A DNA stretch of 64,000 nt, from the sequence record PZ386977.1. One strand, given 5' to 3'. Below, one piece after another: positions 1 to 64,000 of the stretch; positions within the stretch are counted from its first letter, which is position 1, and each line of letters opens with the position of its first letter. Under the pieces are notes generated by a model that had not been told where the DNA came from, searched no databases, and saw only the letters and a program-made list of their open reading frames with translations. The position numbers were made by a program, and so were the translations under genes. This DNA is from a phage.

Positions 1-299
1 TGCGGGCCATTTTTCTTAGTTTCTTGATGTGGAACTTCATAGACCTTAGGGTTAGGACATTCAATAAAATGCTCATCTAAATCGGTCGAGAATATTAAAG
101 TAAAACAATTACTGAATTTACCAACACCGGCCTGATAAATTTTACCTTCAGAAGTTCTAATTTCACAAACCGAGCCGGCATCAGTAACTTCTAAAACTTC
201 AAAAGGCTCGATAAGGTCATATGAGAACATGTTTTTAAGGCGTGGAGTAATATCCCCATTTTTAAAATTCATTTTATAAAAAGTATTAACTTTAAACAT
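1..299 (-). CDS. hypothetical protein, 5' portion only (ORF runs past window start)
   Basis: ATG at 297-299 (minus) with GAGGA upstream; frame open for 99 codons to position 1; not in ORF track because no stop lies in window. Confidence 0.4.
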   Translation of the reverse strand, partial: MFKVNTFYKMNFKNGDITPRLKNMFSYDLIEPFEVLEVTDAGSVCEIRTSEGKIYQAGVGKFSNCFTLIFSTDLDEHFIECPNPKVYEVPHQETKKNGP

Positions 300-311
300 A
301 ATTTCCTCAGT

Positions 312-327
312 GGGAGCCGAAGCTCCC
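312..327 (-). other. RNA stem-loop GGGAGC-UUCG-GCUCCC (minus-strand transcript), no U-tract
   Basis: Perfect 6-bp inverted repeat with 4-nt loop between stop of 335..700 gene and the SD of the next gene. Confidence 0.6.
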
Positions 328-334
328 AATTAAT

Positions 335-700
335 TTAGATATCAAATTCGTTAAGAACTACATCAAAGATTGCTTCGAGATGTTCAGGTTTAGCTCGGTT
401 GCTCAGGATATGACGAATCCAAGTTTTAACCAGAAGTTTACGATTATCACCATTCCAGCAAGGATGAGTACCTAAATCACGCTGACGGAAATCATCATCT
501 AATGCAATTTTAAAATTTGAACCTTCCATCGTGATTGAAACCGTGATACCATTTTCAAATCGCATATAAACGTAATTAGGAGTCATGCACTGTTCGATTT
601 CACAAACTGTACCGTTTTCGTGTTTCCATAAGCAAATAACTTCAGAAGAACCAGCAATACCGTTAGAAACATATTTACGTTCGAAGTTGGTGTAGTTCAT
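335..700 (-). CDS. hypothetical protein (121 aa)
   Basis: ORF track; early promoter just upstream; no recognisable motif. Confidence 0.6.
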   Translation of the reverse strand: MNYTNFERKYVSNGIAGSSEVICLWKHENGTVCEIEQCMTPNYVYMRFENGITVSITMEGSNFKIALDDDFRQRDLGTHPCWNGDNRKLLVKTWIRHILSNRAKPEHLEAIFDVVLNEFDI

Positions 701-741
701 TTTATTCTCCAGATGTTTAAGTTGTTTGTTGGTACAGGTCT

Positions 742-770
742 ATAATAACATAACCTGTACCAAAGTAAAC
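742..770 (-). promoter_or_regulatory. early sigma70-type promoter (GTTTAC -35, 17-nt spacer, TATTAT -10)
   Basis: Plus-strand ataata at 742-747 and gtaaac at 765-770; flanked by inverted repeat ggtacagg/cctgtacc. Confidence 0.6.
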
Positions 771-774
771 TGTT

Positions 775-1143
775 TTATGCAACTTTAATCCAATTGTCTA
801 AATTTAAAACACCTTTGGCTTTCATTTTTTCGATCAGGTTATCTGCTGTAATGCGTCCATTTTGATACCATGTAACATCTTCAGAGTAACCAGTTTCTTC
901 GTCAACATATGTTTCTGAACGAATTTTACCGGTAATAATAGTTTTTAATTCATATGTGTCACCTGTGAAAAAGTTTGCTAACACAATTTTCCAAGAGAAA
1001 TCATCAGAAGGACCTTCAGGGGTCATACAACCTACGAACTCAAATTGCTCTTTGTATAACATCCACTGGAATTCTTTAATTTCGATAGCTTTATAACCGT
1101 CATGGTCTTTACATTTGATGTATGAGTTCAGATTGATTTTCAT
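775..1143 (-). CDS. hypothetical protein (122 aa)
   Basis: ORF track; promoter upstream. Confidence 0.6.
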   Translation of the reverse strand: MKINLNSYIKCKDHDGYKAIEIKEFQWMLYKEQFEFVGCMTPEGPSDDFSWKIVLANFFTGDTYELKTIITGKIRSETYVDEETGYSEDVTWYQNGRITADNLIEKMKAKGVLNLDNWIKVA

Positions 1144-1185
1144 TTTGTTCTCCAGGTTGTTTTATTGATTAGGTGGTACAAGTCT

Positions 1186-1214
1186 ATAGTAACACATCCT
1201 ACAGGAGAGTAAAC
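1186..1214 (-). promoter_or_regulatory. early promoter (GTTTAC -35, TACTAT -10)
   Basis: gtaaac at 1209-1214, atagta 17 nt away on plus strand. Confidence 0.55.
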
Positions 1215-1250
1215 ATCTTTTTAAACTTTTTCTGCCCTAAACGCACAAAA

Positions 1251-1268
1251 GGGAGACCGAAGTCTCCC
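1251..1268 (-). terminator. intrinsic terminator hairpin GGGAGAC-UUCG-GUCUCCC followed by UUUUG on minus RNA
   Basis: Perfect 7-bp stem, tetraloop, T-run in minus orientation (plus 1241-1250 acgcacaaaa). Confidence 0.7.
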
Positions 1269-1273
1269 TAAAA

Positions 1274-1453
1274 TTATGCAACAACCTTTCCAAAACGAGA
1301 AGCATCATCTCGAAGAACTGCACGTGCTCTGCGCATGATCTTCTCAACTGTTTGATTAATACGAGAGTTCGACCCACGCTTGTATCCAGCGCGTTTAGAG
1401 GTACCATCAACTTTCTTTTCAACTGCTTTCTTTGCTTTAGCTTGTTTTGCCAT
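1274..1453 (-). CDS. small basic Lys/Arg-rich protein (59 aa), function unknown
   Basis: Own translation: MAKQAKAKKAVEKK...RFGKVVA, ATG at 1451-1453, stop immediately before terminator hairpin; below 60-aa cutoff of ORF track. Confidence 0.5.
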   Translation of the reverse strand: MAKQAKAKKAVEKKVDGTSKRAGYKRGSNSRINQTVEKIMRRARAVLRDDASRFGKVVA

Positions 1454-1748
1454 TATAAATTCTCTTTAAATGAAAATGCAGGACTTATTGACATTGCCTG
1501 CGCAAGCCCTCAAGGGGAACATAGGTTTTGGATATTTAACGACAGGATAACCATAAACCCGTCATCATACCAACCACGACTTAGACAGATAACCTTTTTC
1601 TGACGCGTGATAGTACAAAATACATTCAAGAGGTACACCGTAAAACTGCCGGGGTCTTAAAACTATAATGATTCGCAAATCATTAATCAGACAGTTCGAC
1701 GGCTCCTCGATTTTCTAGCCGCACTTAAGGTAGCGAATCACCTAAAAC

Positions 1749-1997
1749 TTATTTAAGGGTAATAACAAAATGACGTACTGCTTTACGAGCTGCAGAAGCC
1801 AAAGGCTTAGCATATTTCAGTTCATCTTTTGCTTCCAGTTCAGAGGCCAAAGCTGCCTGAGCAGGATTCAGATGTTTGAAATATCGCAGGATTTCCAGTG
1901 CTTCAGCTTCAACATCAATTGAAGCGCCGTAGTTTTCGTGACCGTTATTCCATGCGTTGCGTTGCAGTTCAAGAGCGTGTTGTAATTGTTTAATCAT
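1749..1997 (-). CDS. rIII: rIII lysis-inhibition accessory protein (82 aa)
   Basis: Near-identical to recalled T4 rIII (MIKQLQHALELQRNAWNNGHENYGA...); size and position next to gene 31. Confidence 0.85.
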   Translation of the reverse strand: MIKQLQHALELQRNAWNNGHENYGASIDVEAEALEILRYFKHLNPAQAALASELEAKDELKYAKPLASAARKAVRHFVITLK

Positions 1998-2121
1998 TTT
2001 AAATTCTCAATTCGAGATAATATTTAGTAGCCACGTTCGTCTGAATTTCACCTTCTTTCGACAAGTCTCTCGGTTGTAGGCTACCGCTTAGAAGAGTGTT
2101 CTCTTCATATAGTTATTTATA

Positions 2122-2454
2122 TCACTTATAAAGACACGGAATAGCTTTATAGTGGCATGTTACGAATTTCTGTTTAATTTCTTTAGGTTGTTTAAGTCCC
2201 AAAGCCACAAATGGATGTGGAACATTTCGAATTTGTCCAACTGGTAGTGGAGTCAAATCACCGACTTCAACAAAACCTTCAGGAACATCAGGACCTACAG
2301 AATGAACTACACATAGTTCAGGAACTTCACCTTGAACACGTTTACCAATCACAAGTCCTGATTCGGTAACTTCTTCATCACCTGCTTGAGCGGGTTCAGA
2401 AACCAGAATGACATATTCACCAACAGCACGAATTGGGAGTTGTACTTCAGACAT
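2122..2454 (-). CDS. 31: gp31 GroES-like co-chaperonin for capsid protein folding
   Basis: 110 aa, [34 protein letters not shown]... matches T4 gp31. Confidence 0.9.
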
Positions 2455-2484
2455 CTTATTTCCTTGTTGTTTGACGATAGATTA

Positions 2485-2509
2485 ATAATACCATACTATT
2501 CGTAAAGCA
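2485..2509 (-). promoter_or_regulatory. MotA-dependent middle promoter (MotA box TGCTTTA, 12-nt spacer, TATTAT -10)
   Basis: Plus taaagca at 2503-2509 and ataata at 2485-2490, upstream of gene 31 start. Confidence 0.6.
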
Positions 2510-2511
2510 TA

Positions 2512-2820
2512 TTACATAAGAAGCAAACGTTCTACCGGAGTACCATCAACCGAAATTACTTTATCAAGGCGGAAAGAACGCCACTGACCTAACTTGGTAT
2601 CGAATGCTCGAACTGATTCACGAGGTTCATAACGAACTTCTGTTGCCGGATTGTTATTTTCATATTTGACTTCAAGTTCATCACGAGAAGCAAACATCGT
2701 GCGAACATCACCATTAGCCTTTTCAAATATAACACAATGAACGCCTACAGACAGAATAGTTTTAATACGTTCACGAAGAACCATAGTTTCTTGTTCAGTT
2801 AAAATCATATTATTCACCAC
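2512..2820 (-). CDS. hypothetical protein (102 aa), 31.1-like position
   Basis: ORF track; overlaps cd stop by 11 nt. Confidence 0.6.
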   Translation of the reverse strand: MVNNMILTEQETMVLRERIKTILSVGVHCVIFEKANGDVRTMFASRDELEVKYENNNPATEVRYEPRESVRAFDTKLGQWRSFRLDKVISVDGTPVERLLLM

Positions 2821-3391
2821 AAAAGTTTCGGATTTGTTCCCAATTCAGAGAACGAAGATTATTACGAGAGTACTGAATTACTTCAATACCGGCTTGTTTA
2901 AGAATGTCTGCCCAATTTTCAGGAGATCTGTCATATAACTCAGCGTATACAACCTTTTTAATACCTGACTGCGTAATAGCTTTAGTGCAATCAGGACATG
3001 GAGAAAGCGTAGTATATAACGTAGCACCTTCAATAGAATTACCTTTACGAGCTGCAAATAAAATTGCATTCAATTCTGCATGTATTTCGTTATTAGCAGA
3101 CCATGCACTATGAGCAGCCCGATGTTCTTTAGCTAAAACAAAATTATCTACCCGTCCAAATGCTGTAGTGCCTTCTTTATGTCCAGCAACGATGGCTGGG
3201 ATTGGTTTATTCTTCAACCAACCATTTTCAGATGCATGTTCGCAACAGTTAACGCCACCTGCAGGTGAACCGTTATATCCAGTAGAGATAATGCGTCCAT
3301 CTTTTTCAATGACGGCACCAACTTTCCATGAACAACATTTTGATTCTTGAGAAATCAGATATGCAATCTGAAGGTATGTGCTAGCTTTCAT
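2810..3391 (-). CDS. cd: dCMP deaminase
   Basis: 193 aa; HAELNAI and PCxxC zinc-binding deaminase motifs; T4 cd size. Confidence 0.9.
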   Translation of the reverse strand: MKASTYLQIAYLISQESKCCSWKVGAVIEKDGRIISTGYNGSPAGGVNCCEHASENGWLKNKPIPAIVAGHKEGTTAFGRVDNFVLAKEHRAAHSAWSANNEIHAELNAILFAARKGNSIEGATLYTTLSPCPDCTKAITQSGIKKVVYAELYDRSPENWADILKQAGIEVIQYSRNNLRSLNWEQIRNFCGE

Positions 3392-4383
3392 TATTGAACC
3401 TTATTAATATAAGTTAACAGCTCTTTAGTTTGTTCCCAACTGATGCACGCATCGGTAACGGAAATGCCATAGGACATATTATCAGAAATTTTTTGATTTC
3501 CTTCATGTAGGAACGATTCTATCATAATTCCTTTGACCAAATCATTAGCTGCTAAATTTTTACCAATACCAATTTGATTGCTATAATGCCCTTCAGCGTT
3601 TGCATGGCTACAGTCAACCATTACATAATGATTCAGACCTACTGCCCTTGCTTTGTTAGAAGCTTCTTGAATATCAGAAGAATGATAGTTCGGGCCGTTG
3701 GTCCCGCCACGCAATACGATATGCGTATTCTGATTACCTTCAGCTTCAACAATGCCTACAGTACCATCGACGTCCATACCCATATACCGATGAGGCCAGG
3801 CGGCACTATACATCGCGTCTGTAGCTACTTTAATAGAACCATTGGTTGCGTTCTTGAAGCCTACGCACATCGGTAGACCTGAAGCAATTTCACGATGTGT
3901 CTGACTTTCAGTCGTACGGGCGCCAATAGCAACCCATGAGAAAATACCAGAAAGATACTTAATCGTGAATGGGTCTAATACTTCAGTTGCTAATGGAAGT
4001 CCCATACGTAGAAGTTTACGACACAATGTTCGTGCAACTATAAGACCGTGGTTCATATCAAAACTTCCGTCAAGATATGGATCATTTACAAGACCTTTCC
4101 AACCTACGGTAGTTCGAGGCTTTTCAAAATAAACGCGCATCACTAACAGAACATTAGGAAGACGAGTTTGAAGTTCAGCCAGACGTTTGCCGTATTCAAC
4201 AGCAGCAATAGGGTCATGAATTGAACAAGGACCTACAACAATAAGTTTGCGTGGGTCTTCACCATTCATAATCGAATTAACTTGTTCGCGATGAGAAGCC
4301 ACTTGTGATGCGTAAGCTTCCGACAAAGGAATAATCTCAGCCAGTTCTTTTGGAGAAATAAGTTTTCCGACGACAGGTAACAT
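3391..4383 (-). CDS. 3-deoxy-D-arabino-heptulosonate-7-phosphate (DAHP) synthase, class I (AroG/AroF-like)
   Basis: 330 aa; LIVVGPCSIHD, VMRVYFEKPRTTVGWKGL, IGARTTESQ, GFKN motifs as in E. coli AroG; stop overlaps cd start; AAGGA SD. Confidence 0.85.
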   Translation of the reverse strand: MLPVVGKLISPKELAEIIPLSEAYASQVASHREQVNSIMNGEDPRKLIVVGPCSIHDPIAAVEYGKRLAELQTRLPNVLLVMRVYFEKPRTTVGWKGLVNDPYLDGSFDMNHGLIVARTLCRKLLRMGLPLATEVLDPFTIKYLSGIFSWVAIGARTTESQTHREIASGLPMCVGFKNATNGSIKVATDAMYSAAWPHRYMGMDVDGTVGIVEAEGNQNTHIVLRGGTNGPNYHSSDIQEASNKARAVGLNHYVMVDCSHANAEGHYSNQIGIGKNLAANDLVKGIMIESFLHEGNQKISDNMSYGISVTDACISWEQTKELLTYINKVQ

Positions 4384-4503
4384 AACAATCCTTAGGAGAT
4401 ATAAACAGATTCTGATTCAACAATACCTTTAACCGGATTAGACAGGCTAAGTTGGTAGTGCTCAGATTTATGACCATTCTCGATAGTAATGAGATAACTC
4501 TCA

Positions 4504-4740
4504 TTATAGTGTTCCGTATACTCGAGTTGCTTCAACAAGACCATCACTGCCTAATTTAAGATTAGTAATTTGGTCACCATCTTTAGGATTAACGATTACG
4601 AGAAAAGAACGTGGAGATTCTTGAATAACTCGTAATGTTGCATCTTGGAAACGTTCAGACACTTTATTGATGAGTGCTTGAGCAAATTCTTTTACTTTAA
4701 TCTGAAATTCGTGTACTGTAATTGGGTTTTCACTTAGCAT
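4504..4740 (-). CDS. hypothetical protein (78 aa)
   Basis: ORF track; promoter upstream. Confidence 0.55.
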   Translation of the reverse strand: MLSENPITVHEFQIKVKEFAQALINKVSERFQDATLRVIQESPRSFLVIVNPKDGDQITNLKLGSDGLVEATRVYGTL

Positions 4741-4768
4741 TTCTATTTCCTCATTTGTTGGTAGAGTT

Positions 4769-4798
4769 ATAGTATCACAACTCCACCGTGTTGTAAAC
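4769..4798 (-). promoter_or_regulatory. early promoter (GTTTAC -35, TACTAT -10, 18-nt spacer)
   Basis: gtaaac 4793-4798, atagta 4769-4774. Confidence 0.5.
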
Positions 4799-4800
4799 CA

Positions 4801-5076
4801 TTAAATTGCTTTGCATTCAATTTTTTGTGTACCGAAATTGATATCACATTGGATAACTAAATCGCCGTCAAGATCAAATACCACTATGACGTGTGCAGAC
4901 CCAGGGAGAAGAGTAATAGCAATAGAATCTACTTGGTCTGGGAGCAAAGCATTGAGTACATGAGTTAGTTGAGCATGAACTCTGAGTTCGGCTGCATTAT
5001 CAAGCACTTCAAACATATTATTAGCAATAATCTGACTGAAGACTACCTTTACAATTTCAGAATAAGTTGGGAACAT
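4801..5076 (-). CDS. hypothetical protein (91 aa)
   Basis: ORF track. Confidence 0.55.
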   Translation of the reverse strand: MFPTYSEIVKVVFSQIIANNMFEVLDNAAELRVHAQLTHVLNALLPDQVDSIAITLLPGSAHVIVVFDLDGDLVIQCDINFGTQKIECKAI

Positions 5077-5083
5077 AATTACC

Positions 5084-5308
5084 TCAGTGTACAGTATTTA
5101 CTTTAACTCGAACAACAAATCGCTCGGTCGGTTCACCTACAGGAACAAACTCTACATGATATTCGCCTTTGTAACGAGTATTCAGATCATTACGAATTCC
5201 TGCGAGTTTGTTAATTAATGTAGGACTCATATTAAGTCCCACTAGTTTACGAAGCATTTTGTATGCTTCATCTTCGATTTCATGATGTTTATCGTACATA
5301 GTTTTCAT
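5084..5308 (-). CDS. hypothetical protein (74 aa)
   Basis: ORF track. Confidence 0.55.
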   Translation of the reverse strand: MKTMYDKHHEIEDEAYKMLRKLVGLNMSPTLINKLAGIRNDLNTRYKGEYHVEFVPVGEPTERFVVRVKVNTVH

Positions 5309-5479
5309 TTAACCATTCAATTGCCTGGTCGACGTTATCAAATATACCACCGTCCAAACGTTCTTCATGCTCATAGTCCAGCACATCAATACCGAACTGT
5401 CCATTTACTAAAGGCCAGGCAACAAACAAATATTCTTTATGCCGTTCAATGGCCTCAATCACTTCATATAATCGTTTCA

Positions 5480-5480
<1 letters not shown>
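5289..5480 (-). CDS. hypothetical protein (63 aa)
   Basis: ORF track; abuts pseT stop. Confidence 0.5.
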
Positions 5481-6566
<1,086 letters not shown>

Positions 6567-6567
<1 letters not shown>

Positions 6568-6866
6568 TATTTTATTCCTAAGAAAATTTCAAGAATACGA
6601 ATGTTATGCTCGCGCCGGTCTTTATTAATTTCAGCAACGTTTTTATTAATTGACGTACTTCTAACGTTTGAAGAAATAAATTTAATCATATGACTTTTGA
6701 GTTGTTGCAAATCCAACCCTTTTTCTTTAGCAGCTTTACGAAGAGCTTTACCTGCTTCATCTAGCGCCTTTGCTGCATCTTTGTCATAATTGCCAAGTGA
6801 CATTCCGCGACAGATATCAATATACTCATCAGACCGTTTGATGTAATTCTCTAGTAATGTTTTCAT
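6567..6866 (-). CDS. hypothetical protein (99 aa)
   Basis: ORF track; promoter upstream. Confidence 0.55.
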
Positions 6867-6894
6867 TTAGATTTCCTCAATTATCCATAGGAGC

Positions 6895-6924
6895 ATTATA
6901 ATCTGCTCCTGAGAGTTTGTAAAC
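6895..6924 (-). promoter_or_regulatory. early promoter (GTTTAC -35, TATAAT -10, 18-nt spacer)
   Basis: gtaaac 6919-6924, attata 6895-6900; -10 sits in inverted repeat ggagca/tgctcc. Confidence 0.55.
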
Positions 6925-7148
6925 TATTTTACTAAAGATTCAATATACTCGTGAAGAGCTTTAGTCGCTACTGCCCACTTATTCTGATATTCATTTTTCA
7001 GATTAGCACGAGACTGAACTAACAATCGGTCATTAGTCGGAGGCAAAGATTCTAATCGTTGAATCTGGCGCCCATAAATCATAGCCGCCATTTCAGATTC
7101 ATAGATAAGCCCTTTAATGTATTCATGCTGTTCTTTAGTCATTGGCAT
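6924..7148 (-). CDS. hypothetical protein (74 aa)
   Basis: ORF track. Confidence 0.5.
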   Translation of the reverse strand: MPMTKEQHEYIKGLIYESEMAAMIYGRQIQRLESLPPTNDRLLVQSRANLKNEYQNKWAVATKALHEYIESLVK

Positions 7149-7429
7149 TTTTCCTCTTTTAAACCACTACGATAATAACATATCATAGTCTTCTGGTCAT
7201 GTACATATCTTTTTACGTCGTTTAACCAGATACGAAATTCTTGAGAGTCTTCAAACGGCATTCCAACCCACGGATTACCATCAATAACCTTTACTTGCCA
7301 TTTCTGGTTATATTCAACAATAGATTCAGGCCATGGCGGATGTAAAGTTTCTTTAGGGCTTAAGGGCACATCCTGGGCACATCCAGCCAAAATACCAATA
7401 GATAATACAACTGCGGTTAATTTAATCAT
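7139..7429 (-). CDS. putative lipoprotein (96 aa)
   Basis: N-terminal signal peptide with lipobox LAGC (MIKLTAVVLSIGILAGCAQ). Confidence 0.6.
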   Translation of the reverse strand: MIKLTAVVLSIGILAGCAQDVPLSPKETLHPPWPESIVEYNQKWQVKVIDGNPWVGMPFEDSQEFRIWLNDVKRYVHDQKTMICYYRSGLKEEKCQ

Positions 7430-7782
7430 TCTGAGAGCTTCCTGAGGTCTTCTGCAAAGGAATCGAAGGACCTGTTGATTTGTTTTTCGACCAATCCTGG
7501 TTTACTTGCCACCACGTTCTTCTTCTTCGAATCCTTACGGAGCTTTTCATTTTCAGCCTTAAGTTGGTCAACTAAAACACGATTCTTATAAGTCATTTCT
7601 TCGATTGACTGATATTGAACCTTGAAGTCGTCTAATACTTTAGCATTGTTTTTAGCAGTCTCTTTAACAGAAGCCAATTCAGTATTCAGCGAATCAACTT
7701 TGTTGTTTAAGACAACTATTGTTACCGTAGAAACTAGAGCAAAAGCTGCTACTATAGCGTAAATCGGATTTACTTTAAGCAT
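7426..7782 (-). CDS. putative membrane-anchored coiled-coil protein (118 aa)
   Basis: Hydrophobic N-terminal segment IYAIVAAFALVSTVTIVVL followed by heptad-like charged region. Confidence 0.55.
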   Translation of the reverse strand: MLKVNPIYAIVAAFALVSTVTIVVLNNKVDSLNTELASVKETAKNNAKVLDDFKVQYQSIEEMTYKNRVLVDQLKAENEKLRKDSKKKNVVASKPGLVEKQINRSFDSFAEDLRKLSE

Positions 7783-8270
7783 GTTTTAATAATCTCAATG
7801 ATTTCATCTCGGGACAATCCATTGATAAGAACGGTTTTCAAACCATCACACTGGATTTTGTATGATTCAAACATTACACACAACTCTTCCGCTGTATGAT
7901 ATGGACTTGAGATTCCGAGACGGTTGAATTTGTCGGTAAGAGGGTCGCAAATGATGTAGAATTTTATACCTGCGATATGTACGTTGGGTTGACTAATATT
8001 AATGAACACATTAGCGTCGTATTTAGTCAAATTGTTTTGAAGAAATTCTACCATAGCATTAACTGCTTCTGGCATTGCTTCGCGTTTCTCTTCAGCGTAT
8101 CGGGTGGAATATTCCTTTTGCTTTAACTTCTTTTTAGCATTTTTCGCTAGAGTAGTACGAAGGTCCGTAAGATAACCAACTGCACGGCCTTTCTTAAAGA
8201 CCCGGATTCCATCTGTAGAATCACCAAATGCTGCCACAACCATATCGTTAGTAATCAATTGCATATTCAT
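7770..8270 (-). CDS. alc: Alc-like protein (size and position match T4 alc, inhibitor of host transcription on C-containing DNA)
   Basis: 166 aa between pseT block and rnlA as in T4; sequence not independently recognised. Confidence 0.5.
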   Translation of the reverse strand: MNMQLITNDMVVAAFGDSTDGIRVFKKGRAVGYLTDLRTTLAKNAKKKLKQKEYSTRYAEEKREAMPEAVNAMVEFLQNNLTKYDANVFINISQPNVHIAGIKFYIICDPLTDKFNRLGISSPYHTAEELCVMFESYKIQCDGLKTVLINGLSRDEIIEIIKTCLK

Positions 8271-8300
8271 AATTTTCTCCTCGTGTTGTTGATAAAAACC

Positions 8301-8330
8301 ATAGTAACACCATCCTTGGTGTTTGTAAAC
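8301..8330 (-). promoter_or_regulatory. early promoter (GTTTAC -35, TACTAT -10)
   Basis: gtaaac 8325-8330, atagta 8301-8306. Confidence 0.55.
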
Positions 8331-8332
8331 CG

Positions 8333-9466
<1,134 letters not shown>

Positions 9467-9483
9467 TCAGTTAGTTTTTTTAA

Positions 9484-9513
9484 ATTGTACCACAATCCTT
9501 GTGGTATGTAAAC
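9484..9513 (-). promoter_or_regulatory. early promoter (GTTTAC -35, TACAAT -10)
   Basis: gtaaac 9508-9513, attgta 9484-9489; overlaps 3' end of denA. Confidence 0.5.
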
Positions 9514-9923
9514 TACTTTTTCTTATGTTGGATATTCCAAGGCGGGTTGAACTTTTTGATAAAAAGCGGTTCTTCAAGGTCCATTGTTGCGATGGTCATT
9601 GAACCAAGTTCGTTGGTGACTGAAAGGTCAAAACATTGGCGGGCCCAGAATTCAACCTTTTTGCCTTGCATTAAGGCATCCAAAATCATAAGTGATTTTC
9701 TTGAATCTGAAGTCTGGTCTTTTCGATTTATGGCTGTTCGATAATAGTTAATACGTTTCTTTAAATTCTTGGTTTTACCAATATACACAAGTTCGTCATC
9801 TATAGCAATAGCATATATGACATTTTTCTTATTAGGGACATCAACTGTTTTAATTGTTGCATCTTCTAATAGCTCCAATTCTGTATATTTAATAAAGGAA
9901 TATTCGGCGGCGATATCTTTCAT
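9513..9923 (-). CDS. denA: endonuclease II (GIY-YIG family)
   Basis: 136 aa; VIYAIAIDDELVYIGKTKNLKKRINYYR GIY-YIG motif; near-identical to recalled T4 DenA. Confidence 0.9.
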   Translation of the reverse strand: MKDIAAEYSFIKYTELELLEDATIKTVDVPNKKNVIYAIAIDDELVYIGKTKNLKKRINYYRTAINRKDQTSDSRKSLMILDALMQGKKVEFWARQCFDLSVTNELGSMTIATMDLEEPLFIKKFNPPWNIQHKKK

Positions 9924-9949
9924 AATAAAGTGGGACCGAAGTCCCGTCC

Positions 9950-11128
9950 TTAGAAATATTTTTTGTATGAATTGATTACATTTTGGTCTACATCATTATC
10001 AATTTGTGCTACAAGATAAGAACTGATTTCAACTTCCTGAGGAGCGGCTTGAACTAAATCAGAGTTCAGGTATTCACGAATCCAAGGATACGGATGCTTG
10101 GTCGGAGCATCAGTGATTGGGCATGGCAACCCGCACTGTTTCATACGAGACACAGTCAAGTAATCAACAAAAGCACACATACTTTGCGTATTGATACCTG
10201 GACATGTACCATCTTTAAAGAGGTGTGCAGCCCATTCCTTCTCTTGACTATTTACTTCCATAAAAATGTCAACTGCTTCTTGTTCACATTCTTTAGCAAT
10301 TTGAACCCACTCATCGCCATCAGTACCAGATTGAAGTTGACGGATAATGTACTGAGTACCCTTGAGGTGGAGTTGTTCGTCACGAGCAATGAACTTCATA
10401 ATCTTTGCATTACCTTCCATAATTTCCATATTTTTATGGAAGTTGAAAGTACAAGCAAAAGATACATAAAAACGAATAGCTTCCAGGGCATTGATAACGT
10501 GAAGACAGAGATAAAGCGACTTCATCAGGTCTCGTTTACATTCTTCCAAATGAGTGAGACTGTTTGAATATGCTTCTAAATCATATTCATTTTCGGAAAA
10601 ACATTTAAAAATTTCTTTAGCATTTTCCCATTCACGTGTTTTAACCAGAACATCATCGTAATATTTACCTATTGATTCAGCTCGTTTCATGATTGCTTCG
10701 TCTAATACAATCTCATCAAATACCTTAGATGGGTCTGTATAAAGATTTCGCATAATATGAGTATATGAACGAGAGTGAATAGTTTCACTGAATGTCCATG
10801 TTGCAACCCATGTATCTAATGAAGGGTCAGAAATAAGTGCCATAAGTACCGCAGATGGGGCCCTGCCTTGGATAGAATCTAATAATGATTGATACTTAAG
10901 ATTGTTTGTAAAGATGTCCTGTTGGAACTGAGGAAGCTTATTGAACTGCGCAGAGTCCAACATCAAGTTTACCTCTTCTGGGCGCCAGAAAAACGACAAT
11001 TGCTTTTCAATAAGTTCTTCAAAAACTTTATGTCGCTGAATATCATAACGTGCGAGGCCAAGACCAGAACCAAAGAACATCGGTTCATTCAAAACATCGA
11101 CTTGTTGCGTGTTAAAAACTGTACTCAT
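9950..11128 (-). CDS. nrdB: ribonucleotide reductase small subunit, uninterrupted
   Basis: 392 aa contiguous ORF; di-iron ligand context (EEVNLM..., RDEQLH), position after nrdA. Confidence 0.9.
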   Translation of the reverse strand: MSTVFNTQQVDVLNEPMFFGSGLGLARYDIQRHKVFEELIEKQLSFFWRPEEVNLMLDSAQFNKLPQFQQDIFTNNLKYQSLLDSIQGRAPSAVLMALISDPSLDTWVATWTFSETIHSRSYTHIMRNLYTDPSKVFDEIVLDEAIMKRAESIGKYYDDVLVKTREWENAKEIFKCFSENEYDLEAYSNSLTHLEECKRDLMKSLYLCLHVINALEAIRFYVSFACTFNFHKNMEIMEGNAKIMKFIARDEQLHLKGTQYIIRQLQSGTDGDEWVQIAKECEQEAVDIFMEVNSQEKEWAAHLFKDGTCPGINTQSMCAFVDYLTVSRMKQCGLPCPITDAPTKHPYPWIREYLNSDLVQAAPQEVEISSYLVAQIDNDVDQNVINSYKKYF

Positions 11129-11182
11129 TATATTTTCTCACTTAGTTATAACTCATCCATGAGTAAATTATAATCAAAAGTC

Positions 11183-13438
11183 TTAAAGCTTACAAGCAGA
11201 ACAATCTTCAGCTTTAGGTGTTTCTAATTCATAGTCATCTGTACCTGACCCATCACGAGTGTTATGATAGTAGAGGTTTTTTCCGCCAAAGTACCAGAAG
11301 TAAAGCAGATCGTCAAGCATTACTGACATTGGCACTTTACCTTTCTCAAATACTGCAGGGTCATAGTAAGTATTAGCAGAAGCAGATTGGCACACCCATT
11401 TCAACATGATAGCAACTTGGGTCAAATAAGGTTTATTACCTTTCTTAGCAAGTTTCCACGCGTAGTCGTAAAGACCCATGTTATGTTCTATATTAGGAAC
11501 AACCTGACGGAAGTTGCCTTCTTTAGATTCTTTAATACTCACTGGACCACGCGGCGGTTCAATCCCGTTTGTAGAGTTTGATACTTGACTGCTTGACTCA
11601 CAAGGCATGAGAGCGCTAAGTGTACTGTTACGAATTCCGTGTTCTTTGAGTTCAGCTCGAAGTTCTTCCCAGTCACAGACGTAGTTCGGGGCTGCGATTT
11701 GGTCAATCTTTTTATTGTACCAGTCGATAGGTAATTCGCCTCTAGACCATTTAGTGTCTGAATAATACTCGCAACATCCTTTTTCTTTGGCGAGTTTGAT
11801 TGAAGCTTTGATAAGGCCATATTGCAATCTCTCAAACAATTCATGAGTCAAATCGTTAGCGTCTTCATATGAAGCGAAGTTAGAAGCTAACCATGCAGCA
11901 TAGTTCGTAACACCAACACCAAGATTACGACGCTTTTTGGCTTTTAAAGCTTCTGGAACCGGATAATCTTGATAGTCTAACAGGTTATCAAGTGCACGTA
12001 CTTGTACTTCAGCAAGTTCATTAATTTTATCTTGGTCTTGCCAATCAAATTTATCTAACACGAATGCAGATAATGTGCATAAACCAATTTCAGCATCAGG
12101 ACCATTCACATCATTAGTTGGAATAGCGATTTCACAACATAAGTTACTCTGACGAATTGGAGCTTTTTCACGAATAAATGGAGTGTAGTTGTTCGTGTTA
12201 TCAACGAATTGCGGATAAATTCGAGCAGTGCCAGAACGTTCAGTCATGAACAATTCAAAGAGTTCTAGTGCTTTGATTCTTTTCTTTCTGATTGTTGGGT
12301 CTTTTTCAGCTTTCTCATAAAGCTCACGGAATTTATCTTGATCTTCAAAGAACGAGTAGTATAGTTCGCCTGACATTTCGTGAGGGCTAAATAAAGTAAT
12401 ATAATCATTTTTACCAAGGCGTTCCATCATAAGGTCATTAATCTGAATTCCGTAGTCCATATGTCGAATACGGTTTTCATCCACGCCTTTGTTATTTTTC
12501 AGAACTAATAGGTTCTCTACTTCTAAGTGCCACATTGGATAATACGCTGTAGCAGCACCGCCACGAATACCGCCTTGAGAACAAGATTTTACTGCAGTTT
12601 GGAAATGTTTCCAGAATGGAATAACACCTGTATGTCGAACTTCACCCATACCGATCTTAGAACCTTCTGCACGAAGCATACCAACGTTGATACCAATACC
12701 AGCTCGTTTAGAAATATATTCAATAATTGATGCTGAAGTTTTGTTAATAGATTTTAACGAATCACCGGCTTCAATAACTACACAACTAGAGAACTGGCGA
12801 GTTGGAGTACGAGCACCTGCCATAATTGGGGTTGGCAATGAAACTTGATGAGTAGAAACGGCGTCATAAAAACGAATAATATGTTTCAAACGGTCATGAG
12901 TTTCATCTTGATGTAAGGCCATACCAATAGCCATGATAGCAAACTGTGGAGTTTCATAAATCTTCCCAGTTGTTTTATCTTTAACCAGGTATTTTTCTTT
13001 AAGCTGCATAGCACCAGCATAAGTCAGATCAAAATCTCGCTCATGTTTAATCCGAGAATCAAGATAAATGATTTCTTCTGCAGAATATCTAGACAACAAC
13101 TCAGGATCGTATTTGCCTTCATTAACACAATACGAGATATGGTCGATAAAAGCAGGAGGTTCAAACTGACCATACACATCTTTACGAAGTGCGAACATTA
13201 ATCCTTTAGCGGCAACATATTGATAATCAGGTTCTTCGACAGAAATCGAGTTAGCTGCAACTTTAATACAAATCTTCTGAATATCTTTGGTGCTCATCCC
13301 GTCAACAAGATGGGTCTTAATTTCTTCGTACAATTCATATGGGTCAATTTGTGTTCCTTCACACTGCCAAGTTAAGACTTGAATAATTTTCTGTGCATCA
13401 AAATTTTGGGATACACCACTGCTCTTAGTTACTTGCAT
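11183..13438 (-). CDS. nrdA: ribonucleotide reductase large subunit
   Basis: 751 aa; class Ia RNR catalytic motifs (NLCCEI, CESS...), C-terminal CSACKL-type tail. Confidence 0.95.
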   Translation of the reverse strand: MQVTKSSGVSQNFDAQKIIQVLTWQCEGTQIDPYELYEEIKTHLVDGMSTKDIQKICIKVAANSISVEEPDYQYVAAKGLMFALRKDVYGQFEPPAFIDHISYCVNEGKYDPELLSRYSAEEIIYLDSRIKHERDFDLTYAGAMQLKEKYLVKDKTTGKIYETPQFAIMAIGMALHQDETHDRLKHIIRFYDAVSTHQVSLPTPIMAGARTPTRQFSSCVVIEAGDSLKSINKTSASIIEYISKRAGIGINVGMLRAEGSKIGMGEVRHTGVIPFWKHFQTAVKSCSQGGIRGGAATAYYPMWHLEVENLLVLKNNKGVDENRIRHMDYGIQINDLMMERLGKNDYITLFSPHEMSGELYYSFFEDQDKFRELYEKAEKDPTIRKKRIKALELFELFMTERSGTARIYPQFVDNTNNYTPFIREKAPIRQSNLCCEIAIPTNDVNGPDAEIGLCTLSAFVLDKFDWQDQDKINELAEVQVRALDNLLDYQDYPVPEALKAKKRRNLGVGVTNYAAWLASNFASYEDANDLTHELFERLQYGLIKASIKLAKEKGCCEYYSDTKWSRGELPIDWYNKKIDQIAAPNYVCDWEELRAELKEHGIRNSTLSALMPCESSSQVSNSTNGIEPPRGPVSIKESKEGNFRQVVPNIEHNMGLYDYAWKLAKKGNKPYLTQVAIMLKWVCQSASANTYYDPAVFEKGKVPMSVMLDDLLYFWYFGGKNLYYHNTRDGSGTDDYELETPKAEDCSACKL

Positions 13439-13473
13439 ATATTCCTCAGTATAGGTTGATAGACATTACTCCA

Positions 13474-13496
13474 AACGGGATAGTATTTATCCCGTT
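13474..13496 (-). other. stem-loop (7-bp stem, 9-nt loop) in nrdA 5' region
   Basis: aacggga / tcccgtt inverted repeat; minus RNA followed by UUUGGAG. Confidence 0.45.
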
Positions 13497-13525
13497 AATT
13501 TATTATACACTTTTAAACTGAAGCG

Positions 13526-13780
13526 TTAATTATCCTCAGCAATAATTTCTTCGTATTCTTTAGGTGTCAAGACTGTGATATCGAAATAAACCAATGGTTC
13601 TTTTTCCATACCGTAACCACCACAAAATTCACGATATTCATAAATTCGTTCATGTGAATAACAAATGAATCGTTCACCTTTAATTGTGATTTCACTATTT
13701 GGTGAAGGGATATCCAGTTCACTTGGATTTTTCATTTCAAAAATTGTGGTGCCATATGAATTAATAAAACGTAAAATCAT
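13526..13780 (-). CDS. hypothetical protein (84 aa)
   Basis: ORF track; between td and nrdA. Confidence 0.55.
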   Translation of the reverse strand: MILRFINSYGTTIFEMKNPSELDIPSPNSEITIKGERFICYSHERIYEYREFCGGYGMEKEPLVYFDITVLTPKEYEEIIAEDN

Positions 13781-13781
13781 T

Positions 13782-14642
13782 TTATACCGCCATTTTAGCT
13801 TTGATAACTGGATGAGATTCGTAATTTTTAAGAACGAAATCGGAATGTATCATCGTTCCAGTAACCCAGTCCATTTGGATTTTTGTAGGCCAATTCTCAA
13901 AATTACTAGGCCAATTAATTTCAAGAGAACATAACTCTTTAGGTTCACGACGAAGAACTTCTTTGCATTGTTCTACATGATTGCTGTAGATATGCGTGTT
14001 GCCGCCTGAGAACACTAAATCACCTGGGATAAGGTTACACATCTTCGCTACAATATGCGTCAAGGCAGCGTACGAGGCAATGTTGAACGGCAGGCCCAAG
14101 AAAACATCTACACTGCGTTGATACCATTGTAAATCAAGATGTCCATTACGCACATTAAATTGATAGAACATATGACAAGGAGGAAGAGCCATTTGATTTA
14201 TTTCGGCCGGATTCCATGCAGAAACTATTTGACGACGATCATTAGGAAGAGCTTTAATACGGTCGATAGTTTTGACCAATTGGTCTACACCACCAAAATC
14301 ACGCCATTGTTTACCGTATATAGGACCAAGTTCACCACTATGATAACCAAGGTCTTTTGCCTGATTTTCGTAATTATCGTCCCAAATAGTTTTACCTTCA
14401 ATTAGACTACCATGAGTACGAAGACGTAATTCATTAACATTAGTAGAACCGGACATGAACCACAGTAACTCGGCAATACAAGCTTTCCATGCTAATTTCT
14501 TAGTTGTTACCGCAGGGAATCCTTTAGTCAGATCCCAACGTAATTTAGTTCCGAACAGGGCAATTGTTCCTGTGCCTGTACGGTCGTCTGTTTCGTAGCC
14601 ATTTTCTAGGATATCATTAATCAGGTATTGGTATTGTTTCAT
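13782..14642 (-). CDS. td: thymidylate synthase, uninterrupted
   Basis: 286 aa contiguous ORF; TS motifs (RRQIVSAWNP, PPCHMFYQF). Confidence 0.95.
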   Translation of the reverse strand: MKQYQYLINDILENGYETDDRTGTGTIALFGTKLRWDLTKGFPAVTTKKLAWKACIAELLWFMSGSTNVNELRLRTHGSLIEGKTIWDDNYENQAKDLGYHSGELGPIYGKQWRDFGGVDQLVKTIDRIKALPNDRRQIVSAWNPAEINQMALPPCHMFYQFNVRNGHLDLQWYQRSVDVFLGLPFNIASYAALTHIVAKMCNLIPGDLVFSGGNTHIYSNHVEQCKEVLRREPKELCSLEINWPSNFENWPTKIQMDWVTGTMIHSDFVLKNYESHPVIKAKMAV

Positions 14643-15226
14643 TTATACACACTCTCAGTAATTTCGGTGAGTTCATCGATTCTGTAGTAATGAGATTCTA
14701 CCATAGAACGTTGAAGCATAATATCTTGGACGAAATCTTTATCAAGTTGAACATCAGAATTAACACGACATTTCTTAATGATTTTAGTCATCACGATTTC
14801 ATCGGCATAAGGCAGCGCCTGTTTTAATAAAGCAGGACCGCCAATAACCGAGACATCAACATGTTCAGTAGAAAGTTTAAACGGTACGTCGGTTGAAGGG
14901 CTGAACAAGTTAATTTCACTACCCATTACCAAGGTAATAAATTCTGCTTGGGTGATATAGAAATGTGCAAGTTCGTCGGTTTTAGTCCTAGGCAGTTTTC
15001 TGGCCATATCGGTGACAACCACATGAGTACGATCCGGGAGTAGACGAGGTAATGATGCAAAAGTCTTAGCACCCATAACCAATACAGTGTTTTTAGTGCG
15101 AGCAACAAAGTTACTCATATCTTGTTTGATATGCTTCCACGGCAGTCCATCACCTAATCCAAAAGCATATTCCAGTTTATCATCAACTGTTTTAGATGGT
15201 GCGCATGCGAATACTAATTTAAGCAT
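14639..15226 (-). CDS. frd: dihydrofolate reductase
   Basis: 195 aa; GLGDGLPW and VIGGPALL motifs; overlaps td start by 4 nt. Confidence 0.85.
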   Translation of the reverse strand: MLKLVFACAPSKTVDDKLEYAFGLGDGLPWKHIKQDMSNFVARTKNTVLVMGAKTFASLPRLLPDRTHVVVTDMARKLPRTKTDELAHFYITQAEFITLVMGSEINLFSPSTDVPFKLSTEHVDVSVIGGPALLKQALPYADEIVMTKIIKKCRVNSDVQLDKDFVQDIMLQRSMVESHYYRIDELTEITESVYK

Positions 15227-15228
15227 TT

Positions 15229-15477
15229 TTATTTCCTCAGATTTTTCTTAACAACCTTCCAATCAGCTTTGAACATTTCAACGTCAGAGTGGTGAATCCA
15301 GAATCCTGCGCTTTCACCGTCTTCGTAAAGTGGACATCCATCGCATTCTTCGTTCCAGCCCATTTCACGTAAAGCTTCTTCAGCTTGTTCAAGGAGTTCA
15401 GCATCTTTACCGACGATGTTGAAGTACCATTTACCTCTAACTTCAGAATCTTTGATGCTCTGGCGTTGCAATCTCAT
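15229..15477 (-). CDS. hypothetical protein (82 aa)
   Basis: ORF track; promoter upstream. Confidence 0.55.
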   Translation of the reverse strand: MRLQRQSIKDSEVRGKWYFNIVGKDAELLEQAEEALREMGWNEECDGCPLYEDGESAGFWIHHSDVEMFKADWKVVKKNLRK

Positions 15478-15511
15478 TTTATTCTCCTCTTCACTTTTAT
15501 TTGATAGGGCT

Positions 15512-15541
15512 ACTATAACATAACCCTATCTGATTGTAAAC
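15512..15541 (-). promoter_or_regulatory. early promoter inside inverted repeat GATAGGG/CCCTATC (PeSL-like)
   Basis: gtaaac 15536-15541, actata 15512-15517; perfect 7-bp arms at 15503-15530. Confidence 0.55.
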
Positions 15542-15945
15542 TACTTTTTAAAAGTTTTTTGCAAAAGTTCGATGATTTCGTCGACGTTGGTTTCATCTAC
15601 GATACAATGGATTTTTGTTACACCTAAAGTTATACCTTCGTTAGTAGGTTGAGGCTTTACTAAATCTACCTCAGTAAAGTACTCAATAAAGTATTTGAAC
15701 TCATCAGGATAAATCTCAAAATAAGTTTCAATTTCACCACCGGCAGAACATACAGTACCATCTTCCATAGTTACACTTACTACGTTTGGCGTATCGCTAT
15801 CGTAATCAGGTTCCATTCCGTTTACAACAAAACTAGGCCCATGGAGTTCAATCAGTTTTAACATCTTAGCGTTATTATGTGGTGCTTCTTGAACAAAGTC
15901 ATCTTTAAATAAAGGATTAATGATATAAGATTTTCCGATTTCCAT
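15541..15945 (-). CDS. hypothetical protein (134 aa)
   Basis: ORF track. Confidence 0.55.
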   Translation of the reverse strand: MEIGKSYIINPLFKDDFVQEAPHNNAKMLKLIELHGPSFVVNGMEPDYDSDTPNVVSVTMEDGTVCSAGGEIETYFEIYPDEFKYFIEYFTEVDLVKPQPTNEGITLGVTKIHCIVDETNVDEIIELLQKTFKK

Positions 15946-15974
15946 TTTGATTTCCTCATGTTGTTGATAAGTCT

Positions 15975-16003
15975 ATATTAACACATCCAGGGAAGAAGTA
16001 AAC
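15975..16003 (-). promoter_or_regulatory. early promoter (GTTTAC -35, TAATAT -10)
   Basis: gtaaac 15998-16003, atatta 15975-15980. Confidence 0.5.
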
Positions 16004-16034
16004 AACTTTTTCGGCAATTTACAGATACTCAAAA

Positions 16035-16052
16035 GGGAGACCGAAGTCTCCC
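16035..16052 (-). terminator. intrinsic terminator GGGAGAC-UUCG-GUCUCCC + UUUUG downstream of gene 32
   Basis: Perfect 7-bp stem, tetraloop, T-run on minus strand. Confidence 0.75.
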
Positions 16053-16058
16053 AATTTA

Positions 16059-16958
16059 TTATAGACCAGCTAACAGGTCATCGAGGTCGCCGTCGTCAGA
16101 AGACGAGGAACTCATGAAGTCATCTTCAGTTTTTGCAGAACCAAAGGCTTCCATGTCTTTATCAAAATCGTCAAGGTCAGAAGCAACTTTATCTGCAACA
16201 GAAGCTGCGGCAGCTGCTGCACCACCAAGAGCGGCAGTACCAAGAACTTGATTAAATTTAGTATTCAATTCTTCAAACGATTTGAACTTATCTTTAGAAG
16301 TCATTTCAGAAAGGTCAACCATTTGTTCGAACAATTCTTTCTGGAAAGATTCATCATCAATGTTTGGAATCGCAGATTGATTCAGGAATTTAGATTCATC
16401 GTAGTTACTGAAACCAGAAACCTGTTTAACTTTCAGCACAAAGTTAGCACCTTCCCATGGGCAAGTTACATCAACAGGAGTTTCACCCATTTCAGTATCG
16501 ACTGCAATCATTGCATTGATTTTGTCCCAAATCTTTTTACCGAAACGATATTTGAATACTTTACCTTCATTATCTGGAGCTTGTGGGTCTTTAACAACCA
16601 GGATATTAGCCCAATAAGAAGTTTTACGTTTCAGTTGAGAATATTCTGTTTTGTTTGTATTGTATAGGTCATTTTTACTAATGTACTGACATACAGGACA
16701 AGAGTCATAATCGCCGTGTGTAGATGAACAGGTTTCAATATACCATTTGCCATTTTTCTTGAACCCGTGGTTAACAAGAATTGTAAACGGAAGTGCGTCA
16801 TCTGTTTTTGCCGGCAGGAAACGAATTACCGCTTGACCATTACCGGATGCATCGAGTTTCAGCTTCCATTCACCTTTATCTTCTGAAGAGAAACCTTTGT
16901 TACCATTCAGTTTAGCCATCTGAGCTGCGAGGTCTGCGGTACTTTTACGTTTAAACAT
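16059..16958 (-). CDS. 32: gp32 single-stranded DNA-binding protein
   Basis: 299 aa; [23 protein letters not shown]..., zinc-site Cys/His context, acidic Ser/Asp-rich C-terminus. Confidence 0.95.
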
Positions 16959-17036
16959 TTTTATTTGCCTTTATTTAGATTATTAATTAAATTTTACAGT
17001 TGGTTGCTACGACACTTATACCTCGTAGCTGGTATG
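16959..17036 (-). promoter_or_regulatory. gene 32 5' leader: AU-rich unstructured region plus hairpin 17006-17029 (translational operator-like)
   Basis: gcuacga/ucguagc 7-bp stem with 10-nt loop upstream of an A/U-rich tract ending at the gp32 ATG. Confidence 0.5.
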
Positions 17037-17039
17037 TTT

Positions 17040-17047
17040 TATTTATA
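17040..17047 (-). promoter_or_regulatory. late promoter TATAAATA upstream of gene 32
   Basis: Exact TATAAATA on minus strand. Confidence 0.6.
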
Positions 17048-17076
17048 CGGTAATTCTAACACAGATAGAATAAAGC

Positions 17077-17730
17077 TTAATACTTACATGATTTGATTGT
17101 TTCTATGAACAATTTCTTAGCAGCATTTCCATCGATTTGAAGTATTTTTCGATATGCCTTTAATTTGGTAGAATAATTTTGCCAGACTAAATTGTCAGTG
17201 AGTTCGTCATGCTTATCTATAATATTCAAAAATGAGTCCAACAATAAGAAAGTCTCAAATGAAATTATATTGCTTTGTAGCAATTTGAATATGTAGCTCG
17301 ACTGAACGTTGTTATTATAATCAAATATCTCTTGAAGCGCACTAACTTCAACTTTCTTACTGAAATAGTAGATGTTACGTACGTCTTCAGCAAACGTCTC
17401 TTTAGCTTGTTTGAGACGTCCAATATATTCCCTATAGAAAACTAATGCATCAGCGTCTGATATCTCACCAATCCATGCGTCTTGGTTAGCAACTAAGTTA
17501 CTAATGAATATCAAGGTGAGTTCCTTCAATTTATATTTCTCTGCTAGTTTTTCAAAGAAATATTTATCTCGGCGTTTTTGATACGCATTATCCGAAACAC
17601 GCATGCACCAGTTATATTTGATTACGTCATACCGACCATTAAAATGTTGTTTGCACATCAAGTATAGTTTGTATACCGATTTTCCGTTAATATAACGTTC
17701 TCCGTCAGGAGGCATGCGTATTTTAATCAT
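17077..17730 (-). CDS. 59: gp59 helicase-loading protein
   Basis: 217 aa; near-identical to recalled T4 gp59 (MIKIRMPPDGERYINGKSVYKLY...). Confidence 0.9.
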   Translation of the reverse strand: MIKIRMPPDGERYINGKSVYKLYLMCKQHFNGRYDVIKYNWCMRVSDNAYQKRRDKYFFEKLAEKYKLKELTLIFISNLVANQDAWIGEISDADALVFYREYIGRLKQAKETFAEDVRNIYYFSKKVEVSALQEIFDYNNNVQSSYIFKLLQSNIISFETFLLLDSFLNIIDKHDELTDNLVWQNYSTKLKAYRKILQIDGNAAKKLFIETIKSCKY

Positions 17731-18065
17731 AATAAGAAATCTAACGTATTAGTTTTTTCACCACGAGCAACTGATGGGCGAAGCATGTTTTCGTCAATTG
17801 CTTCGCTTGTAATTTTTTCAACAATTCCTGTAGGAATAAATTTAGCAAATTGCGTTTCTGGAATAGAATTTTCTTCTAAGAAAGCAGTTGTTGCTTCTAA
17901 ATAAGACATACCAAATTGTTCAACCATAGATTCGATAATGAATCCGTTTTCTTGTCGGTCAAGCAATTTAGCGATATCATCTTTATCATGTTTTACTGCT
18001 AATTCTTGTTCAGATAAACCGGCCTCATCAACCGGTTTAATATCACTTAGTGAAAACTGTGTCAT
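17727..18065 (-). CDS. 33: gp33 late-transcription co-activator
   Basis: 112 aa; MTQFSLSDIKPVDEAGLSEQEL...; overlaps gene 59 start by 4 nt. Confidence 0.85.
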   Translation of the reverse strand: MTQFSLSDIKPVDEAGLSEQELAVKHDKDDIAKLLDRQENGFIIESMVEQFGMSYLEATTAFLEENSIPETQFAKFIPTGIVEKITSEAIDENMLRPSVARGEKTNTLDFLL

Positions 18066-18312
18066 AAAGCTCGACTACCTCTTCGTTTTCAGCTTCAAAT
18101 TGGTCACGAGCGTCTTTATGATAAAGAGCTAACAAACGATTAAACATTTTTCCATCGACGCCAAGTTCTTCTTTAGCACGAGTACGAATGTCTTTAATCA
18201 GTTCATTATAACCAGAAATTTTAAGTTTGTTATCGGAAGCTTCCTTGACTAGTTTAGCCAGTTCTTCACCATGCACATCTTGATTAAATTCAACTGCTTC
18301 TTTCTTAGCCAT
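18043..18312 (-). CDS. dsbA: DsbA double-stranded DNA-binding protein
   Basis: 89 aa from ATG at 18310-18312 (MAKKEAVEF...); track ORF 18043..18330 begins at an upstream non-ATG codon. Confidence 0.8.
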   Translation of the reverse strand: MAKKEAVEFNQDVHGEELAKLVKEASDNKLKISGYNELIKDIRTRAKEELGVDGKMFNRLLALYHKDARDQFEAENEEVVELYDTVFTK

Positions 18313-18319
18313 GTTTACC

Positions 18320-19237
18320 TCAGAATTCATTAATTACACTTGTTAATTTAGAAAGACCAGATTTTACAAAATATGAATAAATCTTGCCTTTAGGTTGTTG
18401 TTTATATGAGTTATAATACTCTATAATGGTTGAAGCAATATTATCAGGGATATAATCAAAATCAATGAGAACCAAATTTTCTTGATACCGTTTATATTCT
18501 TCTGCACTTAATAATACTTCAGCTTGAGAACGGTCATTGGCAATTGCTTCAATAATCGATGTTTTCATACTCGGAGTTCGTTCACCTTCAACTCGAGTAA
18601 ACCAGAAGTCACCACGAACTCGAACCGATGCGACACCATCCTTACGGTCACCTTTAAGAATTTTAGTCATGCAATCAATTTCAGCAGAACCATTTTTAAT
18701 TTTGACCCATTTTTTCTGTGGTGGTGACCATTGTTTAACGTTAGGATATTTGTGTAATTGTGTAAAGTCACCATCTGATGCAACAATACATACTTTATGT
18801 CCAGCTAATGACAAATATTTAGTTAATACACCGATATGGTCATCCGCTTCATACTTGTCAATATCCATTACAACGTATGGCATGTATTTCTTAATCTCAT
18901 CAACAACTTGATGGAGTGCAGTAAAATATCCTTCCCAATCCCACTTTGAAGCTTCACGGTCTGTTTTACGGTTTTTCTTGTAATAATACGCAAAGTCCCG
19001 ACGCCAATAACCTGAAGTGGCATTATCCATACACAATACAAATTTTGTATAGCCTTGCTTACGGAACATCACTACATTTTTACGAATTGAATTCAAGATT
19101 ACATGGCGAACCATCGGAACAGTAATTTTATCGCCGTCTTCAAAGTTGTTTAATGCGGCTGCCAGTGCAATGTTACTAAAGTCGGCAAGTGCAATACCTT
19201 CTTTGTAATCTTCATCCAACATCATTTCTAAATCCAT
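18320..19237 (-). CDS. rnh: RNase H / 5'-3' flap exonuclease
   Basis: 305 aa; FEN-family acidic residues; T4 rnh size and position. Confidence 0.9.
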   Translation of the reverse strand: MDLEMMLDEDYKEGIALADFSNIALAAALNNFEDGDKITVPMVRHVILNSIRKNVVMFRKQGYTKFVLCMDNATSGYWRRDFAYYYKKNRKTDREASKWDWEGYFTALHQVVDEIKKYMPYVVMDIDKYEADDHIGVLTKYLSLAGHKVCIVASDGDFTQLHKYPNVKQWSPPQKKWVKIKNGSAEIDCMTKILKGDRKDGVASVRVRGDFWFTRVEGERTPSMKTSIIEAIANDRSQAEVLLSAEEYKRYQENLVLIDFDYIPDNIASTIIEYYNSYKQQPKGKIYSYFVKSGLSKLTSVINEF

Positions 19238-19269
19238 ATGAACCTCTTGTTCAGTTAGTCAACTTGTCT

Positions 19270-19299
19270 ATAGTAACACACTCATTTGAAAGCGTAAAC
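19270..19299 (-). promoter_or_regulatory. early promoter for rnh (GTTTAC -35, TACTAT -10)
   Basis: gtaaac 19294-19299, atagta 19270-19275; divergent from gene 34 late promoter. Confidence 0.55.
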
Positions 19300-19302
19300 T
19301 GG

Positions 19303-19310
19303 TATAAATA
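19303..19310 (+). promoter_or_regulatory. late promoter TATAAATA for gene 34
   Basis: Exact TATAAATA about 30 nt upstream of gene 34 ATG. Confidence 0.7.
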
Positions 19311-19340
19311 AGTATTATTGAAACAATAAAGGAAAAACGA

Positions 19341-22300
19341 ATGGCCGACATCAAACGTAAGTTCAGAGCCGAAGACGGTCTGGACGCCGGTGGCGACAAG
19401 ATTGTTAACGTAGCATTAGCCGACCGTACAGTAGGTACTGATGGCGTAAACGTTGACTTCCTGGTACAAGAAAACACCGTTCAAGTATATGATTCTACGC
19501 GTGGATATAACAAAGGATTTGTTGTTCTTTATGACAACCGTTTATATCAAGCAATAAATGATATCGTGTCTCCTTCCGGGGCATTTAACCTTTTACAATG
19601 GCGTGCAGTTCGTACTGATGCACAATGGATAACTGTCGCTTCTGGGAATTATCAACTTTCTTCAGGTGAATCGATTTCGGTTAACACTGGTGCCGGCAAT
19701 GATATGGTTTTCACGTTGCCAAATGCGCCGGTTGATGGTGACACTATTGTTTTGGCTGATATTGGTGGAAGAACCGGGGCAGTTAAAGTACAGATTAACG
19801 CGTCTGTGCAGAGTATTTTAAACTTTAGAGGCGAACAAGTTCGTACAGTTTTAATGACGCGTCCGCGTTCACAACTAGTGTTTGTGTTTAGTAATCGTTT
19901 GTGGCAGATGTATATCATTGATTATGGTAAAGAATCAATCACTGTTACACCTGCTACACCATATCAAGCGCAAGCAAACGATTTTATTGTTCTTCGTTTT
20001 ACTAGTGCAGCACCAATCGACATTACACTTCCACGTAATGCTAACAATGGTGATATAATCAGCCTAGTTGATTTAGATAAATTAAACCCACTGTATCATA
20101 CGATTATTAAAACATTTGATGATACAACGTCTATTGGCGAAGTCGGGACTCATATCGTCGAAGGCAGAACTTCTTCTGACGCGTTTTTTGTTTTTGATGC
20201 TGCAAATAGTTTATGGCGTATATGGGAAGGCGACCAGAAATCACGTCTTCGTATTATCCGTACAGATTCAAATATTCGCCCAAATGAAGAAGTTCTTATT
20301 TTTGGCACAAATAACGCTACAGCAGAAACTATTAATCTTACGCTGCCCACCGGAATTTTGAGTGGTGACACTGTTAAAATTTCAATGAACTACATGCGTA
20401 AAGGCCAAACAGTAAAAATTAAAGCTGCCGAAGGTGATACAATTGCTTCTTCTGTCGCATTACTTCAGTTCCCTAAACGTTCTGAATATCCACCTGATGC
20501 TCAATGGGTCTCTGTTACTGAACTAGAATTCAATGGCACTACTTCATATGTTCCTGTATTAGAATTAGCATATGTTGAAGACACCGATTCTGACACTCAT
20601 TATTGGGTTGTTCAACAGAATGTCCCTACAGTAGAACGTGTTGATGCTGGAACTGATGCTACACGAGCTCGTTTAGGTGTTATTGCTCTTGCTACTCAAG
20701 CGCAAGCAAATGCTGATTTAGAGAATACTCCAGCTAAAGAAGTGGCTATTACTCCTGAAACGTTGGCAAATCGTACAGCAACTGAAGCTCGACGTGGTAT
20801 CGCTAAAATTGCTACAACAGCACAGGTTAATCAGAATTCCACTGCAACATTTGTGGATGATACTATTGTTACGCCTAAAAAATTAAATGAGCGTACAGCA
20901 ACCGAAACTCGTCGTGGTCTTGCTGAAATTGCTACTCAGGCTGAAACAGATGCTGGTCTTGATGACACAACAATTATTACACCTAAGAAATTGCAGGCAC
21001 GTCAGGGTTCTGAAACACTATCGGGTATAGTTAAATATGTATCAACTACTTCTGCTACTCCTGCTGAAACTCGTGGAGCTGCAGGCACTAACGTTTATAA
21101 TAAAACCGTAAATAATTTAACTATTTCTCCTAAAGCCCTTGACCAATATAAAGCAACTTATGCTCAACAAGGTGCAGTAATTTTAGCTGTTGATAGTGAA
21201 GTAATTGCTGGTCAATCTCAGTCTGGATACTCTCATGCTGTAGTAACTCCTGAAACACTACATAAGAAAACTTCTACTGATGGACGTATTGGTTTAATTG
21301 AAATTGCTACGCAAGCAGAAACTAATGCTGGGACTGATTATACACGTGCAGTAACGCCTAAGACGTTAAATGATAGGAGAGCGACGGAAGGATTATCCGG
21401 CATAGCCGAAATTGCTACGCAAGTTGAATTTGATACTGGAACTGATGATACTCGTATCTCGACTCCACTGAAAATTAAAACTCATTTTGATTCTTCTGAC
21501 CGTACCAGTGTTAATTCTGATTCCGGTCTTATTGAAGAAGGAACCTTGTGGAACCATTATACTCTTGATATTTCTAAAGCAAATGAAACACAACGTGGTA
21601 CACTTCGCGTAGCGACTCAGGCAGAATCTAATGCAGGAACTTTAGATGATGTTCTTATTACTCCTAAAAAGCTTTTAGGGACTAAGTCCACTGAAACGTC
21701 TGAAGGTGTAATTAAGGTTGCTACTCGGGCTGAAACTGTAACAGGAACTTCTGCTAATACTGCTGTATCGCCTAAGAATTTAAAATGGATTGTCCAGAAT
21801 GAACCGACATGGGCTGCTACTACGGCAATTCGTGGATTCGTTAAAACTTCATCCGGTTCTATTACATTCGTTGGTGACGATACTCACGGTAGTACCCAGG
21901 ATCTGAATCTTTACGAGAAAAATAGTTATGCTATTTCTCCATATGAATTAAACCGTGTACTTGCTAACTATTTGCCATTAAAAGCAAAAGCTGCTGACGC
22001 AAGTTTATTAGATGGCATAGATTCATCTCAGTTCATTCGTAGGGATATTGCACAGACGGTTAATGGTTCACTAACCTTAACGAAACAAACTAATCTGAGT
22101 GCCCCTCTTGTATCATCTAGTACTGCTACGTTTGGTGGGTCAGTTTCGGCAAATAGTACATTAACTATTTCTAACTCCGGCACAGCTACTCGTCTGATTT
22201 TTGAGAAAGGACCTCAGACTGGAACTAACCCAGCACAGACGATGACTATCAGAGTATGGGGAAATCAGTTCGGTGGCGGATCAGATACAACACGTTCTAC

Positions 22301-23216
22301 TGTATTTGAAGTTGGTGATGAAACGTCTAATCATTTTTATTCTCAACGTAATAAAGATGGGAATATAGCGTTTAGCATTAATGGTACTGTAATGCCAATA
22401 AACATTAATGCTTCCGGTTTGATGAATGTTAATGGCGTTGCAACATTTGGTAGTTCAGTTACTGCTAATGGCGAATTTATCAGTAAATCACCAAATGCTT
22501 TTAGAGCAATAAATGGAAATTACGGATTCTTTATTCGTAATGCTGGTAATGACACCTATTTTATGCTCACTGCAGCCGGTGATCAGAGTGGTGGATATAA
22601 TGGATTACGTCCTTTGGCTATTAATAATCAGTCTGGTCAAGTAACGATTGGTGAAAGCTTAATCATTGCCAAAGGTGCTACTATAAATTCAGGTGGTTTA
22701 ACTGTTAACTCGAGAATTCGTTCTCAGGGTATTAAAACAACTGATTTATATACTCGTGCTCCTACCGCCGATACGACCGGATTCTGGTCAATTGATATTA
22801 ACGATTCGGCCACTTATAACCAATTCCCTGGTTATTTTAAAATGGTTGAAAAAACTAATGAAGTGTCTGGACTTCCATACTTAGAACGTGGTGAAGAAGT
22901 TAAATCTCCTGGTACTTTGACTCAATTTGGCAATACTCTTGATTCACTTTACCAAGATTGGATTACTTATCCAACAACTCCAGATGCACGTACCACTCGC
23001 TGGACACGTACATGGCAGAAAACTAAAAATTCTTGGTCAAGTTTTGTTCAAGTATTTGATGGTGGAAACCCTCCTCAACCTTCTGATATTGGCGCTTTAC
23101 CTTCTGATAATGCAACAATCGGAAACTTGACAATACGGGATTTCTTAAGGATTGGTAATGTCCGCGTTATTCCAGACCCTGTGAATAAATCTGTTAAATT
23201 CGAGTGGATTGAATAA
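19341..23216 (+). CDS. 34: gp34 long tail fibre proximal subunit
   Basis: 1291 aa; repeated tail-fibre motif units; first gene of 34-35-36-37 order. Confidence 0.9.
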   Translation: MADIKRKFRAEDGLDAGGDKIVNVALADRTVGTDGVNVDFLVQENTVQVYDSTRGYNKGFVVLYDNRLYQAINDIVSPSGAFNLLQWRAVRTDAQWITVASGNYQLSSGESISVNTGAGNDMVFTLPNAPVDGDTIVLADIGGRTGAVKVQINASVQSILNFRGEQVRTVLMTRPRSQLVFVFSNRLWQMYIIDYGKESITVTPATPYQAQANDFIVLRFTSAAPIDITLPRNANNGDIISLVDLDKLNPLYHTIIKTFDDTTSIGEVGTHIVEGRTSSDAFFVFDAANSLWRIWEGDQKSRLRIIRTDSNIRPNEEVLIFGTNNATAETINLTLPTGILSGDTVKISMNYMRKGQTVKIKAAEGDTIASSVALLQFPKRSEYPPDAQWVSVTELEFNGTTSYVPVLELAYVEDTDSDTHYWVVQQNVPTVERVDAGTDATRARLGVIALATQAQANADLENTPAKEVAITPETLANRTATEARRGIAKIATTAQVNQNSTATFVDDTIVTPKKLNERTATETRRGLAEIATQAETDAGLDDTTIITPKKLQARQGSETLSGIVKYVSTTSATPAETRGAAGTNVYNKTVNNLTISPKALDQYKATYAQQGAVILAVDSEVIAGQSQSGYSHAVVTPETLHKKTSTDGRIGLIEIATQAETNAGTDYTRAVTPKTLNDRRATEGLSGIAEIATQVEFDTGTDDTRISTPLKIKTHFDSSDRTSVNSDSGLIEEGTLWNHYTLDISKANETQRGTLRVATQAESNAGTLDDVLITPKKLLGTKSTETSEGVIKVATRAETVTGTSANTAVSPKNLKWIVQNEPTWAATTAIRGFVKTSSGSITFVGDDTHGSTQDLNLYEKNSYAISPYELNRVLANYLPLKAKAADASLLDGIDSSQFIRRDIAQTVNGSLTLTKQTNLSAPLVSSSTATFGGSVSANSTLTISNSGTATRLIFEKGPQTGTNPAQTMTIRVWGNQFGGGSDTTRSTVFEVGDETSNHFYSQRNKDGNIAFSINGTVMPININASGLMNVNGVATFGSSVTANGEFISKSPNAFRAINGNYGFFIRNAGNDTYFMLTAAGDQSGGYNGLRPLAINNQSGQVTIGESLIIAKGATINSGGLTVNSRIRSQGIKTTDLYTRAPTADTTGFWSIDINDSATYNQFPGYFKMVEKTNEVSGLPYLERGEEVKSPGTLTQFGNTLDSLYQDWITYPTTPDARTTRWTRTWQKTKNSWSSFVQVFDGGNPPQPSDIGALPSDNATIGNLTIRDFLRIGNVRVIPDPVNKSVKFEWIE
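20640..21790 (+). repeat. in-frame array of about 35-aa tail-fibre repeats within gp34
   Basis: Recurring units ...TRRGxAEIATQAETxAGxDDTTIiTPKKL... at least eight times. Confidence 0.7.
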
Positions 23217-23224
23217 GAGGTATT

Positions 23225-24352
23225 ATGGAAAAATTTATGGCTAAGTTTGGACAAGGATACGTCCAAACGCCATTTTTATCGGAAAGCAATTCAGTACGAT
23301 TTAAATTAAGCATAGCGGGCTCTTGTCCGCTATCAACATCTCCTGCTTATATTAAGTTCCAGGATAATCCACTTGGGTCCCAGGTTTTTTCCGTTGGATT
23401 AAACGTTCGTGTAATAAATCCTACAACAGGTGCAGTAGTTGAATCTAAGTCATATAATTTCTCTACTGAAAACGACGCCACGTCAAGTGCATTTGTTACT
23501 TTCATGGACACATATGCTTCAAATTTTATATTTGCTCTTGTTACTAATGCTAAAACAAACTTTCCTCCTGAAGTTCTTGCATGGTTTACTAAAGCTGGGA
23601 GTTCTGCTATTCCATTAGCTCAACAAGTTTTAAATATAGTGGACATTTCTTATTCTGCATTTTATATTTCTGGTAAGAATGCTATAGCACTAGAACATAT
23701 TAAGTATAGTAATAAGAAAACTTCAACCGACTATAGTACACCACTTGATGTTGTGTACGACACGATTGATGATATTGGTGCTACTGGCTTCCCTAGTCGT
23801 ACGTACGAATCGACAGACACATTTTTATCTGCTGTTGGAGGTACTAATAATGAAATTAAAAGGATGCCTACAACGTCCATTATTACACCTCTCGCCGGGT
23901 ATAAATTGAAGCCTGGAGATTTCCTTTATATGAAATTCCAACTAATGGCTGATGCCGATTTGTTAGCACAAGGGACGACACGACTTTCTATTCGTTTCTT
24001 TAAATCTCCTTCTACTTCACCTATTTCATTTAAGGATATAAACTTTGATGGGGCTGCAGGTGAATGGAAGATATATGAAGACTACATAGAAATTCCTGCT
24101 GGTGCTGATGGGTTCACGATTTATTGTTATCGTACAGCTCCAGACGGGCAAGGTGGATTAAGAAACGTTATATTCACTGAAGTATCATGTAATGGAAGCG
24201 TTTCAAAACCTGCGGAGTTTGGTATAAATGGTATTCGTGTAAATTATGTTTCAGAATCTTTAAGTGCCCCAGACATAATGACATTACCTACTCAATCTTC
24301 AACTGATACTGGTAAGGTATTTGGACAAGAATTTAAAGAAGCATCAGAATAA
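23225..24352 (+). CDS. 35: gp35 long tail fibre hinge
   Basis: 375 aa; position between 34 and 36; AAGAGG SD. Confidence 0.85.
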   Translation: MEKFMAKFGQGYVQTPFLSESNSVRFKLSIAGSCPLSTSPAYIKFQDNPLGSQVFSVGLNVRVINPTTGAVVESKSYNFSTENDATSSAFVTFMDTYASNFIFALVTNAKTNFPPEVLAWFTKAGSSAIPLAQQVLNIVDISYSAFYISGKNAIALEHIKYSNKKTSTDYSTPLDVVYDTIDDIGATGFPSRTYESTDTFLSAVGGTNNEIKRMPTTSIITPLAGYKLKPGDFLYMKFQLMADADLLAQGTTRLSIRFFKSPSTSPISFKDINFDGAAGEWKIYEDYIEIPAGADGFTIYCYRTAPDGQGGLRNVIFTEVSCNGSVSKPAEFGINGIRVNYVSESLSAPDIMTLPTQSSTDTGKVFGQEFKEASE

Positions 24353-24357
24353 ATTTA

Positions 24358-24381
24358 GGGAGACTTCGGTCTCCCATTTTT
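24358..24381 (+). terminator. intrinsic terminator GGGAGAC-UUCG-GUCUCCC + AUUUUUG after gene 35
   Basis: Perfect stem, UUCG loop, T-run on plus strand. Confidence 0.75.
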
Positions 24382-24382
24382 G

Positions 24383-24390
24383 TATAAATA
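24383..24390 (+). promoter_or_regulatory. late promoter TATAAATA for genes 36-37-38
   Basis: Exact TATAAATA immediately after terminator, about 25 nt before gene 36 ATG. Confidence 0.7.
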
Positions 24391-24414
24391 TGGTATACAT
24401 ATAAGGAGACAACT

Positions 24415-25074
24415 ATGGCCGATTTAAAAGCTGGTAGTACAACTGGCGGCGCTGTTATATGGCATCAAGGTAATTTCCCTTTAATGCCAGCAGGTGATGA
24501 CGTCCTGTATAAAACGTTTAAACTCTATTCAGAATATAATAAACCACAAGCGGCTGATAACGATTTCGTTTCTAAAGCTAACGGTGGTACTTATTTAAAT
24601 AAGGTAATTTTTAATAAAGGAATGACTGTCCCTGGCGCAGGATCAGGTGACAATGGTATTTTTGCTGGTCCTGGTGATAATGCCACGTATGATACTACAA
24701 ATATGGATATTGTTTCGTGGTACGGTATTGGTTTTAAATCATCACAAGGTTCAGCAGCCCGAACTGTTGTAATTAATACACGTAATGGTGATATTAGCAC
24801 AAAAGGTGTTGTATCAGCATCAGGTCAAGTAAGAAGTGATGCGGCTGCTCCAGTTGCAGTGAATGACCTTACTCGTAAAGATTATGTTGATGGACGAATA
24901 AATATTGTTACGGATAACGCAAATTCCCGTGTATTGCGTAAAGGCGATACCATGACTGGTACTTTAACAGCACCAAACTTTTTCTCACAGAATCCGGCGT
25001 CTGAGGCTAATCATGTTCCTCGTTTCGACCAGATTGTAATTAAAGATTCTGTTCAAGATTTCGGCTATTATTAA
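24415..25074 (+). CDS. 36: gp36 long tail fibre distal connector
   Basis: 219 aa; AAGGAG SD; position. Confidence 0.85.
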
Positions 25075-25082
25075 GAGGACTT

Positions 25083-28000
25083 ATGGCTACATTAAAACAG
25101 ATACAATTTAAAAGAAGCAAAGTGGCAGGAGTTAATCCTACTGCAGCACAATTAGCCGAAGGCGAATTAGCGATAAACTTAAAAGACCGAACTCTTTTTA
25201 CTAAAGATGACCTCGGTAATATTATTAGCCTAGGCTTTGCTAAGGGCGGGGATATTAATGGTAATGTAACTCAAACCGGCGATTATTTACAAAACGGCAC
25301 ATATAATCTTAATGGAAACCAGTTTGTTTATGCAGGAAAGTATATTGAATTCTTGCCAAAAACTGCTGGAAATGGTGCTTGGGCTAACCAACATTTGAAT
25401 AAAGCCCCTATCTTTACAGATTTAAGTTCAACTACTTCTGTTTCAGAATACCATCCGCTGATTAAACAACGCTATAAAGATGGAACTTTTTCTGCTGGTA
25501 CATTAGTAAACGAAGGTAGTTTTAAATTCCATTATATTGATGAAACCGGGACTTCAAAATACTGGACTTTTAATCGAAACGGTAATTTTCAAGTTGATTC
25601 CGGAAGTTTATTAGTATCTAATGGATATTTAGTTACTCAAAGTAATATTGAAACTAAAGCTGGTTCTTTAATTGGTCCTAAAGTTATTACCAAAAATATC
25701 AATGTGAGCACTAAATCTTGGGACACTAATATTGATACTGCATATGATTTAGTTTCATTACCGACTTGGCACTATATTCCAACCGAAACAGATTTGGATA
25801 CTAATGGTATAAACTACCTTCGTAAATTCCGCGGACATGTTTCTTCTGCTATTTTCCATGAAGTTGCTGATGCTCGTTCAGGTAAACCACAGAATATTTC
25901 GTATTGGACGGGACGTAATGCTGAAGTTTATCAATGGTCTTATACCACAGATGGGCGTATGTCTGTTGCTAATTCGATAGGTATAGGTCTTGCTGATGTT
26001 GGTGACCAAGGACGTTATCCATTGGTTTCGTTTGGTAAAGGTATTGCAATTGGTGACAATGATACTGGTATTAAATGGGTTCGTGACGGCGTTATCGATT
26101 TAGTTGCGAATGGTATTTCTGCCGGCACTATTCGTAATAACGGTATTAACAGTACTAAAAAATTGATGGTTGGTTATAGTCGAGATTCCGGTTCTACTTG
26201 GGATTTCCCAAATAATAACCAAGCAATGTTTACTGCGCGTACCGATGTTGATGGCAATAATAACGGTGATGGTCAGACTCATATCGGTTATAGCAGTAAT
26301 TCTAAAATGTATCACTATTTCCGTGGTACAGGTCGTATGTCTGTTAGCATGGGCGATGGACTTCTTGTTGAGCCTGGCATTTTAGATATTAAAACCGGTT
26401 CAAATTCGTTAAATTTGCGTGCTGATGGTACCATCGCTTCGGTTCAAACGTTAAAACTTAATAATGGATTATATTTTAATGGTGATGGAACTAATGCTTC
26501 TCTAGTTTTTAAAGCAGCTTCAGGTATTGATGGTACTAAGCAAATAATGTGGGAAGGTGGTACTCGTGCTGGGCAGAATAAAAGCTACGTAACTGTTAAA
26601 GCATGGGGTAATTCATTTAACGCATCCGGCGATCGTAATCGTGAAACTGTATTTGAAGTTAGTGACGGGCAAGGATATTATTTTTATTCACAGCGTGTGG
26701 CTCCAAGTGGCTCTGAAACTACTGGGCCTGTTGTAACCCAGTTCAATGGACAAGTTAATGCTAGAGGAAGCTTAATAACCGACGGAAGTCTTAGAGTTAA
26801 CGGATTAAGCACTCTAGTTGGCAACGTTACAATGAATAATGGATTGTTTGTTCAAGGTGGTGCCTCAATTACCGGACAGGTTAAAATTGGTGGAACAGCT
26901 GATGCATTAAGAATTTGGAATGCTGAATACGGGGCTATTTTCCGCCGCTCGGAAGCATCATTATATATTATTCCGACTCCTAAAGATGCTGGTGAAAGCG
27001 GTGGAATAAGTAATCTTAGACCATTGATAATAGAACTGAACACTGGCACAGTTAAAATGTCGCATGATGTTCATTTAGGAGATTCTGGATCTGGTACAGG
27101 ATTATTACAAGTAAGTAATAGTCTTAAAACTATTAAAATGATATGCCCAGTAACTATTAACGAACGTAATGCAGCGCTTACTCTAGATTCTCCTTCATCT
27201 TCTTCTGCTAATTATTTACAGGGTTCTAAAGCTGGAACTAGATCGTGGTATGTTGGTCTCGGTGGCTCTGGAAACGATTTATCACTTTATAGTCAATCTT
27301 ATGGACATGGTATTGTTATAAGCGATAATTTCGTGTCAATTAGTAAACCTCTTAAAGTTGGAAATGCTCAATTAGGTACTGATGGTAACATCACTGGCGG
27401 CACTGGTAATTTTGCTAACTTGAATACCACAATAAATAACCTTAAGACAGATATTGTCTCGAGTTACCCAATTGGTGCTCCGATTCCTTGGCCTACTGAT
27501 ACACCTCCTGAAGGTTATGCCATAATGGAAGGCCAAACATTTGATACTGGCTTGTATCCTAAGTTAGCTGCGGTGTATCCTTCTGGCGCTCTGCCTGATA
27601 TGCGTGGTCAAACTATCAAGGGTAAACCATCTGGGCGCGCTGTATTAAGTACAGAAGCAGACGGTGTTAAGTCACATAGCCATAGTGCAAGTGCATCAAG
27701 CACAGATTTGGGTACTAAGACCACTTCTAGTTTTGATTACGGTAGCAAAACGACTTCAAGCTTTGATTATGGTACTAAGACCAGTAATACCACTGGCAAC
27801 CATAACCATACGGTAAGTGGTAATACTAGTTCCGCTGGTGCGCACCAACACGCGCGTTCAGGTCCTCAGGTACAAGGCGGCATACCCACTAGCGTATTCT
27901 ATGATGGATACAATAGTGCGGGTCCAAACGGCAACGCTAAATTCACTGCAACCGTGAGTGGTGCTACTGCATCGTCGAATATGGCCAAAACTTCTTCAGA

Positions 28001-28220
28001 CGGTGCCCACACCCATAGTTGGTCAGGAACCACTAGCGCTACTGGTAACCATGCTCATACTGTGGGTATTGGTGCTCATACCCATTCGGTAGGTATTGGT
28101 GCTCATTCTCATACTGTTGCAATTGGTTCCCATGGACATACAATAACTGTAAATGCCACAGGAAATACAGAAAACACAGTTAAAAACGTTGCTTTTAACT
28201 ATATCGTTCGTTTAGCATAA
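25083..28220 (+). CDS. 37: gp37 long tail fibre distal subunit (receptor-binding tip)
   Basis: 1045 aa; C-terminal His-x-His array and ...[11 protein letters not shown] end typical of T4-type gp37. Confidence 0.9.
27711..27786 (+). repeat. tandem 30-bp repeat (2.5 copies) encoding G(T/S)KTTSSFDY within gp37
   Basis: ggtactaagaccacttctagttttgattac / ggtagcaaaacgacttcaagctttgattat / ggtactaagacc. Confidence 0.8.
28062..28142 (+). repeat. tandem 27-bp repeat x3 encoding V(G/A)IG(A/S)HxH(S/T) His-x-His units in gp37 tip
   Basis: Three consecutive 27-nt units, protein [27 protein letters not shown]. Confidence 0.8.
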
Positions 28221-28226
28221 GGAGAA

Positions 28227-28245
28227 GGGACTTCGGTCCCTTTTT
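28227..28245 (+). other. hairpin GGGAC-UUCG-GUCCC + UUUUU between genes 37 and 38 (terminator/attenuator-like)
   Basis: 5-bp stem with UUCG loop ending 10 nt before gene 38 ATG. Confidence 0.55.
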
Positions 28246-28250
28246 ATAAT

Positions 28251-28802
28251 ATGAAACTCTATCACTATTATTTTGACACTAAAGAATTTTACAAAGAAGA
28301 AAATTATAAACCATTAAAAGGCGTAGGATTTCCGGCTCATTCGACACCAAAAAAACCTTTAGACCCTAAAGAAGGCTATGCTGTTATATTTGACGAACGC
28401 GAGCAAGAATGGGTATATGTTGAAGACCATCGAGGAAAAACAGTATGGACATATGATAAGCAAAAAATTGTTATTGACACTCCAGGTGCTCTTAAAAATG
28501 TTACTACAGAAGAACCTGGTGAATTTGACCTTTGGACCGACGACGGGTGGAAGGAAGATGAAGCATATAAACGCGTAGTTCAACGTGATAAGAAAATTCA
28601 TGAACTCTATAAATTATTCAGTGTTTTAAGTTCTCTTATTGACGCAGAGGTTGCTAATAGAGAAGAAAAACGAAAATTTAAAGAGCTCAAAAAATTCTTT
28701 GCCCTTTTAGAAAAACATGAACATCTTGGCGGCGAATTCCCTAAATTCCCTGACCTTGAAAACAAATCTATTATCAAAGCGATTATAAATATCTTTAAGT
28801 AA
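28251..28802 (+). CDS. 38: gp38 tail-fibre assembly chaperone (T4 type, not T2-type adhesin)
   Basis: 183 aa; MKLYHYYFDTKEFYKEENYKP... and FFALLEKHEHLGGEFP match T4 gp38. Confidence 0.85.
   Translation: MKLYHYYFDTKEFYKEENYKPLKGVGFPAHSTPKKPLDPKEGYAVIFDEREQEWVYVEDHRGKTVWTYDKQKIVIDTPGALKNVTTEEPGEFDLWTDDGWKEDEAYKRVVQRDKKIHELYKLFSVLSSLIDAEVANREEKRKFKELKKFFALLEKHEHLGGEFPKFPDLENKSIIKAIINIFK
28784..28791 (+). promoter_or_regulatory. late promoter TATAAATA for holin gene t (inside 3' end of gene 38)
   Basis: Exact TATAAATA 20 nt upstream of t ATG. Confidence 0.6.
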
Positions 28803-28811
28803 GGAGGTATT

Positions 28812-29471
28812 ATGGCAACACCAAAAGTATCATTTTCGCCTAGTGATATTCTATTTGGGTTGCTAGATCGTATTTTCAAAGATAACGCTACTGGAAAGGT
28901 TTTAATGTCCCGAGTAGCGGTAATTATTCTTTTGTTCCTAATGGCACTAATATGGTACAAAGGAAGTATTTTGCTGGATTATTATGTAAGAGCTAAGTAT
29001 GATACTTATACTGAAATAATCCAAAAAGAACGAGCTTTACGTTTTGAATCTGCGGCTCTAGAACAACTGCAAATAGTTCATATCTCATCTGGTGCAGATT
29101 TTAGTGCTGTGTATTCTTTCAGACCTAAAAACTTAAATTATTTCGTCGACCTTATAGCTTATGAAGGCAAACTGCCTAGCACAATTTCTGAAAAGTCCCT
29201 TGGGGGATTCCCAGTAGATAAAACGGCCAATGAATATATAATTCATTTAAGTGGCCGTCATTTCTCGTCTAAATCAGAATTTGCATTTTTGCCTACAAAA
29301 TCTAAGACTGCCGAACTTTCTTATATGTATAGTTGTCCATACTTTAATTTGGATAACATCTACGCTGGAACTGTGACGATGTATTGGTATAAGGGGAGTA
29401 ATATACTTGAGGAAGATCGCTTAGCAGCTATATGCAACCAAGCGGTCCGAATACTAGGAAGGGCTAAATAA
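28812..29471 (+). CDS. t: holin T
   Basis: 219 aa; single N-terminal TMD (VAVIILLFLMALIWY) and large periplasmic domain; matches T4 T. Confidence 0.9.
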   Translation: MATPKVSFSPSDILFGLLDRIFKDNATGKVLMSRVAVIILLFLMALIWYKGSILLDYYVRAKYDTYTEIIQKERALRFESAALEQLQIVHISSGADFSAVYSFRPKNLNYFVDLIAYEGKLPSTISEKSLGGFPVDKTANEYIIHLSGRHFSSKSEFAFLPTKSKTAELSYMYSCPYFNLDNIYAGTVTMYWYKGSNILEEDRLAAICNQAVRILGRAK

Positions 29472-29744
29472 TTAGTTGTTAGAATACATCGCTAAATGAC
29501 GATAAATATTTTCAAAACCTTCATTGAATTCACTAATCAGTGTTTTCTTTTCTTCGGCAGTTAAATTTGTAATTAGTTTTCTAAAAGAATTCTGATTTAG
29601 CTGCCGACCATCTTTTTTAATTCCAATCTCATTCAAGAAACCGATAAAACTTGCTCGGTCTTCAACAATATCTTCCCTAGAGAATTTAATCAAAATAGAA
29701 GCAATAGTAATAATTTCGCGTACGATTTCAATGTCTTTATTCAT
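29472..29744 (-). CDS. asiA: AsiA anti-sigma70 factor
   Basis: 90 aa; MNKDIEIVREIITIASILIKFSREDIVE... matches T4 AsiA; stop abuts t stop. Confidence 0.9.
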   Translation of the reverse strand: MNKDIEIVREIITIASILIKFSREDIVEDRASFIGFLNEIGIKKDGRQLNQNSFRKLITNLTAEEKKTLISEFNEGFENIYRHLAMYSNN

Positions 29745-29777
29745 AACGTTTTATTCATTCCACTTAGTTGATATGGA

Positions 29778-29807
29778 TATAGTACCATTATCAGTGTTGA
29801 TTGTAAA
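29778..29807 (-). promoter_or_regulatory. early promoter for asiA (GTTTAC -35, TACTAT -10, 18-nt spacer)
   Basis: gtaaac 29802-29807, atagta 29778-29783. Confidence 0.5.
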
Positions 29808-29952
29808 CGGCTTTTTCTACGCTTTTAACGTAATCAATGTAGTCTTCCTGTTCATACGAGTGTAAGGCCAAGAATGGAACTAATAGTTCATTATAGACTA
29901 AAGCCTCACGCTCACGTTCGGCCTCTACTACGTTCTGAAGATTATGACTCAT
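29791..29952 (-). CDS. small acidic protein (53 aa)
   Basis: ATG at 29950-29952 with AAGGA SD; track ORF 29791..30006 is extended upstream over the arn-like gene. Confidence 0.5.
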   Translation of the reverse strand: MSHNLQNVVEAEREREALVYNELLVPFLALHSYEQEDYIDYVKSVEKAVYNQH

Positions 29953-30241
29953 ATTGTTCCTTATAACTATCAATGTAGTCCTGTATGTCGAAGAATGACA
30001 TTTCATATTCTAGGACATTAAGAGCCCGTTCTTCAGTATAGTCAGAACCAAAGACGATAGTGATTTCACCAGGCTTCATATGATTGAAATCGACACTAAA
30101 AGGAATACGAGAACATACTTCGTCTGCCATATCTACGATAACACTACGACACACTTCTCGGTTAACCTGATAAAGCTCTGCAAGTTCTTCACATCGAATA
30201 ACAAGTTCAGTGGCAGGATTTTCTTTGATTTTAGTAAACAT
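29942..30241 (-). CDS. arn: acidic protein, Arn (anti-restriction nuclease)-like by position and composition
   Basis: 99 aa, strongly acidic, next to asiA as in T4; identity not verified. Confidence 0.45.
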   Translation of the reverse strand: MFTKIKENPATELVIRCEELAELYQVNREVCRSVIVDMADEVCSRIPFSVDFNHMKPGEITIVFGSDYTEERALNVLEYEMSFFDIQDYIDSYKEQYES

Positions 30242-30315
30242 AGTCTTTACCCTTATGTTTTTGTTTACGCTTAGATTGAAGTTCTGATTTCTTCTTGTCC
30301 TTATGAACAGAAGCC

Positions 30316-30543
30316 TTATTGAAATCGTGTTTTGCTACAAGATTGTTCATAATGATTTATAACCTCGTTTAAACATTTGTCTGTGAAAGAAAACTTTTTA
30401 GCCACAGAACATTCAATAATATGCTCTTTCAAATCTTTAGGGTCGGTATAACCCATCTCAGTAATAAAGTGGCGAATTAAAGCTTTATTCTTATCATTAA
30501 CAGAATTAAAATAATCTGCTTTAGAATCAATTATTCTCATCAT
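30316..30543 (-). CDS. hypothetical protein (75 aa)
   Basis: ORF track. Confidence 0.5.
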   Translation of the reverse strand: MMRIIDSKADYFNSVNDKNKALIRHFITEMGYTDPKDLKEHIIECSVAKKFSFTDKCLNEVINHYEQSCSKTRFQ

Positions 30544-30808
30544 CTAATTTCCTTAATTGATATTGCAACGAGCTAATAATTTCTTCGTTCATTTTAATAT
30601 ACATGTCGCGCAAGAAAGGTTTTAACCCATCACGAATAATTGCTAACGTATCACCTTTACATAAATTAACCAAATAAGGATGATCTAAAGCATCCCAACC
30701 AGGCTGATTAGCATACATACCATAATTTTCTTCCATCATAGCATTCAGGCGTTTGATATGATTAATGTGGGCTTCAATAGCATCAATCTGGAGTTGTTTA
30801 AGATTCAT
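30527..30808 (-). CDS. hypothetical protein (93 aa)
   Basis: ORF track. Confidence 0.5.
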   Translation of the reverse strand: MNLKQLQIDAIEAHINHIKRLNAMMEENYGMYANQPGWDALDHPYLVNLCKGDTLAIIRDGLKPFLRDMYIKMNEEIISSLQYQLRKLDDENN

Positions 30809-31269
30809 TAGTAAAGGTCCTCAGAGTAAAGTTCTTTTTCATTACCACCACGTTCAATACGTACTTGTCCAGCGTAAGTTGCAATAATCATTGCTTCTTC
30901 ACGTGTCCAATAATTACTATATTGGTCAATAAACCCTTGGTCATCATCACAAACTTGTTGAGTAACTAATTGAGGTTTAACTACATCTAAAACTTCTGCC
31001 ATATCTTTAGAATAATGACGAGCACCTGGAATAATAAGAGTTCGTCCATCTTTTAATTTAAAACGGTTGGCTGCGCAGACAATTCGTCGTTGATACTTTT
31101 GGTTTTCATCCCAATACAGAGTCTGCCAACAGATTTCAGGAACTTCGTCTAAAACATTTTGTTCTGTATATTCACCACCGTAAGAAGCTAATTTAGCAGC
31201 CAGACTTTCCGGAGTCTCACGCGACAAAGCTTTATCTAACAGAGCTAAACGTTCTTTAAAAGTTTTCAT
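30808..31269 (-). CDS. hypothetical protein (153 aa)
   Basis: ORF track; start/stop overlaps with neighbours. Confidence 0.55.
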
Positions 31270-31595
31270 TTAAACCATTCCTTAACACGTTGCCAAATAG
31301 ATTTTTGTGATTGTTTATTTACACCAATCGAACGAATAACCGGTTGTGACTGCTGATATTCTTTATAATCTTCTTTATAGATTTCGTAAGCTGCATCAAC
31401 AAATGAACTGATCGCTGCCATAAAGTTTTTACGAAGGCCAAATGGCGCGTCATTATTTTCACGAATAACCGTATATTGGCCTGCTTTAATCTTTACAATT
31501 GTCCCTAAATAAGCCCCGTGATACCAAATATCCCATCCTTCCTGAGTAGGTTCTGCACATTTACGAAGTTCGTTAATAATATTCAGCTTATTCAT
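31266..31595 (-). CDS. hypothetical protein (109 aa)
   Basis: ORF track. Confidence 0.55.
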
Positions 31596-31605
31596 TATGT
31601 ATTCC

Positions 31606-32238
31606 TCACAGTACGTTAGTTACAAGTGTAATGATTTCTTTGGACACATTAGGGAAGTCAATATAAGTATATTTACCACCGATCTTAATCTTAACATCAT
31701 TTTCAAGAGAAGTAAACAGCTTTGATTCAGTTTCTGACATGTTGTATGCAAAGATTCTAAGAGCGCCATCTCGTCGAATTTCAATTTGGCGAATGCCTAG
31801 AACTCGTTTAGCGAATCGAACTTCTAAGTTACTACGGTTTTCACCAATTTCTTTAACTTCAACTTTATCTTTAATATTTTCAAAAACAAAGTTTGCTAAT
31901 TCATGCATTTCAGGAGTAACTCCACGTGCTTTTCTGGTGTTACGTTTCTGAAGAAGTTCTGGAGCATTTTCTTGGGCAAAGAGGTCTGCAGCTTTTTGGA
32001 TAATATCCATTGCTTCGCCTGTTGCTACAAGTCCATCACCTGATTTTTCGACTAAACCTTTCTTAATCAATACACCAATGTTAGAGTTAACAACTGATGC
32101 ATTGTATTCTGCTTCCAGAGCTTCACGGACATTGGCAGCAGTGGTGAAGTTGTTCTTAATGATATAAACCATTATTGCAGCAGTTTTTTCATTCAGAGCG
32201 TTTTCAGAAGCTTTGATGATGTAAGTAACTTTAGACAT
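31606..32238 (-). CDS. motA: MotA middle-transcription activator
   Basis: 210 aa; MSKVTYIIKAS...NIGVLIKKGLVEKSGDGL matches T4 MotA. Confidence 0.9.
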   Translation of the reverse strand: MSKVTYIIKASENALNEKTAAIMVYIIKNNFTTAANVREALEAEYNASVVNSNIGVLIKKGLVEKSGDGLVATGEAMDIIQKAADLFAQENAPELLQKRNTRKARGVTPEMHELANFVFENIKDKVEVKEIGENRSNLEVRFAKRVLGIRQIEIRRDGALRIFAYNMSETESKLFTSLENDVKIKIGGKYTYIDFPNVSKEIITLVTNVL

Positions 32239-32304
32239 TTTATTTCTCCAAATTAGTATTTGTTTTGATAGGTCTATAATATCATGTTTGAAGCAAAAGT
32301 AAAC
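32231..32304 (-). repeat. direct repeat copy A (promoter + leader + first codons of motA)
   Basis: ttagacattttatttctccaa ... gttttgataggtctataatatcatgtttgaagca shared with 32550-32625. Confidence 0.8.
32276..32304 (-). promoter_or_regulatory. early promoter for motA (GTTTAC -35, TATTAT -10)
   Basis: gtaaac 32299-32304, ataata 32276-32281. Confidence 0.6.
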
Positions 32305-32341
32305 TTTATTTTGGGCTCTTTTTAAAAAGCCCTGGTAAAAT

Positions 32342-32557
32342 TTACAAACTCATTTCTTTAATAAGGCCAATAAGTTTTGCCTTTTTAGAACGAAGCTTTT
32401 CTAAATGACGTCCATTTGAACCGCGAACCACTAAAGAATTGATTTCAACTTCTAAGAAATTTAATTCTTTAACAAGTGCTTTACGAGGAGCATTCATACC
32501 AGGTTTAACTTTACCGAAACGAGTAGTTGTGTTTTGGGTTAATTTCATTTTAGACAT
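32342..32557 (-). CDS. hypothetical basic protein (71 aa)
   Basis: ORF track; begins MSKMKL, inside duplicated promoter cassette. Confidence 0.55.
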   Translation of the reverse strand: MSKMKLTQNTTTRFGKVKPGMNAPRKALVKELNFLEVEINSLVVRGSNGRHLEKLRSKKAKLIGLIKEMSL

Positions 32558-32625
32558 TTTATTTCTCCAATTTGGTTGTTTTGTTTTGATAGGTCTATAA
32601 TATCATGTTTGAAGCACATGTAAAC
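32550..32625 (-). repeat. direct repeat copy B
   Basis: Same 21-nt and 34-nt blocks as 32231-32304. Confidence 0.8.
32597..32625 (-). promoter_or_regulatory. early promoter (GTTTAC -35, TATTAT -10)
   Basis: gtaaac 32620-32625, ataata 32597-32602. Confidence 0.6.
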
Positions 32626-32651
32626 TGTTTTGTGAGAAAAAATGCACAAAA

Positions 32652-32667
32652 GGGAGCCGAAGCTCCC
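32652..32667 (-). terminator. intrinsic terminator GGGAGC-UUCG-GCUCCC + UUUUGUG downstream of gene 52
   Basis: Perfect 6-bp stem, tetraloop, T-run on minus strand. Confidence 0.7.
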
Positions 32668-32743
32668 TAATCGTGATTGTCCAACCAATACAGCCAAATC
32701 ACTAGTGCAGCTATTGCACCGATAAATCCTAAGGCTAGGGCAC

Positions 32744-34069
32744 TCAAAGTGCCTCCAAGTCTTTAGTGTACTCTGTCACAACATCAGTAGACTTCCAATA
32801 CTCATTTTCTTCTTTCTTAGCTTTAGCTTCTTCTGCTAGTTTACGTGCTTCATCGGAAGTGATATGGAAGATGTTAAGACCTACTAGTTTATCGACGTGT
32901 TCTTTGTACATTTCGATTTGTGCTAGCTCTTCAGTCAAAGCTTTACGGGTCTTGCCTTGAATCACAATTTCGCCGGCAATAACTTTTTTGATGAAGTGTG
33001 CCTTAGCAAAAGCCAGTTTAAATGCTTTTTCAGATTCAAGAATTTTGTTGTCGATACGTTTCTGAACGTAAGTCTTACGGACTTCAACAAAATCTTTGAT
33101 TAAGTCTACTACATTATCGTAGACAGCTAATTTACCCTTTTCATTAATCACTGTAATGTTTTGTGAACGACGTTCGATGAGACTAAAATCTTTCATGATT
33201 TTTTCATGACGTAGCTCTTCGTCATCTGGAAGCGAGTACTCTTTACGGAACTTCACCTTAAACCCAAAGCCGTGTTCACCACAATCATCTTCCCATGAGA
33301 TTAGACCTTTATCTTCTAATGGGTCAAGAACCTTACTCACATACGTTTCACGGTCGAATTTATATGGTATTTCAGTTATCTGCATTTGAGTGCGAGATGT
33401 GAACTTATATGTTCCGTGAATCTCGTACCGTCCATCAACTTCATGTACTTCACCACTGAATTCCGGGAATTCAACTTTTGGCTTAGTGACATTTTTACCT
33501 TGAAGAGCTTGTAATACAGCCTTTTTTACCGATTTAAAACTATGAGGCAGAATATTTGTTGCGTAACCGGTTGCAATACCAGATACACCATTCAAAAGAA
33601 CTGTCGGAACAATAGGAAGATAGAATTTTGGTGGAACGTGTTCTTTATCTTCATGAGCTGGAGCATATTCAGTATCTTTATAGACATTATAGAAATTTTT
33701 ACTTACACGAGCAAAAATATAACGAGATGCTGCAGCTTTTTGGACTGTTCGAGAACCAAAGTTGCCTTGACCATCTAATAGTGGATAGTTGTTGTTCCAT
33801 GTGTTAGCCATTAATGCACCTGCATCTTGTGCAGAAGATTCACCATGGTGATAACCTAAATCTGCAACACCGCCTGCAATTGACGCAAGTTTATGAAATT
33901 TTTCTTTATTACCACGAGCCAAATCTAACGCACGATGAACCACAAAACGTTGAACCGGCTTAAATCCATCAATCATGTTTGGGATTGCACGGTTTTCAAC
34001 GGTGTACATCGCATATGCTAAGGCTTCGTTATCAATAATACTTTTTAGATTACGAGAATTCAATTGCAT
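32744..34069 (-). CDS. 52: gp52 DNA topoisomerase II medium subunit (GyrA-like)
   Basis: 441 aa; MQLNSRNLKSIIDNEALAYAMYTVENRAIPNMIDGFKPVQRF...; active-site tyrosine context. Confidence 0.95.
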   Translation of the reverse strand: MQLNSRNLKSIIDNEALAYAMYTVENRAIPNMIDGFKPVQRFVVHRALDLARGNKEKFHKLASIAGGVADLGYHHGESSAQDAGALMANTWNNNYPLLDGQGNFGSRTVQKAAASRYIFARVSKNFYNVYKDTEYAPAHEDKEHVPPKFYLPIVPTVLLNGVSGIATGYATNILPHSFKSVKKAVLQALQGKNVTKPKVEFPEFSGEVHEVDGRYEIHGTYKFTSRTQMQITEIPYKFDRETYVSKVLDPLEDKGLISWEDDCGEHGFGFKVKFRKEYSLPDDEELRHEKIMKDFSLIERRSQNITVINEKGKLAVYDNVVDLIKDFVEVRKTYVQKRIDNKILESEKAFKLAFAKAHFIKKVIAGEIVIQGKTRKALTEELAQIEMYKEHVDKLVGLNIFHITSDEARKLAEEAKAKKEENEYWKSTDVVTEYTKDLEAL

Positions 34070-34073
34070 ATTT

Positions 34074-34214
34074 TCACCATATTAATGAACGAATAACCAT
34101 TATAACATCTGAAATGAAAAGCACTACTTGTATTAGCCCAAACATCACACCGTAGTACAGAACCGTAAGCAACAACAAGAGCCCGAAGGCTCCTGCTAAG
34201 ATTTTCTTAATCAT
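34074..34214 (-). CDS. small hydrophobic protein (46 aa)
   Basis: Own translation MIKKILAGAFGLLLLLTVLYYGVMFGLIQVV...; ATG overlaps upstream stop (TAATG); below track cutoff. Confidence 0.4.
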   Translation of the reverse strand: MIKKILAGAFGLLLLLTVLYYGVMFGLIQVVLFISDVIMVIRSLIW

Positions 34215-34360
34215 TACTCGCCTTTTAACACGTTAAAAAGAGCTAAGACCGCTAAGGTGCCTTGTGATACGGCCTGTTGAAATACCGTTGTTTCGCCTGT
34301 AACTAAAGTGTTAACGAATAAAAACGACCAACACAACAATGCAATAATCCATGATACCAT
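34214..34360 (-). CDS. small hydrophobic protein (48 aa)
   Basis: Own translation MVSWIIALLCWSFLFVNTLVTGE...; GAGG SD; below track cutoff. Confidence 0.4.
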   Translation of the reverse strand: MVSWIIALLCWSFLFVNTLVTGETTVFQQAVSQGTLAVLALFNVLKGE

Positions 34361-34412
34361 TTTAATTACCTCACAAATAAATTAAAGGCCTATTAAGTTA
34401 GGCCTGTATAAA

Positions 34413-34859
34413 TTAGTAACTCTGCAGAATAAATTTGAAATTATCGGCCAGAAGACGGTTCATTTCAGTGAGTGTTTGATATTCTGATGTATGGTTGCGA
34501 GTGAACGCTAGAGCCAATTGTCCTTTACCATAACCAGTGGTCAGAGGTTTCATGTTCTTAGCTGAAACAAAGATTACATCGTATTCAATATTGTTAGTGC
34601 CCATGGTACGAGCTAGTTGTGAACGGCCTTGACGAATGTGAGAAAGAATTGCATCTAACCCTTGTTTAGAACGTTGACGTCCTACAAAGAATCGTGCTGC
34701 TACTTGACGCCAGTCAGATGAACCTTTAACGAAGAAGTAAAAACCTTCACGAGAACGAAACTCTTTAGAAACTTCAGAACCATATTCGCCATTACGAACT
34801 ACTGCAACAACTTCACCGCCAACTGCCAGAAGGTCTTTACGAGTTAAATATTTGGACAT
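34413..34859 (-). CDS. ndd: Ndd nucleoid-disruption protein
   Basis: 148 aa; ...[12 protein letters not shown]...[14 protein letters not shown]...[22 protein letters not shown] matches T4 Ndd. Confidence 0.85.
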
Positions 34860-34935
34860 GCTAATTTCCTCAATTGATTAATGTTTTTGTAATCCATGAG
34901 AGCATTATACTCTGCTCTCAAGAGTTTGTACAATT

Positions 34936-35136
34936 TTATTCGGTTATATCAGAACGTTCAAAAAGCTCTTCAACAGTTAAACATTCGGTGTCATCCTCAA
35001 TAAAGAATCGGGTCCAACACGTTGGGGCAATGCAGTTATGAGTTTGTCCGGCGATAGAAGCTACACGAATAAGCTGCTGTCCATTATTCAGGACGAATTT
35101 TTCACCAATTTCAACATCTTTAAAAAGCTTAGCCAT
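34936..35136 (-). CDS. hypothetical protein (66 aa)
   Basis: ORF track; promoter upstream. Confidence 0.5.
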   Translation of the reverse strand: MAKLFKDVEIGEKFVLNNGQQLIRVASIAGQTHNCIAPTCWTRFFIEDDTECLTVEELFERSDITE

Positions 35137-35165
35137 TTTGTATTCCTCGTGTTTTGATAGGACTA

Positions 35166-35195
35166 CTATACCATAATCCTACCTTGTTGTAAACA
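35166..35195 (-). promoter_or_regulatory. early promoter, PeSL-like (-10 inside taggact/aatccta repeat)
   Basis: gtaaac 35190-35195, actata 35166-35171. Confidence 0.55.
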
Positions 35196-35386
35196 ATTAA
35201 ATTACATTAAAATATGTTAAAGCTAACCATGTTCCAGTGAATGAACATGCAATGTAAAAAACCGTATCACAAATTGTTCTTAGTACAATAAGAAGTGCAT
35301 TTTTCATAAGTACCTCAACACAATTGAAAATATTATACAAATCATTGGGATACTAAGCAACCATATTCCGATCCACATTTTAGAGC

Positions 35387-35650
35387 TCATATCTCAACTT
35401 CCGCGAGTTCCATATATCCTTTGTTGATAACCTCTTTAAGGTCTTTAGAAAGAATAACACCAAAATGGTCGTTCATATGTCCGTTAACTAAACGAGTTAT
35501 TTCGGCTTCAGATGACATATAAGGCACGTCCGAGTCCCAATGAGATAGACTTAAATGAGTATAAATCATCCCTTCGTCATCTGCTGTGTTGTACATTGAA
35601 ACAAACTCACCGGTCACTTTATGTTTTGCGTAGAAAAATTTAAATTTCAT
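35387..35650 (-). CDS. hypothetical protein (87 aa)
   Basis: ORF track; promoter upstream. Confidence 0.5.
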   Translation of the reverse strand: MKFKFFYAKHKVTGEFVSMYNTADDEGMIYTHLSLSHWDSDVPYMSSEAEITRLVNGHMNDHFGVILSKDLKEVINKGYMELAEVEI

Positions 35651-35676
35651 GATGTTATCCTCTTTTAGATAGGACT

Positions 35677-35706
35677 ACTATATCATAGTCCTACTTAGTT
35701 GTAAAC
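35677..35706 (-). promoter_or_regulatory. early promoter, PeSL-like (-10 inside perfect 8-bp repeat taggacta/tagtccta)
   Basis: gtaaac 35701-35706, actata 35677-35682. Confidence 0.55.
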
Positions 35707-35719
35707 ACTTTTTATGAAA

Positions 35720-36340
35720 TTAAAGATGAAGATACCAACCGTTGTAGTTGCTCTTACGAACGATTTTCTTTAGGTCTTCATGGTCTCCCACGAACTTTAT
35801 AGAATAAGAGAAGACGTCAGGTGAGGTTTCTTTGACATTCAATATAATAATACAGTCTGCAACTCGATGATTAAGGAAGGGCCCTATGTTGATTCCGTTG
35901 CCACCCGGATAATCACCACTGTATCCTGTGGTAACAGAAATCCATTTAGAATCCATCTGATGTGTCTTGACTTCTACACGAATTCCACAATATTTAGGAT
36001 GGGCTAACACGTCCCACGCATACGTGTACGGGTCTTCTACGTCTTCAATACCTTTATTAACATATCCGTCTAGCCAATTTGCTACTACATACTCTGCAAA
36101 GACTGCAACCTTACAACGTCGAACTACGTCTTCTTTTATTTGACCTGGATCTTGTTTCAACGAGTACCGAGCAGTGTCAGCAATCTTCACTTTCATTTCA
36201 CTAGTCAAAAACTCATTCGACAGGATAAATGTCGGAAGATTCTTCAGTCTCAACAGTCCCAAGTTCGTCTTTACCATAGATACCTCTGATGTGTAGTTCG
36301 CCAAAATAAATGCGGTCTCCTTCTTCAAGATAGTTAGCAT
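35720..36340 (-). CDS. denB: DenB (endonuclease IV)-like by position; true start probably internal
   Basis: 206-aa ORF between ndd block and rIIB; sequence not independently recognised. Confidence 0.45.
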   Translation of the reverse strand: MLTILKKETAFILANYTSEVSMVKTNLGLLRLKNLPTFILSNEFLTSEMKVKIADTARYSLKQDPGQIKEDVVRRCKVAVFAEYVVANWLDGYVNKGIEDVEDPYTYAWDVLAHPKYCGIRVEVKTHQMDSKWISVTTGYSGDYPGGNGINIGPFLNHRVADCIIILNVKETSPDVFSYSIKFVGDHEDLKKIVRKSNYNGWYLHL

Positions 36341-36500
36341 CTACAGGTGGAATTTCATTAACAACTTCGTCGCATTCTAACCAGCCGTAGTGTGCATCAC
36401 CAGGATGTTTTACCAATTTAGCACAATAAACTGATTTACACTTATGATGACCACGAAGATTAGCAATTTTGGATTCTGATACGTCAAATGGATGAATCAT
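36213..36500 (-). CDS. hypothetical protein (95 aa)
   Basis: ORF track; start just after rIIB terminator. Confidence 0.5.
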   Translation of the reverse strand: MIHPFDVSESKIANLRGHHKCKSVYCAKLVKHPGDAHYGWLECDEVVNEIPPVDANYLEEGDRIYFGELHIRGIYGKDELGTVETEESSDIYPVE

Positions 36501-36520
36501 AATTACCCCTAAAGAAAAAA

Positions 36521-36536
36521 GGGGACCGAAGTCCCC
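36521..36536 (-). terminator. intrinsic terminator GGGGAC-UUCG-GUCCCC + UUUUUU after rIIB
   Basis: Perfect 6-bp stem, tetraloop, 6-T run on minus strand. Confidence 0.75.
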
Positions 36537-36541
36537 AATTA

Positions 36542-37489
36542 TTATTCTGCAAATAATTCAGTAACGTCTGAAATTACTTCATAACGACAAGTACGCATCT
36601 TAGCATCACCATAGTCAACCGGGATGGATACAACATCACGTGGATGAACTTTAACCTTAACAACTTTATCTGAGCTTGAACCAAAGTGGCGAATATAAGA
36701 TTTAGCACAAACGTGGAGACCGCGAGAACAGGTTTGAGTATCATCGTCGTTAACTCGAGTACGAGGCATTGAAACAACTTTACCTGGGGAGTTATCAAAT
36801 GTACCACTATAGCAGTCTAAATAGTCCTTACGAACTACTTTCCACGCATAGAAATACCCATCTTCAGTGATTTCAATATCATTTGCAACCAAGAAGTCGA
36901 ATAAACGTTGTACAGCTTTTTCGCTCGGGTTTTCTAACAGGTTTTCAAGGAACGGCAGATAGAATTTAAAGTCTTCGCCTTTTTCCATGGAATCAATAAT
37001 ACGATTAACCAGTCCTGAACGAATTTCTATACCTTGATAAAATAAACTACCACCTTCAATAGTAACATTACCATCAACAAACTTACTAATAGCTTTCTTG
37101 ATGTTAATAAGTTCGACAGCTTTACTAAGGTTTCCTGCGACCAGATTAGCTTTAATTTCTTCAAAATTTGCATGACTTGATGGGGTCGCATTGTATGCTA
37201 CGCGTCCTTCAATAATTGAAATAAATTTAGATGACGCGTTCCATACGATTTCAGGACGATGTCCGCCGATAATAGGTTCATCATTTTCTGGAACTTCTTC
37301 GATTACATAAGAGGCATCGTTTGCTTCAGGGACAACGCCTTCTGCTTTAAAATTCTTAACAATCTTACGAAGAGTATCTGTTGAAATGTCGAAGTAATCG
37401 GCAATTTCTTTACGAGTCCATTTGCCTGATTCAACCAGGCCGTAAGCTTCTAACTGTTCTTCTTGGGACAAGCATTTGATATTGTACAT
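36542..37489 (-). CDS. rIIB: rIIB membrane-associated protein
   Basis: 315 aa; starts MYNIKCL; directly downstream of rIIA as in T4. Confidence 0.85.
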   Translation of the reverse strand: MYNIKCLSQEEQLEAYGLVESGKWTRKEIADYFDISTDTLRKIVKNFKAEGVVPEANDASYVIEEVPENDEPIIGGHRPEIVWNASSKFISIIEGRVAYNATPSSHANFEEIKANLVAGNLSKAVELINIKKAISKFVDGNVTIEGGSLFYQGIEIRSGLVNRIIDSMEKGEDFKFYLPFLENLLENPSEKAVQRLFDFLVANDIEITEDGYFYAWKVVRKDYLDCYSGTFDNSPGKVVSMPRTRVNDDDTQTCSRGLHVCAKSYIRHFGSSSDKVVKVKVHPRDVVSIPVDYGDAKMRTCRYEVISDVTELFAE

Positions 37490-37498
37490 AATGTTTCC

Positions 37499-39712
37499 TT
37501 ATTTGGCCGCTTCCACGGCCTTCATGAATTTAACGATTTGAGCGACCTGTTCTTTAGAAAGAGTACCACGTCGTCCCATGTATTCTGACACAATATGATA
37601 ATTGGTTTCGAATTCAATAACCATTTTATCATCATTATCGTAAGCATTATCTTTAAGCTTATCGAAAATTTTAGCACACAATTCTAACTTCCTGTTCAGG
37701 TCTCTGTTTTCAGCACCTGCGAATCGATTCCATCCCCAACGATTATTTACTGTTGAGAGTTTTGCAAAATCTTTACTGATTTCTTTGTTTTTAGAGCTAA
37801 AATACTTACTAAGGAAGTTAAGCTCTTCATTACGAGTAATATGATTCAAATAAGGCTGTGCTCTACGACTTGGTGATACATACTCATCATAATCCACTTT
37901 ATCGATTAGCGTAATATAGTCATTAATTGATTTTTCGAACAAGCATTCTACTTCACCAAGTTTACGAACTTTTTTAGCAATCTGTGGACGAACTACAGTG
38001 AACTCTTTAATACCTGACAAATCAGCAATACGGGTCAAGAAATTGGAGTCATAGTTCAACCAACCTTTATCTGCGTCAAGACATTCAGCATTAGAACGAT
38101 TACGAACTATAGCATAACCTTGGATTTCATCTGCTTCACTTGCCGGAATAAAGAGGTCTTCTGATACCCAAACATCGTTTTCATTCTTAAAGAATCGATG
38201 AGCACTTGGCGATTTAGGACGAGGCTCGTTAGTCCGTTTCCTGACTTCAATCCATGGCTTAACGATTTGTAAAAGCTCTGAAGTCTTGTACATGTTAATG
38301 TTGTCGCCATCAAAGATAACTTTAAGGCGTTCCAGAAGTTTCATTGCATCTTCGTCTGTAGGGTCAACGAATAGTACACTTTTACCAAAACCGCGTGGAA
38401 CTTTACCAGTTAATTTAACCTCGTCTTTAGACATTTCAATTGAATTAAGAGCTCGCATTAATGGAACGCGTCCCTTAACGTCGTCAATAACGATTTCAAC
38501 ATTTTTAATGTTAATGCCAATCAGGCTGTTAATTGAAATGGTCGATGATGAGCTACCACTTTCACGAATACGACGAAGACGAGGGGATTCAACGATATCG
38601 TATACAACGCCAAGATTACACCACTCAGGCCCCATTTTAAAACGTTTGTACAACTCAGAATAAGTTAATTGTTCTTTAGAGTATTTCAGTGATTCAATAT
38701 TAGACCCGGCCTTTTCCATGTATTTACGAGCGGTATAGCCAAGAGAATCAATTTCACGGAACACATGACGTGGGTATTTACAATCAATCCATTTCTTAGA
38801 ATCTTCAGCGAACAATTTAGCATCGATTTCTGCAACTCGTTTATGGATATTTGCTACTGTACGTTTATCAAATGACAATGCTTCACGAGACGGAGCTACG
38901 TCTAGTTCACCCATAGGGAATTTAATATAAGCTGTAGTGCATCGTGTCATCATCCATGTTTGTTCTTTAATAACACTTCCAATTGGATATACAATACCAC
39001 CATAAACAGCCATGATATTACCACGTTCACCCCATGGAGCTTCCTTGGCCAAATATACATCGTCAAATTCAGGGAAGTATTTAATATCTTTAACACCACG
39101 AACTTCTGCAATATCACCTAGAGGACGCATAACATAAGCAATTTCGGATGCAAACTTTTCAAAATCTTCTGGGTTAACCGGTACGACTACTTCTACACCC
39201 GTACGGTCATCAGGACCCATCTTATCTACAAAGGTTGGCTTAATTTGTGGACCTGTGTCATCTTGGTAGATTACGTAACCACGAACTTCGCCGTTGTGAT
39301 AAGACGTAAGGTTAAACGTATCAGTATATGCTAATGGAGCTTTAGAACCGAGTCCAAATCCACCAATGAAATCGTTGCTCGATGTTTTAGTTGAAGCAAA
39401 ATATGAGTTATAGATTCCTGGCTCTTCGTCATTACCTCGAATGGTGAAATCGCTCATACCAGGACCAAAGTCTCGAACTACAAAGCGTGGGTCTAAACGA
39501 CCTGGAGCCTGAACAATAAACTTATCAGTGCAACCATTAAGAATTTGTCCATCGATACAGTTTGTAATTAATTCACGTACACAAGCCAATTCTTTGTTTG
39601 TATAAAGGTCATTAGACAAAATCTTATAAACTTTGCTATTGCCTTGAATAGTGAATGCTGTGCTCTTACCGCCTGAACCAATAATCGTTTCTTTAGCCGT
39701 TTCAATAATCAT
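37499..39712 (-). CDS. rIIA: rIIA protein (GHKL-type ATPase-like N-terminus)
   Basis: 737 aa; N-terminal ELITNCID...DFGPGM...GGFGLGSKA ATPase-like motifs; size and position. Confidence 0.85.
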   Translation of the reverse strand: MIIETAKETIIGSGGKSTAFTIQGNSKVYKILSNDLYTNKELACVRELITNCIDGQILNGCTDKFIVQAPGRLDPRFVVRDFGPGMSDFTIRGNDEEPGIYNSYFASTKTSSNDFIGGFGLGSKAPLAYTDTFNLTSYHNGEVRGYVIYQDDTGPQIKPTFVDKMGPDDRTGVEVVVPVNPEDFEKFASEIAYVMRPLGDIAEVRGVKDIKYFPEFDDVYLAKEAPWGERGNIMAVYGGIVYPIGSVIKEQTWMMTRCTTAYIKFPMGELDVAPSREALSFDKRTVANIHKRVAEIDAKLFAEDSKKWIDCKYPRHVFREIDSLGYTARKYMEKAGSNIESLKYSKEQLTYSELYKRFKMGPEWCNLGVVYDIVESPRLRRIRESGSSSSTISINSLIGINIKNVEIVIDDVKGRVPLMRALNSIEMSKDEVKLTGKVPRGFGKSVLFVDPTDEDAMKLLERLKVIFDGDNINMYKTSELLQIVKPWIEVRKRTNEPRPKSPSAHRFFKNENDVWVSEDLFIPASEADEIQGYAIVRNRSNAECLDADKGWLNYDSNFLTRIADLSGIKEFTVVRPQIAKKVRKLGEVECLFEKSINDYITLIDKVDYDEYVSPSRRAQPYLNHITRNEELNFLSKYFSSKNKEISKDFAKLSTVNNRWGWNRFAGAENRDLNRKLELCAKIFDKLKDNAYDNDDKMVIEFETNYHIVSEYMGRRGTLSKEQVAQIVKFMKAVEAAK

Positions 39713-39724
39713 GTTTTTCTCTCA

Positions 39725-39925
39725 TCACAAGTTACGTTTAAAAATTTCTGCTACTTCAAGAAGTTCTTCTTTAGTAGCTGTATCGGTTTGTATTTTATAT
39801 CGAATTTCTTTAAAGCGTTCTTTAAAGGACTCTGCTGACTCGATATCAAAAAATCTTTGGATAAGCCGGAATTCCCGGAGCACTGCTTTATCAAAAAGTT
39901 CCAAGTCCACGTTATATGTTCTCAT
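39725..39925 (-). CDS. hypothetical protein (66 aa), rIIA.1 position
   Basis: ORF track. Confidence 0.55.
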   Translation of the reverse strand: MRTYNVDLELFDKAVLREFRLIQRFFDIESAESFKERFKEIRYKIQTDTATKEELLEVAEIFKRNL

Positions 39926-40017
39926 AATATTCTCTTCAGTAGATTCCTAGGGCACTATTACTAAAGACCATATAATCTATCATCTTATGTGTAATAGTGC
40001 CTCAGGCGATTCAGGAT

Positions 40018-41118
40018 TTACGCTGTGAAGATTTTATCCCACATCGCAACAACTGCATCTCGGTTATACTTCTTCCATACTGCTTCAGCACGTTTAACTC
40101 TAGCTTCGTATGTGTCAGTGAATTCTAATACAGCTTTTGTGTAAAGCGCAACTACTTCTTTCTTAGGAGTAGAGGAATCAATTTCTACACGCACAGTATC
40201 TGGGTCATATTCGAATGTCGCGTGCGGATAATCCTTAAAAACTAACTGAATCACAGGGACACCTTTAGAGATGGCTTCAATAGAACTATTCTCTACTGTA
40301 CCTGTGTCAGGACACGTATTGATAAGTGCTTTAGCTGTTTTAAGACGTTCCATGATTTCACTGTGTGGAGCATCAATAATAACAGGATATTTAGCTGGCG
40401 GTGCCCATTTACTAGGACAGTATCCTGCACCGTTTTCGCCTAGTGCTTTAATCGCTTCAAGAGCAACATCAGTACGACGCATCTTAGTGTCATAACGTTG
40501 AGCACTAATAATCAGATCAGTCGCTGGAAGAACTTCAGGTTTCTCATTCAAACAAATAACCGGATAATCTTCGGCTTCAAACAACGGATTTGCTCGCCAA
40601 TAATCATAATCAATTTTGTCAGTCAGACCTGAAGTCATATAACAATATTTGCGTTCAAATTCACGGAAGGCTTTAGTAGGAGCATAACTCTTGCCACCAT
40701 TCTTATGAATTTGAATAGTCTGGTCCCAAATTTGAACAATGCCACGAGATACCGGTTCAAATGGTGTTGCCATAAAATTCTTATGAACTTTAGAGAGACC
40801 TGCGTCTTTAATTGCCTGAACGGTTAGTTTGGTCGGTTCCATTGTAACAACGAAATCGTACTCATTGATGCCGGCTAGTTCAACAATCTTACGAGCCATA
40901 GTATAACTCATACCTAGACTGAATTTAGTCAGACGACCAACAGGATGATGATTAACCTTCCAGTCACCAAACGTGTCATTATCAAAGCCGATATAATCAA
41001 TATCAGCACCGATGGACACAAGATATTTCAACACATTTAAATGTACCGCTTCAAGACCACCTTGTACACGTTCTGGGTTAAATGGGACTGCGCGAGATGG
41101 GATAAACATAACTTTCAT
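40018..41118 (-). CDS. putative GT-B glycosyltransferase
   Basis: 366 aa; C-terminal ...GTVENSSIEAISKGVPVI... resembles the nucleotide-sugar-binding E-x-E region of GT-B enzymes; not an obvious T4 alpha- or beta-gt homologue. Confidence 0.5.
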   Translation of the reverse strand: MKVMFIPSRAVPFNPERVQGGLEAVHLNVLKYLVSIGADIDYIGFDNDTFGDWKVNHHPVGRLTKFSLGMSYTMARKIVELAGINEYDFVVTMEPTKLTVQAIKDAGLSKVHKNFMATPFEPVSRGIVQIWDQTIQIHKNGGKSYAPTKAFREFERKYCYMTSGLTDKIDYDYWRANPLFEAEDYPVICLNEKPEVLPATDLIISAQRYDTKMRRTDVALEAIKALGENGAGYCPSKWAPPAKYPVIIDAPHSEIMERLKTAKALINTCPDTGTVENSSIEAISKGVPVIQLVFKDYPHATFEYDPDTVRVEIDSSTPKKEVVALYTKAVLEFTDTYEARVKRAEAVWKKYNRDAVVAMWDKIFTA

Positions 41119-41144
41119 AATTAAGCCTTATTAAAATTAAAATG

Positions 41145-41162
41145 AAGCTCCCGAAGGAGCTT
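41145..41162 (-). terminator. hairpin AAGCUCC-UUCG-GGAGCUU + U-rich tail overlapping gene 39 stop
   Basis: Perfect 7-bp stem, tetraloop; minus RNA continues cauuuuaauuuu. Confidence 0.6.
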
Positions 41163-42978
41163 AGGACATCCATTCTTTACGAAGTTCTGAATCATCACCC
41201 AACAACATTTCAAAGAGTTCTTTCCAATTTTCAGGAAGTTTAACTACGTCGTACACAGGGTTCTGAATCATTTCACGATACTCTGACTTTTCAAGGGAGC
41301 CTAATCCCTTGATGTATCGAATACTATGCTTAGGCAGCGTATCTTTAGCTTCTTCATACTCAGCTACAGTATAAAACCATTTTTGAGTTTTGCCAATTTG
41401 TGCAATAATTACAGGTGTTTTAACAAAGCGAATACGTCCTTGTTCAAACAATTCAGGCCAATTACTAAAGAAAGCAAGCAAAGCCGGATAGATACTTCCA
41501 AGGCCGTCATGATCGGCATCGGTCATAATTGCAATATTACGATAGTTCGTATTCTCTGCCTTTTCACCAAGAATAAGACCTGTGATAGCACAGATATCGA
41601 ATAACTCTTTGTTCTTCATCATATCAGCATATGACATACCCCAGCTATTCATCACCTTACCACGTAATGGGAATCCACCGTGTAGTTCACGGTCACGAAC
41701 ATCAATGAGATATCCAATCGCCGAATCACCTTCTGTTAAGAACAATGTCGTATCTGCATCTTTACCACATTGGTTAGCTTTAATATGCTTATGAACCTTA
41801 GCTTTAGTTGCCTTTTTAGCTGCTTTAGTTTCTGCAGCCTTTTCTGCTGCCAATTTACGAGCTAATGCTGCTTCAACAATAGGCATAATCAAAGCTTCGT
41901 TTTTAAGAAGTGCCTGAGCAATTTTCTTAGCATCTAATTGGATATGATTACGAATATCACCATACGTTGACGTTAAACGTTCTTTAGTCTGAGAATCAAA
42001 ACGCATGTTGCTCATGTCTCTAATAAACATCAACATTGTGAGGCATTCTTTAACACGAGCTTTAGTGACTTCAATACCCTTATATTTCTTTTTAATACCA
42101 GGCAAAAGATGTTCGCAGATATCGTCCATTACACATTCAACATGATGTCCACCATTTTTAGTATGGATGTTATTCACATAAGTTAAATGACGGAAGCCAT
42201 CTGGTGATGTTGTGAATGCTATAGAGACTTTATCATTTTCTTGAATGATATTATCTTCACCAAATTGTTTAGCAAATCGTTTAAAATTACCATCAACCTT
42301 TTTACCATTAAATGTGAACTTGATATCAGGATAAACGACTGCCAATGTTTGAAGTCGGTCTAAAGTAATATCTAAATAAATTTGAGATAAATTATGCTCT
42401 TCAAATGAAGTGAAATCAGGAGTGAAGATTACTTTAGTGCCTTTACCTTTAGATTTCTTAGAAGACCATGATTTGTTTTCCATTCCGTTTGAACAGTTAA
42501 CAGTGATTTCATTTTCGCCATCTGACGTGATGCCTGTAAACAACGTAGAGAAGATATTAGTTAAACTACTCCCGACGCCGTTCATACCACCAGTCTTGCG
42601 TTCAGAGTCATCACCAAAGTTACCACCGGCTTTTGGAATAGTCCAGGCTGCTACAGGTCCAGGAATTTGTTCACCCGTTTGGTCGGTAACTAAACCTTGA
42701 GGAATACCGCGTCCGTTATCTTCCACCGAAACTTGGTTATTTTTAATTTGCACATCAATTTTATTTGCAAACTTAAATGATGTACGAATAGCTTCATCAA
42801 CCGAGTTGTCAATAATCTCATCGATTAATTTAACCAGACCTGGAACATATTCAACTTGTTGATATTTACCAAACAAAAAACGCTCATGGGCTTCTTTGGC
42901 CGAAGAACCAATATACATGCCACTACGTTTCTTAATATGTTCTACATCTGACAATACCTTAATTTCATTTTTAATCAT
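41161..42978 (-). CDS. 39: DNA topoisomerase II large subunit (GyrB-like), single uninterrupted gene
   Basis: 605 aa; GHKL ATPase and Toprim motifs in one contiguous ORF. Confidence 0.9.
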   Translation of the reverse strand: MIKNEIKVLSDVEHIKKRSGMYIGSSAKEAHERFLFGKYQQVEYVPGLVKLIDEIIDNSVDEAIRTSFKFANKIDVQIKNNQVSVEDNGRGIPQGLVTDQTGEQIPGPVAAWTIPKAGGNFGDDSERKTGGMNGVGSSLTNIFSTLFTGITSDGENEITVNCSNGMENKSWSSKKSKGKGTKVIFTPDFTSFEEHNLSQIYLDITLDRLQTLAVVYPDIKFTFNGKKVDGNFKRFAKQFGEDNIIQENDKVSIAFTTSPDGFRHLTYVNNIHTKNGGHHVECVMDDICEHLLPGIKKKYKGIEVTKARVKECLTMLMFIRDMSNMRFDSQTKERLTSTYGDIRNHIQLDAKKIAQALLKNEALIMPIVEAALARKLAAEKAAETKAAKKATKAKVHKHIKANQCGKDADTTLFLTEGDSAIGYLIDVRDRELHGGFPLRGKVMNSWGMSYADMMKNKELFDICAITGLILGEKAENTNYRNIAIMTDADHDGLGSIYPALLAFFSNWPELFEQGRIRFVKTPVIIAQIGKTQKWFYTVAEYEEAKDTLPKHSIRYIKGLGSLEKSEYREMIQNPVYDVVKLPENWKELFEMLLGDDSELRKEWMS

Positions 42979-43027
42979 GTTGTCTCCTCGTTATGAAGGT
43001 ATTCTATCATCTGAAATCTAAAGCAAA

Positions 43028-43043
43028 AAGGGCCGAAGCCCTT
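43028..43043 (-). terminator. intrinsic terminator AAGGGC-UUCG-GCCCUU + UUUGCUU
   Basis: 6-bp stem, tetraloop, U-run on minus strand; overlaps stop of 43042..43464. Confidence 0.65.
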
Positions 43044-43464
43044 ATTTAAATTTAATTTTCTGAAGTGCATCAATTGCAGCCAAACGCCCTTGTTCACTTT
43101 TAACTTTAATGACCACATCGCCTGATACGATCACCGAACCATCAACAAATTCTATAGAGCCTTTTTTGAAATCGACAGATGTATCTGGTTCCGGAACTTC
43201 TTCAAAGAATTTAAATTCTGCACCATAAATCAGAATATCACCTTGCATACTAATGATTGTACGTCCAGGTCCATCGGTTTCAGCGGCAATCATTGAAACA
43301 CCGTAACCAATCATCTCTTCTACAATAAAATCTCTTGATAATAAAACTGTATGCAGAGTAGTGTTAAGACGTTTACCAGTTGTATTAAGAATTCTCAAGA
43401 AATTATCTTCTTGACCTTTGATAATACGATATTTCTTACCAACTTCAAAACCTTTAAAAGCCAT
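43042..43464 (-). CDS. hypothetical protein (140 aa)
   Basis: ORF track. Confidence 0.55.
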   Translation of the reverse strand: MAFKGFEVGKKYRIIKGQEDNFLRILNTTGKRLNTTLHTVLLSRDFIVEEMIGYGVSMIAAETDGPGRTIISMQGDILIYGAEFKFFEEVPEPDTSVDFKKGSIEFVDGSVIVSGDVVIKVKSEQGRLAAIDALQKIKFK

Positions 43465-43466
43465 AA

Positions 43467-43646
43467 TTAACCCTTTTTAAGTAAGTCGTAAAAACCACCG
43501 TTCACATGTTTAGGAGCAGAAACCCGACGAGTAGACAGACGATGACATTCAGGGCAAACATCGTTTTCTCGTTCAGAAATCCTTTTAATTTTTTCATATT
43601 CATGACCACAATCTTCAGATTGGCATTTATAGTCGTATAACGGCAT
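43467..43646 (-). CDS. small zinc-ribbon protein (59 aa), FmdB-like CxxC...CxxC
   Basis: Own translation MPLYDYKCQSEDCGHEYEKIKRISERENDVCPECHRLSTRRVSAPK...; below track cutoff. Confidence 0.55.
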   Translation of the reverse strand: MPLYDYKCQSEDCGHEYEKIKRISERENDVCPECHRLSTRRVSAPKHVNGGFYDLLKKG

Positions 43647-43648
43647 TA

Positions 43649-44053
43649 TTATTCCTTAAAATGTGCTTTCAACATTTGATACAAAGACCATGCCTGGTCG
43701 TTATTTTCGATAGTAACTTTCATTACTGGGAATTCTGTGAAATCTTCTATCTGTTCTTGCTCTTCAGAAGCTTGGTATGGATTTTCCACTTCATCAAAGA
43801 ACTCGGCTTCATTCGTGGAGAGCCAGATAAAGTTTTCATCAAGGATATCACCGCCTGTTGCGTATCCAACCATGCCAGTAGATGTCACAATTTTAGTAGG
43901 ACGACCAAGATGGTCAACATCTAATACTTTAAATGGTTCCATGCCAAGACGTCGTGCGTAAATCCCATTATCAGTGTGGTTTTTAATAAACTCTTCTTGG
44001 GCACGTTTATCTTTAAATTTGTACCATGAGTTAACGCGGAATTTATTAGCCAT
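43649..44053 (-). CDS. hypothetical protein (134 aa from ATG 44051-44053)
   Basis: Track ORF 43649..44071 starts at TTG; internal ATG (MANKFRV) has GGAAGGAAA SD. Confidence 0.55.
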
Positions 44054-44280
44054 TAGTAAGTTTCCTTCCAATAAGTTGTACCGTTTTCAGTGATTTCACG
44101 GAAGATACCATAGATAGGCATTTCATCACCGAGTTTTTCGTAAACGTAAACCACTTCGGTGTAGCATAAAAATTCAGTCCAGTTTTTCTGTACAACAACT
44201 AAATCAGGATTAAACAGAACATCTTCAAACTCATCGATGTTTGAATCAGTAGTTACGTTTTTAATGATTTGACGTTTCAT
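44053..44280 (-). CDS. hypothetical protein (75 aa)
   Basis: Track ORF extends to 44325 into the promoter; ATG at 44278-44280 (MKRQIIKN) has GAGGAG SD. Confidence 0.5.
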
Positions 44281-44308
44281 AATATTCTCCTCTTGTTTTG
44301 ATAGGTCT

Positions 44309-44338
44309 ATAGTATCATAGACCATAGTTGTTGTACAT
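44309..44338 (-). promoter_or_regulatory. early promoter, PeSL-like (TGTACA -35, TACTAT -10 inside ggtctat/atagacc repeat)
   Basis: tgtaca 44333-44338, atagta 44309-44314. Confidence 0.5.
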
Positions 44339-44862
44339 CATTTTAGCAAAATAAAATCAACTTGTTCTGCCAATGAACGTCTAAACATTAATTGACAACT
44401 TCCGAGGATGAAATCAGGTGCTTCATAGACCGCGATGTAGTATCCTTTAGCTTTCAAGAGTTCAACATCCACCTGGTCATCAAACCATGCATAAACCGCG
44501 TCAACACTTTCAAATCCAAAATAGAACCCTTGAGCCCAATCTTCGTTCAATTCAAATGTGTGCTCAATTCTATAGTATCTTAAGATATTTTGTTCAAGGA
44601 GTTTGTCTTCATTTACTGTAGGACGATTAGGGACATTATAGTTGTCGCCGTGATGGTAGAAGTTACCTGAGAGTATTCCATGCTTATCAAGGAACTCCCA
44701 TGTTTCTTCAGAGTTGTCGGTGCCCGACCAACCGTAAGGTGAGCGAGGTTCTTTATTCCAGGAGATTTCCCAAATTCTGACGGCTTTACCATCTTCGATA
44801 GCAACTCCTGGTAAAGATTCACGTTGAGTACAAAAACTACGTTCTACGCGGTAAACTAACAT
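44338..44862 (-). CDS. hypothetical protein (174 aa)
   Basis: ORF track; promoter upstream. Confidence 0.55.
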   Translation of the reverse strand: MLVYRVERSFCTQRESLPGVAIEDGKAVRIWEISWNKEPRSPYGWSGTDNSEETWEFLDKHGILSGNFYHHGDNYNVPNRPTVNEDKLLEQNILRYYRIEHTFELNEDWAQGFYFGFESVDAVYAWFDDQVDVELLKAKGYYIAVYEAPDFILGSCQLMFRRSLAEQVDFILLK

Positions 44863-44888
44863 ATTATTCTCCTCTAGTCGATAGATTT

Positions 44889-44917
44889 ATAGTATCAAAA
44901 CTAGAGGAGAAGTAAAC
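44889..44917 (-). promoter_or_regulatory. early promoter (GTTTAC -35, TACTAT -10) inside cctctagt/actagagg repeat
   Basis: gtaaac 44912-44917, atagta 44889-44894. Confidence 0.55.
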
Positions 44918-44921
44918 AACT

Positions 44922-45341
44922 TTATGCAAAAGATGCTGGACAATATTTTTTGATTTGGAACTCAGGAACTACCATGAACTGCCCGGCAAAAACAATGTTA
45001 TAAAGCTTGACACCATCTTCTACCCATTGGTCACTAATAAATCCGGCGATTTGCTTAGTTTTCCATGGCGTTCCATCAGTTGCAGCAGCAATAGTAAATT
45101 CATGGTCTTTTACAACTAAAACAGACCTGCACAGTTTCCATTTGAACGCTTTTTCTTCTGGTTCAATGAATTGGCTTTTAACGTAACCAATGTTGCCATC
45201 AGCATCACGAACTTTAACTTCATTGCGACCAAAAACCGGATCACTTACATAAAGAACTTCAACCAACTTACCAGCGACTTTAGAGCGAGAAGCATCTGAT
45301 ACGTGTACATAATCACCAATAGAGAGATTTGCAATATTCAT
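44922..45341 (-). CDS. paralogue family member 1 (139 aa): KOW/SH3-like N-terminus plus conserved C-terminal DQW(V/I)EDG domain
   Basis: Shares GFISDQWVEDGxKLYNIVFxGxF and ASRSKxAGxLVEV with the next two genes. Confidence 0.6.
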   Translation of the reverse strand: MNIANLSIGDYVHVSDASRSKVAGKLVEVLYVSDPVFGRNEVKVRDADGNIGYVKSQFIEPEEKAFKWKLCRSVLVVKDHEFTIAAATDGTPWKTKQIAGFISDQWVEDGVKLYNIVFAGQFMVVPEFQIKKYCPASFA

Positions 45342-45350
45342 AATAATTCC

Positions 45351-45806
45351 TTAAGCTTTACGAGGAGACACATAGCGAGTGATTTCAGATTCTTTAACAA
45401 CTCGGAAGTCACCTAAGAATACGATATTGTATAACTTTTCACCATCTTCAACCCATTGGTCACTAATGAAGCCGCACATAATATCAGTTTTGTTTGGATA
45501 ACCGTATTCATCGATGAAGTCAAATTCTTTATCAGTCTGGAATTCAACACCTTTGCAAAGGGCCCATTTGAACTGTACATTGGGTTCAGTAGAAGCAAAA
45601 TGAGCGCTCACATGAGTTTCCAAGAATTTAGGACTTACGTAAGCGTACTGAGTTTCAGTTTTTCCAGAACTAGGAATGATTCGAACTTTAACTTCTTTAA
45701 CACGACCAGTACCATTAGTACGAAGTCCGACAACTTCAACCAGACGACCTGCAGCTTTAGAACGAGATGCAGACGATACACGCTTAATTTCACCAATAGT
45801 AATCAT
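45351..45806 (-). CDS. paralogue family member 2 (151 aa from ATG 45804-45806)
   Basis: Same motifs; track ORF start at 45869 lies upstream of the predicted promoter. Confidence 0.55.
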   Translation of the reverse strand: MITIGEIKRVSSASRSKAAGRLVEVVGLRTNGTGRVKEVKVRIIPSSGKTETQYAYVSPKFLETHVSAHFASTEPNVQFKWALCKGVEFQTDKEFDFIDEYGYPNKTDIMCGFISDQWVEDGEKLYNIVFLGDFRVVKESEITRYVSPRKA

Positions 45807-45836
45807 AATTTCTCTCTCTTTGTTTAAGTTGAATTC

Positions 45837-45865
45837 ATTATACTCCATCCGTCCTTGGATGTACA
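45837..45865 (-). promoter_or_regulatory. early promoter (TGTACA -35, TATAAT -10)
   Basis: tgtaca 45860-45865, attata 45837-45842. Confidence 0.5.
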
Positions 45866-45868
45866 ACA

Positions 45869-46363
45869 TTAATTAAGGATATTAACCACAGCACTACGTG
45901 GAACTACACTAAAATCACCTGCATGAACAACGTTCAGAAGTTCAACACCGTCTTCAATCCATTGGTCAGTTACCCATCCATTTACTGGACCGGCGAATGG
46001 GCGTCGAATTGAAACATATTTACACAACAAATCAGTAGGCTCAATAGGCTTAATCAGAGTACCGTACATACAAGCGATGTCCATATCAAAGTGGAGACCA
46101 TCTTTAACAGGTGCTTCTTCAATCAACAGTTCAAAGTCGGTGCTTGGAAGGGCGGTAGTAGAAATTGTACCGTATGAATTTTTAATTTCTAAGAATAACC
46201 AAGGGCCTTCAACTTGTTTGATGAAGTTAACAATAGTGAAACTATTACCTTGAGTGGCACCTAAAATTTCACAAAACTTTTCATAAGCTCGCACTGAAGC
46301 ACCATACCAGTTGATTTGTTTTTCATCTTTCAGGATGTAAGTAGCCGTAGTATTGATATTCAT
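45869..46363 (-). CDS. paralogue family member 3 (164 aa from ATG 46361-46363)
   Basis: C-terminal GWVTDQWIEDGVELLNVVHAGDFSVV; track start at 46405 lies inside promoter. Confidence 0.55.
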   Translation of the reverse strand: MNINTTATYILKDEKQINWYGASVRAYEKFCEILGATQGNSFTIVNFIKQVEGPWLFLEIKNSYGTISTTALPSTDFELLIEEAPVKDGLHFDMDIACMYGTLIKPIEPTDLLCKYVSIRRPFAGPVNGWVTDQWIEDGVELLNVVHAGDFSVVPRSAVVNILN

Positions 46364-46393
46364 AATGTTTTCCTGTTTGGTTAAAATAGAAAG

Positions 46394-46423
46394 ATTATAC
46401 TCCAACCATCCTTGGTTGTAAAC
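46394..46423 (-). promoter_or_regulatory. early promoter (GTTTAC -35, TATAAT -10, 18-nt spacer)
   Basis: gtaaac 46418-46423, attata 46394-46399. Confidence 0.5.
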
Positions 46424-46427
46424 TGGT

Positions 46428-47105
46428 TTATCGCTGTTTTACACTTAACGGGTCAGGATTCTCAGGGACATCTTCAAGGCCAAGCGCATAACGCTGAGCA
46501 TATTTTAACATCAAAATATCTTTAGCACAATCGTGAATACTATCATGGGCAACGAATCCTTTTAGCGTACCCATCGGTAATGGACACATACTTAATCCTC
46601 GTGTCAACGAGTAAGCTTCGATTGCCGTACGAATATCACGTTGAGCCCAGAATTTAACAGGTTCTAATTTATCGGTATCAATATCTGGTTCAAGAACACC
46701 TTCATCACGATAGAGGTCACGAATCAAATCGACCAAGATCGGGAAGTCAAAGCTCATACCACGGCACCACATCTGTGATTTCCATTGGTCAACTTTATTA
46801 GCTCGACAATAATCTAAAAAGATTTTAATGCCTTCAAGCGTAGTGACATCGTCTTCAGACGGGGCCAGGTTTTTACGTGCTTCTGCTGATTGTTCTTTCC
46901 ACCATTTCATAGTGGATTTAGCGAAAACTCGCTTCCCTTTTTGAGAAGCTAAATTAAATTTAATTCGCTTACCTCGTTGAACAAGTTCTTCAAATGTTTC
47001 AACAACTTCAGGGTCCGAATTATATGCAATAACCGCAAGGTCAATAACAGCAGCTTTTGACGTATTGCCGAATGTTTCAAAATCTATAATAACATCAGTG
47101 CTCAT
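46428..47105 (-). CDS. dexA: exonuclease A (DnaQ-like 3'-5' exonuclease)
   Basis: 225 aa; IIDFETFG exo I motif, FVAHDSIHDC C-terminal motif; matches T4 DexA. Confidence 0.9.
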   Translation of the reverse strand: MSTDVIIDFETFGNTSKAAVIDLAVIAYNSDPEVVETFEELVQRGKRIKFNLASQKGKRVFAKSTMKWWKEQSAEARKNLAPSEDDVTTLEGIKIFLDYCRANKVDQWKSQMWCRGMSFDFPILVDLIRDLYRDEGVLEPDIDTDKLEPVKFWAQRDIRTAIEAYSLTRGLSMCPLPMGTLKGFVAHDSIHDCAKDILMLKYAQRYALGLEDVPENPDPLSVKQR

Positions 47106-47114
47106 AATTTTCTC

Positions 47115-48428
47115 TCAAATAAAATGGACGTCAAAACGACCACGAGTTGTGCCGACATACAATAACTGTTTAGCTAATTCTGAATCGGCATAATGGATAC
47201 ACGGTGTATAAACAAAGGCCGTGTCAACAGACATACCCTGGGCCTTATGGAAGGTTGATACTGGTAGTGCCTTCACCTTAGTGAACATACGTTTAGCATC
47301 CCAGAATTCACTCCATGGAGCTTTACCACCTTTATTCCAGAATTTGTATGTTTCTGCGGTCTTAGCCAAAAACAAATTGAATTTATAAAGCTCTTCTTCA
47401 GAAGAAATAACCTTTATATCTTCGCGGACGTATTCTTCATCATCGCCATATGTTTCTACTGTAAGATTCCAGTATCGTATCATATATTCGCCTGAAACAC
47501 CACGTGCTTTAACGAATGTAGACGTTTCTACAGCGTCTCGAATACGAACGAACTGCCCGTTATTGAAAAGCATTTCGGTCATATTTTTGCCATCTAGCTT
47601 ATACGTCTTGGTAAACGGCTCTTGTAGAACAATGACTTCATCTTTAATAAATGGCTTTTCTGTTTCGAGAAGTTTTCGGCGAATAATTGAATTCAACTTA
47701 TCTACTGACTTATTTGTGAATGCCATCATTCGATTTTCGAAAAGGTCTTCAGGAGTTTTAACGACATTAAAATAGTTCATCATATACGATTTAAGGTCTG
47801 TATATCCATGAACACCGTGCCCATCAACTACTTTATCATAAATCCATTTGCCATTACGAATATCAGTCGCAACATCAATAATTGGCGCATTGCTACGTTT
47901 AACTTCTGTAAGGTTGCATTGCACGAAGTCTTTGTGAGTGAAGAAAGGACTTAGATACGCAGTGGATTCGCCTGGGTCTACAGGTCTAATCTGACATCGG
48001 TCGCCAATTCCAATTACTGTGCACCATTTAGGGATACTAGCTAACATTATTTTAAACAGAGAACGGTCGCACATTGACGCTTCATCAAATAACAGTACAC
48101 GGCACAAGGCTAAGTCGGGAACCTTTTTCTGTTCAAATAATACGTTTTCTTCGTATGTAGTTGGGTTGATTTTAAGAATGCTATGAATAGTCGATGCTTC
48201 TTGACCTGCAAGTTTGCTTAGAACCTTTTTAGCAGCATGTGTAGGGGCTGCTAAAATAATACCTGATTCTCCAGAAGAAATAAGGGCTTCAACGATGAAT
48301 CTAGTAAGGGTCGTTTTACCTGTACCAGCAGGTCCATTAATAGTTACGTGATGTTTCTTTTCTTTAATAGCTTTCATAACAACGTTGAAGGCGTTTTTCT
48401 GGCCTTCAGTCAAATCATCAAATGTCAT
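47115..48428 (-). CDS. dda: Dda SF1B DNA helicase
   Basis: 437 aa; Walker A GPAGTGKTT, DEASM Walker B. Confidence 0.9.
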   Translation of the reverse strand: MTFDDLTEGQKNAFNVVMKAIKEKKHHVTINGPAGTGKTTLTRFIVEALISSGESGIILAAPTHAAKKVLSKLAGQEASTIHSILKINPTTYEENVLFEQKKVPDLALCRVLLFDEASMCDRSLFKIMLASIPKWCTVIGIGDRCQIRPVDPGESTAYLSPFFTHKDFVQCNLTEVKRSNAPIIDVATDIRNGKWIYDKVVDGHGVHGYTDLKSYMMNYFNVVKTPEDLFENRMMAFTNKSVDKLNSIIRRKLLETEKPFIKDEVIVLQEPFTKTYKLDGKNMTEMLFNNGQFVRIRDAVETSTFVKARGVSGEYMIRYWNLTVETYGDDEEYVREDIKVISSEEELYKFNLFLAKTAETYKFWNKGGKAPWSEFWDAKRMFTKVKALPVSTFHKAQGMSVDTAFVYTPCIHYADSELAKQLLYVGTTRGRFDVHFI

Positions 48429-48736
48429 CGTAAAGTCCCTGCAATTGGAATACTAACAATACGGCCAGTATCTAGAATTCGTTGATATAATCTTTGCGTC
48501 TCCGCATCTAGTTTAACGTGTTTCATTTCAAGCTTATTAAACCAGAACTTACGCGGAGTTTCGACCATTCTTAGAACTCCCATTTTTAAATCTGTTTTAT
48601 ACTGTGTTTTCAAAGTATCGAAAACTTTATCTGCAATATCCTTTCTAAAAAATACTGCAGGACGATGCTCATCAAGTGGAACCGGGACAGTAAATCCTTC
48701 CATATCTCGATAAACTATTGCATATACATAAACCAT
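48425..48736 (-). CDS. hypothetical protein (103 aa), dda.1 position
   Basis: ORF track; overlaps dda start. Confidence 0.55.
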   Translation of the reverse strand: MVYVYAIVYRDMEGFTVPVPLDEHRPAVFFRKDIADKVFDTLKTQYKTDLKMGVLRMVETPRKFWFNKLEMKHVKLDAETQRLYQRILDTGRIVSIPIAGTLR

Positions 48737-48738
48737 AA

Positions 48739-49485
48739 TTAACCTTTAATCAGTTGGAATAATGATGCGCTAAGTGGTAGGCCACGTTTCAATTTTAATT
48801 TACCAATGAAACCAATCTTTTCAAAACGTTGCAGACCTTGGATAACTTTATCATATGTATCGAAAAGCGATTCAGCGTCAGTTAATTTAGTTTTAGTTTT
48901 CCAGTCAGAGCCTTTAAGAAGAACGTTGAGTTTAGTAAGTTCATGGCCTTCTGCTTGATGTGAGCCATTAATGCGGGCTTTCAAAGCAACAATTCTAAGT
49001 TTAGATTCGTTAGATAAAGGTTGATTTTTCATCATGTTCGCCATATGCTTAACACGATTTTCACGTTTTGCTCGGATTTTTAAAATAGTATCATAAACCT
49101 TTTTGATTTGAGCCCATTTCTTCTCGTCGAGATTAAGTTTCTCTACTTTACGGGCAGAAGGATTAGCGATACGCCTTGCAATGGCATCACGTTTCTCAAT
49201 AAGTTCTTCTAATGTTAAATCAGAACGAGCCGTGTTATATTTTTTCTTAACTGGGATAACATTACCTTTAATGTAGCCGATATCGTTATTAAAACGTTCT
49301 AAGGATAATTTCTCACCTTCAACAGAGTTATTGAAAGATTCACCTGAGTAAGCGCAGACCTTTTGATCAAGAACGTTTTTAAGGTAATTAAAGTCTAAGT
49401 TAAAATCCTTAGAGCGTCTCTTCGCAGAAGCTCTGGTGTGGTCAAGACGACGATTGATTTTGTTAATTTTATTATTTGATAACAT
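48739..49485 (-). CDS. hypothetical basic protein (248 aa)
   Basis: ORF track; promoter upstream; no confident motif. Confidence 0.5.
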   Translation of the reverse strand: MLSNNKINKINRRLDHTRASAKRRSKDFNLDFNYLKNVLDQKVCAYSGESFNNSVEGEKLSLERFNNDIGYIKGNVIPVKKKYNTARSDLTLEELIEKRDAIARRIANPSARKVEKLNLDEKKWAQIKKVYDTILKIRAKRENRVKHMANMMKNQPLSNESKLRIVALKARINGSHQAEGHELTKLNVLLKGSDWKTKTKLTDAESLFDTYDKVIQGLQRFEKIGFIGKLKLKRGLPLSASLFQLIKG

Positions 49486-49535
49486 AATATTTTCCTCTGT
49501 CTTACGGACGTTAAGGTCATTTAGCTGATAAGCTT

Positions 49536-49563
49536 ATAATATCATGCCCTCAGGTAGTGTACA
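49536..49563 (-). promoter_or_regulatory. early promoter (TGTACA -35, TATTAT -10, 16-nt spacer)
   Basis: tgtaca 49558-49563, ataata 49536-49541. Confidence 0.45.
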
Positions 49564-49638
49564 CTCTTTTTTCATAAAATGCTTTAATTTTTTATGTGTT
49601 ATAATGGTTCTGAGTTCCATCCGGTTATTCCAATCCAG

Positions 49639-50247
49639 TCAGTAACCGACAATAGACAGATTCCAGATTGTATAACGTCCATCTTGAATAATAGAATCTA
49701 CACGCAGTGTAGTCCCTATAGGGAGCATAAATTCACATTCGTCAGATATAAGTCTAGCATTAGACCGTCTTGTCGCTTCAGGGAAAGCTCCATTGAACTC
49801 ACAAGATGGCGCAGCCAGAATCATGTTAAGCATATGTTCACGGAAGTTGAAAGCAAATGGTGCATCTTTGATGCAGAACATATTAAATGTTCCATAAAAA
49901 TTATATGAAGCGAAGTTACGTGCTACACCAAACACCGGACTAAAGCTCATTACTCTGTCAAATTTAATAATACTACCAACACCTTTATCATCGAGTGTGG
50001 CCATAGTTTTCTTAGAGATTCCACGATACATTGTCTCAGGAACTGAAGACGTCCAATTTCTACGAACGATTGAACTTAACTCCTGTTGAATACAGTCTGG
50101 CTTGTTTTCCATACACTGCCAAAGGATGCTTTGTTCATTATCGTTGAATTGACTATCAATTTCGTACTGCAATTCATCTTGATATTCAGGGCATTGAGCA
50201 CGACGAACCATTTCTTCAATTTCACATTCATTATACGGCATAAACAT
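49639..50247 (-). CDS. modA: ADP-ribosyltransferase, ModA/ModB family
   Basis: 202 aa; R (MYRGISKK), S-x-S (MSFSP), E-x-E (SDECEF) catalytic triad motifs. Confidence 0.7.
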   Translation of the reverse strand: MFMPYNECEIEEMVRRAQCPEYQDELQYEIDSQFNDNEQSILWQCMENKPDCIQQELSSIVRRNWTSSVPETMYRGISKKTMATLDDKGVGSIIKFDRVMSFSPVFGVARNFASYNFYGTFNMFCIKDAPFAFNFREHMLNMILAAPSCEFNGAFPEATRRSNARLISDECEFMLPIGTTLRVDSIIQDGRYTIWNLSIVGY

Positions 50248-50275
50248 TTAGGTTTCTCCTGTGGTTGATAAAGGT

Positions 50276-50304
50276 ATAGTATCATCGTCGGTAGAGTTTG
50301 TACA
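50276..50304 (-). promoter_or_regulatory. early promoter (TGTACA -35, TACTAT -10)
   Basis: tgtaca 50299-50304, atagta 50276-50281. Confidence 0.5.
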
Positions 50305-50886
50305 CTAAAAATTCAACATTTTTAAATGAATGATTTTGTATAGTCGAGATAAAGGGTCATATTCTAAGTCTTCAATTTCTACAATCTCAAATCTAGAGAT
50401 ACCTGAGACCATGTATTCTTGTTCAGATTCAATCATATCTAGGACGTCAACACGTTTTTCTTCCATAACATGCTTAGGGTTCTTTCCGGCGAGTACAATG
50501 TTAACCATGTTTTGGTAGTAATCGAAAATGAACGGAGCATTCCTGAGACTAAGAATAGTGTACGTTTGATATTCCCAACTCCCAGAGAACTGTCTGGCCG
50601 TACCAAAGTCTGTTGTAAACGATGTTACTCGCCCGGGAGACCAATGACATCCAACAGAAAGAAGGGAAAGACGTTCTACTTCTTCTGGAGTTACACCACG
50701 GTAGAGTTCTACTGGTACTGTAGAAGTCATATGCTTACGAACAAGATGGTCTAATTCATAGTGGAAATCTGGGTCTTCCTTAGAATCAGTGCAAGCCCAG
50801 AGAATGTTTTGTTCTTGTTTAGTGAATTTATCATCAATTAGTGCTGCGAGATATTCGCGTTCTTGAAGTTCAGATTGACATGTCAT
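50305..50886 (-). CDS. modB: ADP-ribosyltransferase, ModA/ModB family (second copy)
   Basis: 193 aa; R (LYRGVTPEE), S-x-T (TSFTTDFG), E-x-E (ESEQEY). Confidence 0.7.
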   Translation of the reverse strand: MTCQSELQEREYLAALIDDKFTKQEQNILWACTDSKEDPDFHYELDHLVRKHMTSTVPVELYRGVTPEEVERLSLLSVGCHWSPGRVTSFTTDFGTARQFSGSWEYQTYTILSLRNAPFIFDYYQNMVNIVLAGKNPKHVMEEKRVDVLDMIESEQEYMVSGISRFEIVEIEDLEYDPLSRLYKIIHLKMLNF

Positions 50887-50913
50887 GATAGACCTCCATT
50901 TAAAGATAAGCCT

Positions 50914-50942
50914 ATCATAACACGAGAGGAGGGAATGTAAAC
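50914..50942 (-). promoter_or_regulatory. early promoter (GTTTAC -35, TATGAT -10)
   Basis: gtaaac 50937-50942, atcata 50914-50919. Confidence 0.45.
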
Positions 50943-51102
50943 TACTTTTTAAGCTTTCCTACTAAAGGTCCATCAGGGCCGGGTTGTTCTAACATGAATA
51001 ACGATGCTTTAAAAAGCAATGTCAACCCTTTCACCATTCGATACCATGTCTCAAAGTCTTTTTCCTTGATTTCTAGTAAGAATTTCTCTTTAAATTTCTC
51101 TT

Positions 51103-51291
51103 TCATTTCCAAGGACTCCATGGTGGAGGGTCGTCATAATAAGAAGCCAGGTCTTTCAGGGCTTCGACAGGTAAACTAAAGCCGTGTCGTTGTATAATAC
51201 TATCTAGTTCATCAACAAGTTCACTACGATGCACTTTAGGAGCCTTGACTTCAGGCTCATCAAACATACTCATCAAGTCCATATTATTCAC
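51103..51291 (-). CDS. hypothetical protein (62 aa)
   Basis: ORF track. Confidence 0.45.
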   Translation of the reverse strand: MNNMDLMSMFDEPEVKAPKVHRSELVDELDSIIQRHGFSLPVEALKDLASYYDDPPPWSPWK

Positions 51292-51748
51292 CGAGATAAA
51301 AACTAGCAGGTTCAGAGAATGTTTCTAGCGCTACACCTTTTGTCTTAAAAAATTTCCAAATAGCTCGTTGCAAATGGATTAAATCTGCTAATGATGTAAT
51401 AAAGTATTTTTTGGCAAAATACTTATGGTCTCGCTTTTCAAACAGGTCTAAACGCTTTTCAGGATTCGCATAAACAGCATTTTCTGTAGATTCGTACCCT
51501 AAATCCTTTATGCCTTCTTCAAGACTAAACGGAGAATTTTTAGAATGAGTAATAGCTCCAACTCGCTCTACACGAATTTTGTAACCTTTAGGAATCTGCA
51601 ATTTGCAGAATTCTTCTACGATATATTGCGGATTATTTAGACTTTTGTTAATGAGAATAGCTATTTCTAGTGGAGTCTTATCTTCTACTGGTATATGTTT
51701 AAATGACTTGGCTTCAAGCAAATACATTTTAAATAACATAGCATCCAT
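51284..51748 (-). CDS. hypothetical protein (154 aa)
   Basis: ORF track. Confidence 0.55.
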   Translation of the reverse strand: MDAMLFKMYLLEAKSFKHIPVEDKTPLEIAILINKSLNNPQYIVEEFCKLQIPKGYKIRVERVGAITHSKNSPFSLEEGIKDLGYESTENAVYANPEKRLDLFEKRDHKYFAKKYFITSLADLIHLQRAIWKFFKTKGVALETFSEPASFYLGE

Positions 51749-51954
51749 TATAATTTCCTCAATGGTTCACCCATATAAAGTTTTACAATACGTTCGCCTT
51801 CATCTTCGACGAGCTTTTCTTCATGTTTCTGGAATTCTTTAGCCATATTCTCTTCAAGAACATCCAGCCAATCTTCTGGACCGACACCATCGTCCCAGCT
51901 TTTAAACCATTTAACTATCTTGTTCATTCGCAGCTCCCTGAGCTTGAACCACAA
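51748..51954 (-). CDS. hypothetical protein (68 aa)
   Basis: ORF track; stop/start overlap. Confidence 0.5.
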   Translation of the reverse strand: MWFKLRELRMNKIVKWFKSWDDGVGPEDWLDVLEENMAKEFQKHEEKLVEDEGERIVKLYMGEPLRKL

Positions 51955-52112
51955 TCAGAATAACTTGACCCAGAATCACCAGGCCAAGACGATACGTATG
52001 AATGATTATAACTTGAAGAGTTTGAAGCAGACTTAGGACGAACAACTTCTTCCATCATGCCGTCGCCAATGTATTCCCAACTTTTTTCGTGTGTATCAGG
52101 AATAGGCATCAT
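51924..52112 (-). CDS. hypothetical Ser-rich protein (62 aa from ATG 52110-52112)
   Basis: Track ORF 51924..52235 overlaps upstream gene by 110 nt; internal MMPIPD start has AGGCGAAGG SD. Confidence 0.45.
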   Translation of the reverse strand: MMPIPDTHEKSWEYIGDGMMEEVVRPKSASNSSSYNHSYVSSWPGDSGSSYSDCGSSSGSCE

Positions 52113-52125
52113 ACCTTCGCCTGGT

Positions 52126-52353
52126 TTAACAGCAAATAACTTCTTCAGTATCGTAAGCATTAATTGTTCCTCGAACAAAACGAACACCGCCATCATCCCA
52201 ACGGATTTCAGCATTAAATTTGACGTCTTCACCATCCATCATGAATGAGTGTACGACTACATCATCATAATATCCAAGACCGTATTTCAACGAAACTTCT
52301 TGAGCAATCAAAGCACCTAATGTGTTATTAGGTTTAATCCAACGATTTAACAT
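52126..52353 (-). CDS. hypothetical protein (75 aa)
   Basis: ORF track. Confidence 0.5.
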   Translation of the reverse strand: MLNRWIKPNNTLGALIAQEVSLKYGLGYYDDVVVHSFMMDGEDVKFNAEIRWDDGGVRFVRGTINAYDTEEVICC

Positions 52354-52426
52354 ATTGTTCTCCTCTTGAGTAAGTAAGAATATCTTAACACAGTTTTTAG
52401 TGGATGTAAACTCTAGAAACGAAAAA

Positions 52427-52446
52427 AGGAATCCCGAAGGATTCCT
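52427..52446 (-). terminator. intrinsic terminator AGGAAUCC-UUCG-GGAUUCCU + UUUUUUC after soc
   Basis: Perfect 8-bp stem, tetraloop, 6-T run on minus strand. Confidence 0.8.
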
Positions 52447-52454
52447 TAAATTAT

Positions 52455-52691
52455 TTAACCACTTACTGGTGTAGGGGTAAACATTGCAGCGTTCTTAGTA
52501 CGCCAATCTGCTGCATCAGAAACGACATCAGAATAAGCTGCATTTTCTGATGGAAAGATTTGGTAATGAGAATCTGCAATCCGATGTTCGTTTGAATAAA
52601 TCTCAAACGGAACAGAAACTTCCATACCTTTTACTTCTTCGCCTTCACCAGCAGGATGCGTAAAGGTTTTGATGTTTACATAACCACCCAT
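52455..52691 (-). CDS. soc: Soc small outer capsid protein
   Basis: 78 aa; MGGYVNIKTF...HYQIFPSENAAYS; from memory closer to RB69 Soc than T4 Soc. Confidence 0.85.
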   Translation of the reverse strand: MGGYVNIKTFTHPAGEGEEVKGMEVSVPFEIYSNEHRIADSHYQIFPSENAAYSDVVSDAADWRTKNAAMFTPTPVSG

Positions 52692-52722
52692 AATTAACTC
52701 CTTTGTTGTTTAATTACAGGTG

Positions 52723-52730
52723 TATTTATA
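52723..52730 (-). promoter_or_regulatory. late promoter TATAAATA for soc
   Basis: Exact TATAAATA on minus strand about 30 nt upstream of soc ATG. Confidence 0.7.
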
Positions 52731-52736
52731 ACTTAA

Positions 52737-53258
52737 TTAGTAACCATTATCCTGACGTTCAAAGTTGTGTTGGTTTTTCAAGTAGTAAAGTTTAAAGATT
52801 TCTTCAGCAGAAAGACCAAGACCTTGGAACATATTTAGAACGAAATGCAGAATATCAATCATTTCAAATTTAATTTCAAGCTGGTCTTCAGGAGACAGTT
52901 CATCGATACGACGATTTCGATATTCAGCATGTTGTGCTTTCCATGGCTTCCATACACTGCTGGCGGCTTTTTCACCATTGCTCATACCACCAAGTGAAGT
53001 CAGCAGTTCACGGAATTCATCATCAATATAATCTTTCTGATTACGCAGCCAATCAACAACATCACCAGCAGTAGCCAATTCATCAGGATGTTTGTTATGT
53101 TCAGGCTTGTCATTTGCCAGACGAACCTGTAAAGATTTCTGCATATCAAGCATTACCTGAAGTGGGTCTTTATCTTCGTGAATCAGAGCATTAAAATAAG
53201 CTTCTTCTGCTTTATCAACACCAGAAATAAGTTGTGAACATTCGTTAAAGTGTGCCAT
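52737..53258 (-). CDS. 56: gp56 dCTP/dCDP pyrophosphatase
   Basis: 173 aa from ATG 53256-53258 (MAHFNEC...); MazG-like EIxDILHFVLNMF; track ORF starts at upstream TTG. Confidence 0.85.
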   Translation of the reverse strand: MAHFNECSQLISGVDKAEEAYFNALIHEDKDPLQVMLDMQKSLQVRLANDKPEHNKHPDELATAGDVVDWLRNQKDYIDDEFRELLTSLGGMSNGEKAASSVWKPWKAQHAEYRNRRIDELSPEDQLEIKFEMIDILHFVLNMFQGLGLSAEEIFKLYYLKNQHNFERQDNGY

Positions 53259-53346
53259 TATTTTTCCTTTCAATTCAGTATAAGAGAGTTAATTCTAACA
53301 TTAATTTTATAAAGCGTAATAAATAATAGGTAACTAAGGAGATATT

Positions 53347-53544
53347 ATGTTTAAACTTACATCGTTAATCAACGCTATTAAAGGCAATAAAAAGAAAACT
53401 GCTATCGCCGCAATAGTTGTAGGTGGCATTATTTCATGGAACTTCGGGATTGCACCATTGTTAGTTGCCCATGGTATTATAGTTCCTTCTGTTCCATTGG
53501 ATACCGTAGTTGATTTGGCCTTTGCTATTATAGGACTTGTTTAA
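53347..53544 (+). CDS. small two-TMD membrane protein (65 aa) on plus strand
   Basis: Strong AAGGAG SD 7 nt before ATG; hydrophobic segments AIAAIVVGGIISWNF and VVDLAFAIIGLV; convergent with gene 61. Confidence 0.5.
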   Translation: MFKLTSLINAIKGNKKKTAIAAIVVGGIISWNFGIAPLLVAHGIIVPSVPLDTVVDLAFAIIGLV

Positions 53545-54563
53545 ATCTTCGAATAACGAGATAATCTCATTTTAGCATGCAACCCACTTGAAATATTCTG
53601 TTTCATATATTCTAAAATTTCTTGTGGTGTTGCATTTTCTTTCATTACCATATCATTCACATCCTTTGAACTCCATGGAGCTCGGTCCCAGAACATAACA
53701 CGTTCACCTGCATCAACTAATCGCTTCATACGAGCTATAGTATCCGGATGCCTAGGTTCATTATCCATTACCCATACCCGACGTTCTTTAAATGGTACCA
53801 CATCTAAATCTATCGAGCCGCCTGTAATAGCGATTGCATTGGGTATGAATAAACTATCAATAGGACCTTCCATTACCCAGACGTCTCCTTCCTTAACACG
53901 TTCAACACCATAAATTTTTGTTGCAGACTCAAACGCTTTAATAGTGATATATTTCTGAGGAGCATCTTTACGAAGTGCACGTCCTTGGAATGACTCGGCC
54001 TTCCCGTCTTTATTAAAAATAGGAATCACTAAACGTGGCTCGGGAATCTCTTTCTTATACGTGCCTGGTTGAATCTTGTTGACCAATTTAGGCCATTCTA
54101 ATGTGAACCATAATCTGTTCCACGATTCTTTAGGAATACACCGAGACTTAACATATTTCACAATAGGATGCTCTTCAGGCAACTTGTCCAGGCGAGAACA
54201 AGACGGCAAAGAATTTATAGTCTTTTTCTCCGGTTCTGGTTTATGTTCAGGAACCTTTTCAATCTTTGGTTCCATTCTAGCTTTTTCTTTACGAACTTCC
54301 ATTAGATATTCGCGATAAAGCTCTTCATCATACTCTTTTAAGTATCCGGAAATCGTATTATGATATTGGCAGTTATAGCAATGCACATTACCCGGAGTAC
54401 CGCCATAATACCATCCGCGAGCTTTCATTGCATCTGTCTGAGAGTCGCCACAAACTGGACATCGAAATGTTAATTTAAATGTGCTTGAATTATTGATTTG
54501 TCTAAAACGAGGTAGGTGAGAAAACGCACGATAAGCAAATTCGTTATCTATCCATTCAGCCAT
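53541..54563 (-). CDS. 61: gp61 DNA primase
   Basis: 340 aa; N-terminal zinc ribbon CPVCGD...CYNCQYH; Toprim motifs. Confidence 0.9.
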   Translation of the reverse strand: MAEWIDNEFAYRAFSHLPRFRQINNSSTFKLTFRCPVCGDSQTDAMKARGWYYGGTPGNVHCYNCQYHNTISGYLKEYDEELYREYLMEVRKEKARMEPKIEKVPEHKPEPEKKTINSLPSCSRLDKLPEEHPIVKYVKSRCIPKESWNRLWFTLEWPKLVNKIQPGTYKKEIPEPRLVIPIFNKDGKAESFQGRALRKDAPQKYITIKAFESATKIYGVERVKEGDVWVMEGPIDSLFIPNAIAITGGSIDLDVVPFKERRVWVMDNEPRHPDTIARMKRLVDAGERVMFWDRAPWSSKDVNDMVMKENATPQEILEYMKQNISSGLHAKMRLSRYSKI

Positions 54564-54576
54564 AGTATTCTCCAGA

Positions 54577-54596
54577 GGCCTTAAATTAATAAGGCC
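54577..54596 (-). other. hairpin GGCCUUA-6nt-UAAGGCC directly upstream of gene 61 SD
   Basis: Perfect 7-bp inverted repeat between 61.1-like stop and gene 61 start; no U-tract. Confidence 0.5.
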
Positions 54597-54602
54597 ATCA
54601 TA

Positions 54603-55097
54603 TCACAACTTATTAATATTTACTTTAATTCGCTTTCTTTTCTTGGAAGGAATTTGTTCTGGACCTTTATTTACGACTGCACCTGTAGTTGTTCCTGATG
54701 CAATAGCTTGAGGGCTGCCACCTGAATCACCAGCCACCATATCCTCAAATAAAGGGAGTTCTTTAAATATTTCTTTCTGCTGTTCTTCCGTAATGTTATA
54801 GCGTGAAGCTACAGCACTCCAGGCAGACATCATTGAGGCCATTCCATTAAGACCTGGAACAGTGCTCATCATTCGCTTCATTGAACGAACTGAAGCATGA
54901 AAAGGTGTATAAGCCGCTTTCTCTTCGGGAGTAGAAGGACGTTTAAGAACACTTCCACGTTCGTCGATTATTTTGGCTTCATACGCTTTCCATTCTGTAA
55001 AAGGTTTTTGCATTAGTCGAATAAACTTATATGCATAAACTGAATCTATTGCAGTGTTAATAATACCCATAGGTACCTCCTGAGTATATTTAATCAA
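54603..55097 (-). CDS. hypothetical protein (164 aa), 61.1 position
   Basis: ORF track. Confidence 0.55.
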   Translation of the reverse strand: MIKYTQEVPMGIINTAIDSVYAYKFIRLMQKPFTEWKAYEAKIIDERGSVLKRPSTPEEKAAYTPFHASVRSMKRMMSTVPGLNGMASMMSAWSAVASRYNITEEQQKEIFKELPLFEDMVAGDSGGSPQAIASGTTTGAVVNKGPEQIPSKKRKRIKVNINKL

Positions 55098-55287
55098 TCA
55101 CAAAGATCGCTTTATCACCGTTCGCATCTGTGACTTCATATGTAGTGTCTTCATAGTGTGGAATATTCCAAATTACACCATCATTAGCTTTTACGCTAAT
55201 ATGGCATTGGTGTTTTGAAACAACTTCATAATCTTCAAAACTTGTAAAAACACTAATTTTAGAACCAGTGCAAATTGCAGTAGTCAT
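55090..55287 (-). CDS. hypothetical protein (65 aa)
   Basis: ORF track. Confidence 0.45.
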   Translation of the reverse strand: MTTAICTGSKISVFTSFEDYEVVSKHQCHISVKANDGVIWNIPHYEDTTYEVTDANGDKAIFVID

Positions 55288-55288
55288 T

Positions 55289-55948
55289 TTAACCTCGATT
55301 CATAAATGCATTAAATATTTGGTCATCAACAGAAATTTCTAATTCGACTTCAATTGCTTCAGCCTTTTCTTCAGGTGGTAATTCGTATCCACATACTACA
55401 ATTTTTTCATCGATATCAAAATATACAGAAGCAATATGATTAATGTTATTTTCAGTTAAGTCTAAATCAACATCAACATCTTTTTGACCTACACTTAAAG
55501 GATAACTAATACGGGTTATTTTATTATCTTTAACAAAGAGTCCACCAACATACTCTGTACTACGTTTGAAGTTTACACGTTTCCGAATTGAAAGATATGA
55601 TACATCTTTACCGTGAGCTCGGCTCATAGGACATAATGAATAACTAGAATAAGAGATGTCAAATCCTACGCCTTCAACATGTGCTAGAGTATCATGAGTA
55701 AACCAATTATAGTCGTATGCCAAATCCATTAAATTATAATATGTGAAAGGCACAGGATTAACGTCATACGTTGTACCTTTAAAATCTGCCCAGGCAACGA
55801 TTTCGTTATCTTTAACAATTACAAAAATTACACCAATATGGTATCCGTTATTATTTTCATTCGGCGTTATATTATAACATTGTGCATTAGGAAATTTACC
55901 ATATTTAAATGGCGCGTTTTTGTGCATGTAATAAATCATATTATTCAC
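55289..55948 (-). CDS. hypothetical protein (219 aa)
   Basis: ORF track. Confidence 0.55.
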   Translation of the reverse strand: MNNMIYYMHKNAPFKYGKFPNAQCYNITPNENNNGYHIGVIFVIVKDNEIVAWADFKGTTYDVNPVPFTYYNLMDLAYDYNWFTHDTLAHVEGVGFDISYSSYSLCPMSRAHGKDVSYLSIRKRVNFKRSTEYVGGLFVKDNKITRISYPLSVGQKDVDVDLDLTENNINHIASVYFDIDEKIVVCGYELPPEEKAEAIEVELEISVDDQIFNAFMNRG

Positions 55949-56234
55949 CTGTGATTTCGGTTACGATATCTTTGTTATCGAAATTAGGGTCACAATACAA
56001 AACATAGTTGTACTGCATGATACCGCCAGACTTAAGTTGTTCAACAACTTTATTAACCATATTAGGACGGTCTCGTTTAGTGATGTTCATGATATCAGAG
56101 AAGATTTGTTGTTCAACATCTTCTTGATTTGCAGTCATTGACCACTCACAGAGGTCTTTATCATAACCTGCTGTAACTGGAGCTGGTGCACATGATACTG
56201 CAAGTAAGATTGCTGCCAATGATAACTTTTTCAT
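55941..56234 (-). CDS. sp: Spackle-like periplasmic protein (superinfection exclusion / gp5 lysozyme inhibitor)
   Basis: 97 aa with cleavable signal peptide (MKKLSLAAILLAVSCAPAPVTA) and conserved-looking GYDKDLCEW...QYNYVLYCD; T4 sp size and position. Confidence 0.6.
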   Translation of the reverse strand: MKKLSLAAILLAVSCAPAPVTAGYDKDLCEWSMTANQEDVEQQIFSDIMNITKRDRPNMVNKVVEQLKSGGIMQYNYVLYCDPNFDNKDIVTEITGE

Positions 56235-56263
56235 TTTAACTCCTTAGTTGATTTGATAGGACT

Positions 56264-56293
56264 ACTATACCATAGTCCATCTATAATGTAAAC
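56264..56293 (-). promoter_or_regulatory. early promoter, PeSL-like
   Basis: gtaaac 56288-56293, actata 56264-56269 inside ggactact/tagtcc repeat. Confidence 0.55.
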
Positions 56294-56297
56294 AAGT

Positions 56298-56546
56298 TTA
56301 TTCTTTTTCGCGAATAATAATTACTTGTTGAGGCTGCTGAGCGGATTTCTTTTCGGCAACGATAGACCAAATTAAAGTTCCAATCCAACCAATCATCGTC
56401 CAGTTAAAGAGTAAAGATACAAAGAAGATTGCTGTTGTGCTTTTTGTGCCACGAATAAGTGCGATTACCCAAGGCAACATGTAAATGATGATTGAACCAA
56501 TACCTGCGATTAAAACTGCTACTGAACTAGCTACAAATAATTCCAT
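56298..56546 (-). CDS. small integral membrane protein (82 aa, two TMDs)
   Basis: Hydrophobic segments VAVLIAGIGSIIIYMLPWVIALI and FFVSLLFNWTMIGWIGTLIWSIV. Confidence 0.55.
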   Translation of the reverse strand: MELFVASSVAVLIAGIGSIIIYMLPWVIALIRGTKSTTAIFFVSLLFNWTMIGWIGTLIWSIVAEKKSAQQPQQVIIIREKE

Positions 56547-56574
56547 GTTAATTTCCTCTTGATTTGTTATGTTT

Positions 56575-56604
56575 ATAATATCTTGTTTTAACTTTGGTGT
56601 AAAC
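56575..56604 (-). promoter_or_regulatory. early promoter (GTTTAC -35, TATTAT -10, 18-nt spacer)
   Basis: gtaaac 56599-56604, ataata 56575-56580. Confidence 0.5.
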
Positions 56605-56607
56605 CAA

Positions 56608-56976
56608 TTAATTAAATTTGTTTAAACGTTCAATACACTGGACGTAGTTATTAGCGATTTGTTTCTGGGAAGGCTCTTTACCAGTTGTTTCAACATAGCG
56701 AATGAATGCGATTTCAGTAGCCTGTAAGCAATGTTCTTTAACGCGTTGTTCTTTTGTCAATGCTACAGTATCAGAATCACGATAACGTTGAGCATGGGCA
56801 TCAGCTTGAATCATTCGATTACCTACAGTAACTGGGTCTTCCACTTCAACTTTAGGTTGGTTGTACTGTTTAACATTCGGGTTATAAATCAATTGGCCAA
56901 CATTATTAGGGATAAAGCCATGGGCACCACATCCGGTTAATCCAAATACCATTGCTAAAGCGATTAATTTTTTCAT
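56608..56976 (-). CDS. putative lipoprotein (122 aa)
   Basis: Signal peptide with lipobox LTGC (MKKLIALAMVFGLTGCGAHG). Confidence 0.6.
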   Translation of the reverse strand: MKKLIALAMVFGLTGCGAHGFIPNNVGQLIYNPNVKQYNQPKVEVEDPVTVGNRMIQADAHAQRYRDSDTVALTKEQRVKEHCLQATEIAFIRYVETTGKEPSQKQIANNYVQCIERLNKFN

Positions 56977-57004
56977 TTCAATTTCCTCTGTAGTTGATAG
57001 AAAG

Positions 57005-57034
57005 ATAGTAACACATTATGTAGTGCTTGTAAAC
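57005..57034 (-). promoter_or_regulatory. early promoter (GTTTAC -35, TACTAT -10)
   Basis: gtaaac 57029-57034, atagta 57005-57010. Confidence 0.5.
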
Positions 57035-57036
57035 AG

Positions 57037-57249
57037 CTATTTTAAACTTTTGCGAAATTTGCGTTTTTCTTGACGAATCTGTCGTTTAGTCGGACGTACA
57101 GCAAATTTAACGAAGTCCACTTTGCCGTGTGGAAACTTTTCAGATGCTTCACAGTCCATCATTAGTTCCCATCCTTCCAGAATAAGAGCTTTCCATTGCG
57201 TAGTTGATGCAAATTCGTATGTCGATGGTTTAAACACAGTTGAATACAT
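57037..57249 (-). CDS. hypothetical basic protein (70 aa)
   Basis: ORF track. Confidence 0.5.
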   Translation of the reverse strand: MYSTVFKPSTYEFASTTQWKALILEGWELMMDCEASEKFPHGKVDFVKFAVRPTKRQIRQEKRKFRKSLK

Positions 57250-57250
57250 A

Positions 57251-57442
57251 TTATCCTCTTAAATCGGCTTCAAAAACTTTCTCGTCATTAACAAATGCTT
57301 TAACTAATGCTTTGTTCACTTCAGCAAGTTGTACCGCAACCCACTCGATTTCTTCGCGATCACCTGATAACATGATATCTTTAGTGAACATCTCGCCGCT
57401 TTTAAACCAACCGATAAAAGTAACTTTAGTTAATTTGCTCAT
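57251..57442 (-). CDS. dmd: Dmd-like antitoxin (inhibitor of host RnlA/LsoA RNase toxins)
   Basis: 63 aa from ATG 57440-57442 (MSKLTKVTFIGWFKSGEMFTKDI...EVNKALVKAF); GAGGA SD; resembles recalled T4 Dmd. Confidence 0.6.
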   Translation of the reverse strand: MSKLTKVTFIGWFKSGEMFTKDIMLSGDREEIEWVAVQLAEVNKALVKAFVNDEKVFEADLRG

Positions 57443-57756
57443 ATTTCCTCGCAAAATGCCCATTCAGCGTGATAAACTGTAGCACCTTTAGTATCATTCA
57501 TTTGAACTACGTCTACCGGAGAAATTACTCGATAGAGACGTGGTTCACCTCCATAAGAGCGTGCTGCTCGTCCTGCATAAATCTTTGCTAAACCGATATC
57601 TTCAGTAAAGAATACACGATTCAAGTTTTTCTTACGCCCAGTTTCAGACAGAACTCCTGTTTCCTCAGGAGGACAAAGCATGTTTTCGATGTTAGCTGAA
57701 CTACTTGAACCGTGATAAAAAATCTTAAATTCTGCTTTACAATCGATGGTTTTCAT
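57439..57756 (-). CDS. hypothetical protein (105 aa)
   Basis: ORF track; stop overlaps dmd start (ATGA). Confidence 0.55.
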   Translation of the reverse strand: MKTIDCKAEFKIFYHGSSSSANIENMLCPPEETGVLSETGRKKNLNRVFFTEDIGLAKIYAGRAARSYGGEPRLYRVISPVDVVQMNDTKGATVYHAEWAFCEEI

Positions 57757-57782
57757 TTTGTTCTCCAGTAGTTGATAGGTCT

Positions 57783-57811
57783 ATAATAACACAACTACTG
57801 GAGAAGTAAAC
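57783..57811 (-). promoter_or_regulatory. early promoter (GTTTAC -35, TATTAT -10)
   Basis: gtaaac 57806-57811, ataata 57783-57788. Confidence 0.55.
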
Positions 57812-58186
57812 TTAAAAACGTAATTTAGATATATCTGCGTTGATTTCGTTTTGGTTTGCGTCGTATGCAATTAAACGAACCGCTTTAGATGGGTCATTCA
57901 ATGCATAGAAATGATGGAACATTGCTCGAACGATATCGCCATTTACGAGTTCTACCTGGATAGGAGAACCTTTTTCGAGTTGGAAATGTTCATAAGCTTT
58001 GATGGTTCGTAGATAATCAAGTTTTTGATTTCCAGCTCCAACTATTTGTACGATACGTTTGCCCATGTTTTCCATACGAGATACAATAGTTTTAGGAGCA
58101 AGAATAACGTAGGTTGCCAGCGGAGAAACTACTTCAACAGTTGTGTTTTCGGTGATTGCAGTAAAAATTGCTTGAGACATATTCAT
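57812..58186 (-). CDS. hypothetical protein (124 aa)
   Basis: ORF track. Confidence 0.55.
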   Translation of the reverse strand: MNMSQAIFTAITENTTVEVVSPLATYVILAPKTIVSRMENMGKRIVQIVGAGNQKLDYLRTIKAYEHFQLEKGSPIQVELVNGDIVRAMFHHFYALNDPSKAVRLIAYDANQNEINADISKLRF

Positions 58187-58251
58187 AATGTTTTCCTCTT
58201 GGTTGGTGTAAGTTCATCATATCATGCTTAGAGGAAGATGTAAACCCCGAA

Positions 58252-58269
58252 AGGAGACCGAAGTCTCCT
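58252..58269 (-). other. hairpin AGGAGAC-UUCG-GUCUCCU just after gene 41 stop (weak U-tract on minus RNA)
   Basis: Perfect 7-bp stem, tetraloop; T-run lies on the plus-strand side. Confidence 0.5.
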
Positions 58270-58274
58270 TTTTA

Positions 58275-59717
58275 TTAAAATTTTAACTCATTGGCTAAGC
58301 TATCTAGGTCAGCACGTGTTGCTTTGGCTTTACCTACGCGTTCCGTGCGATTCACCTCTGCCTGACGCATCTGAGCACCTGCGTTTTCATTTACTGTGTT
58401 AGGTGTGTTCATGCCTTCTTGCTCAATCTCAACCCATTTCTGATTGCCTTTACGTACACCCATCAAGAACTTGTTCCACTTATTCTTATCACCATATCGT
58501 GATTTGATTTGTTTGATAAGTTGTTGTTCAGCTTGTGCAAGTTCTTCGGTTTCAATTACGGCCAACATGAAATCTGCCGTTGCTGGTAAACCTGCTGATT
58601 CTGCAATATCACTCATGTTCATGTCTGAAGCATCCCATGCTGCACGTCCTACTTGGGCTGCAGTCCATAGAACTGTTTCAGATTCTACTGCTAATGCACG
58701 AAGTTCTTCTGCGATAGCTTTAACTAATGTGTAACTATTTTCAGTGTAAACTCTGATACGACAAGACCCACAAATACCTAAGTAATCAACCATGATTACA
58801 GATGGCACAAAGTTCTTCTTAAGTTTTAACTCATTAAGCAATGCACGGAATGTATTAGCATTAGCTCCACCAGTAGGATACTGTTTAACTACTAAACGTC
58901 CTAATGTTGTTTTTGAACGCCATTTTTCCATCTTGGCTTTATATTCAGCATAAGATACGTTACCATCATCGATATCATCGAGTGATACGTCAAGCATGTT
59001 TGCGTCTATACGCTTAGCACAAACTTCTTCAGCCATTTCCATGGAAATATAAAGAACATTATGTCCTGTTTGAAGATAATCTGCAGCAAGTGAACAAAGG
59101 CCTAAAGATTTACCAACGTTAACACCGGCCATTAAAACATTCAGTGTACCTGTTTCTGCACCACCTTTGGTGATTTTATTAAGAATGTTTAATTTGAACG
59201 GGACCTTACGTGCTTTATTTAGATAAGAAAGCCAGCGTGCTTCGTAGTCTTCCATCCAGTCATGACCAACATAACTATCAAACGAAATTGAAAGTGCTTG
59301 ACGCATAATATCAGGAATAGCTCCTACGTCAGGCATTTTCTTGTTACGTTGTTCTGGAGGTAGTTCAGCATTAGACTGAATCTCAATGATTTTGGATGTA
59401 GCATTATACATCGCTTTTTGCTGAACATATTTCTCAGTTTCTTTAACCAACCATTCGTGGTCTTCAGGAGTATCAGCCAATTTTTCAATTAGGTCCGAAG
59501 TTCCTTTATATTCGGCTTCAGTTAAAGAACTGTTATCTAAAGCCACCTTTAATGCATTGATAGATGGCATTGCATTATATTCGTTAACGTGGCTCTTTAT
59601 AATTTTAAAGACATTTTTTGCCGGTCCACGCTCAAAGTAATCAGAATCCATATAAGGCCAGACCTTAGAAAAATAAGCCTGGTCGTATACTAGATGAGAC
59701 AAAATAATTTCTACCAC
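58275..59717 (-). CDS. 41: gp41 replicative DNA helicase (DnaB-like)
   Basis: 480 aa; Walker A AGVNVGKS; RecA-fold helicase motifs. Confidence 0.95.
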   Translation of the reverse strand: MVEIILSHLVYDQAYFSKVWPYMDSDYFERGPAKNVFKIIKSHVNEYNAMPSINALKVALDNSSLTEAEYKGTSDLIEKLADTPEDHEWLVKETEKYVQQKAMYNATSKIIEIQSNAELPPEQRNKKMPDVGAIPDIMRQALSISFDSYVGHDWMEDYEARWLSYLNKARKVPFKLNILNKITKGGAETGTLNVLMAGVNVGKSLGLCSLAADYLQTGHNVLYISMEMAEEVCAKRIDANMLDVSLDDIDDGNVSYAEYKAKMEKWRSKTTLGRLVVKQYPTGGANANTFRALLNELKLKKNFVPSVIMVDYLGICGSCRIRVYTENSYTLVKAIAEELRALAVESETVLWTAAQVGRAAWDASDMNMSDIAESAGLPATADFMLAVIETEELAQAEQQLIKQIKSRYGDKNKWNKFLMGVRKGNQKWVEIEQEGMNTPNTVNENAGAQMRQAEVNRTERVGKAKATRADLDSLANELKF

Positions 59718-59726
59718 GATAACTCC

Positions 59727-60089
59727 TTAAAAGAATTTAAATTTTTTCTTGGTCCGTTCATTAAAAGCTTGTTGTACTTGCATTGTAACACATTTTTCAA
59801 CATGTGGTGCAAGTTCTGCTTTTCTGTCTTGGTCAAGAACTGCAAAGTCCATTACGATTTTACCATCAACCCAGTCTAGTTTTGTAATATAGACTATATG
59901 ATGGGAACCGTCTTCAAGTGTAATCAGAATCTCTTGAATGACATTTTCCATTGCTGAACGGACAATTTTAAGAGATTCATTAAACACTCGTTCTTTGCGA
60001 ATGTCCTCCCCTTCCAAAGAAGGGGATTCATCAACGATTTCTAGATTTAAATCATCGAGATTATTCATCGAAATCTTCCATTTCGTCAA
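59727..60089 (-). CDS. 40: gp40-like head vertex assembly protein (by position between uvsX and 41)
   Basis: 120-aa ORF; true start may be the internal MNNLDDL. Confidence 0.55.
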   Translation of the reverse strand: MTKWKISMNNLDDLNLEIVDESPSLEGEDIRKERVFNESLKIVRSAMENVIQEILITLEDGSHHIVYITKLDWVDGKIVMDFAVLDQDRKAELAPHVEKCVTMQVQQAFNERTKKKFKFF

Positions 60090-61233
60090 GGTCGTTTTCT
60101 ATATCTGCTGCAGACGGAGCATCAGAAGCTTTAACCGGAACTTTAGTTGTTGCTTTGCAATTAATAAGGTCGTTAACAGCGTCATCAACTTCTTTAATAG
60201 AAGAGATAGCACCTAGTTTATATTTAGTTTCAATTGCATCTCGGAAAGGTTTGTGTTTAAACAACGGTCCCCAGAATTCTACACAATCAGTAGCTTTAGC
60301 ACGCCACGATTTCTCTTCACGAATCATTTCACCTGTTTCTTCGTCAAGGAATTCACGAGCATACCAACCAGCTTTAGGCTTAACAACAAATCCAATTTCA
60401 GTTGCCATTTCTAACAAGCCACTGAATGGGTCGATACCGCCATCAAAATTAACCGTGATCGGGAAAGTAGATTTCTCTTTAACTGTACGAGATTTTTCTG
60501 CTTTCAACGTGAAGTCATAACCGGTCAATTCTGTACCTTCTTTAACCTGACGTTTAGAGATAAAGAATACAGTGTTAGCAGAGTAAAGAATACCTGTACC
60601 ACCACCCATAATCTCTTTAGGATATAGTCCGCCTATTTCCATTGCTGTATGGTTGATTGCAACACACGGAATATCTTTAATAGTCAGATAAGGAGTCACA
60701 ATACGGAACAGAGATTTAAGTGCCTTAGCACGAGACATATCACCTACGACTTTCTCGTTCAATGCATCTTCGGTTTCTTTCTTAGATGCAGTATTACCGA
60801 TTGAATCGATAAAGATAATAACTTTATCACCGCGTTCAATAGCGTCAAGCTGATTAGTCATATCAACTTTAAGTTGTTCGACAGATTGAATCGGAGTATG
60901 AACTACACGGTCTAAATCGACACCCATTGAACGAAAATAAGATTCTGAAGCACCGAATTCCGAGTCATAAAACAAACAGATTGCATCTTTATATTTCTTC
61001 ATATACGCTGCAACCATAGTCAGTCCAAACAATGTTTTAAAATGTTTAGAAGGTGCAGCAAAAATAGTCAAGCCTGATTGCAATCCTGCATTCAGAGCAC
61101 CACCTAGTGCGATATTCAACATCGGAATACGAGTAGGGACTTCATCACGATTATTAAACAGCTTAGACTTAGTCAAGTCTGCAGTCATTTTAGAAGTAGA
61201 AGCTTTAATCAGACGAGATTTTAAATCAGACAT
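60061..61233 (-). CDS. uvsX: UvsX RecA-like recombinase
   Basis: 390 aa; Walker A context and RecA core; acidic C-terminus DLDEMEDFDE. Confidence 0.95.
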   Translation of the reverse strand: MSDLKSRLIKASTSKMTADLTKSKLFNNRDEVPTRIPMLNIALGGALNAGLQSGLTIFAAPSKHFKTLFGLTMVAAYMKKYKDAICLFYDSEFGASESYFRSMGVDLDRVVHTPIQSVEQLKVDMTNQLDAIERGDKVIIFIDSIGNTASKKETEDALNEKVVGDMSRAKALKSLFRIVTPYLTIKDIPCVAINHTAMEIGGLYPKEIMGGGTGILYSANTVFFISKRQVKEGTELTGYDFTLKAEKSRTVKEKSTFPITVNFDGGIDPFSGLLEMATEIGFVVKPKAGWYAREFLDEETGEMIREEKSWRAKATDCVEFWGPLFKHKPFRDAIETKYKLGAISSIKEVDDAVNDLINCKATTKVPVKASDAPSAADIENDLDEMEDFDE

Positions 61234-61286
61234 TGTATTTTTCCATAGGCATCATTATATTTTACTCATGTTTAAAAGATAAGACG

Positions 61287-61311
61287 ATTATATACTAAGG
61301 GTTATACAGCA
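61287..61311 (-). promoter_or_regulatory. candidate middle promoter for uvsX (MotA-box-like TGCTGTA, 12-nt spacer, TATAAT)
   Basis: Plus tacagca 61305-61311, attata 61287-61292; one mismatch to TGCTTtA. Confidence 0.45.
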
Positions 61312-61331
61312 TTTAAAACTTTAAATGGCTC

Positions 61332-61880
61332 TTAACGAGCCCATTTGATGATTTCTGTAATCAAACCATTACGTTCGCTTGCATTAAATCCTATAACTTT
61401 GTTAGCACCATCATGATTAAGTAATTGATACGTTTGGATTTTGTTATGAATTGCAAACTCTTCAAAATGTGAAATGACTGTATTAAAACCGAATGAAGAC
61501 AAAGTAATAAGGTCGTCTTCAAAACTTTCAGTCATTTCGTTACGTGTTAAAATAATTGTGAACACATCATGGTTTTGGCAAAGACGAACATAATCCTGCT
61601 CATAAACATCAAGAACAGAGTCCGCATCTTGTCGAATACGTCCATAAACCCAGTTACTAATATATCCACGGTCTAACAGATAAATCTTAGTAGGGTCTAA
61701 ATAATTCAACATCGTTTCGAAACAGCCAACTTCATTTCTAGACTTAACATCGAAACGTCCATCAACTGTTCGTTTAGGGAAATCAATCTTTACATATCTT
61801 TCACTAATTTCCATTATGTCATTAATGAAAGTTGTTTTACCAGCATTATCCGGGCCATCTACTAAAATAATTTTAGCCAT
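61332..61880 (-). CDS. P-loop nucleotide/nucleoside kinase-like protein (TMK/dNK fold)
   Basis: 182 aa; Walker A VDGPDNAGKTT and LLDRGYISNWVYG resembling the thymidylate-kinase DRY...S..AY motif; GAGGA SD. Confidence 0.55.
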   Translation of the reverse strand: MAKIILVDGPDNAGKTTFINDIMEISERYVKIDFPKRTVDGRFDVKSRNEVGCFETMLNYLDPTKIYLLDRGYISNWVYGRIRQDADSVLDVYEQDYVRLCQNHDVFTIILTRNEMTESFEDDLITLSSFGFNTVISHFEEFAIHNKIQTYQLLNHDGANKVIGFNASERNGLITEIIKWAR

Positions 61881-61881
61881 T

Positions 61882-62781
61882 TTATTCCTCGATTACGACA
61901 TCTTCGTATTTAGGTATATTATACGGTGAAGAAATTAAAGCATTAAAGTAGATGAACTCACCAAGACCTGGATGGAATACTTCTTCAGGATTTTCGAAAT
62001 ATTGAATCTTCGGACGTCCTTTAAGAATTTGATAGTACTCAGTTTTAGTTGGATTAAAAATTCGAATCAGCGCTTCTTCAGGATACTTATTTCTGTCGAA
62101 ACTATTATTTGGATCAGTTATATAAAGCGGTTGACCTAATTGAATTGCGCATTCAACCACTTGTTCAAAACGATAGCATGGGTCACTAATTCGAAATGGA
62201 TGAAAAATACCATCTAGATGAATAGGAGCCAAATCACCTACAAGACGCTGCATGACGGAAGGACATATAACTTTCTGCGTTACGATAATCTTATTACCAT
62301 CTGCACCTGCGTTAACCAGCACTTCTTTTTGACGTTCATTCAACACAGTAGTTTGAAGTGAACGATTAACAGACAACATGTCGGTTTTTAAGAATTCATC
62401 AATATAAAAACGTGGTTTATTAGGGTCTGCAGTGATATTGAAATTGAATTCTACGTCAAAAGCGCCATCATATCCAGTGATATCTGTGATTAGAAAATCA
62501 CAATCATAATAAGCAATTAATGAATCAACCACAAATTCATTTTCAGACCAGAAATATTTACGAGTGTTATACGCGTTATCTTTATACCATAATGGAACAA
62601 ACTTAAATTCTGGGAAAAGACGTTCACATTCTTTAATATCAGATGCATTACGTGGATATGTAATCACATCACCTGGATTAGCACGGTGCAAATGAAGTTG
62701 GAAGTTGCCATCCTTAAGGATGGCATACTGTCCAGTTTCATAAGACCGCATACTCAAGATTGGTACGCGGAAAATAGCCAT
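61882..62781 (-). CDS. hypothetical protein (299 aa) in the slot where T4 has beta-glucosyltransferase
   Basis: ORF track; start overlaps next gene stop; no recognised motif. Confidence 0.55.
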   Translation of the reverse strand: MAIFRVPILSMRSYETGQYAILKDGNFQLHLHRANPGDVITYPRNASDIKECERLFPEFKFVPLWYKDNAYNTRKYFWSENEFVVDSLIAYYDCDFLITDITGYDGAFDVEFNFNITADPNKPRFYIDEFLKTDMLSVNRSLQTTVLNERQKEVLVNAGADGNKIIVTQKVICPSVMQRLVGDLAPIHLDGIFHPFRISDPCYRFEQVVECAIQLGQPLYITDPNNSFDRNKYPEEALIRIFNPTKTEYYQILKGRPKIQYFENPEEVFHPGLGEFIYFNALISSPYNIPKYEDVVIEE

Positions 62782-63497
62782 TAGTCAAGGAATCCTTTAA
62801 CATAATCAAAATCACGTTCAAACACATGGGCACTTACCATGGTATGAGTATAATCACCAACTTCTACACCGCATTCGTTAGCGATATAATGAAGTAATTT
62901 TCCTTGGAGATAAAAATCCAACTGCATAACAACAGCACAGTTCTGAGAACGCATATGACAGTGGGTATAAAGCTTACCATCACGAATATAATAAGTTACT
63001 GAGTCAGTACATGGATATTCAAGTGTTTCGTCCGAATCAAGCAAAGCCTGATCAGAACTTTCTAGAATTTGGAACACAACTCTTCGAGAGTTAGGTTTTT
63101 CTTTAAGTTCTTTTAGAAGAGTTGGTAATTGGGCCGCAATGCGAGGACCATAGAAAGTGTTGAAGTTCGCCGGCAAAACATCTGATTTTGGTTTAGAAAT
63201 AAATTTAGCGACATTAGGATATGCCTTAAACGCTTCTTCTGCGTTGGTACCACCAGAAATCATAAACTTCCAGAAGTCTTCGGCATATTCATAAGAGATG
63301 CGGTTAATACGTGGGTCGGTCATTTTGAATGATGACGGATTGTCAACAACTACTGTCATGGACCCAATTTCATTACAACGTCCAATACGAGAATCAGTTA
63401 CGAATTCCGGGTTTTCTAAAATTTCACGATTGACTGCTTTAAATGCGGTTTGAAAATCTGCGGCTTTGATATATTTCATTGTGTTATGTTTTCCCAT
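62781..63497 (-). CDS. 42: thymidylate-synthase-superfamily enzyme at the gene 42 position (dCMP hydroxymethylase-like)
   Basis: 238 aa; PNSRR phosphate-binding motif and catalytic-Cys region YPCTDSVTYYIRDGK...MRSQN; GAGG SD. Confidence 0.65.
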   Translation of the reverse strand: MGKHNTMKYIKAADFQTAFKAVNREILENPEFVTDSRIGRCNEIGSMTVVVDNPSSFKMTDPRINRISYEYAEDFWKFMISGGTNAEEAFKAYPNVAKFISKPKSDVLPANFNTFYGPRIAAQLPTLLKELKEKPNSRRVVFQILESSDQALLDSDETLEYPCTDSVTYYIRDGKLYTHCHMRSQNCAVVMQLDFYLQGKLLHYIANECGVEVGDYTHTMVSAHVFERDFDYVKGFLD

Positions 63498-63539
63498 GTT
63501 TACCTCAATACAATTTATTATATACTCGATTCGTAAAGC

Positions 63540-63779
63540 TTATTTGAATTTCTTGGCAGTGTTGATATACCGTAAAGCTTCAGCATCGATACTTCCAAGA
63601 ACACTATGAAGAAATGCATCAGCGTAGTATTCCAATTGAACAGGTTCTTTAATCACTTTAGCCGCTTTGGTTTCAAACAGGCCCATAAGGGCCTTTTTAA
63701 GAATTTGTTCGTTAGTGTTCAGTTTAATAGTCAAAATCTCTTCATTAAGTTGATGATTAAAAGTTTTTCTAGAAATCAT
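63540..63779 (-). CDS. hypothetical protein (79 aa)
   Basis: ORF track. Confidence 0.5.
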   Translation of the reverse strand: MISRKTFNHQLNEEILTIKLNTNEQILKKALMGLFETKAAKVIKEPVQLEYYADAFLHSVLGSIDAEALRYINTAKKFK

Positions 63780-63970
63780 TCCGGGTACCTCAGAGCGTCA
63801 TCAGAGTTAGTTATATCAATAATAGATATAGAGTTTTCTGCTAACCCGTTTTTAGATAATTGACGTTTATAATATCTTTCACAATATGTACACGTTGATC
63901 CGCAGATTTCATTAGCACAATCAAAATCTGGATGTCTGAACCACCTTTTTTCTAAAAAGCCATCTAACAA
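63776..63970 (-). CDS. small Cys-rich protein (64 aa), possible zinc binding
   Basis: CANEICGSTCTYCERYY cluster of five Cys. Confidence 0.45.
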   Translation of the reverse strand: MLDGFLEKRWFRHPDFDCANEICGSTCTYCERYYKRQLSKNGLAENSISIIDITNSDDALRYPE

Positions 63971-64000
63971 AGAGGTTTCAATATTTACTGTATGTGAAAA

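Follow-up and report, generated by a model that had tools for sequence, protein, structure and literature searches.

The 64,000-nucleotide stretch of DNA analysed here (the window; record PZ386977.1) is a Mosigvirus (RB69-like, T4-family) phage genome, and between 742 and 58245 it carries 26 strong minus-strand early-promoter cassettes of the already described PeSL (promoter-early stem-loop) type. We give a probability of about one half to a reading, built from sequence comparison, in which about 40% of these PeSL early promoters have a hairpin predicted only in read-through RNA, and in which the repeated promoter core would serve as a crossover substrate. The direct observations behind it are promoter identity (consensus and T4 orthology), the geometry and covariation of the dyads, strand-asymmetric wobble pairs, and indel junctions.

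Promoter Cassettes

The cassettes (Table 1) share one order of elements, namely an AT-rich stretch (AT fraction upstream of the -35 of 0.75 vs 0.62 overall), GTTTAC, a 16-18 nt spacer with TGn, TAnnnT, a conserved AGaCCTATCAA, and the Shine-Dalgarno/ATG. A Shine-Dalgarno-like motif lies downstream in all 26, and an ATG follows 26-50 nt past the -10 in 25; at the exception, 46394, the start coordinate used read ATT. The sequence-only reading had counted about 27 minus-strand sites with a TA(c/t)TAT -10. Twenty-six strong sites, all intergenic, are found, but only with the -10 relaxed to TAnnnT (variants include TATAGT, TATAAT, and TATGAT). A search of the window for its literal patterns gives 12 GTTTAC-N16-18-TAYTAT matches (0.12 expected by chance), every one of them minus-strand, and 3 additional TGTACA-N16-18-TAYTAT matches (0.13 expected). 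In an unbiased repeat search, no dispersed repeat family of the window is larger than those formed by the cassettes (D1, D2, D3, D6, and D7). The tail-fibre block on the plus strand (19341-29471) contains none of the 26.

The proposed PeSL-like early-promoter identity holds up well. The consensus agrees with the published T4/PST PeSL promoter, TTTACW-N17-TAYWAT, and cassette 4769 is the ortholog of T4 early promoter Pe133295; on this consensus and orthology, the cassettes are identified as T4-type sigma-70 early promoters, 57 of which have already been predicted in RB69. Like the T4 "UP/-35/TGn/-10" promoters (Nolan et al., 2006, PMC1524935; Hinton, 2010, PMC2988021), they combine a GTTTAC -35, a TGn extended -10, and an A-rich upstream element with extra consensus in the spacer and at -3 to -1, and they precede the same early genes (asiA, motA, alc, modA/B, srd, frd.1, cd.2, and 30.7). 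They had been thought to flank small accessory genes. Small ORFs do lie downstream (median size of the downstream gene, 121 aa), but so do core early genes, including asiA, motA, alc, modA, modB, srd, rnh, rnlA, imm, and sp.

The PeSL label fits because Arbiol et al. (2010, PMC2839356) place the stem-loops mostly between the -35 and -10, or overlapping the -10. With published PeSLs (Arbiol et al., 2010; Comeau et al., 2014, PMC4122927), the cassettes share the AT-rich region, sigma-70 -35/-10, Shine-Dalgarno and ATG, a stem-loop that contains G-T pairs and sits between the boxes or across the -10, dispersed co-oriented intergenic copies, and indel and replacement junctions within cassettes. 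They differ in that PeSLs were described in RB49/phi1, T4/PST, and nt-1/KVP40 and not in the RB69 group, that only about 40% of the window cassettes have a significant stem, that these stems are AT-rich and lack U-tails, and that the best recombination example in the window requires no stem.

Table 1. Early-promoter cassettes and associated features of the window. Cassettes are named by their first coordinate unless another name is given.
Feature	Coordinates	Strand	Context	Inverted repeat
Early promoter	742..770	-	Upstream of gp30.7 homolog (335-700)	GGTACAGGT/ACCTGTACC around -10; dG -17.9, z -4.0
Early promoter	1186..1214	-	Upstream of 30.8 homolog	No strong hairpin
TTCG terminator	1249-1276		36 nt upstream of cassette 1186; family D8	
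Early promoter	4769..4798	-	Between cd.3 and cd.2; Pe133295 ortholog	GGTGGAGTT/AACTCTACC with G.U pairs; dG -16.0, z -6.0
Early promoter, GTTTAC-N18-TATAAT	6895..6924	-		AGGAGCA/TGCTCCT around -10; z -2.0
Early promoter	8301..8330	-	Upstream of alc	Short in-spacer stem ACACC/GGTGT
Early promoter	9484..9513	-	Upstream of rnlA	Short in-spacer stem CCACA/TGTGG
Early promoter	15512..15541	-	Upstream of frd.1	GATAGGGTTA/TAGCCCTATC around -10; dG -16.3, z -4.4; own transcript 0 kcal/mol
Early promoter	15975..16003	-	Upstream of frd.2	
TTCG terminator	16035-16052		At cassette 15975	
Early promoter	19270..19299	-	Upstream of rnh; first past plus-strand tail-fibre genes	No hairpin
Early promoter	29779..29808	-	Upstream of asiA	No strong hairpin
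Early promoter	32276..32304	-	Upstream of motA; downstream copy of 91%-identical direct-repeat pair (D3)	
71-aa gene	32342..32557	-	Bracketed by cassettes 32276 and 32597	
Early promoter	32597..32625	-	Upstream of 71-aa gene; upstream copy of direct-repeat pair (D3)	
TTCG terminator			Directly upstream of cassette 32597	
Early promoter	35165..35194	-	Upstream of ndd.1; family D1	GGTAGGATTA/TAGTCCTATC; z -4.4
Early promoter	35677..35706	-	Upstream of 87-aa ORF 35387-35650	TAGGACTA/TAGTCCTA, ~35670-35694; dG -13.2, z -2.2
Early promoter, ATGTAC -35	44309..44338	-		GGTCTAT/ATAGACC, 44304-44323
Early promoter and leader ("44889")	44862..44917	-	motB.2 homolog	12-bp stem TTCTCCTCTAGT/ACTAGAGGAGAA, spacer:Shine-Dalgarno; dG -20.0, z -4.1; own transcript -1.6
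Early promoter, GTTTAC-N18-TATAAT	46394..46423	-		
Early promoter, GTGTAC	49536..49564	-	Upstream of srd	
Early promoter, GTGTAC	50276..50305	-	Upstream of modA	
Early promoter	50914..50942	-	Upstream of modB; CCTCC-rich spacer	
Early promoter	52382..52411	-	Canonical terminator-plus-promoter composite	
TTCG terminator	52426-52447		Directly upstream of cassette 52382	
Early promoter	56264..56293	-	Upstream of sp	GGACTA/TAGTCC
Early promoter	56575..56604	-	Upstream of imm	No hairpin
Early promoter	57005..57034	-	Upstream of imm.1	
Early promoter and leader ("57783")	57756..57811	-	105-aa ORF	14-bp stem TTCTCCAGTAGTTG/CAACTACTGGAGAA, spacer:Shine-Dalgarno; dG -20.9, z -5.3; own transcript 0 kcal/mol
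Early promoter	58216..58245	-	Terminator GGAGACTTCGGTCTCC (family D8) upstream	7-bp pairing TTCCTCT/AGAGGAA, spacer:Shine-Dalgarno

Inverted Repeats Around the -10

The inverted repeats first quoted as examples (GATAGGG/CCCTATC at 15503-15530 and those of cassettes 35677 and 44309) are present where they were placed. The wider statement that the -10 lies within such a repeat in many cassettes applies to about 10 of the 26 (about 40%), which form a stable hairpin (folding z <= -2), with 3 more borderline; more than half of the window cassettes have no significant hairpin. When cassettes from the window, T4, and RB69 are pooled, 30 of 66 reach z <= -2. The 5′ arm lies in the spacer, and the 3′ arm lies just past the -10 or, at 44889 and 57783, over the Shine-Dalgarno, which is actually covered in only 2-3 of the 26 cassettes (44889, 57783, and weakly 58216). 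T4 shows both hairpin classes too.

The complementarity of the arms exceeds chance, covaries between sites, and is compensatory between orthologs. The longest stem formed by a cassette with itself averages 5.15 bp, compared with 4.08 bp when spacer halves are swapped between promoters, and 0 of 20,000 permutations were as high. Across 108 distinct cassettes from the window and related phages, in-register pairing occupies 51.6% of cells vs 28-45% when the halves are slid, and changes on both sides affect 121 cells vs 88.7 ± 8.9 after shuffling, a count that none of 500 shuffles reached. At cassette 44889, CTAGT/ACTAG is replaced by CTGGTT/AACCAG between phages that are about 97% identical, and the arms of the frd.1 promoter orthologs differ by lineage. 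Spacer-to-Shine-Dalgarno complementarity is greater within own than within swapped cassettes (p = 0.007), and a distant relative (L047) has an independently evolved 11-bp stem of this kind at its 30.7 cassette. The arms of the cassette 742 hairpin are kept in T4 and relatives, one of which (L040) has a single G.U variant.

Partner-shuffled cassettes still pair in 49.8% of cells, nearly the observed 51.6%, which makes most of the pairing a property of the family consensus; promoter constraints thus account for much of the dyad. The dyad could even lack a function of its own and be a by-product of mutually complementary constraints on a GT-rich region that spans about -20 to -13 and includes TRTG, on the -10, and on the C-rich positions from -3 to -1. 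Swapped partners show 38% Watson-Crick pairing in register 1 vs 22-31% in other registers, and the absence of a significant hairpin from more than half of the cassettes points the same way. The extra consensus has been regarded as RNA-polymerase contacts (Nolan et al., 2006; Hinton, 2010), and Nolan et al. (2006) give both halves as promoter features without invoking structure. Here, however, the two extra blocks are mutually complementary and covary, with strand-specific wobble pairs. We find the by-product reading unlikely, as the site-specific covariation exceeds the consensus, the 12-14 bp stems extend to the Shine-Dalgarno, well beyond RNA-polymerase contacts, close orthologs carry compensatory changes, arms at one promoter are lineage-specific, and G.T exceeds A.C at unconstrained positions.

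An operator reading, in which a dimeric phage protein would bind the dyad and switch early promoters off a few minutes into infection, is very improbable. Such a repressor would suit the consensus, which is dyad-symmetric about the first -10 bases, where RNA polymerase would be blocked, and the mechanism of T4 early-promoter shut-off is described as incompletely understood. Yet the arm positions switch between A-U and G-C and leave no fixed half-site (columns 8/27: AU 15, GC 15, UA 7; columns 10/25: AU 20, GC 18), orthologs can have completely different arms, strand-asymmetric G.T pairs would be meaningless to a duplex-binding protein, and fewer than half of the early promoters carry the dyad.

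Strand Preference and Predicted Transcript Forms

In 36 non-redundant stems, internal transition mismatches on the sense strand comprise 34 G.T and 2 A.C (composition-matched null 0.40-0.55). With promoter-constrained positions excluded the ratio is 17:2 (p = 7e-4), and the asymmetry drops to about 12:2 once one recurrent consensus-driven pair is removed; it is not replicated in RB49 (5:2, not significant). Summed fold energies of all 26 cassettes are similar for the two strands (sense -269 vs antisense -252 kcal/mol), and at cassette 50914 an extended fold runs past the Shine-Dalgarno/start region (sense -20.2 vs antisense -8.1). Because the non-Watson-Crick positions are G.T far more often than A.C on the sense strand, a sense-strand hairpin appears to be favoured, and read-through RNA would be its simplest site, since the own transcript of each cassette is predicted to start within the hairpin. 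A single-stranded DNA hairpin of the sense strand would yield an equal G.T bias.

Nearly all of the genes are part of a single long array that is co-directional and has few terminators, so that polymerases started upstream would transcribe the whole dyad. Their RNA would fold into a hairpin directly before the next gene, and RNA from the cassette's own promoter, for which we infer a start site 7 nt after the -10, would begin within the dyad and remain unfolded, which would give two mRNA forms per downstream gene. Predicted fold energies are -13 to -21 kcal/mol for read-through leaders, in which the Shine-Dalgarno is paired at 57783 and 44889, and 0 to -1.6 for own-start leaders. At these two cassettes, and weakly at 58216, ribosomes should translate the read-through form poorly and its GGAG should be protected from RegB, and protein would thus come mainly from the gene's own early promoter. 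The -10-type hairpins would more likely work between cistrons, as a barrier, a pause site, or a processing element. A hairpin acting only on read-through RNA predicts that terminator-shielded cassettes lack one; 5 of 15 shielded cassettes have a hairpin vs 25 of 51 others, a non-significant trend (p = 0.38).

In T4 e, soc, 49, and I-TevI, the ribosome-binding site is sequestered by a hairpin in a long early transcript and freed in a transcript from a promoter internal to the hairpin; this promoter is late or middle, and translation is delayed. Cassettes 44889 and 57783 likewise have the 5′ arm upstream of the internal start site and the 3′ arm on the Shine-Dalgarno, and their promoter-proximal transcript alone is predicted to be open. 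They differ in that the promoter is early sigma-70 and translation would be confined to the earliest minutes, and most window hairpins end before the Shine-Dalgarno.

As proposed for PeSLs, the stem-loops could instead be terminators or attenuators against upstream RNA polymerase, insulating each cassette-driven gene. The RB49 PeSL211/210 stem-loop, placed between promoter and lacZ, cut expression about as strongly as rrnB T1 (Arbiol et al., 2010), although a lower reporter signal could equally arise from effects on translation or RNA stability. Cassettes 1186, 15975, 32597, and 52382 have a TTCG terminator directly upstream and no strong -10 hairpin, as if the two were alternatives, but this exclusivity is not significant, as the p-value above indicates. 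No U-run comes after any of the 10 strong hairpins. The 10 nt that follow contain 0-3 T in nine of them and 5 T, but without a run, at 44889; in eight of the ten they contain 5-8 A. The hairpin segments are only 33-43% GC, and the real terminators of the phage, which are GC-rich with a tetraloop and a T-tail, form a separate family (D8). Since the hairpins lack U-tails, classical termination is unlikely and the published terminator role doubtful in this phage; insulation, taken broadly, seems to us a minority possibility, somewhat ahead of a functionless dyad.

Gene Gain and Loss

Comparison with related genomes supports cassette-linked shuffling at three loci, where repeated cassettes appear to have served as crossover points for the gain and loss of small genes. 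The conserved promoter core of 40-60 nt, present in many same-orientation copies, would be a substrate for homologous recombination that inserts, deletes, or swaps small genes and leaves expression undisturbed. Cassettes 35165, 35677, and 56264, described earlier as near-identical, match the family D1 reference copy at only 64-70% over 70 nt; the description suits 32276/32597 instead, a pair with 91% identity across 55 nt. This pair brackets the clearest case of shuffling, the 71-aa gene, whose presence varies among Mosigvirus genomes, as the suggested comparison across phages brings out: 77 related records contain it, whereas RB69, p000v, and others have one hybrid cassette in its place, with an overlap of about 80 nt at the junction in RB69 and p000v. 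Many other records give a two-piece 60% match at the locus. Neither copy forms a hairpin (dG -3.6 and -2.4), and sequence identity therefore suffices for recombination; the suggested PeSL link to gene shuffling stands at the three loci, but its best-documented pair has no stem-loop.

It is accordingly quite improbable, more so than a functionless dyad, that the shuffling is driven by a hairpin in DNA, as a cruciform or in single strands, recognised as a recombination hot spot by a structure-specific protein such as endonuclease VII. The junctions do lie within cassettes, in the PeSL authors' speculation a recombination protein may target the stem-loop, and they saw sequencing reactions blocked at stems, and the G.T bias also fits a sense-strand single-stranded hairpin. 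A cruciform, however, requires both strands to fold, and the other strand would bear A.C mismatches; arms of 7-12 bp are short for extrusion; and the 87-aa ORF between hairpin-bearing 35165 and 35677 is deleted in 0 of about 153 genomes.

Crossover between repeated cores, the reading we prefer, resembles morons and direct-repeat gene indels in that whole units of a small gene with its own promoter come and go between conserved neighbours. It differs in that the conserved regulatory cassette would itself supply the exchange homology, as the PeSL authors argue. At the second locus, cassette 15975, RB69 has an additional ORF inserted. At the third, the position of cassette 57005, the cassette of SHSML-52-1 is a different one with a hairpin, and a deletion junction of p000v falls in the UP element.

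Promoter cassettes

A search of the whole window for the cassette promoter returned sites far above chance. The motif GTTTAC-N16-18-TAYTAT was found at 12 positions, all of them on the minus strand (0.12 expected by chance), and the variant with TGTACA as the -35 has three matches (0.13 expected). Once the -10 is relaxed to any TAnnnT, 26 strong intergenic minus-strand sites emerge between 742 and 58245, in agreement with the sequence-only reading, which had counted about 27 within the same outer limits. The spacing of 16-18 nt between sigma-70-type -35 and -10 boxes marks these sites as predicted early promoters. An SD-like motif follows the -10 in all 26 cassettes, and an ATG lies 26-50 nt past it in 25; the remaining one, 46394, read ATT, and its start coordinate is probably one base off. 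The -10 carries a TGn extension in 23 of the 26, and the conserved block AGaCCTATCAA, common to the cassettes, lies directly past it. The 25 nt upstream of the -35 are rich in AT (fraction 0.75, 0.62 window-wide) and in A (0.40, 0.32 window-wide).

In an unbiased repeat search, the cassettes form the largest dispersed direct-repeat families of the window (D1, D2, D3, D6, and D7). Cassettes 35165, 35677, and 56264 had been described as near-identical; this did not hold, as they share only 64-70% identity over 70 nt. The truly near-identical pair is 32276 and 32597 (91% over 55 nt), which lie 321 bp apart. Pe133295, a named early promoter of T4, is the ortholog of cassette 4769; the T4 GenBank and RefSeq records carry no promoter annotation. 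A scan of the whole window against Rfam 15 gave zero matches at the gathering score.

Promoter-early stem-loop (PeSL) cassettes were described with five stem positions, the commonest being between the promoter boxes or overlapping the -10; G-T pairs were marked, promoter activity was shown, one stem lowered lacZ expression, and mini-circles were detected (Arbiol et al., 2010; PMC2839356). This contradicts a narrower definition that we had considered, in which PeSL stems lie strictly upstream of the -35 and the label would be wrong here. PeSLs were later extended to T4/PST, with a promoter consensus like that of the window (Comeau et al., 2014; PMC4122927). For RB69, 57 early promoters have been predicted and their GT-rich and C-rich flanks noted, with structure unmentioned (Nolan et al., 2006; PMC1524935). 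Judged by sequence, the cassettes are early promoters of the T4 type and PeSLs, which adds the RB69 group to the phages that bear them. The earlier interpretation as PeSL-like early promoters involved in gene shuffling is supported both by this classification and by three indel loci. Since T4-type early promoters, PeSL cassettes, and the RB69 predictions are already published, the value of the catalogue itself is small. Our literature search found neither later functional work on PeSLs nor a T4 transcript-boundary map, and the functions proposed below are read from the DNA.

Hairpins around the -10

Each cassette was folded from the -35 end to the start codon and scored as z against dinucleotide shuffles. 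About 10 of the 26 reach z <= -2 (742, 4769, 6895, 15512, 35165, 35677, 44889, 50914, and 57783, with 56264 at or near the cut-off). The inverted repeat reported around the -10 in many cassettes is real, and the quoted examples (15503-15530, 35671-35694, and 44304-44323) were found in place. Weaker hairpins form at 44309, 8301, and 9484. The stem-loop that defines a PeSL is present in this subset, ten cassettes plus three borderline; in five more, a terminator hairpin precedes the -35, and about eight have neither hairpin type. When the window, T4, and RB69 are pooled, 30 of 66 cassettes fall at z <= -2.

The 5′ arm always lies within the promoter spacer, beginning 0-13 nt past the -35, and the 3′ arm starts in or directly past the -10. 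In the common type, the 3′ arm ends 8-13 nt past the -10, at the expected start site. The second type has a longer stem whose 3′ arm is the Shine-Dalgarno sequence itself (see the table), and complementarity between the spacer and the SD region is greater in own than in swapped cassettes (p = 0.007). Because the 5′ arm is in the spacer, upstream of the predicted start, a transcript from the cassette's own promoter would not contain it. Folded with the spacer, the leaders reach -13 to -21 kcal/mol (z -2.2 to -5.3), whereas from the predicted +1 they reach 0 to -1.6 kcal/mol. In silico, and with a start site placed by prediction, the SD would be sequestered in the long transcript and open in the own-promoter transcript at 44889 and 57783 only.

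Coordinates and arms of cassette hairpins and terminators (window coordinates unless marked T4)
Feature	Location	Strand	Arms (5′/3′) or remarks
SD-covering stem	57783	minus	TTCTCCAGTAGTTG/CAACTACTGGAGAA
SD-covering stem	44889	minus	TTCTCCTCTAGT/ACTAGAGGAGAA
SD-covering stem	58216	minus	7-bp version, weak
T4 early-promoter hairpin	T4 20583		GACAAGACTA/TAGTCTTGTC
T4 early-promoter hairpin	Pe133302 (T4)		GGTAGAGTT/AGCTCTACC
T4 early-promoter hairpin	T4 129890		GGTACAGG/CCTGTACC
TTCG-tetraloop terminator (D8)	1249-1276	minus	GC-rich, T-tail
TTCG-tetraloop terminator (D8)	16033-16060	minus	GC-rich, T-tail
TTCG-tetraloop terminator (D8)	52426-52453	minus	GC-rich, T-tail
TTCG-tetraloop terminator (D8)	58250-58277	minus	GC-rich, T-tail
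Further TTCG-tetraloop terminator	9932-9945	minus	same separate dispersed family
Further TTCG-tetraloop terminator	36521-36536	minus	same separate dispersed family
Further TTCG-tetraloop terminator	41145-41162	minus	same separate dispersed family
Further TTCG-tetraloop terminator	43028-43043	minus	same separate dispersed family

Complementarity beyond the promoter consensus

Part of the dyad comes from the consensus, because the promoter blocks are themselves complementary: the extended -10 contains TGATA, which can pair perfectly with the conserved TATCA, and GG at about -22 stands opposite CC at about -3. The dyad could on this account be a pure by-product of the promoter, which we rank second among the rival readings. 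Pairing was scored on a gapless alignment of 108 distinct cassettes, collected by a search that itself fixes TG and the T, A, and T of the -10. With the axis of the register at the first two bases of the -10, 51.6% of cells pair, against 28-45% in slid registers, and shuffling partners between cassettes still leaves 49.8% of cells paired. The stems formed by a cassette's own spacer and downstream halves nevertheless average 5.15 bp, compared with 4.08 bp for swapped halves, a mean that none of 20,000 permutations reached. Both sides have changed in 121 cells, compared with 88.7 +/- 8.9 after shuffling (121 reached in 0 of 500), and several pair columns are divided near-equally between A-U and G-C. 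Site-specific complementarity thus exists on top of the consensus.

Strand specificity of the fold

The mismatch count covered 36 non-redundant stems of seven or more Watson-Crick pairs and gave G.T and A.C equal treatment. Internal mismatches of the transition type on the sense strand were G.T in 34 cases and A.C in 2, a ratio we do not take as a clean count, as invariant promoter bases dictate some of the G.T pairs (column 13/22) and so raise it. Once the -10, the TGn, and the R before it are excluded, the ratio is 17:2 (p = 7e-4), and it drops to about 12:2 on removal of one further recurrent consensus pair. The G.T share among swapped partners is 0.40-0.55, so base composition does not explain the excess. 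The asymmetry was not replicated in RB49, taken as an independent test, where few events gave a non-significant 5:2. Bulk folding over all cassettes separated the strands little (-269 kcal/mol sense vs -252 antisense, with 41 vs 40 G.U pairs).

The G.T excess favours folding of the sense strand as a single strand, and it counts against a palindrome acting as duplex, whether a protein operator or a two-sided cruciform. A repressor operator overlapping the -10 is the least likely of the rival readings, and a recombination structure formed at the DNA level is placed just before it, in third position. The simplest candidate for the folding molecule is read-through RNA from upstream promoters; a hairpin in sense-strand DNA would fit the wobble asymmetry as well.

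Hairpins in related phages

Both hairpin types are present at T4 early promoters (see the table), with SD-covering stems upstream of alc, in the ndd cluster, and at motB.2, and RB49 has the same architecture. At the frd.1 promoter, the hairpin holds its place while the arms differ by lineage (GATAGGGTTA, GATAGGGCTAT, CAGGGTAATGGT, AGGCTATGGTA, ATGGGGCTAT, and AGGGTAGTAGT). The stem at 44889 reads CTAGT...ACTAG in the window vs CTGGTT...AACCAG in SHSML-52-1 and RB69, a compensatory change that separates near-identical phages. In front of the 105-aa ORF, the anti-SD is retained in the spacer of relatives with matching changes (TTCTCC...GGAGAA vs ATCTCC...GGAGAT), and the stem of the 30.7 promoter is kept among close relatives. 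Orthologs of cd.2 in IMG/VR were too few for covariation analysis. A distant T4-like contig, IMGVR_UViG_3300045988_118042 (53% protein identity), is an independent instance of the SD-occluding design: in the GTTTAC promoter of its gp30.7 homolog, the spacer CTCCGTTGTAT pairs with the SD-covering ATACAACGGAG in an 11-bp stem that runs from spacer to Shine-Dalgarno (dG -23.4 kcal/mol).

The T4 record states that 14 bp in Pe133295 were originally reported as the inverted complement (T4 133300-133313; 8300-8313 of the T4 sequence compared here). These 14 bp are the loop between the arms of the hairpin orthologous to window 4769 (about 4775-4790). The discrepancy may reflect an error of early sequencing at the hairpin, or the loop may truly be inverted between strains.

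Terminators and the terminator reading

The published reading takes the hairpins as transcription terminators, and it is the likeliest of the rivals. None of the 10 strong hairpins is followed by a U-run; nine have 0-3 T within the next 10 nt, the tails are mostly rich in A, and GC content of the hairpin segments is 33-43%. The promoter hairpins consequently lack the GC-rich stem and U-run of an intrinsic (Rho-independent) terminator, features that do occur in the D8 repeat family. Terminators adjoin the upstream side of five cassettes (1186, 15975, 32597, 52382, and 58216) to give a terminator-plus-promoter composite, and these five have no strong -10 hairpin. A hand-curated comparison, in which cassettes shielded from read-through never had hairpins (0 of 7 vs 9 of 19), was dropped, as an automated test of exclusivity on the window, T4, and RB69 did not support it (5 of 15 vs 25 of 51, p = 0.38).

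A possible role in read-through transcripts

Covariation, strand-specific wobble, the lack of terminator tails, and the cover of some ribosome-binding sites together point to a role at the RNA level in read-through transcripts rather than to termination. With moderate confidence, the embedded dyad appears to have been selected as a sense-strand hairpin that acts on read-through RNA; the ribosome-binding site would be masked in a minority of cassettes.

More tentatively, with a probability of perhaps one in three, the 'extra' blocks of the T4-family consensus, namely the GT-rich spacer and the C-rich -3 to -1, may largely encode an RNA hairpin confined to read-through transcripts, so that each cassette gene has two mRNA structures. 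The mRNA from the gene's own promoter would be open and immediately translated. The read-through mRNA would carry a 5′-proximal hairpin that either blocks the ribosome-binding site or keeps the decay of one cistron, for instance once RegB has cut at GGAG, from spreading to the next.

The classical hairpin switches of T4 are those of e, soc, 49, and I-TevI, in which a hairpin hides the Shine-Dalgarno in the long transcript and an internal promoter gives an open short one. That promoter is late (gp55) or middle, and translation is accordingly delayed. The SD-covering cassettes (44889 and 57783 in silico, and weakly 58216) share the design of a promoter inside a hairpin, but theirs is a sigma-70 early promoter instead of a late one, which makes them analogues of these switches and not members. 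If true, the proposal would amount to a genome-wide, early-promoter version of the e/soc/49 switch and would help explain the scheduled stop of individual early protein synthesis. It would also call for a new reading of the 'extra' conserved positions in T4 early promoters and give a testable handle on the timing of individual early gene expression.

Gene gain, loss, and exchange at cassettes

Comparison of the window with SHSML-52-1, NRG-P0074, p000v, and RB69 placed cassettes at the junctions of gene indels or replacements at three loci (32305-32549, 15975, and 57005), as the proposed gene shuffling had implied. At the first, cassettes 32276 and 32597 enclose the segment 32305-32549, with a 71-aa gene (32342-32557). 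RB69 and p000v both lack this segment. About 80 nt of the flanks overlap at the RB69/p000v junction, where the single cassette is a hybrid of 32276 and 32597 with the crossover in their shared core of about 45 nt. Presence of the cassette-flanked gene varies among relatives: it is found in 77 records of the phage collection, while many others, including all 14 such at 94-97% identity in a spread listing, give a two-piece 60% match that indicates its absence. At cassette 15975, RB69 has an extra inserted ORF (ORF245c) with ATCAACAAATGAGGAAA repeated on its flanks. At 57005, the upstream 70-aa gene is missing in p000v and some metagenomic contigs, with the junction within an AT-rich element. SHSML-52-1 has a different, hairpin-bearing cassette before the same gene, with homology returning between the -10 and the Shine-Dalgarno. 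Separately, three contigs (L013, L017, and L018) have all sequence upstream of the -10 replaced.

Indels unrelated to cassettes comprise homing endonucleases and introns, an internal modB deletion, a DAHP-synthase-like gene, and two others. Three of the seven non-endonuclease indels are thus at cassettes and four elsewhere, a count that does not establish that cassettes are hit more often than ordinary gene boundaries. In p000v, the modB deletion (505 bp, window 50343-50849) lies between two cassettes and was rejected as cassette-mediated, since both ends are within coding sequence; that isolate can evidently do without this gene for an ADP-ribosylase of RNA polymerase. For the 87-aa gene enclosed by the similar cassettes 35165 and 35677, no presence/absence polymorphism was seen, all of about 153 genomes carrying it.

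Cassette-mediated exchange is real but occasional. Neither cassette of the recombining pair 32276/32597 has a hairpin, so identity of sequence suffices for exchange, and the pair is the obvious candidate substrate for mini-circle formation. More than 150 Mosigvirus genomes offer a clean natural case of cassette-to-cassette recombination that adds or removes a gene with no need of a stem-loop. We hold with high confidence that the elements are early-promoter/RBS cassettes whose repeated core permits occasional homologous exchange.

Genome setting and other features

Shigella phage SHSML-52-1 and many Escherichia phages in Mosigvirus share about 97% identity with the window, and these matches assign it to that genus, which is the RB69 group of Tevenvirinae; identity to T4 is only 68-85% in alignable blocks. 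Gene order begins with the gp30.7 region, nrd/td/frd, gene 32, the plus-strand tail-fibre genes 34-38, and t, continues with asiA, motA, 52, ndd, denB, rIIB, rIIA, 39, motB, dexA, dda, and srd, and ends with modA/B, soc, 56, 61, sp, imm, dmd, 41, and uvsX. The tail-fibre block aside, virtually every gene lies on the minus strand. A solitary 65-aa plus-strand ORF (53347-53544), a homolog of RB69ORF029w, lies within the minus-strand early region between 56 and 61. In 40018-42978, the topoisomerase large subunit is one 605-aa gene, split in T4 into 39 and 60, and a 366-aa ORF of unassigned function, a homolog of RB69ORF003c, lies between it and rIIA.1. Internal repeats of about 48-67 nt (families D4 and D5) occur at 20619-21455, inside the proximal tail-fibre gene 34.

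At 10452-10603, 13417-13474, 14093, 17731, and 41172, the window does not have the nrdB and td intron/homing-endonuclease insertions and the other homing endonuclease genes that NRG-P0074, SHSML-52-1, and p000v carry there. The segment 3391-4547 holds a 330-aa gene, annotated in relatives as phospho-2-dehydro-3-deoxyheptonate aldolase (DAHP synthase), and a small ORF; this region is in the window and NRG-P0074 but not RB69, and its junction has a 19-nt overlap and no cassette. Upstream of the frd.2 homolog (window ~15990-16003), SHSML-52-1 repeats 15 nt in tandem (GTTTACTTCTTCCCT), comprising the -35 and the first part of the spacer; this duplication resembles the 'slipped' degraded PeSLs of Comeau et al. 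(2014; PMC4122927).

Follow-up and report, generated by a model that had tools for sequence, protein, structure and literature searches.

Phages whose DNA carries arabinosyl-5-hydroxycytosine replace every cytosine, and the known route to the hydroxylated base requires O2, even though oxygen is largely absent where their hosts live. Synthesis of 5-hydroxy-dCMP has been demonstrated by one route only, which depends on O2 and on a thymidylate-synthase homolog, RB69 gp48, that functions as a flavin- and O2-dependent 5-hydroxy-dCMP synthase (PMC13326640). In the peptidase-U32 family, hydroxylation draws on the shikimate pathway: RlhA makes 5-hydroxycytidine and requires aroB, aroD, aroE, aroA and aroC together with pheA plus tyrA, TrhP is prephenate-dependent and O2-independent, and for UbiU/V prephenate was identified as the oxygen donor by 18O labelling (PMC5727448, PMC6599085, PMC10990095). 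The pathway is entered through DAHP synthase (DAHPS), and in the E. coli isozyme AroG the main chain of the inhibitor is held by the side chains of Q151 and S180, P150L and S180F being classical feedback-resistant mutations (PMC9529685). Our literature search returned nothing on phage DAHPS, nor on phages, U32 proteins and prephenate in combination, and the RB69 papers make no mention of DAHPS, chorismate or U32.

The window analyzed here, a stretch of 64,000 nucleotides from record PZ386977.1, belongs to a T4-like phage of the genus Mosigvirus and encodes a DAHPS of 330 aa on the minus strand (3391..4383, ATG start), a type I-alpha enzyme whose N-terminus is short and whose allosteric site is remodelled. 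The ribosome-binding region (4384..4400, minus strand), read from the sequence, places AAGGA 5 nt upstream of the ATG. ORFs were called from the earliest start codon following a stop; the DAHPS ORF is the longest possible, so its short N-terminus is real. The following gene, cd, encodes a dCMP deaminase of 193 aa (2810..3391, minus strand), and its start codon and the DAHPS stop codon overlap by a single base: the TAA (3393-3391) and the cd ATG (3391-3389) have base 3391 in common, reading 5'-TAATG-3' on the minus strand, which supports the translational coupling proposed in the first-pass annotation. On the upstream side lies a cd.2 homolog (DUF7320; 4504..4740, minus strand), and the gene order rIII, 31, 31.1, cd, [DAHPS], cd.2, cd.3, pseT, alc, rnlA, denA, nrdB, nrdA, td, frd is that of the T4-type early nucleotide-metabolism region. 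The slot contains nothing but small ORFs in the relatives RB69 and JK36, as the first-pass annotation had said of T4; in RB69-like Mosigviruses, DAHPS is missing and cd.2 directly abuts cd. Existing annotations already include the gene, in about 200 records of T4-like phages and as PHROG 5045, which files it under auxiliary metabolic genes; the earlier use of that term was right in kind. A scan of positions 2400-6600 for promoters and terminators gave 11 sites, compared with 12.8 expected by chance, and was therefore uninformative.

Read from its sequence, the gene is an intact type I-alpha DAHPS, predicted to be catalytically competent in converting phosphoenolpyruvate (PEP) and erythrose-4-phosphate (E4P) to DAHP. 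The class I identity given in the first-pass annotation is borne out by profile scores for Pfam DAHP_synth_1 (PF00793; E 1e-74, 251 bits against a cutoff of 25.5), NCBIfam TIGR00034 aroFGH (427 bits, cutoff 173) and PRK12755 (454 bits, cutoff 343), as well as by the catalytic residues, and the best-matching solved structure is E. coli AroF (6agm, E 1e-104). The protein scores below the isozyme equivalog cutoffs of AroG (363 against 568) and AroH (386 against 463). In the alignment of phage proteins, the metal ligands corresponding to AroG C61, H268, E302 and D326 are all invariant, as are the PEP- and E4P-binding residues R92, K97, P98, R99, T100, G163, A164, R165, K186 and R234. The E4P-specific KPRT motif is present within the sequence EKPRTTVGWKG, not the KANRS motif of KDO8P synthase. 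The window DAHPS belongs to the fold family of E. coli AroF, AroG and AroH (PDB 6agm, 1kfl), is 43-51% identical to them and agrees with them at every metal-, PEP- and E4P-binding position, but it falls in a separate phage clade, its N-terminus is 9-11 residues shorter, and inhibitor-contact residues of AroG are swapped (P150I, Q151K, S180P, F209Y).

The changes in the allosteric site extend across the phage clade. The GPCSIH motif is preceded by 46-50 residues in 27 of 27 phage proteins, compared with at least 56 in 99 sequences from outside the clade, and the N-terminal regulatory segment that contains AroG D6 and D7 is absent throughout. At the position of AroG Q151, all 98 bacterial proteins have Q and all 27 phage proteins K or R; at S180, S in 97 of 98 bacterial proteins corresponds to P in 27 of 27 phage proteins; and at P150, P in 90 of 98 corresponds to I in 26 of 27. 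Judged from these alignments, loss of the regulatory N-terminus together with replacement of the inhibitor-binding residues, a finding new to this analysis, characterizes the whole phage clade, and its members are probably insensitive to feedback inhibition. Engineered feedback-resistant AroG and AroF variants (P150L, S180F, D146N, L175D; PMC9529685), in which inhibition by Phe or Tyr is abolished, are changed at the same positions, but the phage substitutions are natural, multiple, strictly conserved in 27 proteins and accompanied by the N-terminal deletion, and their insensitivity is a prediction. Strict conservation of the substituted residues could also indicate a new effector rather than a lack of regulation. 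The phage enzyme offers a natural candidate feedback-resistant DAHPS for metabolic engineering.

The gene is old and well maintained within its clade. All 213 tblastn matches are full-length and each consists of one aligned piece. The dN/dS ratio is 0.11-0.24 between genera and about 0.6 within Mosigvirus, where substitutions are too few for the value to be interpreted; GC3 is in line with that of the neighboring genes, and in all six genera examined the gene lies between cd.2 and cd. Phylogenetic comparison with bacterial homologs places the phage proteins in a separate, monophyletic clade (87% NJ bootstrap), the closest bacterial proteins being only 50-54% identical. Among phage records, DAHPS occurs in 213 (about 199 in the Straboviridae clade), U32 in 222 and the sugar-activation enzyme AfhE in 374. 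Tallied by host name in the order DAHPS/U32/AfhE, the records number 25/26/25 for Klebsiella, 7/7/7 for Proteus, 4/4/9 for Enterobacter and 125/137/177 for Escherichia; Acinetobacter phages have no phage-clade DAHPS, 0 U32 and 57 AfhE. Dhakavirus QL01 has AfhE, no U32 and no DAHPS at the cd locus, and the very numerous Tequatroviruses are without DAHPS. By record counts, DAHPS is found only in phages that also bear U32 in the arabinosyl-5-hydroxycytosine cluster, an association not described before. About 14 records of RB69-like Mosigviruses, as well as Tegunaviruses and Pectobacterium phage PM2, retain U32 but have no DAHPS, which is therefore dispensable. In Straboviridae the distributions are nested, with DAHPS confined to phages that have U32 and U32 to phages that have the arabinose genes; this pattern could stem from one gain on one branch, for which reason it carries no statistical weight alone. 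Two sets of sequences were set aside: the DAHPS of Aeromonas phage HJ05 has no U32 or chorismate mutase (CM) gene within about 5 kb and is uninformative, and those of "Bacteriophage sp." faecal scaffolds and Acinetobacter MD-2021a contigs have full-length N-termini and a bacterial look.

The arabinosyl-5-hydroxycytosine cluster lies at the far end of the window, entirely on the minus strand. It comprises a P-loop nucleotide kinase of 182 aa (61332..61880; RB69 ORF045c homolog), a 299-aa homolog of RB69 gp46:47, the putative arabinosyltransferase 1 (61882..62781), a thymidylate-synthase homolog equivalent to RB69 gp48 (62781..63497), a 79-aa ORF homologous to RB69 ORF049c that has no Pfam match (63540..63779), and a peptidase-U32-family gene homologous to RB69 gp50, of which the window end leaves the 3' end of 74 codons (63776..64000), encoding a C-terminal CX4CX3CX2C cluster. 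The phage U32 protein scores 42 bits for Pfam PF01136 (cutoff 22.4), and profile-profile comparison by hhalign relates it to TrhP, RlhA, UbiU and UbiV (probability 96%, E 3e-9), a relationship resolved only at this level, since pairwise BLAST against TrhP and RlhA was not significant. The TrhP-essential residues E162, C170 and C177 align to E188, C206 and C212 of the phage protein, which are invariant in the phage clade. In the manner of the TrhP/TrhO and UbiU-V/UbiI-H-F pairs, the phage cluster has both a flavoenzyme hydroxylase that requires O2 and a U32 protein, and 5-hydroxycytidine, the product of RlhA, is the base chemistry that we propose for the phage. The phage protein differs from TrhP, RlhA and UbiU-V in belonging to a distant subfamily with the extra C-terminal four-cysteine cluster, in its proposed action on a deoxynucleotide or on DNA, at the scale of a whole genome, and in that the phage side also encodes pathway-entry enzymes. 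From its family and the linked CM and DAHPS genes, phage U32 is a putative prephenate-dependent, O2-independent hydroxylase.

Chorismate mutase provides a further connection to prephenate. A CM gene (Pfam CM_2, PF01817; 36-47 bits, cutoff 27) adjoins U32 in loci of Kanagawa-, Braga-, Winkler- and Tegunaviruses, and an HMM built from these ORFs found further matches in Kagamiyamavirus and other loci; CM occurs in 51 phage records, and in many relatives the gene stands beside or in place of the homolog of the 79-aa ORF. The HMM had no match in the window or in Mosigvirus loci L001, L005 and L013, so that in Mosigvirus the host PheA/TyrA must make the prephenate. Two groups of candidate chorismate mutases were rejected: the 79-aa ORF itself is of a different family, and cd.2, cd.3 and the extra ORFs beside DAHPS in CHI14, EcS1 and PM2 gave no matches. 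In contigs of unrelated large phages, a case of independent recruitment, a U32 ortholog (47-58% identity) directly adjoins a non-orthologous DAHPS of type I-beta, either without a regulatory domain (contigs L022, L037, L092, L103) or with a C-terminal chorismate mutase fusion (L049, L050, L052, L054). The latter resemble the bacterial DAHPS-CM of the B. subtilis AroA type (PRK12595) in joining type I-beta DAHPS to CM_2, but their CM domain is C-terminal and the gene stands beside U32; the window DAHPS, by comparison, is type I-alpha and unfused, and no CM was found in the window. One contig of 191 kb carries both U32 and type I-beta DAHPS far apart, most viral type I-beta loci (about 28 of 36) have no U32 within 10 kb, and in megaphage-like contigs U32 is found beside dCMP deaminase.

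Taking these associations together, the reading that we favor, at slightly better than even chances, is that the phage DAHPS is a deregulated entry enzyme supplying prephenate for U32-dependent hydroxylation. The enzyme would be produced alongside dCMP deaminase at an early stage of infection and would push carbon into the host shikimate pathway regardless of Phe, Tyr and Trp levels. The relevant product would be prephenate, used as oxygen donor by the phage U32 Fe-S enzyme for an O2-independent hydroxylation, most likely at cytosine C5, and fully substituted phage DNA could thereby be built in anoxic hosts. The first-pass annotation had ventured a connection with DNA modification; such a connection appears through U32, and through CM in relatives, and does not run through the sugar-activation genes. 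Counted against the prephenate proposal are the O2-dependent gp48 route, the Dhakaviruses, which infect E. coli and manage with neither U32 nor DAHPS, the missing CM in the window's own genus, and the type I-beta loci that are without a nearby U32. In its broadest form, a proposition that we regard as evenly balanced, many phages of facultative or strict anaerobes would run a virus-encoded prephenate economy in which deregulated DAHPS and/or CM feed a U32 Fe-S hydroxylase, which, independently of O2, would hydroxylate cytosine (or a different pyrimidine) at C5 to provide the anchor for DNA glycosylation.

If true, a prephenate-dependent U32 route fed by phage DAHPS would explain replication in the gut, give RB69 gp50 a function, and provide a reason for a shikimate enzyme in a nucleotide-metabolism operon. 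The DAHPS gene would be the first auxiliary gene of the shikimate pathway to serve hypermodification of DNA, and prephenate, an organic oxygen donor, would for the first time be proposed to act on DNA precursors, which would extend this chemistry from RNA and quinones to the DNA of viruses. Phages already available, with RB69 as a natural DAHPS-minus control, would allow the idea to be tested directly.

Among the alternatives, the one that survives best holds that the gene is a general auxiliary metabolic gene, providing more Phe, Tyr and Trp for phage protein synthesis after host transcription shut-off and having nothing in particular to do with DNA modification. Flux through the shikimate pathway is controlled at the DAHPS step, and an intact, probably deregulated enzyme for this step, placed by PHROG 5045 among auxiliary metabolic genes and not adjacent to the modification cluster in the window, fits this explanation. 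It leaves unexplained, however, why the gene is absent from Tequatroviruses and from the Dhakavirus and Acinetobacter-phage groups when nearly all groups with U32 have it, why relatives add beside U32 a CM, which directs carbon into prephenate at the expense of Trp, and why unrelated phages put a different DAHPS class directly beside U32. On this balance we regard general amino acid supply as unlikely.

A supply of chorismate for other cofactors, either folate (through pABA) for td, frd and the baseplate or quinones, is considerably less probable. The location of DAHPS among nucleotide-metabolism genes that include frd and td would suit the former, and the very weak resemblance of phage U32 to UbiU (NCBIfam, E 9e-4) the latter. 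Folate acts catalytically, however, and the baseplate needs only a tiny amount, while T4 and many relatives have equal folate needs without a DAHPS gene. The neighbors of phage U32 are sugar-activation, glycosyltransferase and dCMP-modifying genes, not quinone genes, and chorismate mutase draws chorismate away from both pABA and 4-hydroxybenzoate.

Still less likely is a role in sugar-phosphate chemistry, raised in the first-pass annotation, in which the enzyme would either join PEP to arabinose-5-phosphate as KDO8P synthase does or act as an E4P drain pulling pentose phosphates toward UDP-arabinose. The phage does have its own isomerase making arabinose-5-phosphate, and all DAHPS-bearing Straboviridae genera examined are also arabinosylation-positive. 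The KPRT motif, in place of KANRS, and the aroFGH equivalog score nevertheless indicate E4P rather than arabinose-5-phosphate as substrate and led us to reject the KDO8P-synthase reading, and the published UDP-arabinose route requires no such step. RB69, JK36 and Dhakaviruses moreover have arabinosylation genes but no DAHPS gene, more than 150 AfhE-positive records lack DAHPS (Acinetobacter, Dhakavirus, Vibrio and RB69 phages included), and on viral contigs none of 29 KANRS-type KDO8PS-like genes lies near U32 or arabinose genes.

That the gene is a decaying or inert passenger, as its clean absence from some Mosigviruses and the within-genus dN/dS might suggest, is hardly credible given its full length in every record, its wholly invariant catalytic residues, the low between-genus dN/dS and the synteny maintained across six genera.

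The 330-aa ORF at 3391-4383 (minus strand), called by ORF prediction and family profiles, is real, intact and annotated before now, and it almost certainly encodes a true DAHP synthase (DAHPS). The class I assignment made in the first-pass annotation is borne out by Pfam DAHP_synth_1 (E 1e-74) and NCBIfam aroFGH (427 bits, cutoff 173), and the closest solved structure is E. coli AroF; calling it an auxiliary metabolic gene is broadly correct, the protein matching PHROG 5045, a family of that description (E 9e-182). A good AAGGA ribosome-binding site lies upstream of the ATG, and the proposed overlap with cd, the 193-aa dCMP deaminase gene (2810-3391, minus strand), is evident in the window sequence, where the DAHPS TAA stop and the cd ATG have one base in common (TAATG). 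The neighborhood (30.x, rIII, 31, cd, DAHPS, cd.2, cd.3, pseT, alc, rnlA, denA, nrdB, nrdA, td, frd) is a T4-type early region. EcS1, CHI14 and Proteus PM2 carry one or two extra small ORFs of 91-113 aa between DAHPS and cd (L008:4983-5318, L010:4998-5339 and L011:4957-5516), which gave no significant match in a family search and which break the Mosigvirus-type translational coupling.

The protein is 99.7% identical to those of Shigella phage Shf125875, phiC120, PhAPEC2 and about 140 further Mosigvirus records, usually labeled phospho-2-dehydro-3-deoxyheptonate aldolase, AroG or AroF, so that as an annotated gene it was known already. Searching with tblastn recovered full-length copies in 213 phage records. 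Identity to the window's protein is 58-77% in Kanagawavirus, Kagamiyamavirus, Marfavirus, Winklervirus and Bragavirus, and 55% in a Providencia phage group (P0030); cd.2 and cd flank the gene in all six genera examined, its dN/dS between genera is 0.11-0.24, and its GC3 (30%) equals that of adjoining phage genes. The phage proteins form one neighbor-joining clade (87% bootstrap), and their nearest bacterial relatives, from assorted phyla, are 50-54% identical. Judged from these comparisons, the gene is old, vertically inherited and selected, and recent capture from E. coli is not its origin. It is dispensable, since about 14 of 154 Mosigvirus records, including JK36, JK42, ECO111 5-P and RB69, are cleanly without it, cd.2 there adjoining cd. 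Dozens of giant-virus (Nucleocytoviricota) bins also encode full-length type I-alpha DAHPS, 40-47% identical to the phage protein (IMG/VR GVMAG contigs L150, L155-L157, L160-L213), with no U32-family or chorismate mutase gene within 10 kb.

Every phage homolog keeps all the catalytic residues of AroG, those of the metal ligands and PEP site as well as the KPRT motif separating DAHP synthase from KDO8P synthase, while the allosteric apparatus is not conserved in the phage clade. Only 46-50 residues precede GPCSIH in 27/27 phage-clade proteins, against at least 56 in 99 sequences outside the clade, and upstream extension of the window's ORF is impossible. In AroG numbering, P150 becomes I in 26/27 phage-clade proteins (P in 90/98 bacterial sequences), Q151 becomes K or R in 27/27 (Q in 98/98), S180 becomes P in 27/27 (S in 97/98) and F209 becomes Y in 27/27 (F in 97/98). 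The side chains of Q151 and S180 bind the inhibitor's main chain in AroG, and feedback-resistant AroG arises by P150L, S180F, L175D and F209A (PMC9529685). The phage enzyme is thus probably free of Phe/Tyr inhibition; it may instead answer to some different effector, given the strict conservation of the substituted residues. One phage-clade protein, P0022 (332 aa, from a 7-kb ENA contig), reads DPYTPKYL, keeping Pro150 with Lys151 and Pro180, and this intermediate motif may represent a transitional form.

Mosigviruses modify DNA with arabinose, the base being arabinosyl-5-hydroxycytosine in the current description; the RB69 pathway uses gp48, a flavin- and O2-dependent thymidylate-synthase homolog, and makes UDP-arabinose through arabinose-5-phosphate isomerase, AfhE and AfhF (PMC6024577, PMC13326640). 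The same cluster contains RB69 gp50, described in the RB69 study as a 'sugar or heterocycle reductase' with structural hits to 'collagenase'; its Mosigvirus homolog matches Pfam Peptidase_U32. In the window, the last 74 codons of this U32 gene occupy the final 225 bases (63776-64000, minus strand; the gene continues past the window end) and include a CX4CX3CX2C cluster, whose four Cys are invariant in the phage U32 clade. The clade aligns with TrhP, RlhA, UbiU and UbiV at 96% probability, and the essential Glu and two Cys of cellular U32 proteins correspond to its invariant E188, C206 and C212. Cellular U32 proteins are O2-independent hydroxylases relying on the shikimate pathway (PMC5727448, PMC6599085, PMC10990095). 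RlhA makes 5-hydroxycytidine in 23S rRNA, an activity lost in aroB, aroD, aroE, aroA, aroC and pheA tyrA mutants (PMC5727448); TrhP makes 5-hydroxyuridine in tRNA with prephenate and no need for O2, backed up by O2-dependent TrhO (PMC6599085); and 18O labeling identifies prephenate as the oxygen donor of UbiU/V, with phenylpyruvate the proposed by-product (PMC10990095).

U32 identity across genera is 82-89%, far above that of its neighbors (AfhE 42-73%), and its distribution follows DAHPS far more closely than that of AfhE does. By host name, the 222 U32-bearing phage records include Klebsiella 26, Proteus 7, Serratia 7, Enterobacter 4 and Edwardsiella 3, and none from Acinetobacter phages or Dhakavirus; DAHPS occurs in 25, 7, 6, 4 and 3 records of those five hosts. 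The counts agree with U32 being present in every Straboviridae DAHPS carrier. Of the records with U32 but no DAHPS, about 14 are Mosigviruses, 6 are Yersinia phages, and Shewanella and Pectobacterium phages contribute 2 each. In most U32-bearing Straboviridae, U32 is separated from the 5-hydroxy-dCMP synthase gene by a small gene, which in CIP9/Entb_45, PEi20, Pm5461, CHI14 and TG1 scores 36-47 bits against Pfam CM_2 (cutoff 27). Such predicted small AroQ-type chorismate mutase (CM) genes lie in Kanagawa-, Winkler-, Braga- and Tegunavirus loci (L025:11170-11406, L031:11140-11394, L033:11131-11499, L035:11384-11782, L032:11357-11668), and an HMM built from them also matches EcS1, Marfavirus-like and other loci. 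Altogether 51 phage records contain CM, several of which carry that annotation already; Yersinia, Shewanella and Pectobacterium phages without DAHPS have it, and the HMM search did not find it in the window or in the Mosigvirus loci L001, L005 and L013. The phage genes lack the equivalent of Arg51 of the E. coli enzyme, so their mutase activity is putative. The DAHPS counts together with CM in DAHPS-less phages place one or both genes in about 94% of U32-positive records, and neither was found in about 150 AfhE-positive, U32-negative records (name counts and records checked). A 79-aa ORF of the RB69 ORF049c family (63540-63779, minus strand), without a Pfam match, is a separate protein, since its family stands in tandem with CM in L026, L032, L034 and L038.

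U32 orthologs (47-58% identity) also occur on unrelated large-phage contigs with DnaE-type polymerases, in modules that hold isomerase, AfhE and glycosyltransferase homologs and usually no thymidylate-synthase homolog within 10 kb. Next to U32, contigs L022, L037, L092 and L103 encode a type I-beta DAHPS core that lacks a regulatory domain (L022 scores 216-237 bits on NCBIfam DAHPS models against 63 on KDO8PS, with KPRT present), and L049, L050, L052 and L054 encode a type I-beta DAHPS fused to CM at its C-terminus. On one 191-kb contig the U32 module and DAHPS-CM gene are far apart, as DAHPS and U32 are in Mosigvirus. U32 lies within 10 kb of 8 of about 36 KPRT-type I-beta viral loci, many of the others being fragments, and of 0/29 KANRS-type viral loci (KDO8P-synthase-like, 250-272 aa, within L100-L133). 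CM beside U32 and another DAHPS class beside U32 are two independent lines tying U32 to prephenate supply in phages. On megaphage-like contigs, a U32 ortholog directly follows a dCMP deaminase gene (L019, 466 kb, 9447-11086; L020, 8279-9858), amid thymidylate kinase, UDG and DnaE-polymerase genes; the arrangement echoes the window's DAHPS-cd coupling and hints at a nucleotide-level substrate.

Building on the identity, integrity, selection, allosteric remodeling and gene associations of DAHPS, we infer a scheme in which the enzyme would be made early in infection and would not respond to Phe or Tyr; the host enzymes AroB through AroC would carry DAHP to chorismate, and prephenate would come from host PheA or TyrA or, in relatives, from the phage mutase. 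Phage U32 would then draw on prephenate for O2-independent hydroxylation of a substrate, cytosine C5 of a nucleotide being the most plausible one, a putative route beside gp48 resembling TrhP beside TrhO. By our estimate, a 169-kb genome at 37.5% GC holds about 63,000 cytosines, and producing 100-200 progeny would take some 10^7 hydroxylations in less than 0.5 h, a substantial fraction of the cell's normal prephenate flux. This flux would be called for just as aromatic amino acids of a rich gut environment shut AroG and AroF down, and Phe made from phenylpyruvate, if that is the by-product, would inhibit AroG further, which would offer a specific rationale for a phage DAHPS insensitive to feedback.

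We rate prephenate supply for U32 as the purpose of DAHPS at even chances or marginally better. Its weaknesses are the phages with U32 and no DAHPS (RB69-like phages, Tegunaviruses, Pectobacterium PM2), a window genus without mutase, Dhakaviruses infecting E. coli with neither U32 nor DAHPS, and the majority of type I-beta viral loci having no U32 nearby. The Straboviridae pattern, which is nested, could be the product of single gains; recruitment of non-orthologous DAHPS beside the same U32 gene is hard to explain by shared ancestry. The speculation that DAHPS feeds sugar-phosphate chemistry for DNA modification is unsupported, given its E4P-type motif, a published UDP-arabinose route requiring no aldolase step, and the absence of phage-type DAHPS from the Acinetobacter (57), Dhakavirus, Vibrio and RB69 phages among 374 AfhE-positive records.

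In the literature searched we found no paper joining phage, U32 and prephenate; PMC13326640 describes its synthase as unrelated to the pyrimidine hydroxylation pathways known so far and makes no mention of the U32 gene, and the HY126 study it cites might discuss gp50. New here are the evidence for DAHPS deregulation and a testable link to putative O2-independent, prephenate-dependent hydroxylation in phage DNA hypermodification. A 366-aa ORF next to rIIA (40018-41118, minus strand), without a Pfam match, is by its position probably an RB69 ORF003c-type arabinosyltransferase.

Follow-up and report, generated by a model that had tools for sequence, protein, structure and literature searches.

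Tandem repeats and His-x-His motifs in the tip of a T4-type gp37: predicted rungs of an iron-stapled needle

Gene 37 and its surroundings

The window, by which we mean the whole 64,000-nucleotide stretch of phage DNA that was analysed (record PZ386977.1), carries gene 37 and, downstream of it, gene 38. The features considered here are the following.

25083..28220, plus strand: gene 37, long tail fibre distal subunit, 1045 aa plus stop (open reading frame and translation)
27474..27617, plus strand: tail collar domain, predicted needle base, aa 798-845 (Pfam PF07484, E 3.8e-11)
27675..27683, plus strand: His-x-His (HxH) motif 1, H865-S-H867, predicted to be the first iron site, at the foot of the up-strand (aligns with T4 H883/H885)
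27684..27800, plus strand: His-free up-strand spacer, a degenerate 9-aa SASASSTDL and then three 10-aa units (repeat search and protein lag test)
27801..27851, plus strand: up-strand 14-aa unit with HxH motifs 2 (aa 907) and 3 (aa 921) (motif positions)
27852..28007, plus strand: head, aa 924-975, 52 aa, predicted receptor-binding tip (hypervariable; position of the T4 tip subdomain)
28008..28058, plus strand: down-strand 14-aa unit with HxH motifs 4 (aa 976) and 5 (aa 990) (motif positions)
28062..28142, plus strand: three down-strand 9-aa units with one HxH motif apiece, 6, 7 and 8 (TRF period 27; PF03335)
28143..28217, plus strand: conserved C-terminal strand, 25 aa, returning into the collar region (nearly invariant in the alignment of relatives)
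28227..28245, plus strand: GGGAC-UUCG-GUCCC hairpin and then a U run, in the gap between genes 37 and 38 (RNA fold -15.7 kcal/mol, z -4.4)
28251..28802, plus strand: gene 38, 183 aa, tail fibre assembly chaperone of the T4 type (66% identity to T4 gp38)

The gp37 protein contains the Pfam domains Gp34_trimer, gp37_trimer and Collar, and its GenBank relatives are annotated as the long tail fiber distal subunit. The collar domain sits immediately N-terminal of the predicted HxH needle and aligns to PDB entry 2XGF (the T4 gp37 tip) from residue 2 onward. A phmmer search matched the window gp37 to 2XGF with an E value of 1.2e-89, and the match to T4 gp37(785-1026) fell in two stretches (query 29-213 and 235-306) across the collar and needle. 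The Phage_fiber repeat PF03335 also passed, scoring 22.7 bits over 6 stretches (cut-off 20; E 8.5e-5).

A preliminary description of this DNA had taken gp38 for the T4-type chaperone, and this was borne out by its alignment to T4 gp38 over 179 aa (E 4e-91) and by a match to Pfam Caudo_TAP at threshold. That gp38 is instead an adhesin of the T2/T6 type was ruled out, given its length of 183 aa and its homology to the T4 chaperone. A terminator is annotated at the hairpin between the two genes in some GenBank relatives; a simple terminator scan did not report the hairpin, which was found by folding. No minus-strand open reading frame of at least 60 aa overlapped positions 27670-28145, and promoter-like matches were at the level expected by chance (4 observed versus 3.2 expected).

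In-frame repeats and HxH motifs

The preliminary description had also reported a 30-bp repeat, a 27-bp repeat and HxH motifs in the distal part of gp37, and each of these elements was found in frame where it had been placed. The 30-bp (10-aa) units lie at 27711-27740, which opens GGT ACT AAG, at 27741-27770 and at 27771-27800, where the third unit has diverged, giving 2.5 to 3 copies. A repeat search returned three copies with 70-73% DNA identity. The 27-bp (9-aa) units encode VGIGAHTHS (28062-28088), VGIGAHSHT (28089-28115) and VAIGSHGHT (28116-28142), and TRF reported this array with period 27, a score of 94 and 78% matches. There are eight HxH motifs in gp37, at aa 865, 907, 921, 976, 990, 999, 1008 and 1017 (nt 27675-28139); the array of such motifs noted earlier is therefore present, but it is larger than the four motif types then named. 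All 16 of the histidines in aa 861-1045 belong to HxH pairs.

We considered that the repeats and motifs could be due to chance or to the composition of a segment rich in Gly, Ser, Thr and His. The composition of the segment is indeed biased, and the 30-bp array was absent from the TRF output at a minimum score of 30. However, none of 100,000 shuffles reached eight HxH motifs, only 1 of 100,000 reached the observed lag-10 protein identities (16/36) and none of 100,000 reached those at lag 9 (15/27), and the same units are kept in register across hundreds of homologues. Given these shuffle tests and this conservation, we consider such an origin ruled out, with a vanishingly small probability left to it.

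A predicted iron-stapled needle and the pairing of its arms

From its homology to T4, we conclude that the region very probably corresponds to domains D10/D11 of a T4-type gp37, which form a trimeric needle stapled by iron. Each chain would climb the needle, form the receptor-contacting head and descend again, such that six antiparallel strands would surround metal ions arranged in a row, and six histidines would hold each of these ions (one HxH from each of three chains). The 10-aa unit would be a His-free up-strand segment of the needle stem, and the 9-aa unit (VGIGAHxHx) would be the down-strand segment beside it that supplies the HxH. One 10-aa unit together with one 9-aa unit would thus make one rung and one metal site, and a second type of rung would pair two 14-aa HxH units, one per arm. 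The two arms would have to keep their register, and their unit numbers would therefore be coupled. In the window gp37, three rungs of the 10-aa/9-aa type and one of the 14-aa type yield the eight HxH motifs, of which three are on the up-strand and five on the down-strand around the head.

The T4 gp37 tip has the same collar, up-strand and down-strand HxH arms, intervening head and C-terminal return strand, with gp38 downstream. All seven T4 motifs have counterparts in the window gp37, and the two HxH motifs of the window at aa 865 and 921 fall among these; H921/H923 align with T4 H929/H931, which coordinate iron at the foot of the tip (PMC6957217). This conservation of every T4 motif, together with the homology to 2XGF, suggests that the HxH motifs are metal sites. 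The window exceeds T4 by one 10-aa unit on the up-strand and one 9-aa HxH unit on the down-strand (8 versus 7 HxH): the HMMER alignment to 2XGF contains a clean 10-aa insertion in the up-strand, and a side-by-side layout places the matching extra 9-aa unit in the down-strand. The fibre tip is therefore predicted to hold 8 irons per trimer rather than the 7 of T4, if every site is occupied, on a stem that would be one rung, or roughly 3 nm, longer.

In T4, contacts G921-F970 and H929-G964 have been published, the D10/D11 boundaries lie at 881/882 and 1009/1010, and residues 1010-1026 belong to D10 (PMC6957217). These contacts and boundaries would imply an antiparallel register in which i+j is about 1892, which would put the T4 down-strand motifs at 980, 989 and 998 opposite the His-free segment 886-914, in which the 10-aa units lie. 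That 10-aa units pair in space with 9-aa units is suggested by the unit counts and by these few published contacts. A strictly constant register is not possible, as the two units of each rung differ in length (10:9). The 2XGF structure is said to be that of Bartual et al. (2010), and the architecture and iron sites have reportedly been known since then, so the view of phage adsorption is unchanged by our analysis. An AlphaFold2 monomer model of the last 256 aa, made with a 62-sequence alignment, had a mean pLDDT of 56 and a pTM of 0.26; a poor monomer model is expected for an obligate intertwined metallo-trimer, and it neither backs nor contradicts the fold.

The number of units on one arm followed that on the other across homologues. 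We found that the first HxH gap on the up-strand equals 12 + 10 x (the number of 9-aa gaps on the down-strand) and that 14-aa gaps are equally numerous on both arms. This rule was obeyed by 132 of 133 unique domains in a first set and by 237 of 239 distinct domains after 147 representatives of 50%-identity clusters were added, although the 239 domains, parsed out of roughly 2200 database homologues, are phylogenetically related and 237/239 thus overstates the number of independent tests. Twelve of 13 distinct architectures comply, with 1-6 rungs of the 10-aa/9-aa type and 0-2 of the 14-aa type, and the down-strand 14-aa unit is present wherever its up-strand partner is and absent wherever that is absent. 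In one exception (P0230), the arm lengths match and one HxH is missing. The other (L002; contig 000020 of metagenome 3300030021) has three up-strand units versus two down-strand 9-aa units in an intact open reading frame, which means that strict arm balance may not be essential unless this single metagenomic contig, in which the collar motif is PSPWP, is an assembly chimera. A limited literature search found no paper stating the pairing rule, which follows naturally from the published T4 structure.

The same architecture occurs in other phages. The Mosigvirus and Tequatrovirus isolates phiEC1, phiD1, moha, JS09, HX01, APCEc01, MM02 and WFbE185 share the 8-HxH layout and the head family of the window, and their gp37 genes have 92-98% DNA identity over the tip with point differences only; in phiEC1, the whole stretch that starts 8 residues ahead of the first HxH and ends at the C-terminus matches the window without a difference. 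The moha record marks the 27-bp array as a repeat_region. The needle architecture and a variation of 7-9 HxH are already published, given that Korf et al. 2019 (PMC6563267) reported several isolates of this group with 7-9 HxH and needles of the T4 type, reading the gp37 of MM02, WFbE185, G53 and KAW1E185 in this way. Side tail fibres of the Lambda Stf and P2 H type in enterobacterial prophages (the "T4- and lambda-based RBP family", PMC9659904) likewise have the collar, HxH ladder, variable head and pairing rule, with C-termini about 57-68% identical to the last 256 aa of the window gp37. Most of them lack a 14-aa rung (architecture 42 | 9,9,9, with 6 HxH), and their heads are short (30-38 aa) and sit on unrelated shafts.

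The gp37 of JLBYU31 (8 HxH) and that of PhiZZ23 (7 HxH) carry the same head and differ by one 10-aa and one 9-aa unit, and two further head clusters likewise occur on mixed stem lengths. A possible, though rather unlikely, extension of the needle model is that the stem works as a ladder of modules that grows or shrinks over evolution by joint gain or loss of 10-aa and 9-aa units (4-10 metal sites), that stem length is adaptive, that unequal exchange in the arrays makes new lengths and that unbalanced forms resembling L002 are viable stepping stones between them. An adaptive stem length could, for example, set the reach of the head through LPS, O-antigen or capsule. The pairing rule provides a practical design constraint for engineering receptor-binding proteins of the T4/lambda type, in which heads are transferable between stems, and the stem can probably be lengthened or shortened only if an up-strand unit and a down-strand unit are gained or lost together. 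It could also serve as a quick check, from sequence only, for mis-assembled or defective fibre genes.

The head, exchange between fibres and the age of the repeats

T2, T6 and S16 share with the window the g37-g38-t locus and its role in host recognition. In those phages the adhesin is gp38 (about 260 aa), and gp37 has no HxH needle (PMC3157838), whereas the window encodes a gp38 of the T4 chaperone type and its gp37 carries the predicted needle. Given a T4-type gp37 with a T4-type chaperone, specificity is expected in gp37, as the preliminary description had argued; its placement of the repeats within the receptor-binding tip did not hold, given that by homology they belong to the stem. The receptor-binding tip is probably the hypervariable 52-aa head between HxH motifs 3 and 4, which corresponds in position to the tip subdomain of T4, the site of the receptor-binding residues identified by mutagenesis (PMC6957217). 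The predicted host-range determinant is thus aa 924-975 (nt 27852-28007) instead of the repeats. At 70% identity, 46 head clusters were distinguished among 140 unique domains, and DNA identity among relatives is about 60-74% in the head versus 82-92% in the flanking arms. The head is longer than that of T4 (52 versus 34 aa) and has no sequence relationship to it, which makes a receptor other than the OmpC/LPS site of T4 probable.

The contrast between head and arms could also have a source in recombination, in a manner that would complement the iron-stapled needle. The conserved repeat and His-box DNA would act mainly as homology linkers for head swaps, which the periodic scaffold would make tolerable, a reading that we find plausible but hold tentatively. 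According to Tetart et al. (1998), exchanges reportedly run through conserved His-box motifs in gp37. Fibre-motif swapping and modular shuffling in the tail-fibre locus were described by Trojet et al. 2011, citing Tetart et al. 1998 (PMC3157838). The arms are much more conserved than the head at the DNA level, for example in L002, whose identity to the window is 0.82 in the up-strand, 0.63 in the head and 0.92 in the down-strand, and its junction falls inside the 27-bp array. In the first set, just 7 stem architectures carry the 46 head clusters, three of which are found on stems of two lengths, and the tip module is common to Tequatrovirus (phiD1, 98%) and Mosigvirus (phiEC1, moha, ST0), the backbone of the window being Mosigvirus-like. 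However, structural constraint on metal ligands and glycines fully accounts for the conservation of the arms, and mosaicism proves that exchange occurs, not that the repeats are kept up for it.

A faster role for the arrays had been suggested in the preliminary description, in which tandem repeats were hot spots for copy-number change. Slippage or unequal recombination would then quickly shift tip length, metal sites and host range, and T4 host-range mutants with duplications of a small gp37 segment have reportedly been found (Tetart et al. 1996). The copy number does differ across the wider family, from 1 to 6 units, and the number of HxH motifs changes with it, in agreement with the earlier proposal that copy-number change could alter metal-binding sites. 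L002 is short by exactly one 27-bp unit, and its identity to the window shifts inside the array from about 85% to 98.4%, which is the pattern expected of an out-of-register exchange. Identical or near-identical units in some relatives (30-bp units at 100% in VR25 (L001) and 90% in JLBYU31; 27-bp units at 93% in F2) suggest occasional conversion, and a 15-nt exact repeat is shared by 27-bp units 1 and 2 of the window.

Against this, the DNA identity between neighbouring units of the window is just 77% in the 30-bp array and 81% in the 27-bp array, with longest in-register exact runs of 8 and 15 nt, respectively. Five of the six differing codons in the 30-bp pair are synonymous, which indicates that the duplication is old. 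At least 80% of the query was covered by 144 records, and among about 60 relatives sampled at 78-98% identity no length change of 27, 30 or 57 nt was found; copy number is thus invariant among these close relatives and varies only between distant lineages and in the contig L002, and the arrays do not behave as fast hot spots. Changing one array alone would upset the arm balance kept by 237 of 239 homologues, and the arrays sit in the stem, away from the receptor-contacting head. We therefore regard rapid change through the arrays as improbable; rare unequal exchange in them seems to have occurred, in the one metagenomic contig. The sole small tandem duplication in the close relatives, QGGVP in phage F31, lies in the head, outside the repeats.

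Tail fibre locus and gp37 repeats

A T4-type distal tail-fibre block, from gp36 to the ORF after gp38, is encoded in the window as listed here. Both repeats and the His-x-His (HxH) motifs that the preliminary description had reported in gp37 are present and in frame.

24415-25074: gp36
25083-28220: gp37, 1045 aa
27711-27740: 30-bp unit 1 in gp37 (10 protein letters not shown)
27741-27770: 30-bp unit 2 (10 protein letters not shown)
27771-27800: 30-bp unit 3, diverged (10 protein letters not shown)
28062-28088: 27-bp unit 1, VGIGAHTHS
28089-28115: 27-bp unit 2, VGIGAHSHT
28116-28142: 27-bp unit 3, VAIGSHGHT
28251-28802: gp38, 183 aa
28812-29471: ORF at the position annotated holin in relatives

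The 27-bp array was detected by TRF with a period of 27 and a score of 94. Eight HxH motifs occur in gp37, at aa 865, 907, 921, 976, 990, 999, 1008, and 1017, and every histidine of aa 861-1045 (16/16) belongs to an HxH pair. Shuffling the residues reached eight HxH motifs in 0 of 100000 trials, lag-10 periodicity in 1/100000, and lag-9 periodicity in 0/100000. The last 306 aa of gp37 match the T4 gp37 receptor-binding tip structure (PDB 2XGF) with an E value of 1.2e-89, and the gp38 of the window shares 66% identity with the T4 gp38 chaperone. Pfam also identified the tail collar domain (PF07484) in gp37, together with six copies, at threshold, of the Phage_fiber repeat (PF03335). The interval from the g37 stop to the g38 start contains a GGGAC-UUCG-GUCCC hairpin and then a U run (28227-28245; -15.7 kcal/mol, z -4.4); a terminator is annotated at this site in some GenBank relatives, and a simple terminator scan did not report the hairpin. 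The ORF at 23225-24352, in the gp35 position between a 1291-aa ORF and gp36, matches the Pfam family ILEI (PF15711, interleukin-like EMT inducer) above the cut-off (E 6e-7).

For the T4 fibre tip, the fold, the binding of iron by HxH motifs, and the position of the receptor site are all established. Korf et al. 2019 reported 7-9 HxH motifs in gp37 of phages among the closest matches here and classed these as having a needle of the T4 type (PMC6563267). The feature is thus already known, as GenBank also contains proteins near-identical to the window gp37 and the moha record marks the 27-bp array as a repeat region.

Matching unit numbers in the predicted needle stem

In T4 gp37, domain D10 comprises residues 811-881 and 1010-1026, and D11 is the needle (882-1009), with seven irons along its length; alanine scanning of the tip placed plaque-critical residues within ~929-949, including the iron ligands H929 and H931, and substitutions beyond this stretch, up to ~958, were tolerated (Islam et al. 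2019, PMC6957217). When the gp37 C-termini are set side by side, H921/H923 of the window align with T4 H929/H931, and the predicted receptor-binding tip, or head, therefore lies between HxH #3 and #4. It is predicted to span 52 aa (aa 924-975, nt 27852-28007). By homology to T4, the chain would run up the needle, through the head, and back down, with the repeats probably flanking the head in the stem.

Compared to T4 gp37, the window has exactly one additional 10-aa unit on the up-strand arm of the stem and exactly one additional 9-aa HxH unit on the down-strand arm (8 HxH versus 7). Similarly, JLBYU31 and PhiZZ23 share a head and differ by exactly one 10-aa and one 9-aa unit, and Salmonella phage Lv5cm is missing a 14-aa HxH unit on each arm. 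We collected C-terminal domains from 120 database proteins, 80 IMG/VR loci, 13 GenBank phages, and a further 147 cluster representatives (50% identity) and applied two rules, namely that n 9-aa gaps on the down-strand go with a first up-strand HxH gap of 12 + 10n, and that the count of 14-aa gaps is equal on both arms. Both rules were obeyed by 132/133 unique domains in the first set and 237/239 overall, spanning n = 1 to 6, 14-aa rungs from 0 to 2, and 4 to 10 HxH motifs. The database homologue P0230 is an exception in that its lengths match but one HxH is missing, and the contig L002 carries the only truly unbalanced domain of the 239.

The published T4 contacts G921-F970 and H929-G964, taken with the D10/D11 boundaries (PMC6957217), imply an antiparallel register. 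From these contacts, rather than from coordinates, we infer that the T4 down-strand HxH motifs at 980/989/998 lie opposite the His-free up-strand segment with the 10-aa units. Given this register and the unit pairing, the stem can be read as a ladder built from rungs of two kinds: type A would comprise 10 aa up and 9 aa down with one metal, and type B 14 aa up and 14 aa down with two metals. The window stem would then be 3A + 1B plus a basal site, with 8 predicted irons, and about one rung longer than that of T4 (~3 nm, from an assumed rise of roughly 3.2 Å per residue). Extreme ladders among database homologues also obey the rule, including P0237 (one A-rung and two B-rungs), P0038 (3A+2B, 10 HxH), P0133 (5A+1B), and P0228 (six A-rungs). 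The 14-aa units of both arms of P0237 have nearly the same sequence (SGTAASAGAHxH).

An explicit up-strand/down-strand pairing rule was not found stated in the literature that could be reached. The rule is a natural corollary of the T4 structure and no surprise; its use lies in constraining engineering and in sanity-checking assemblies.

Stability of the repeat arrays

The 30-bp units 1 and 2 of the window are 77% identical, with 5/6 differing codons synonymous, and the 27-bp units 1 and 2 share 81% identity and match exactly in register over at most 15 consecutive nt. Averaged over eleven phages, units of the same phage were no more alike than corresponding units across phages, so there is no general homogenization and the duplications are old. 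The comparison of repeat copy number proposed in the preliminary description showed no array-unit change among close relatives: 144 GenBank records reached a query coverage of 80% or more, and no length change of 27, 30, or 57 nt was found among the ~60 sampled (78-98% identity). The only length change among the close relatives sampled is a 15-nt tandem duplication in the head of vB_Eco_F31, whose tip is 92.5% identical (QGGVPQGGVP versus QGGIP in the window); it matches window ~27870-27884, in the predicted receptor-binding part. The window repeats are thus mostly not hot spots. The earlier interpretation stands in part: the T4-type gene, the chaperone logic, and, by homology to the T4 needle, the idea of HxH motifs as metal sites were right, but the arrays had been expected to be hot spots and placed in the "tip," neither of which agrees with the unit identities, the constant copy number in the sampled relatives, and their likely stem position.

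The arrays nevertheless show signs of what may be rare events. The two full 30-bp units of L001, an IMG/VR contig putatively of phage VR25, are 100% identical in DNA versus 77% in the window, which suggests a recent conversion inside the array without copy-number change; the 30-bp units of JLBYU31 are 90% identical and the 27-bp units of F2 are 93% identical. In L002 (IMG/VR 3300030021_000020, nt ~2059-2244 and downstream), three 10-aa but two 9-aa units are present in an intact ORF. One 27-bp unit is absent, and exactly there identity to the window shifts from ~85% (~80-85% further upstream) to 98.4%, a level that holds over the last 27-bp unit, gp38, and the next ORF; the junction therefore lies inside the repeat array. 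This arrangement could have arisen either by out-of-register exchange (unequal crossover) or by chimeric metagenome assembly.

Exchange of gp37 modules

The window backbone is Mosigvirus-like (97.6% identity to Shigella phage SHSML-52-1 across 20 kb), and gp37 is a mosaic relative to the rest of the window. The gp37 shaft has a best identity of 94%, to AV118. Tip identity reaches 98% with Tequatrovirus phiD1 and 98.4% with Mosigvirus phiEC1, and the tip is therefore a mobile module common to both genera.

Judged by sequence comparison, the head is the variable, exchangeable part of the domain. DNA identity falls in the head while both arms remain conserved, and the 140 unique domains of the first set yielded 46 head clusters (70% identity) versus 7 stem architectures. 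The contrast between head and arms fits the modular shuffling of tail fibre segments, as described in a passage of Trojet et al. 2011 that attributes it to Tetart et al. 1998 (PMC3157838), and the pattern of the "T4- and lambda-based RBP family," in which the last ~215 aa are conserved and the receptor-specificity region diverges (PMC9659904). Three head clusters of the first set were each found on two stem lengths.
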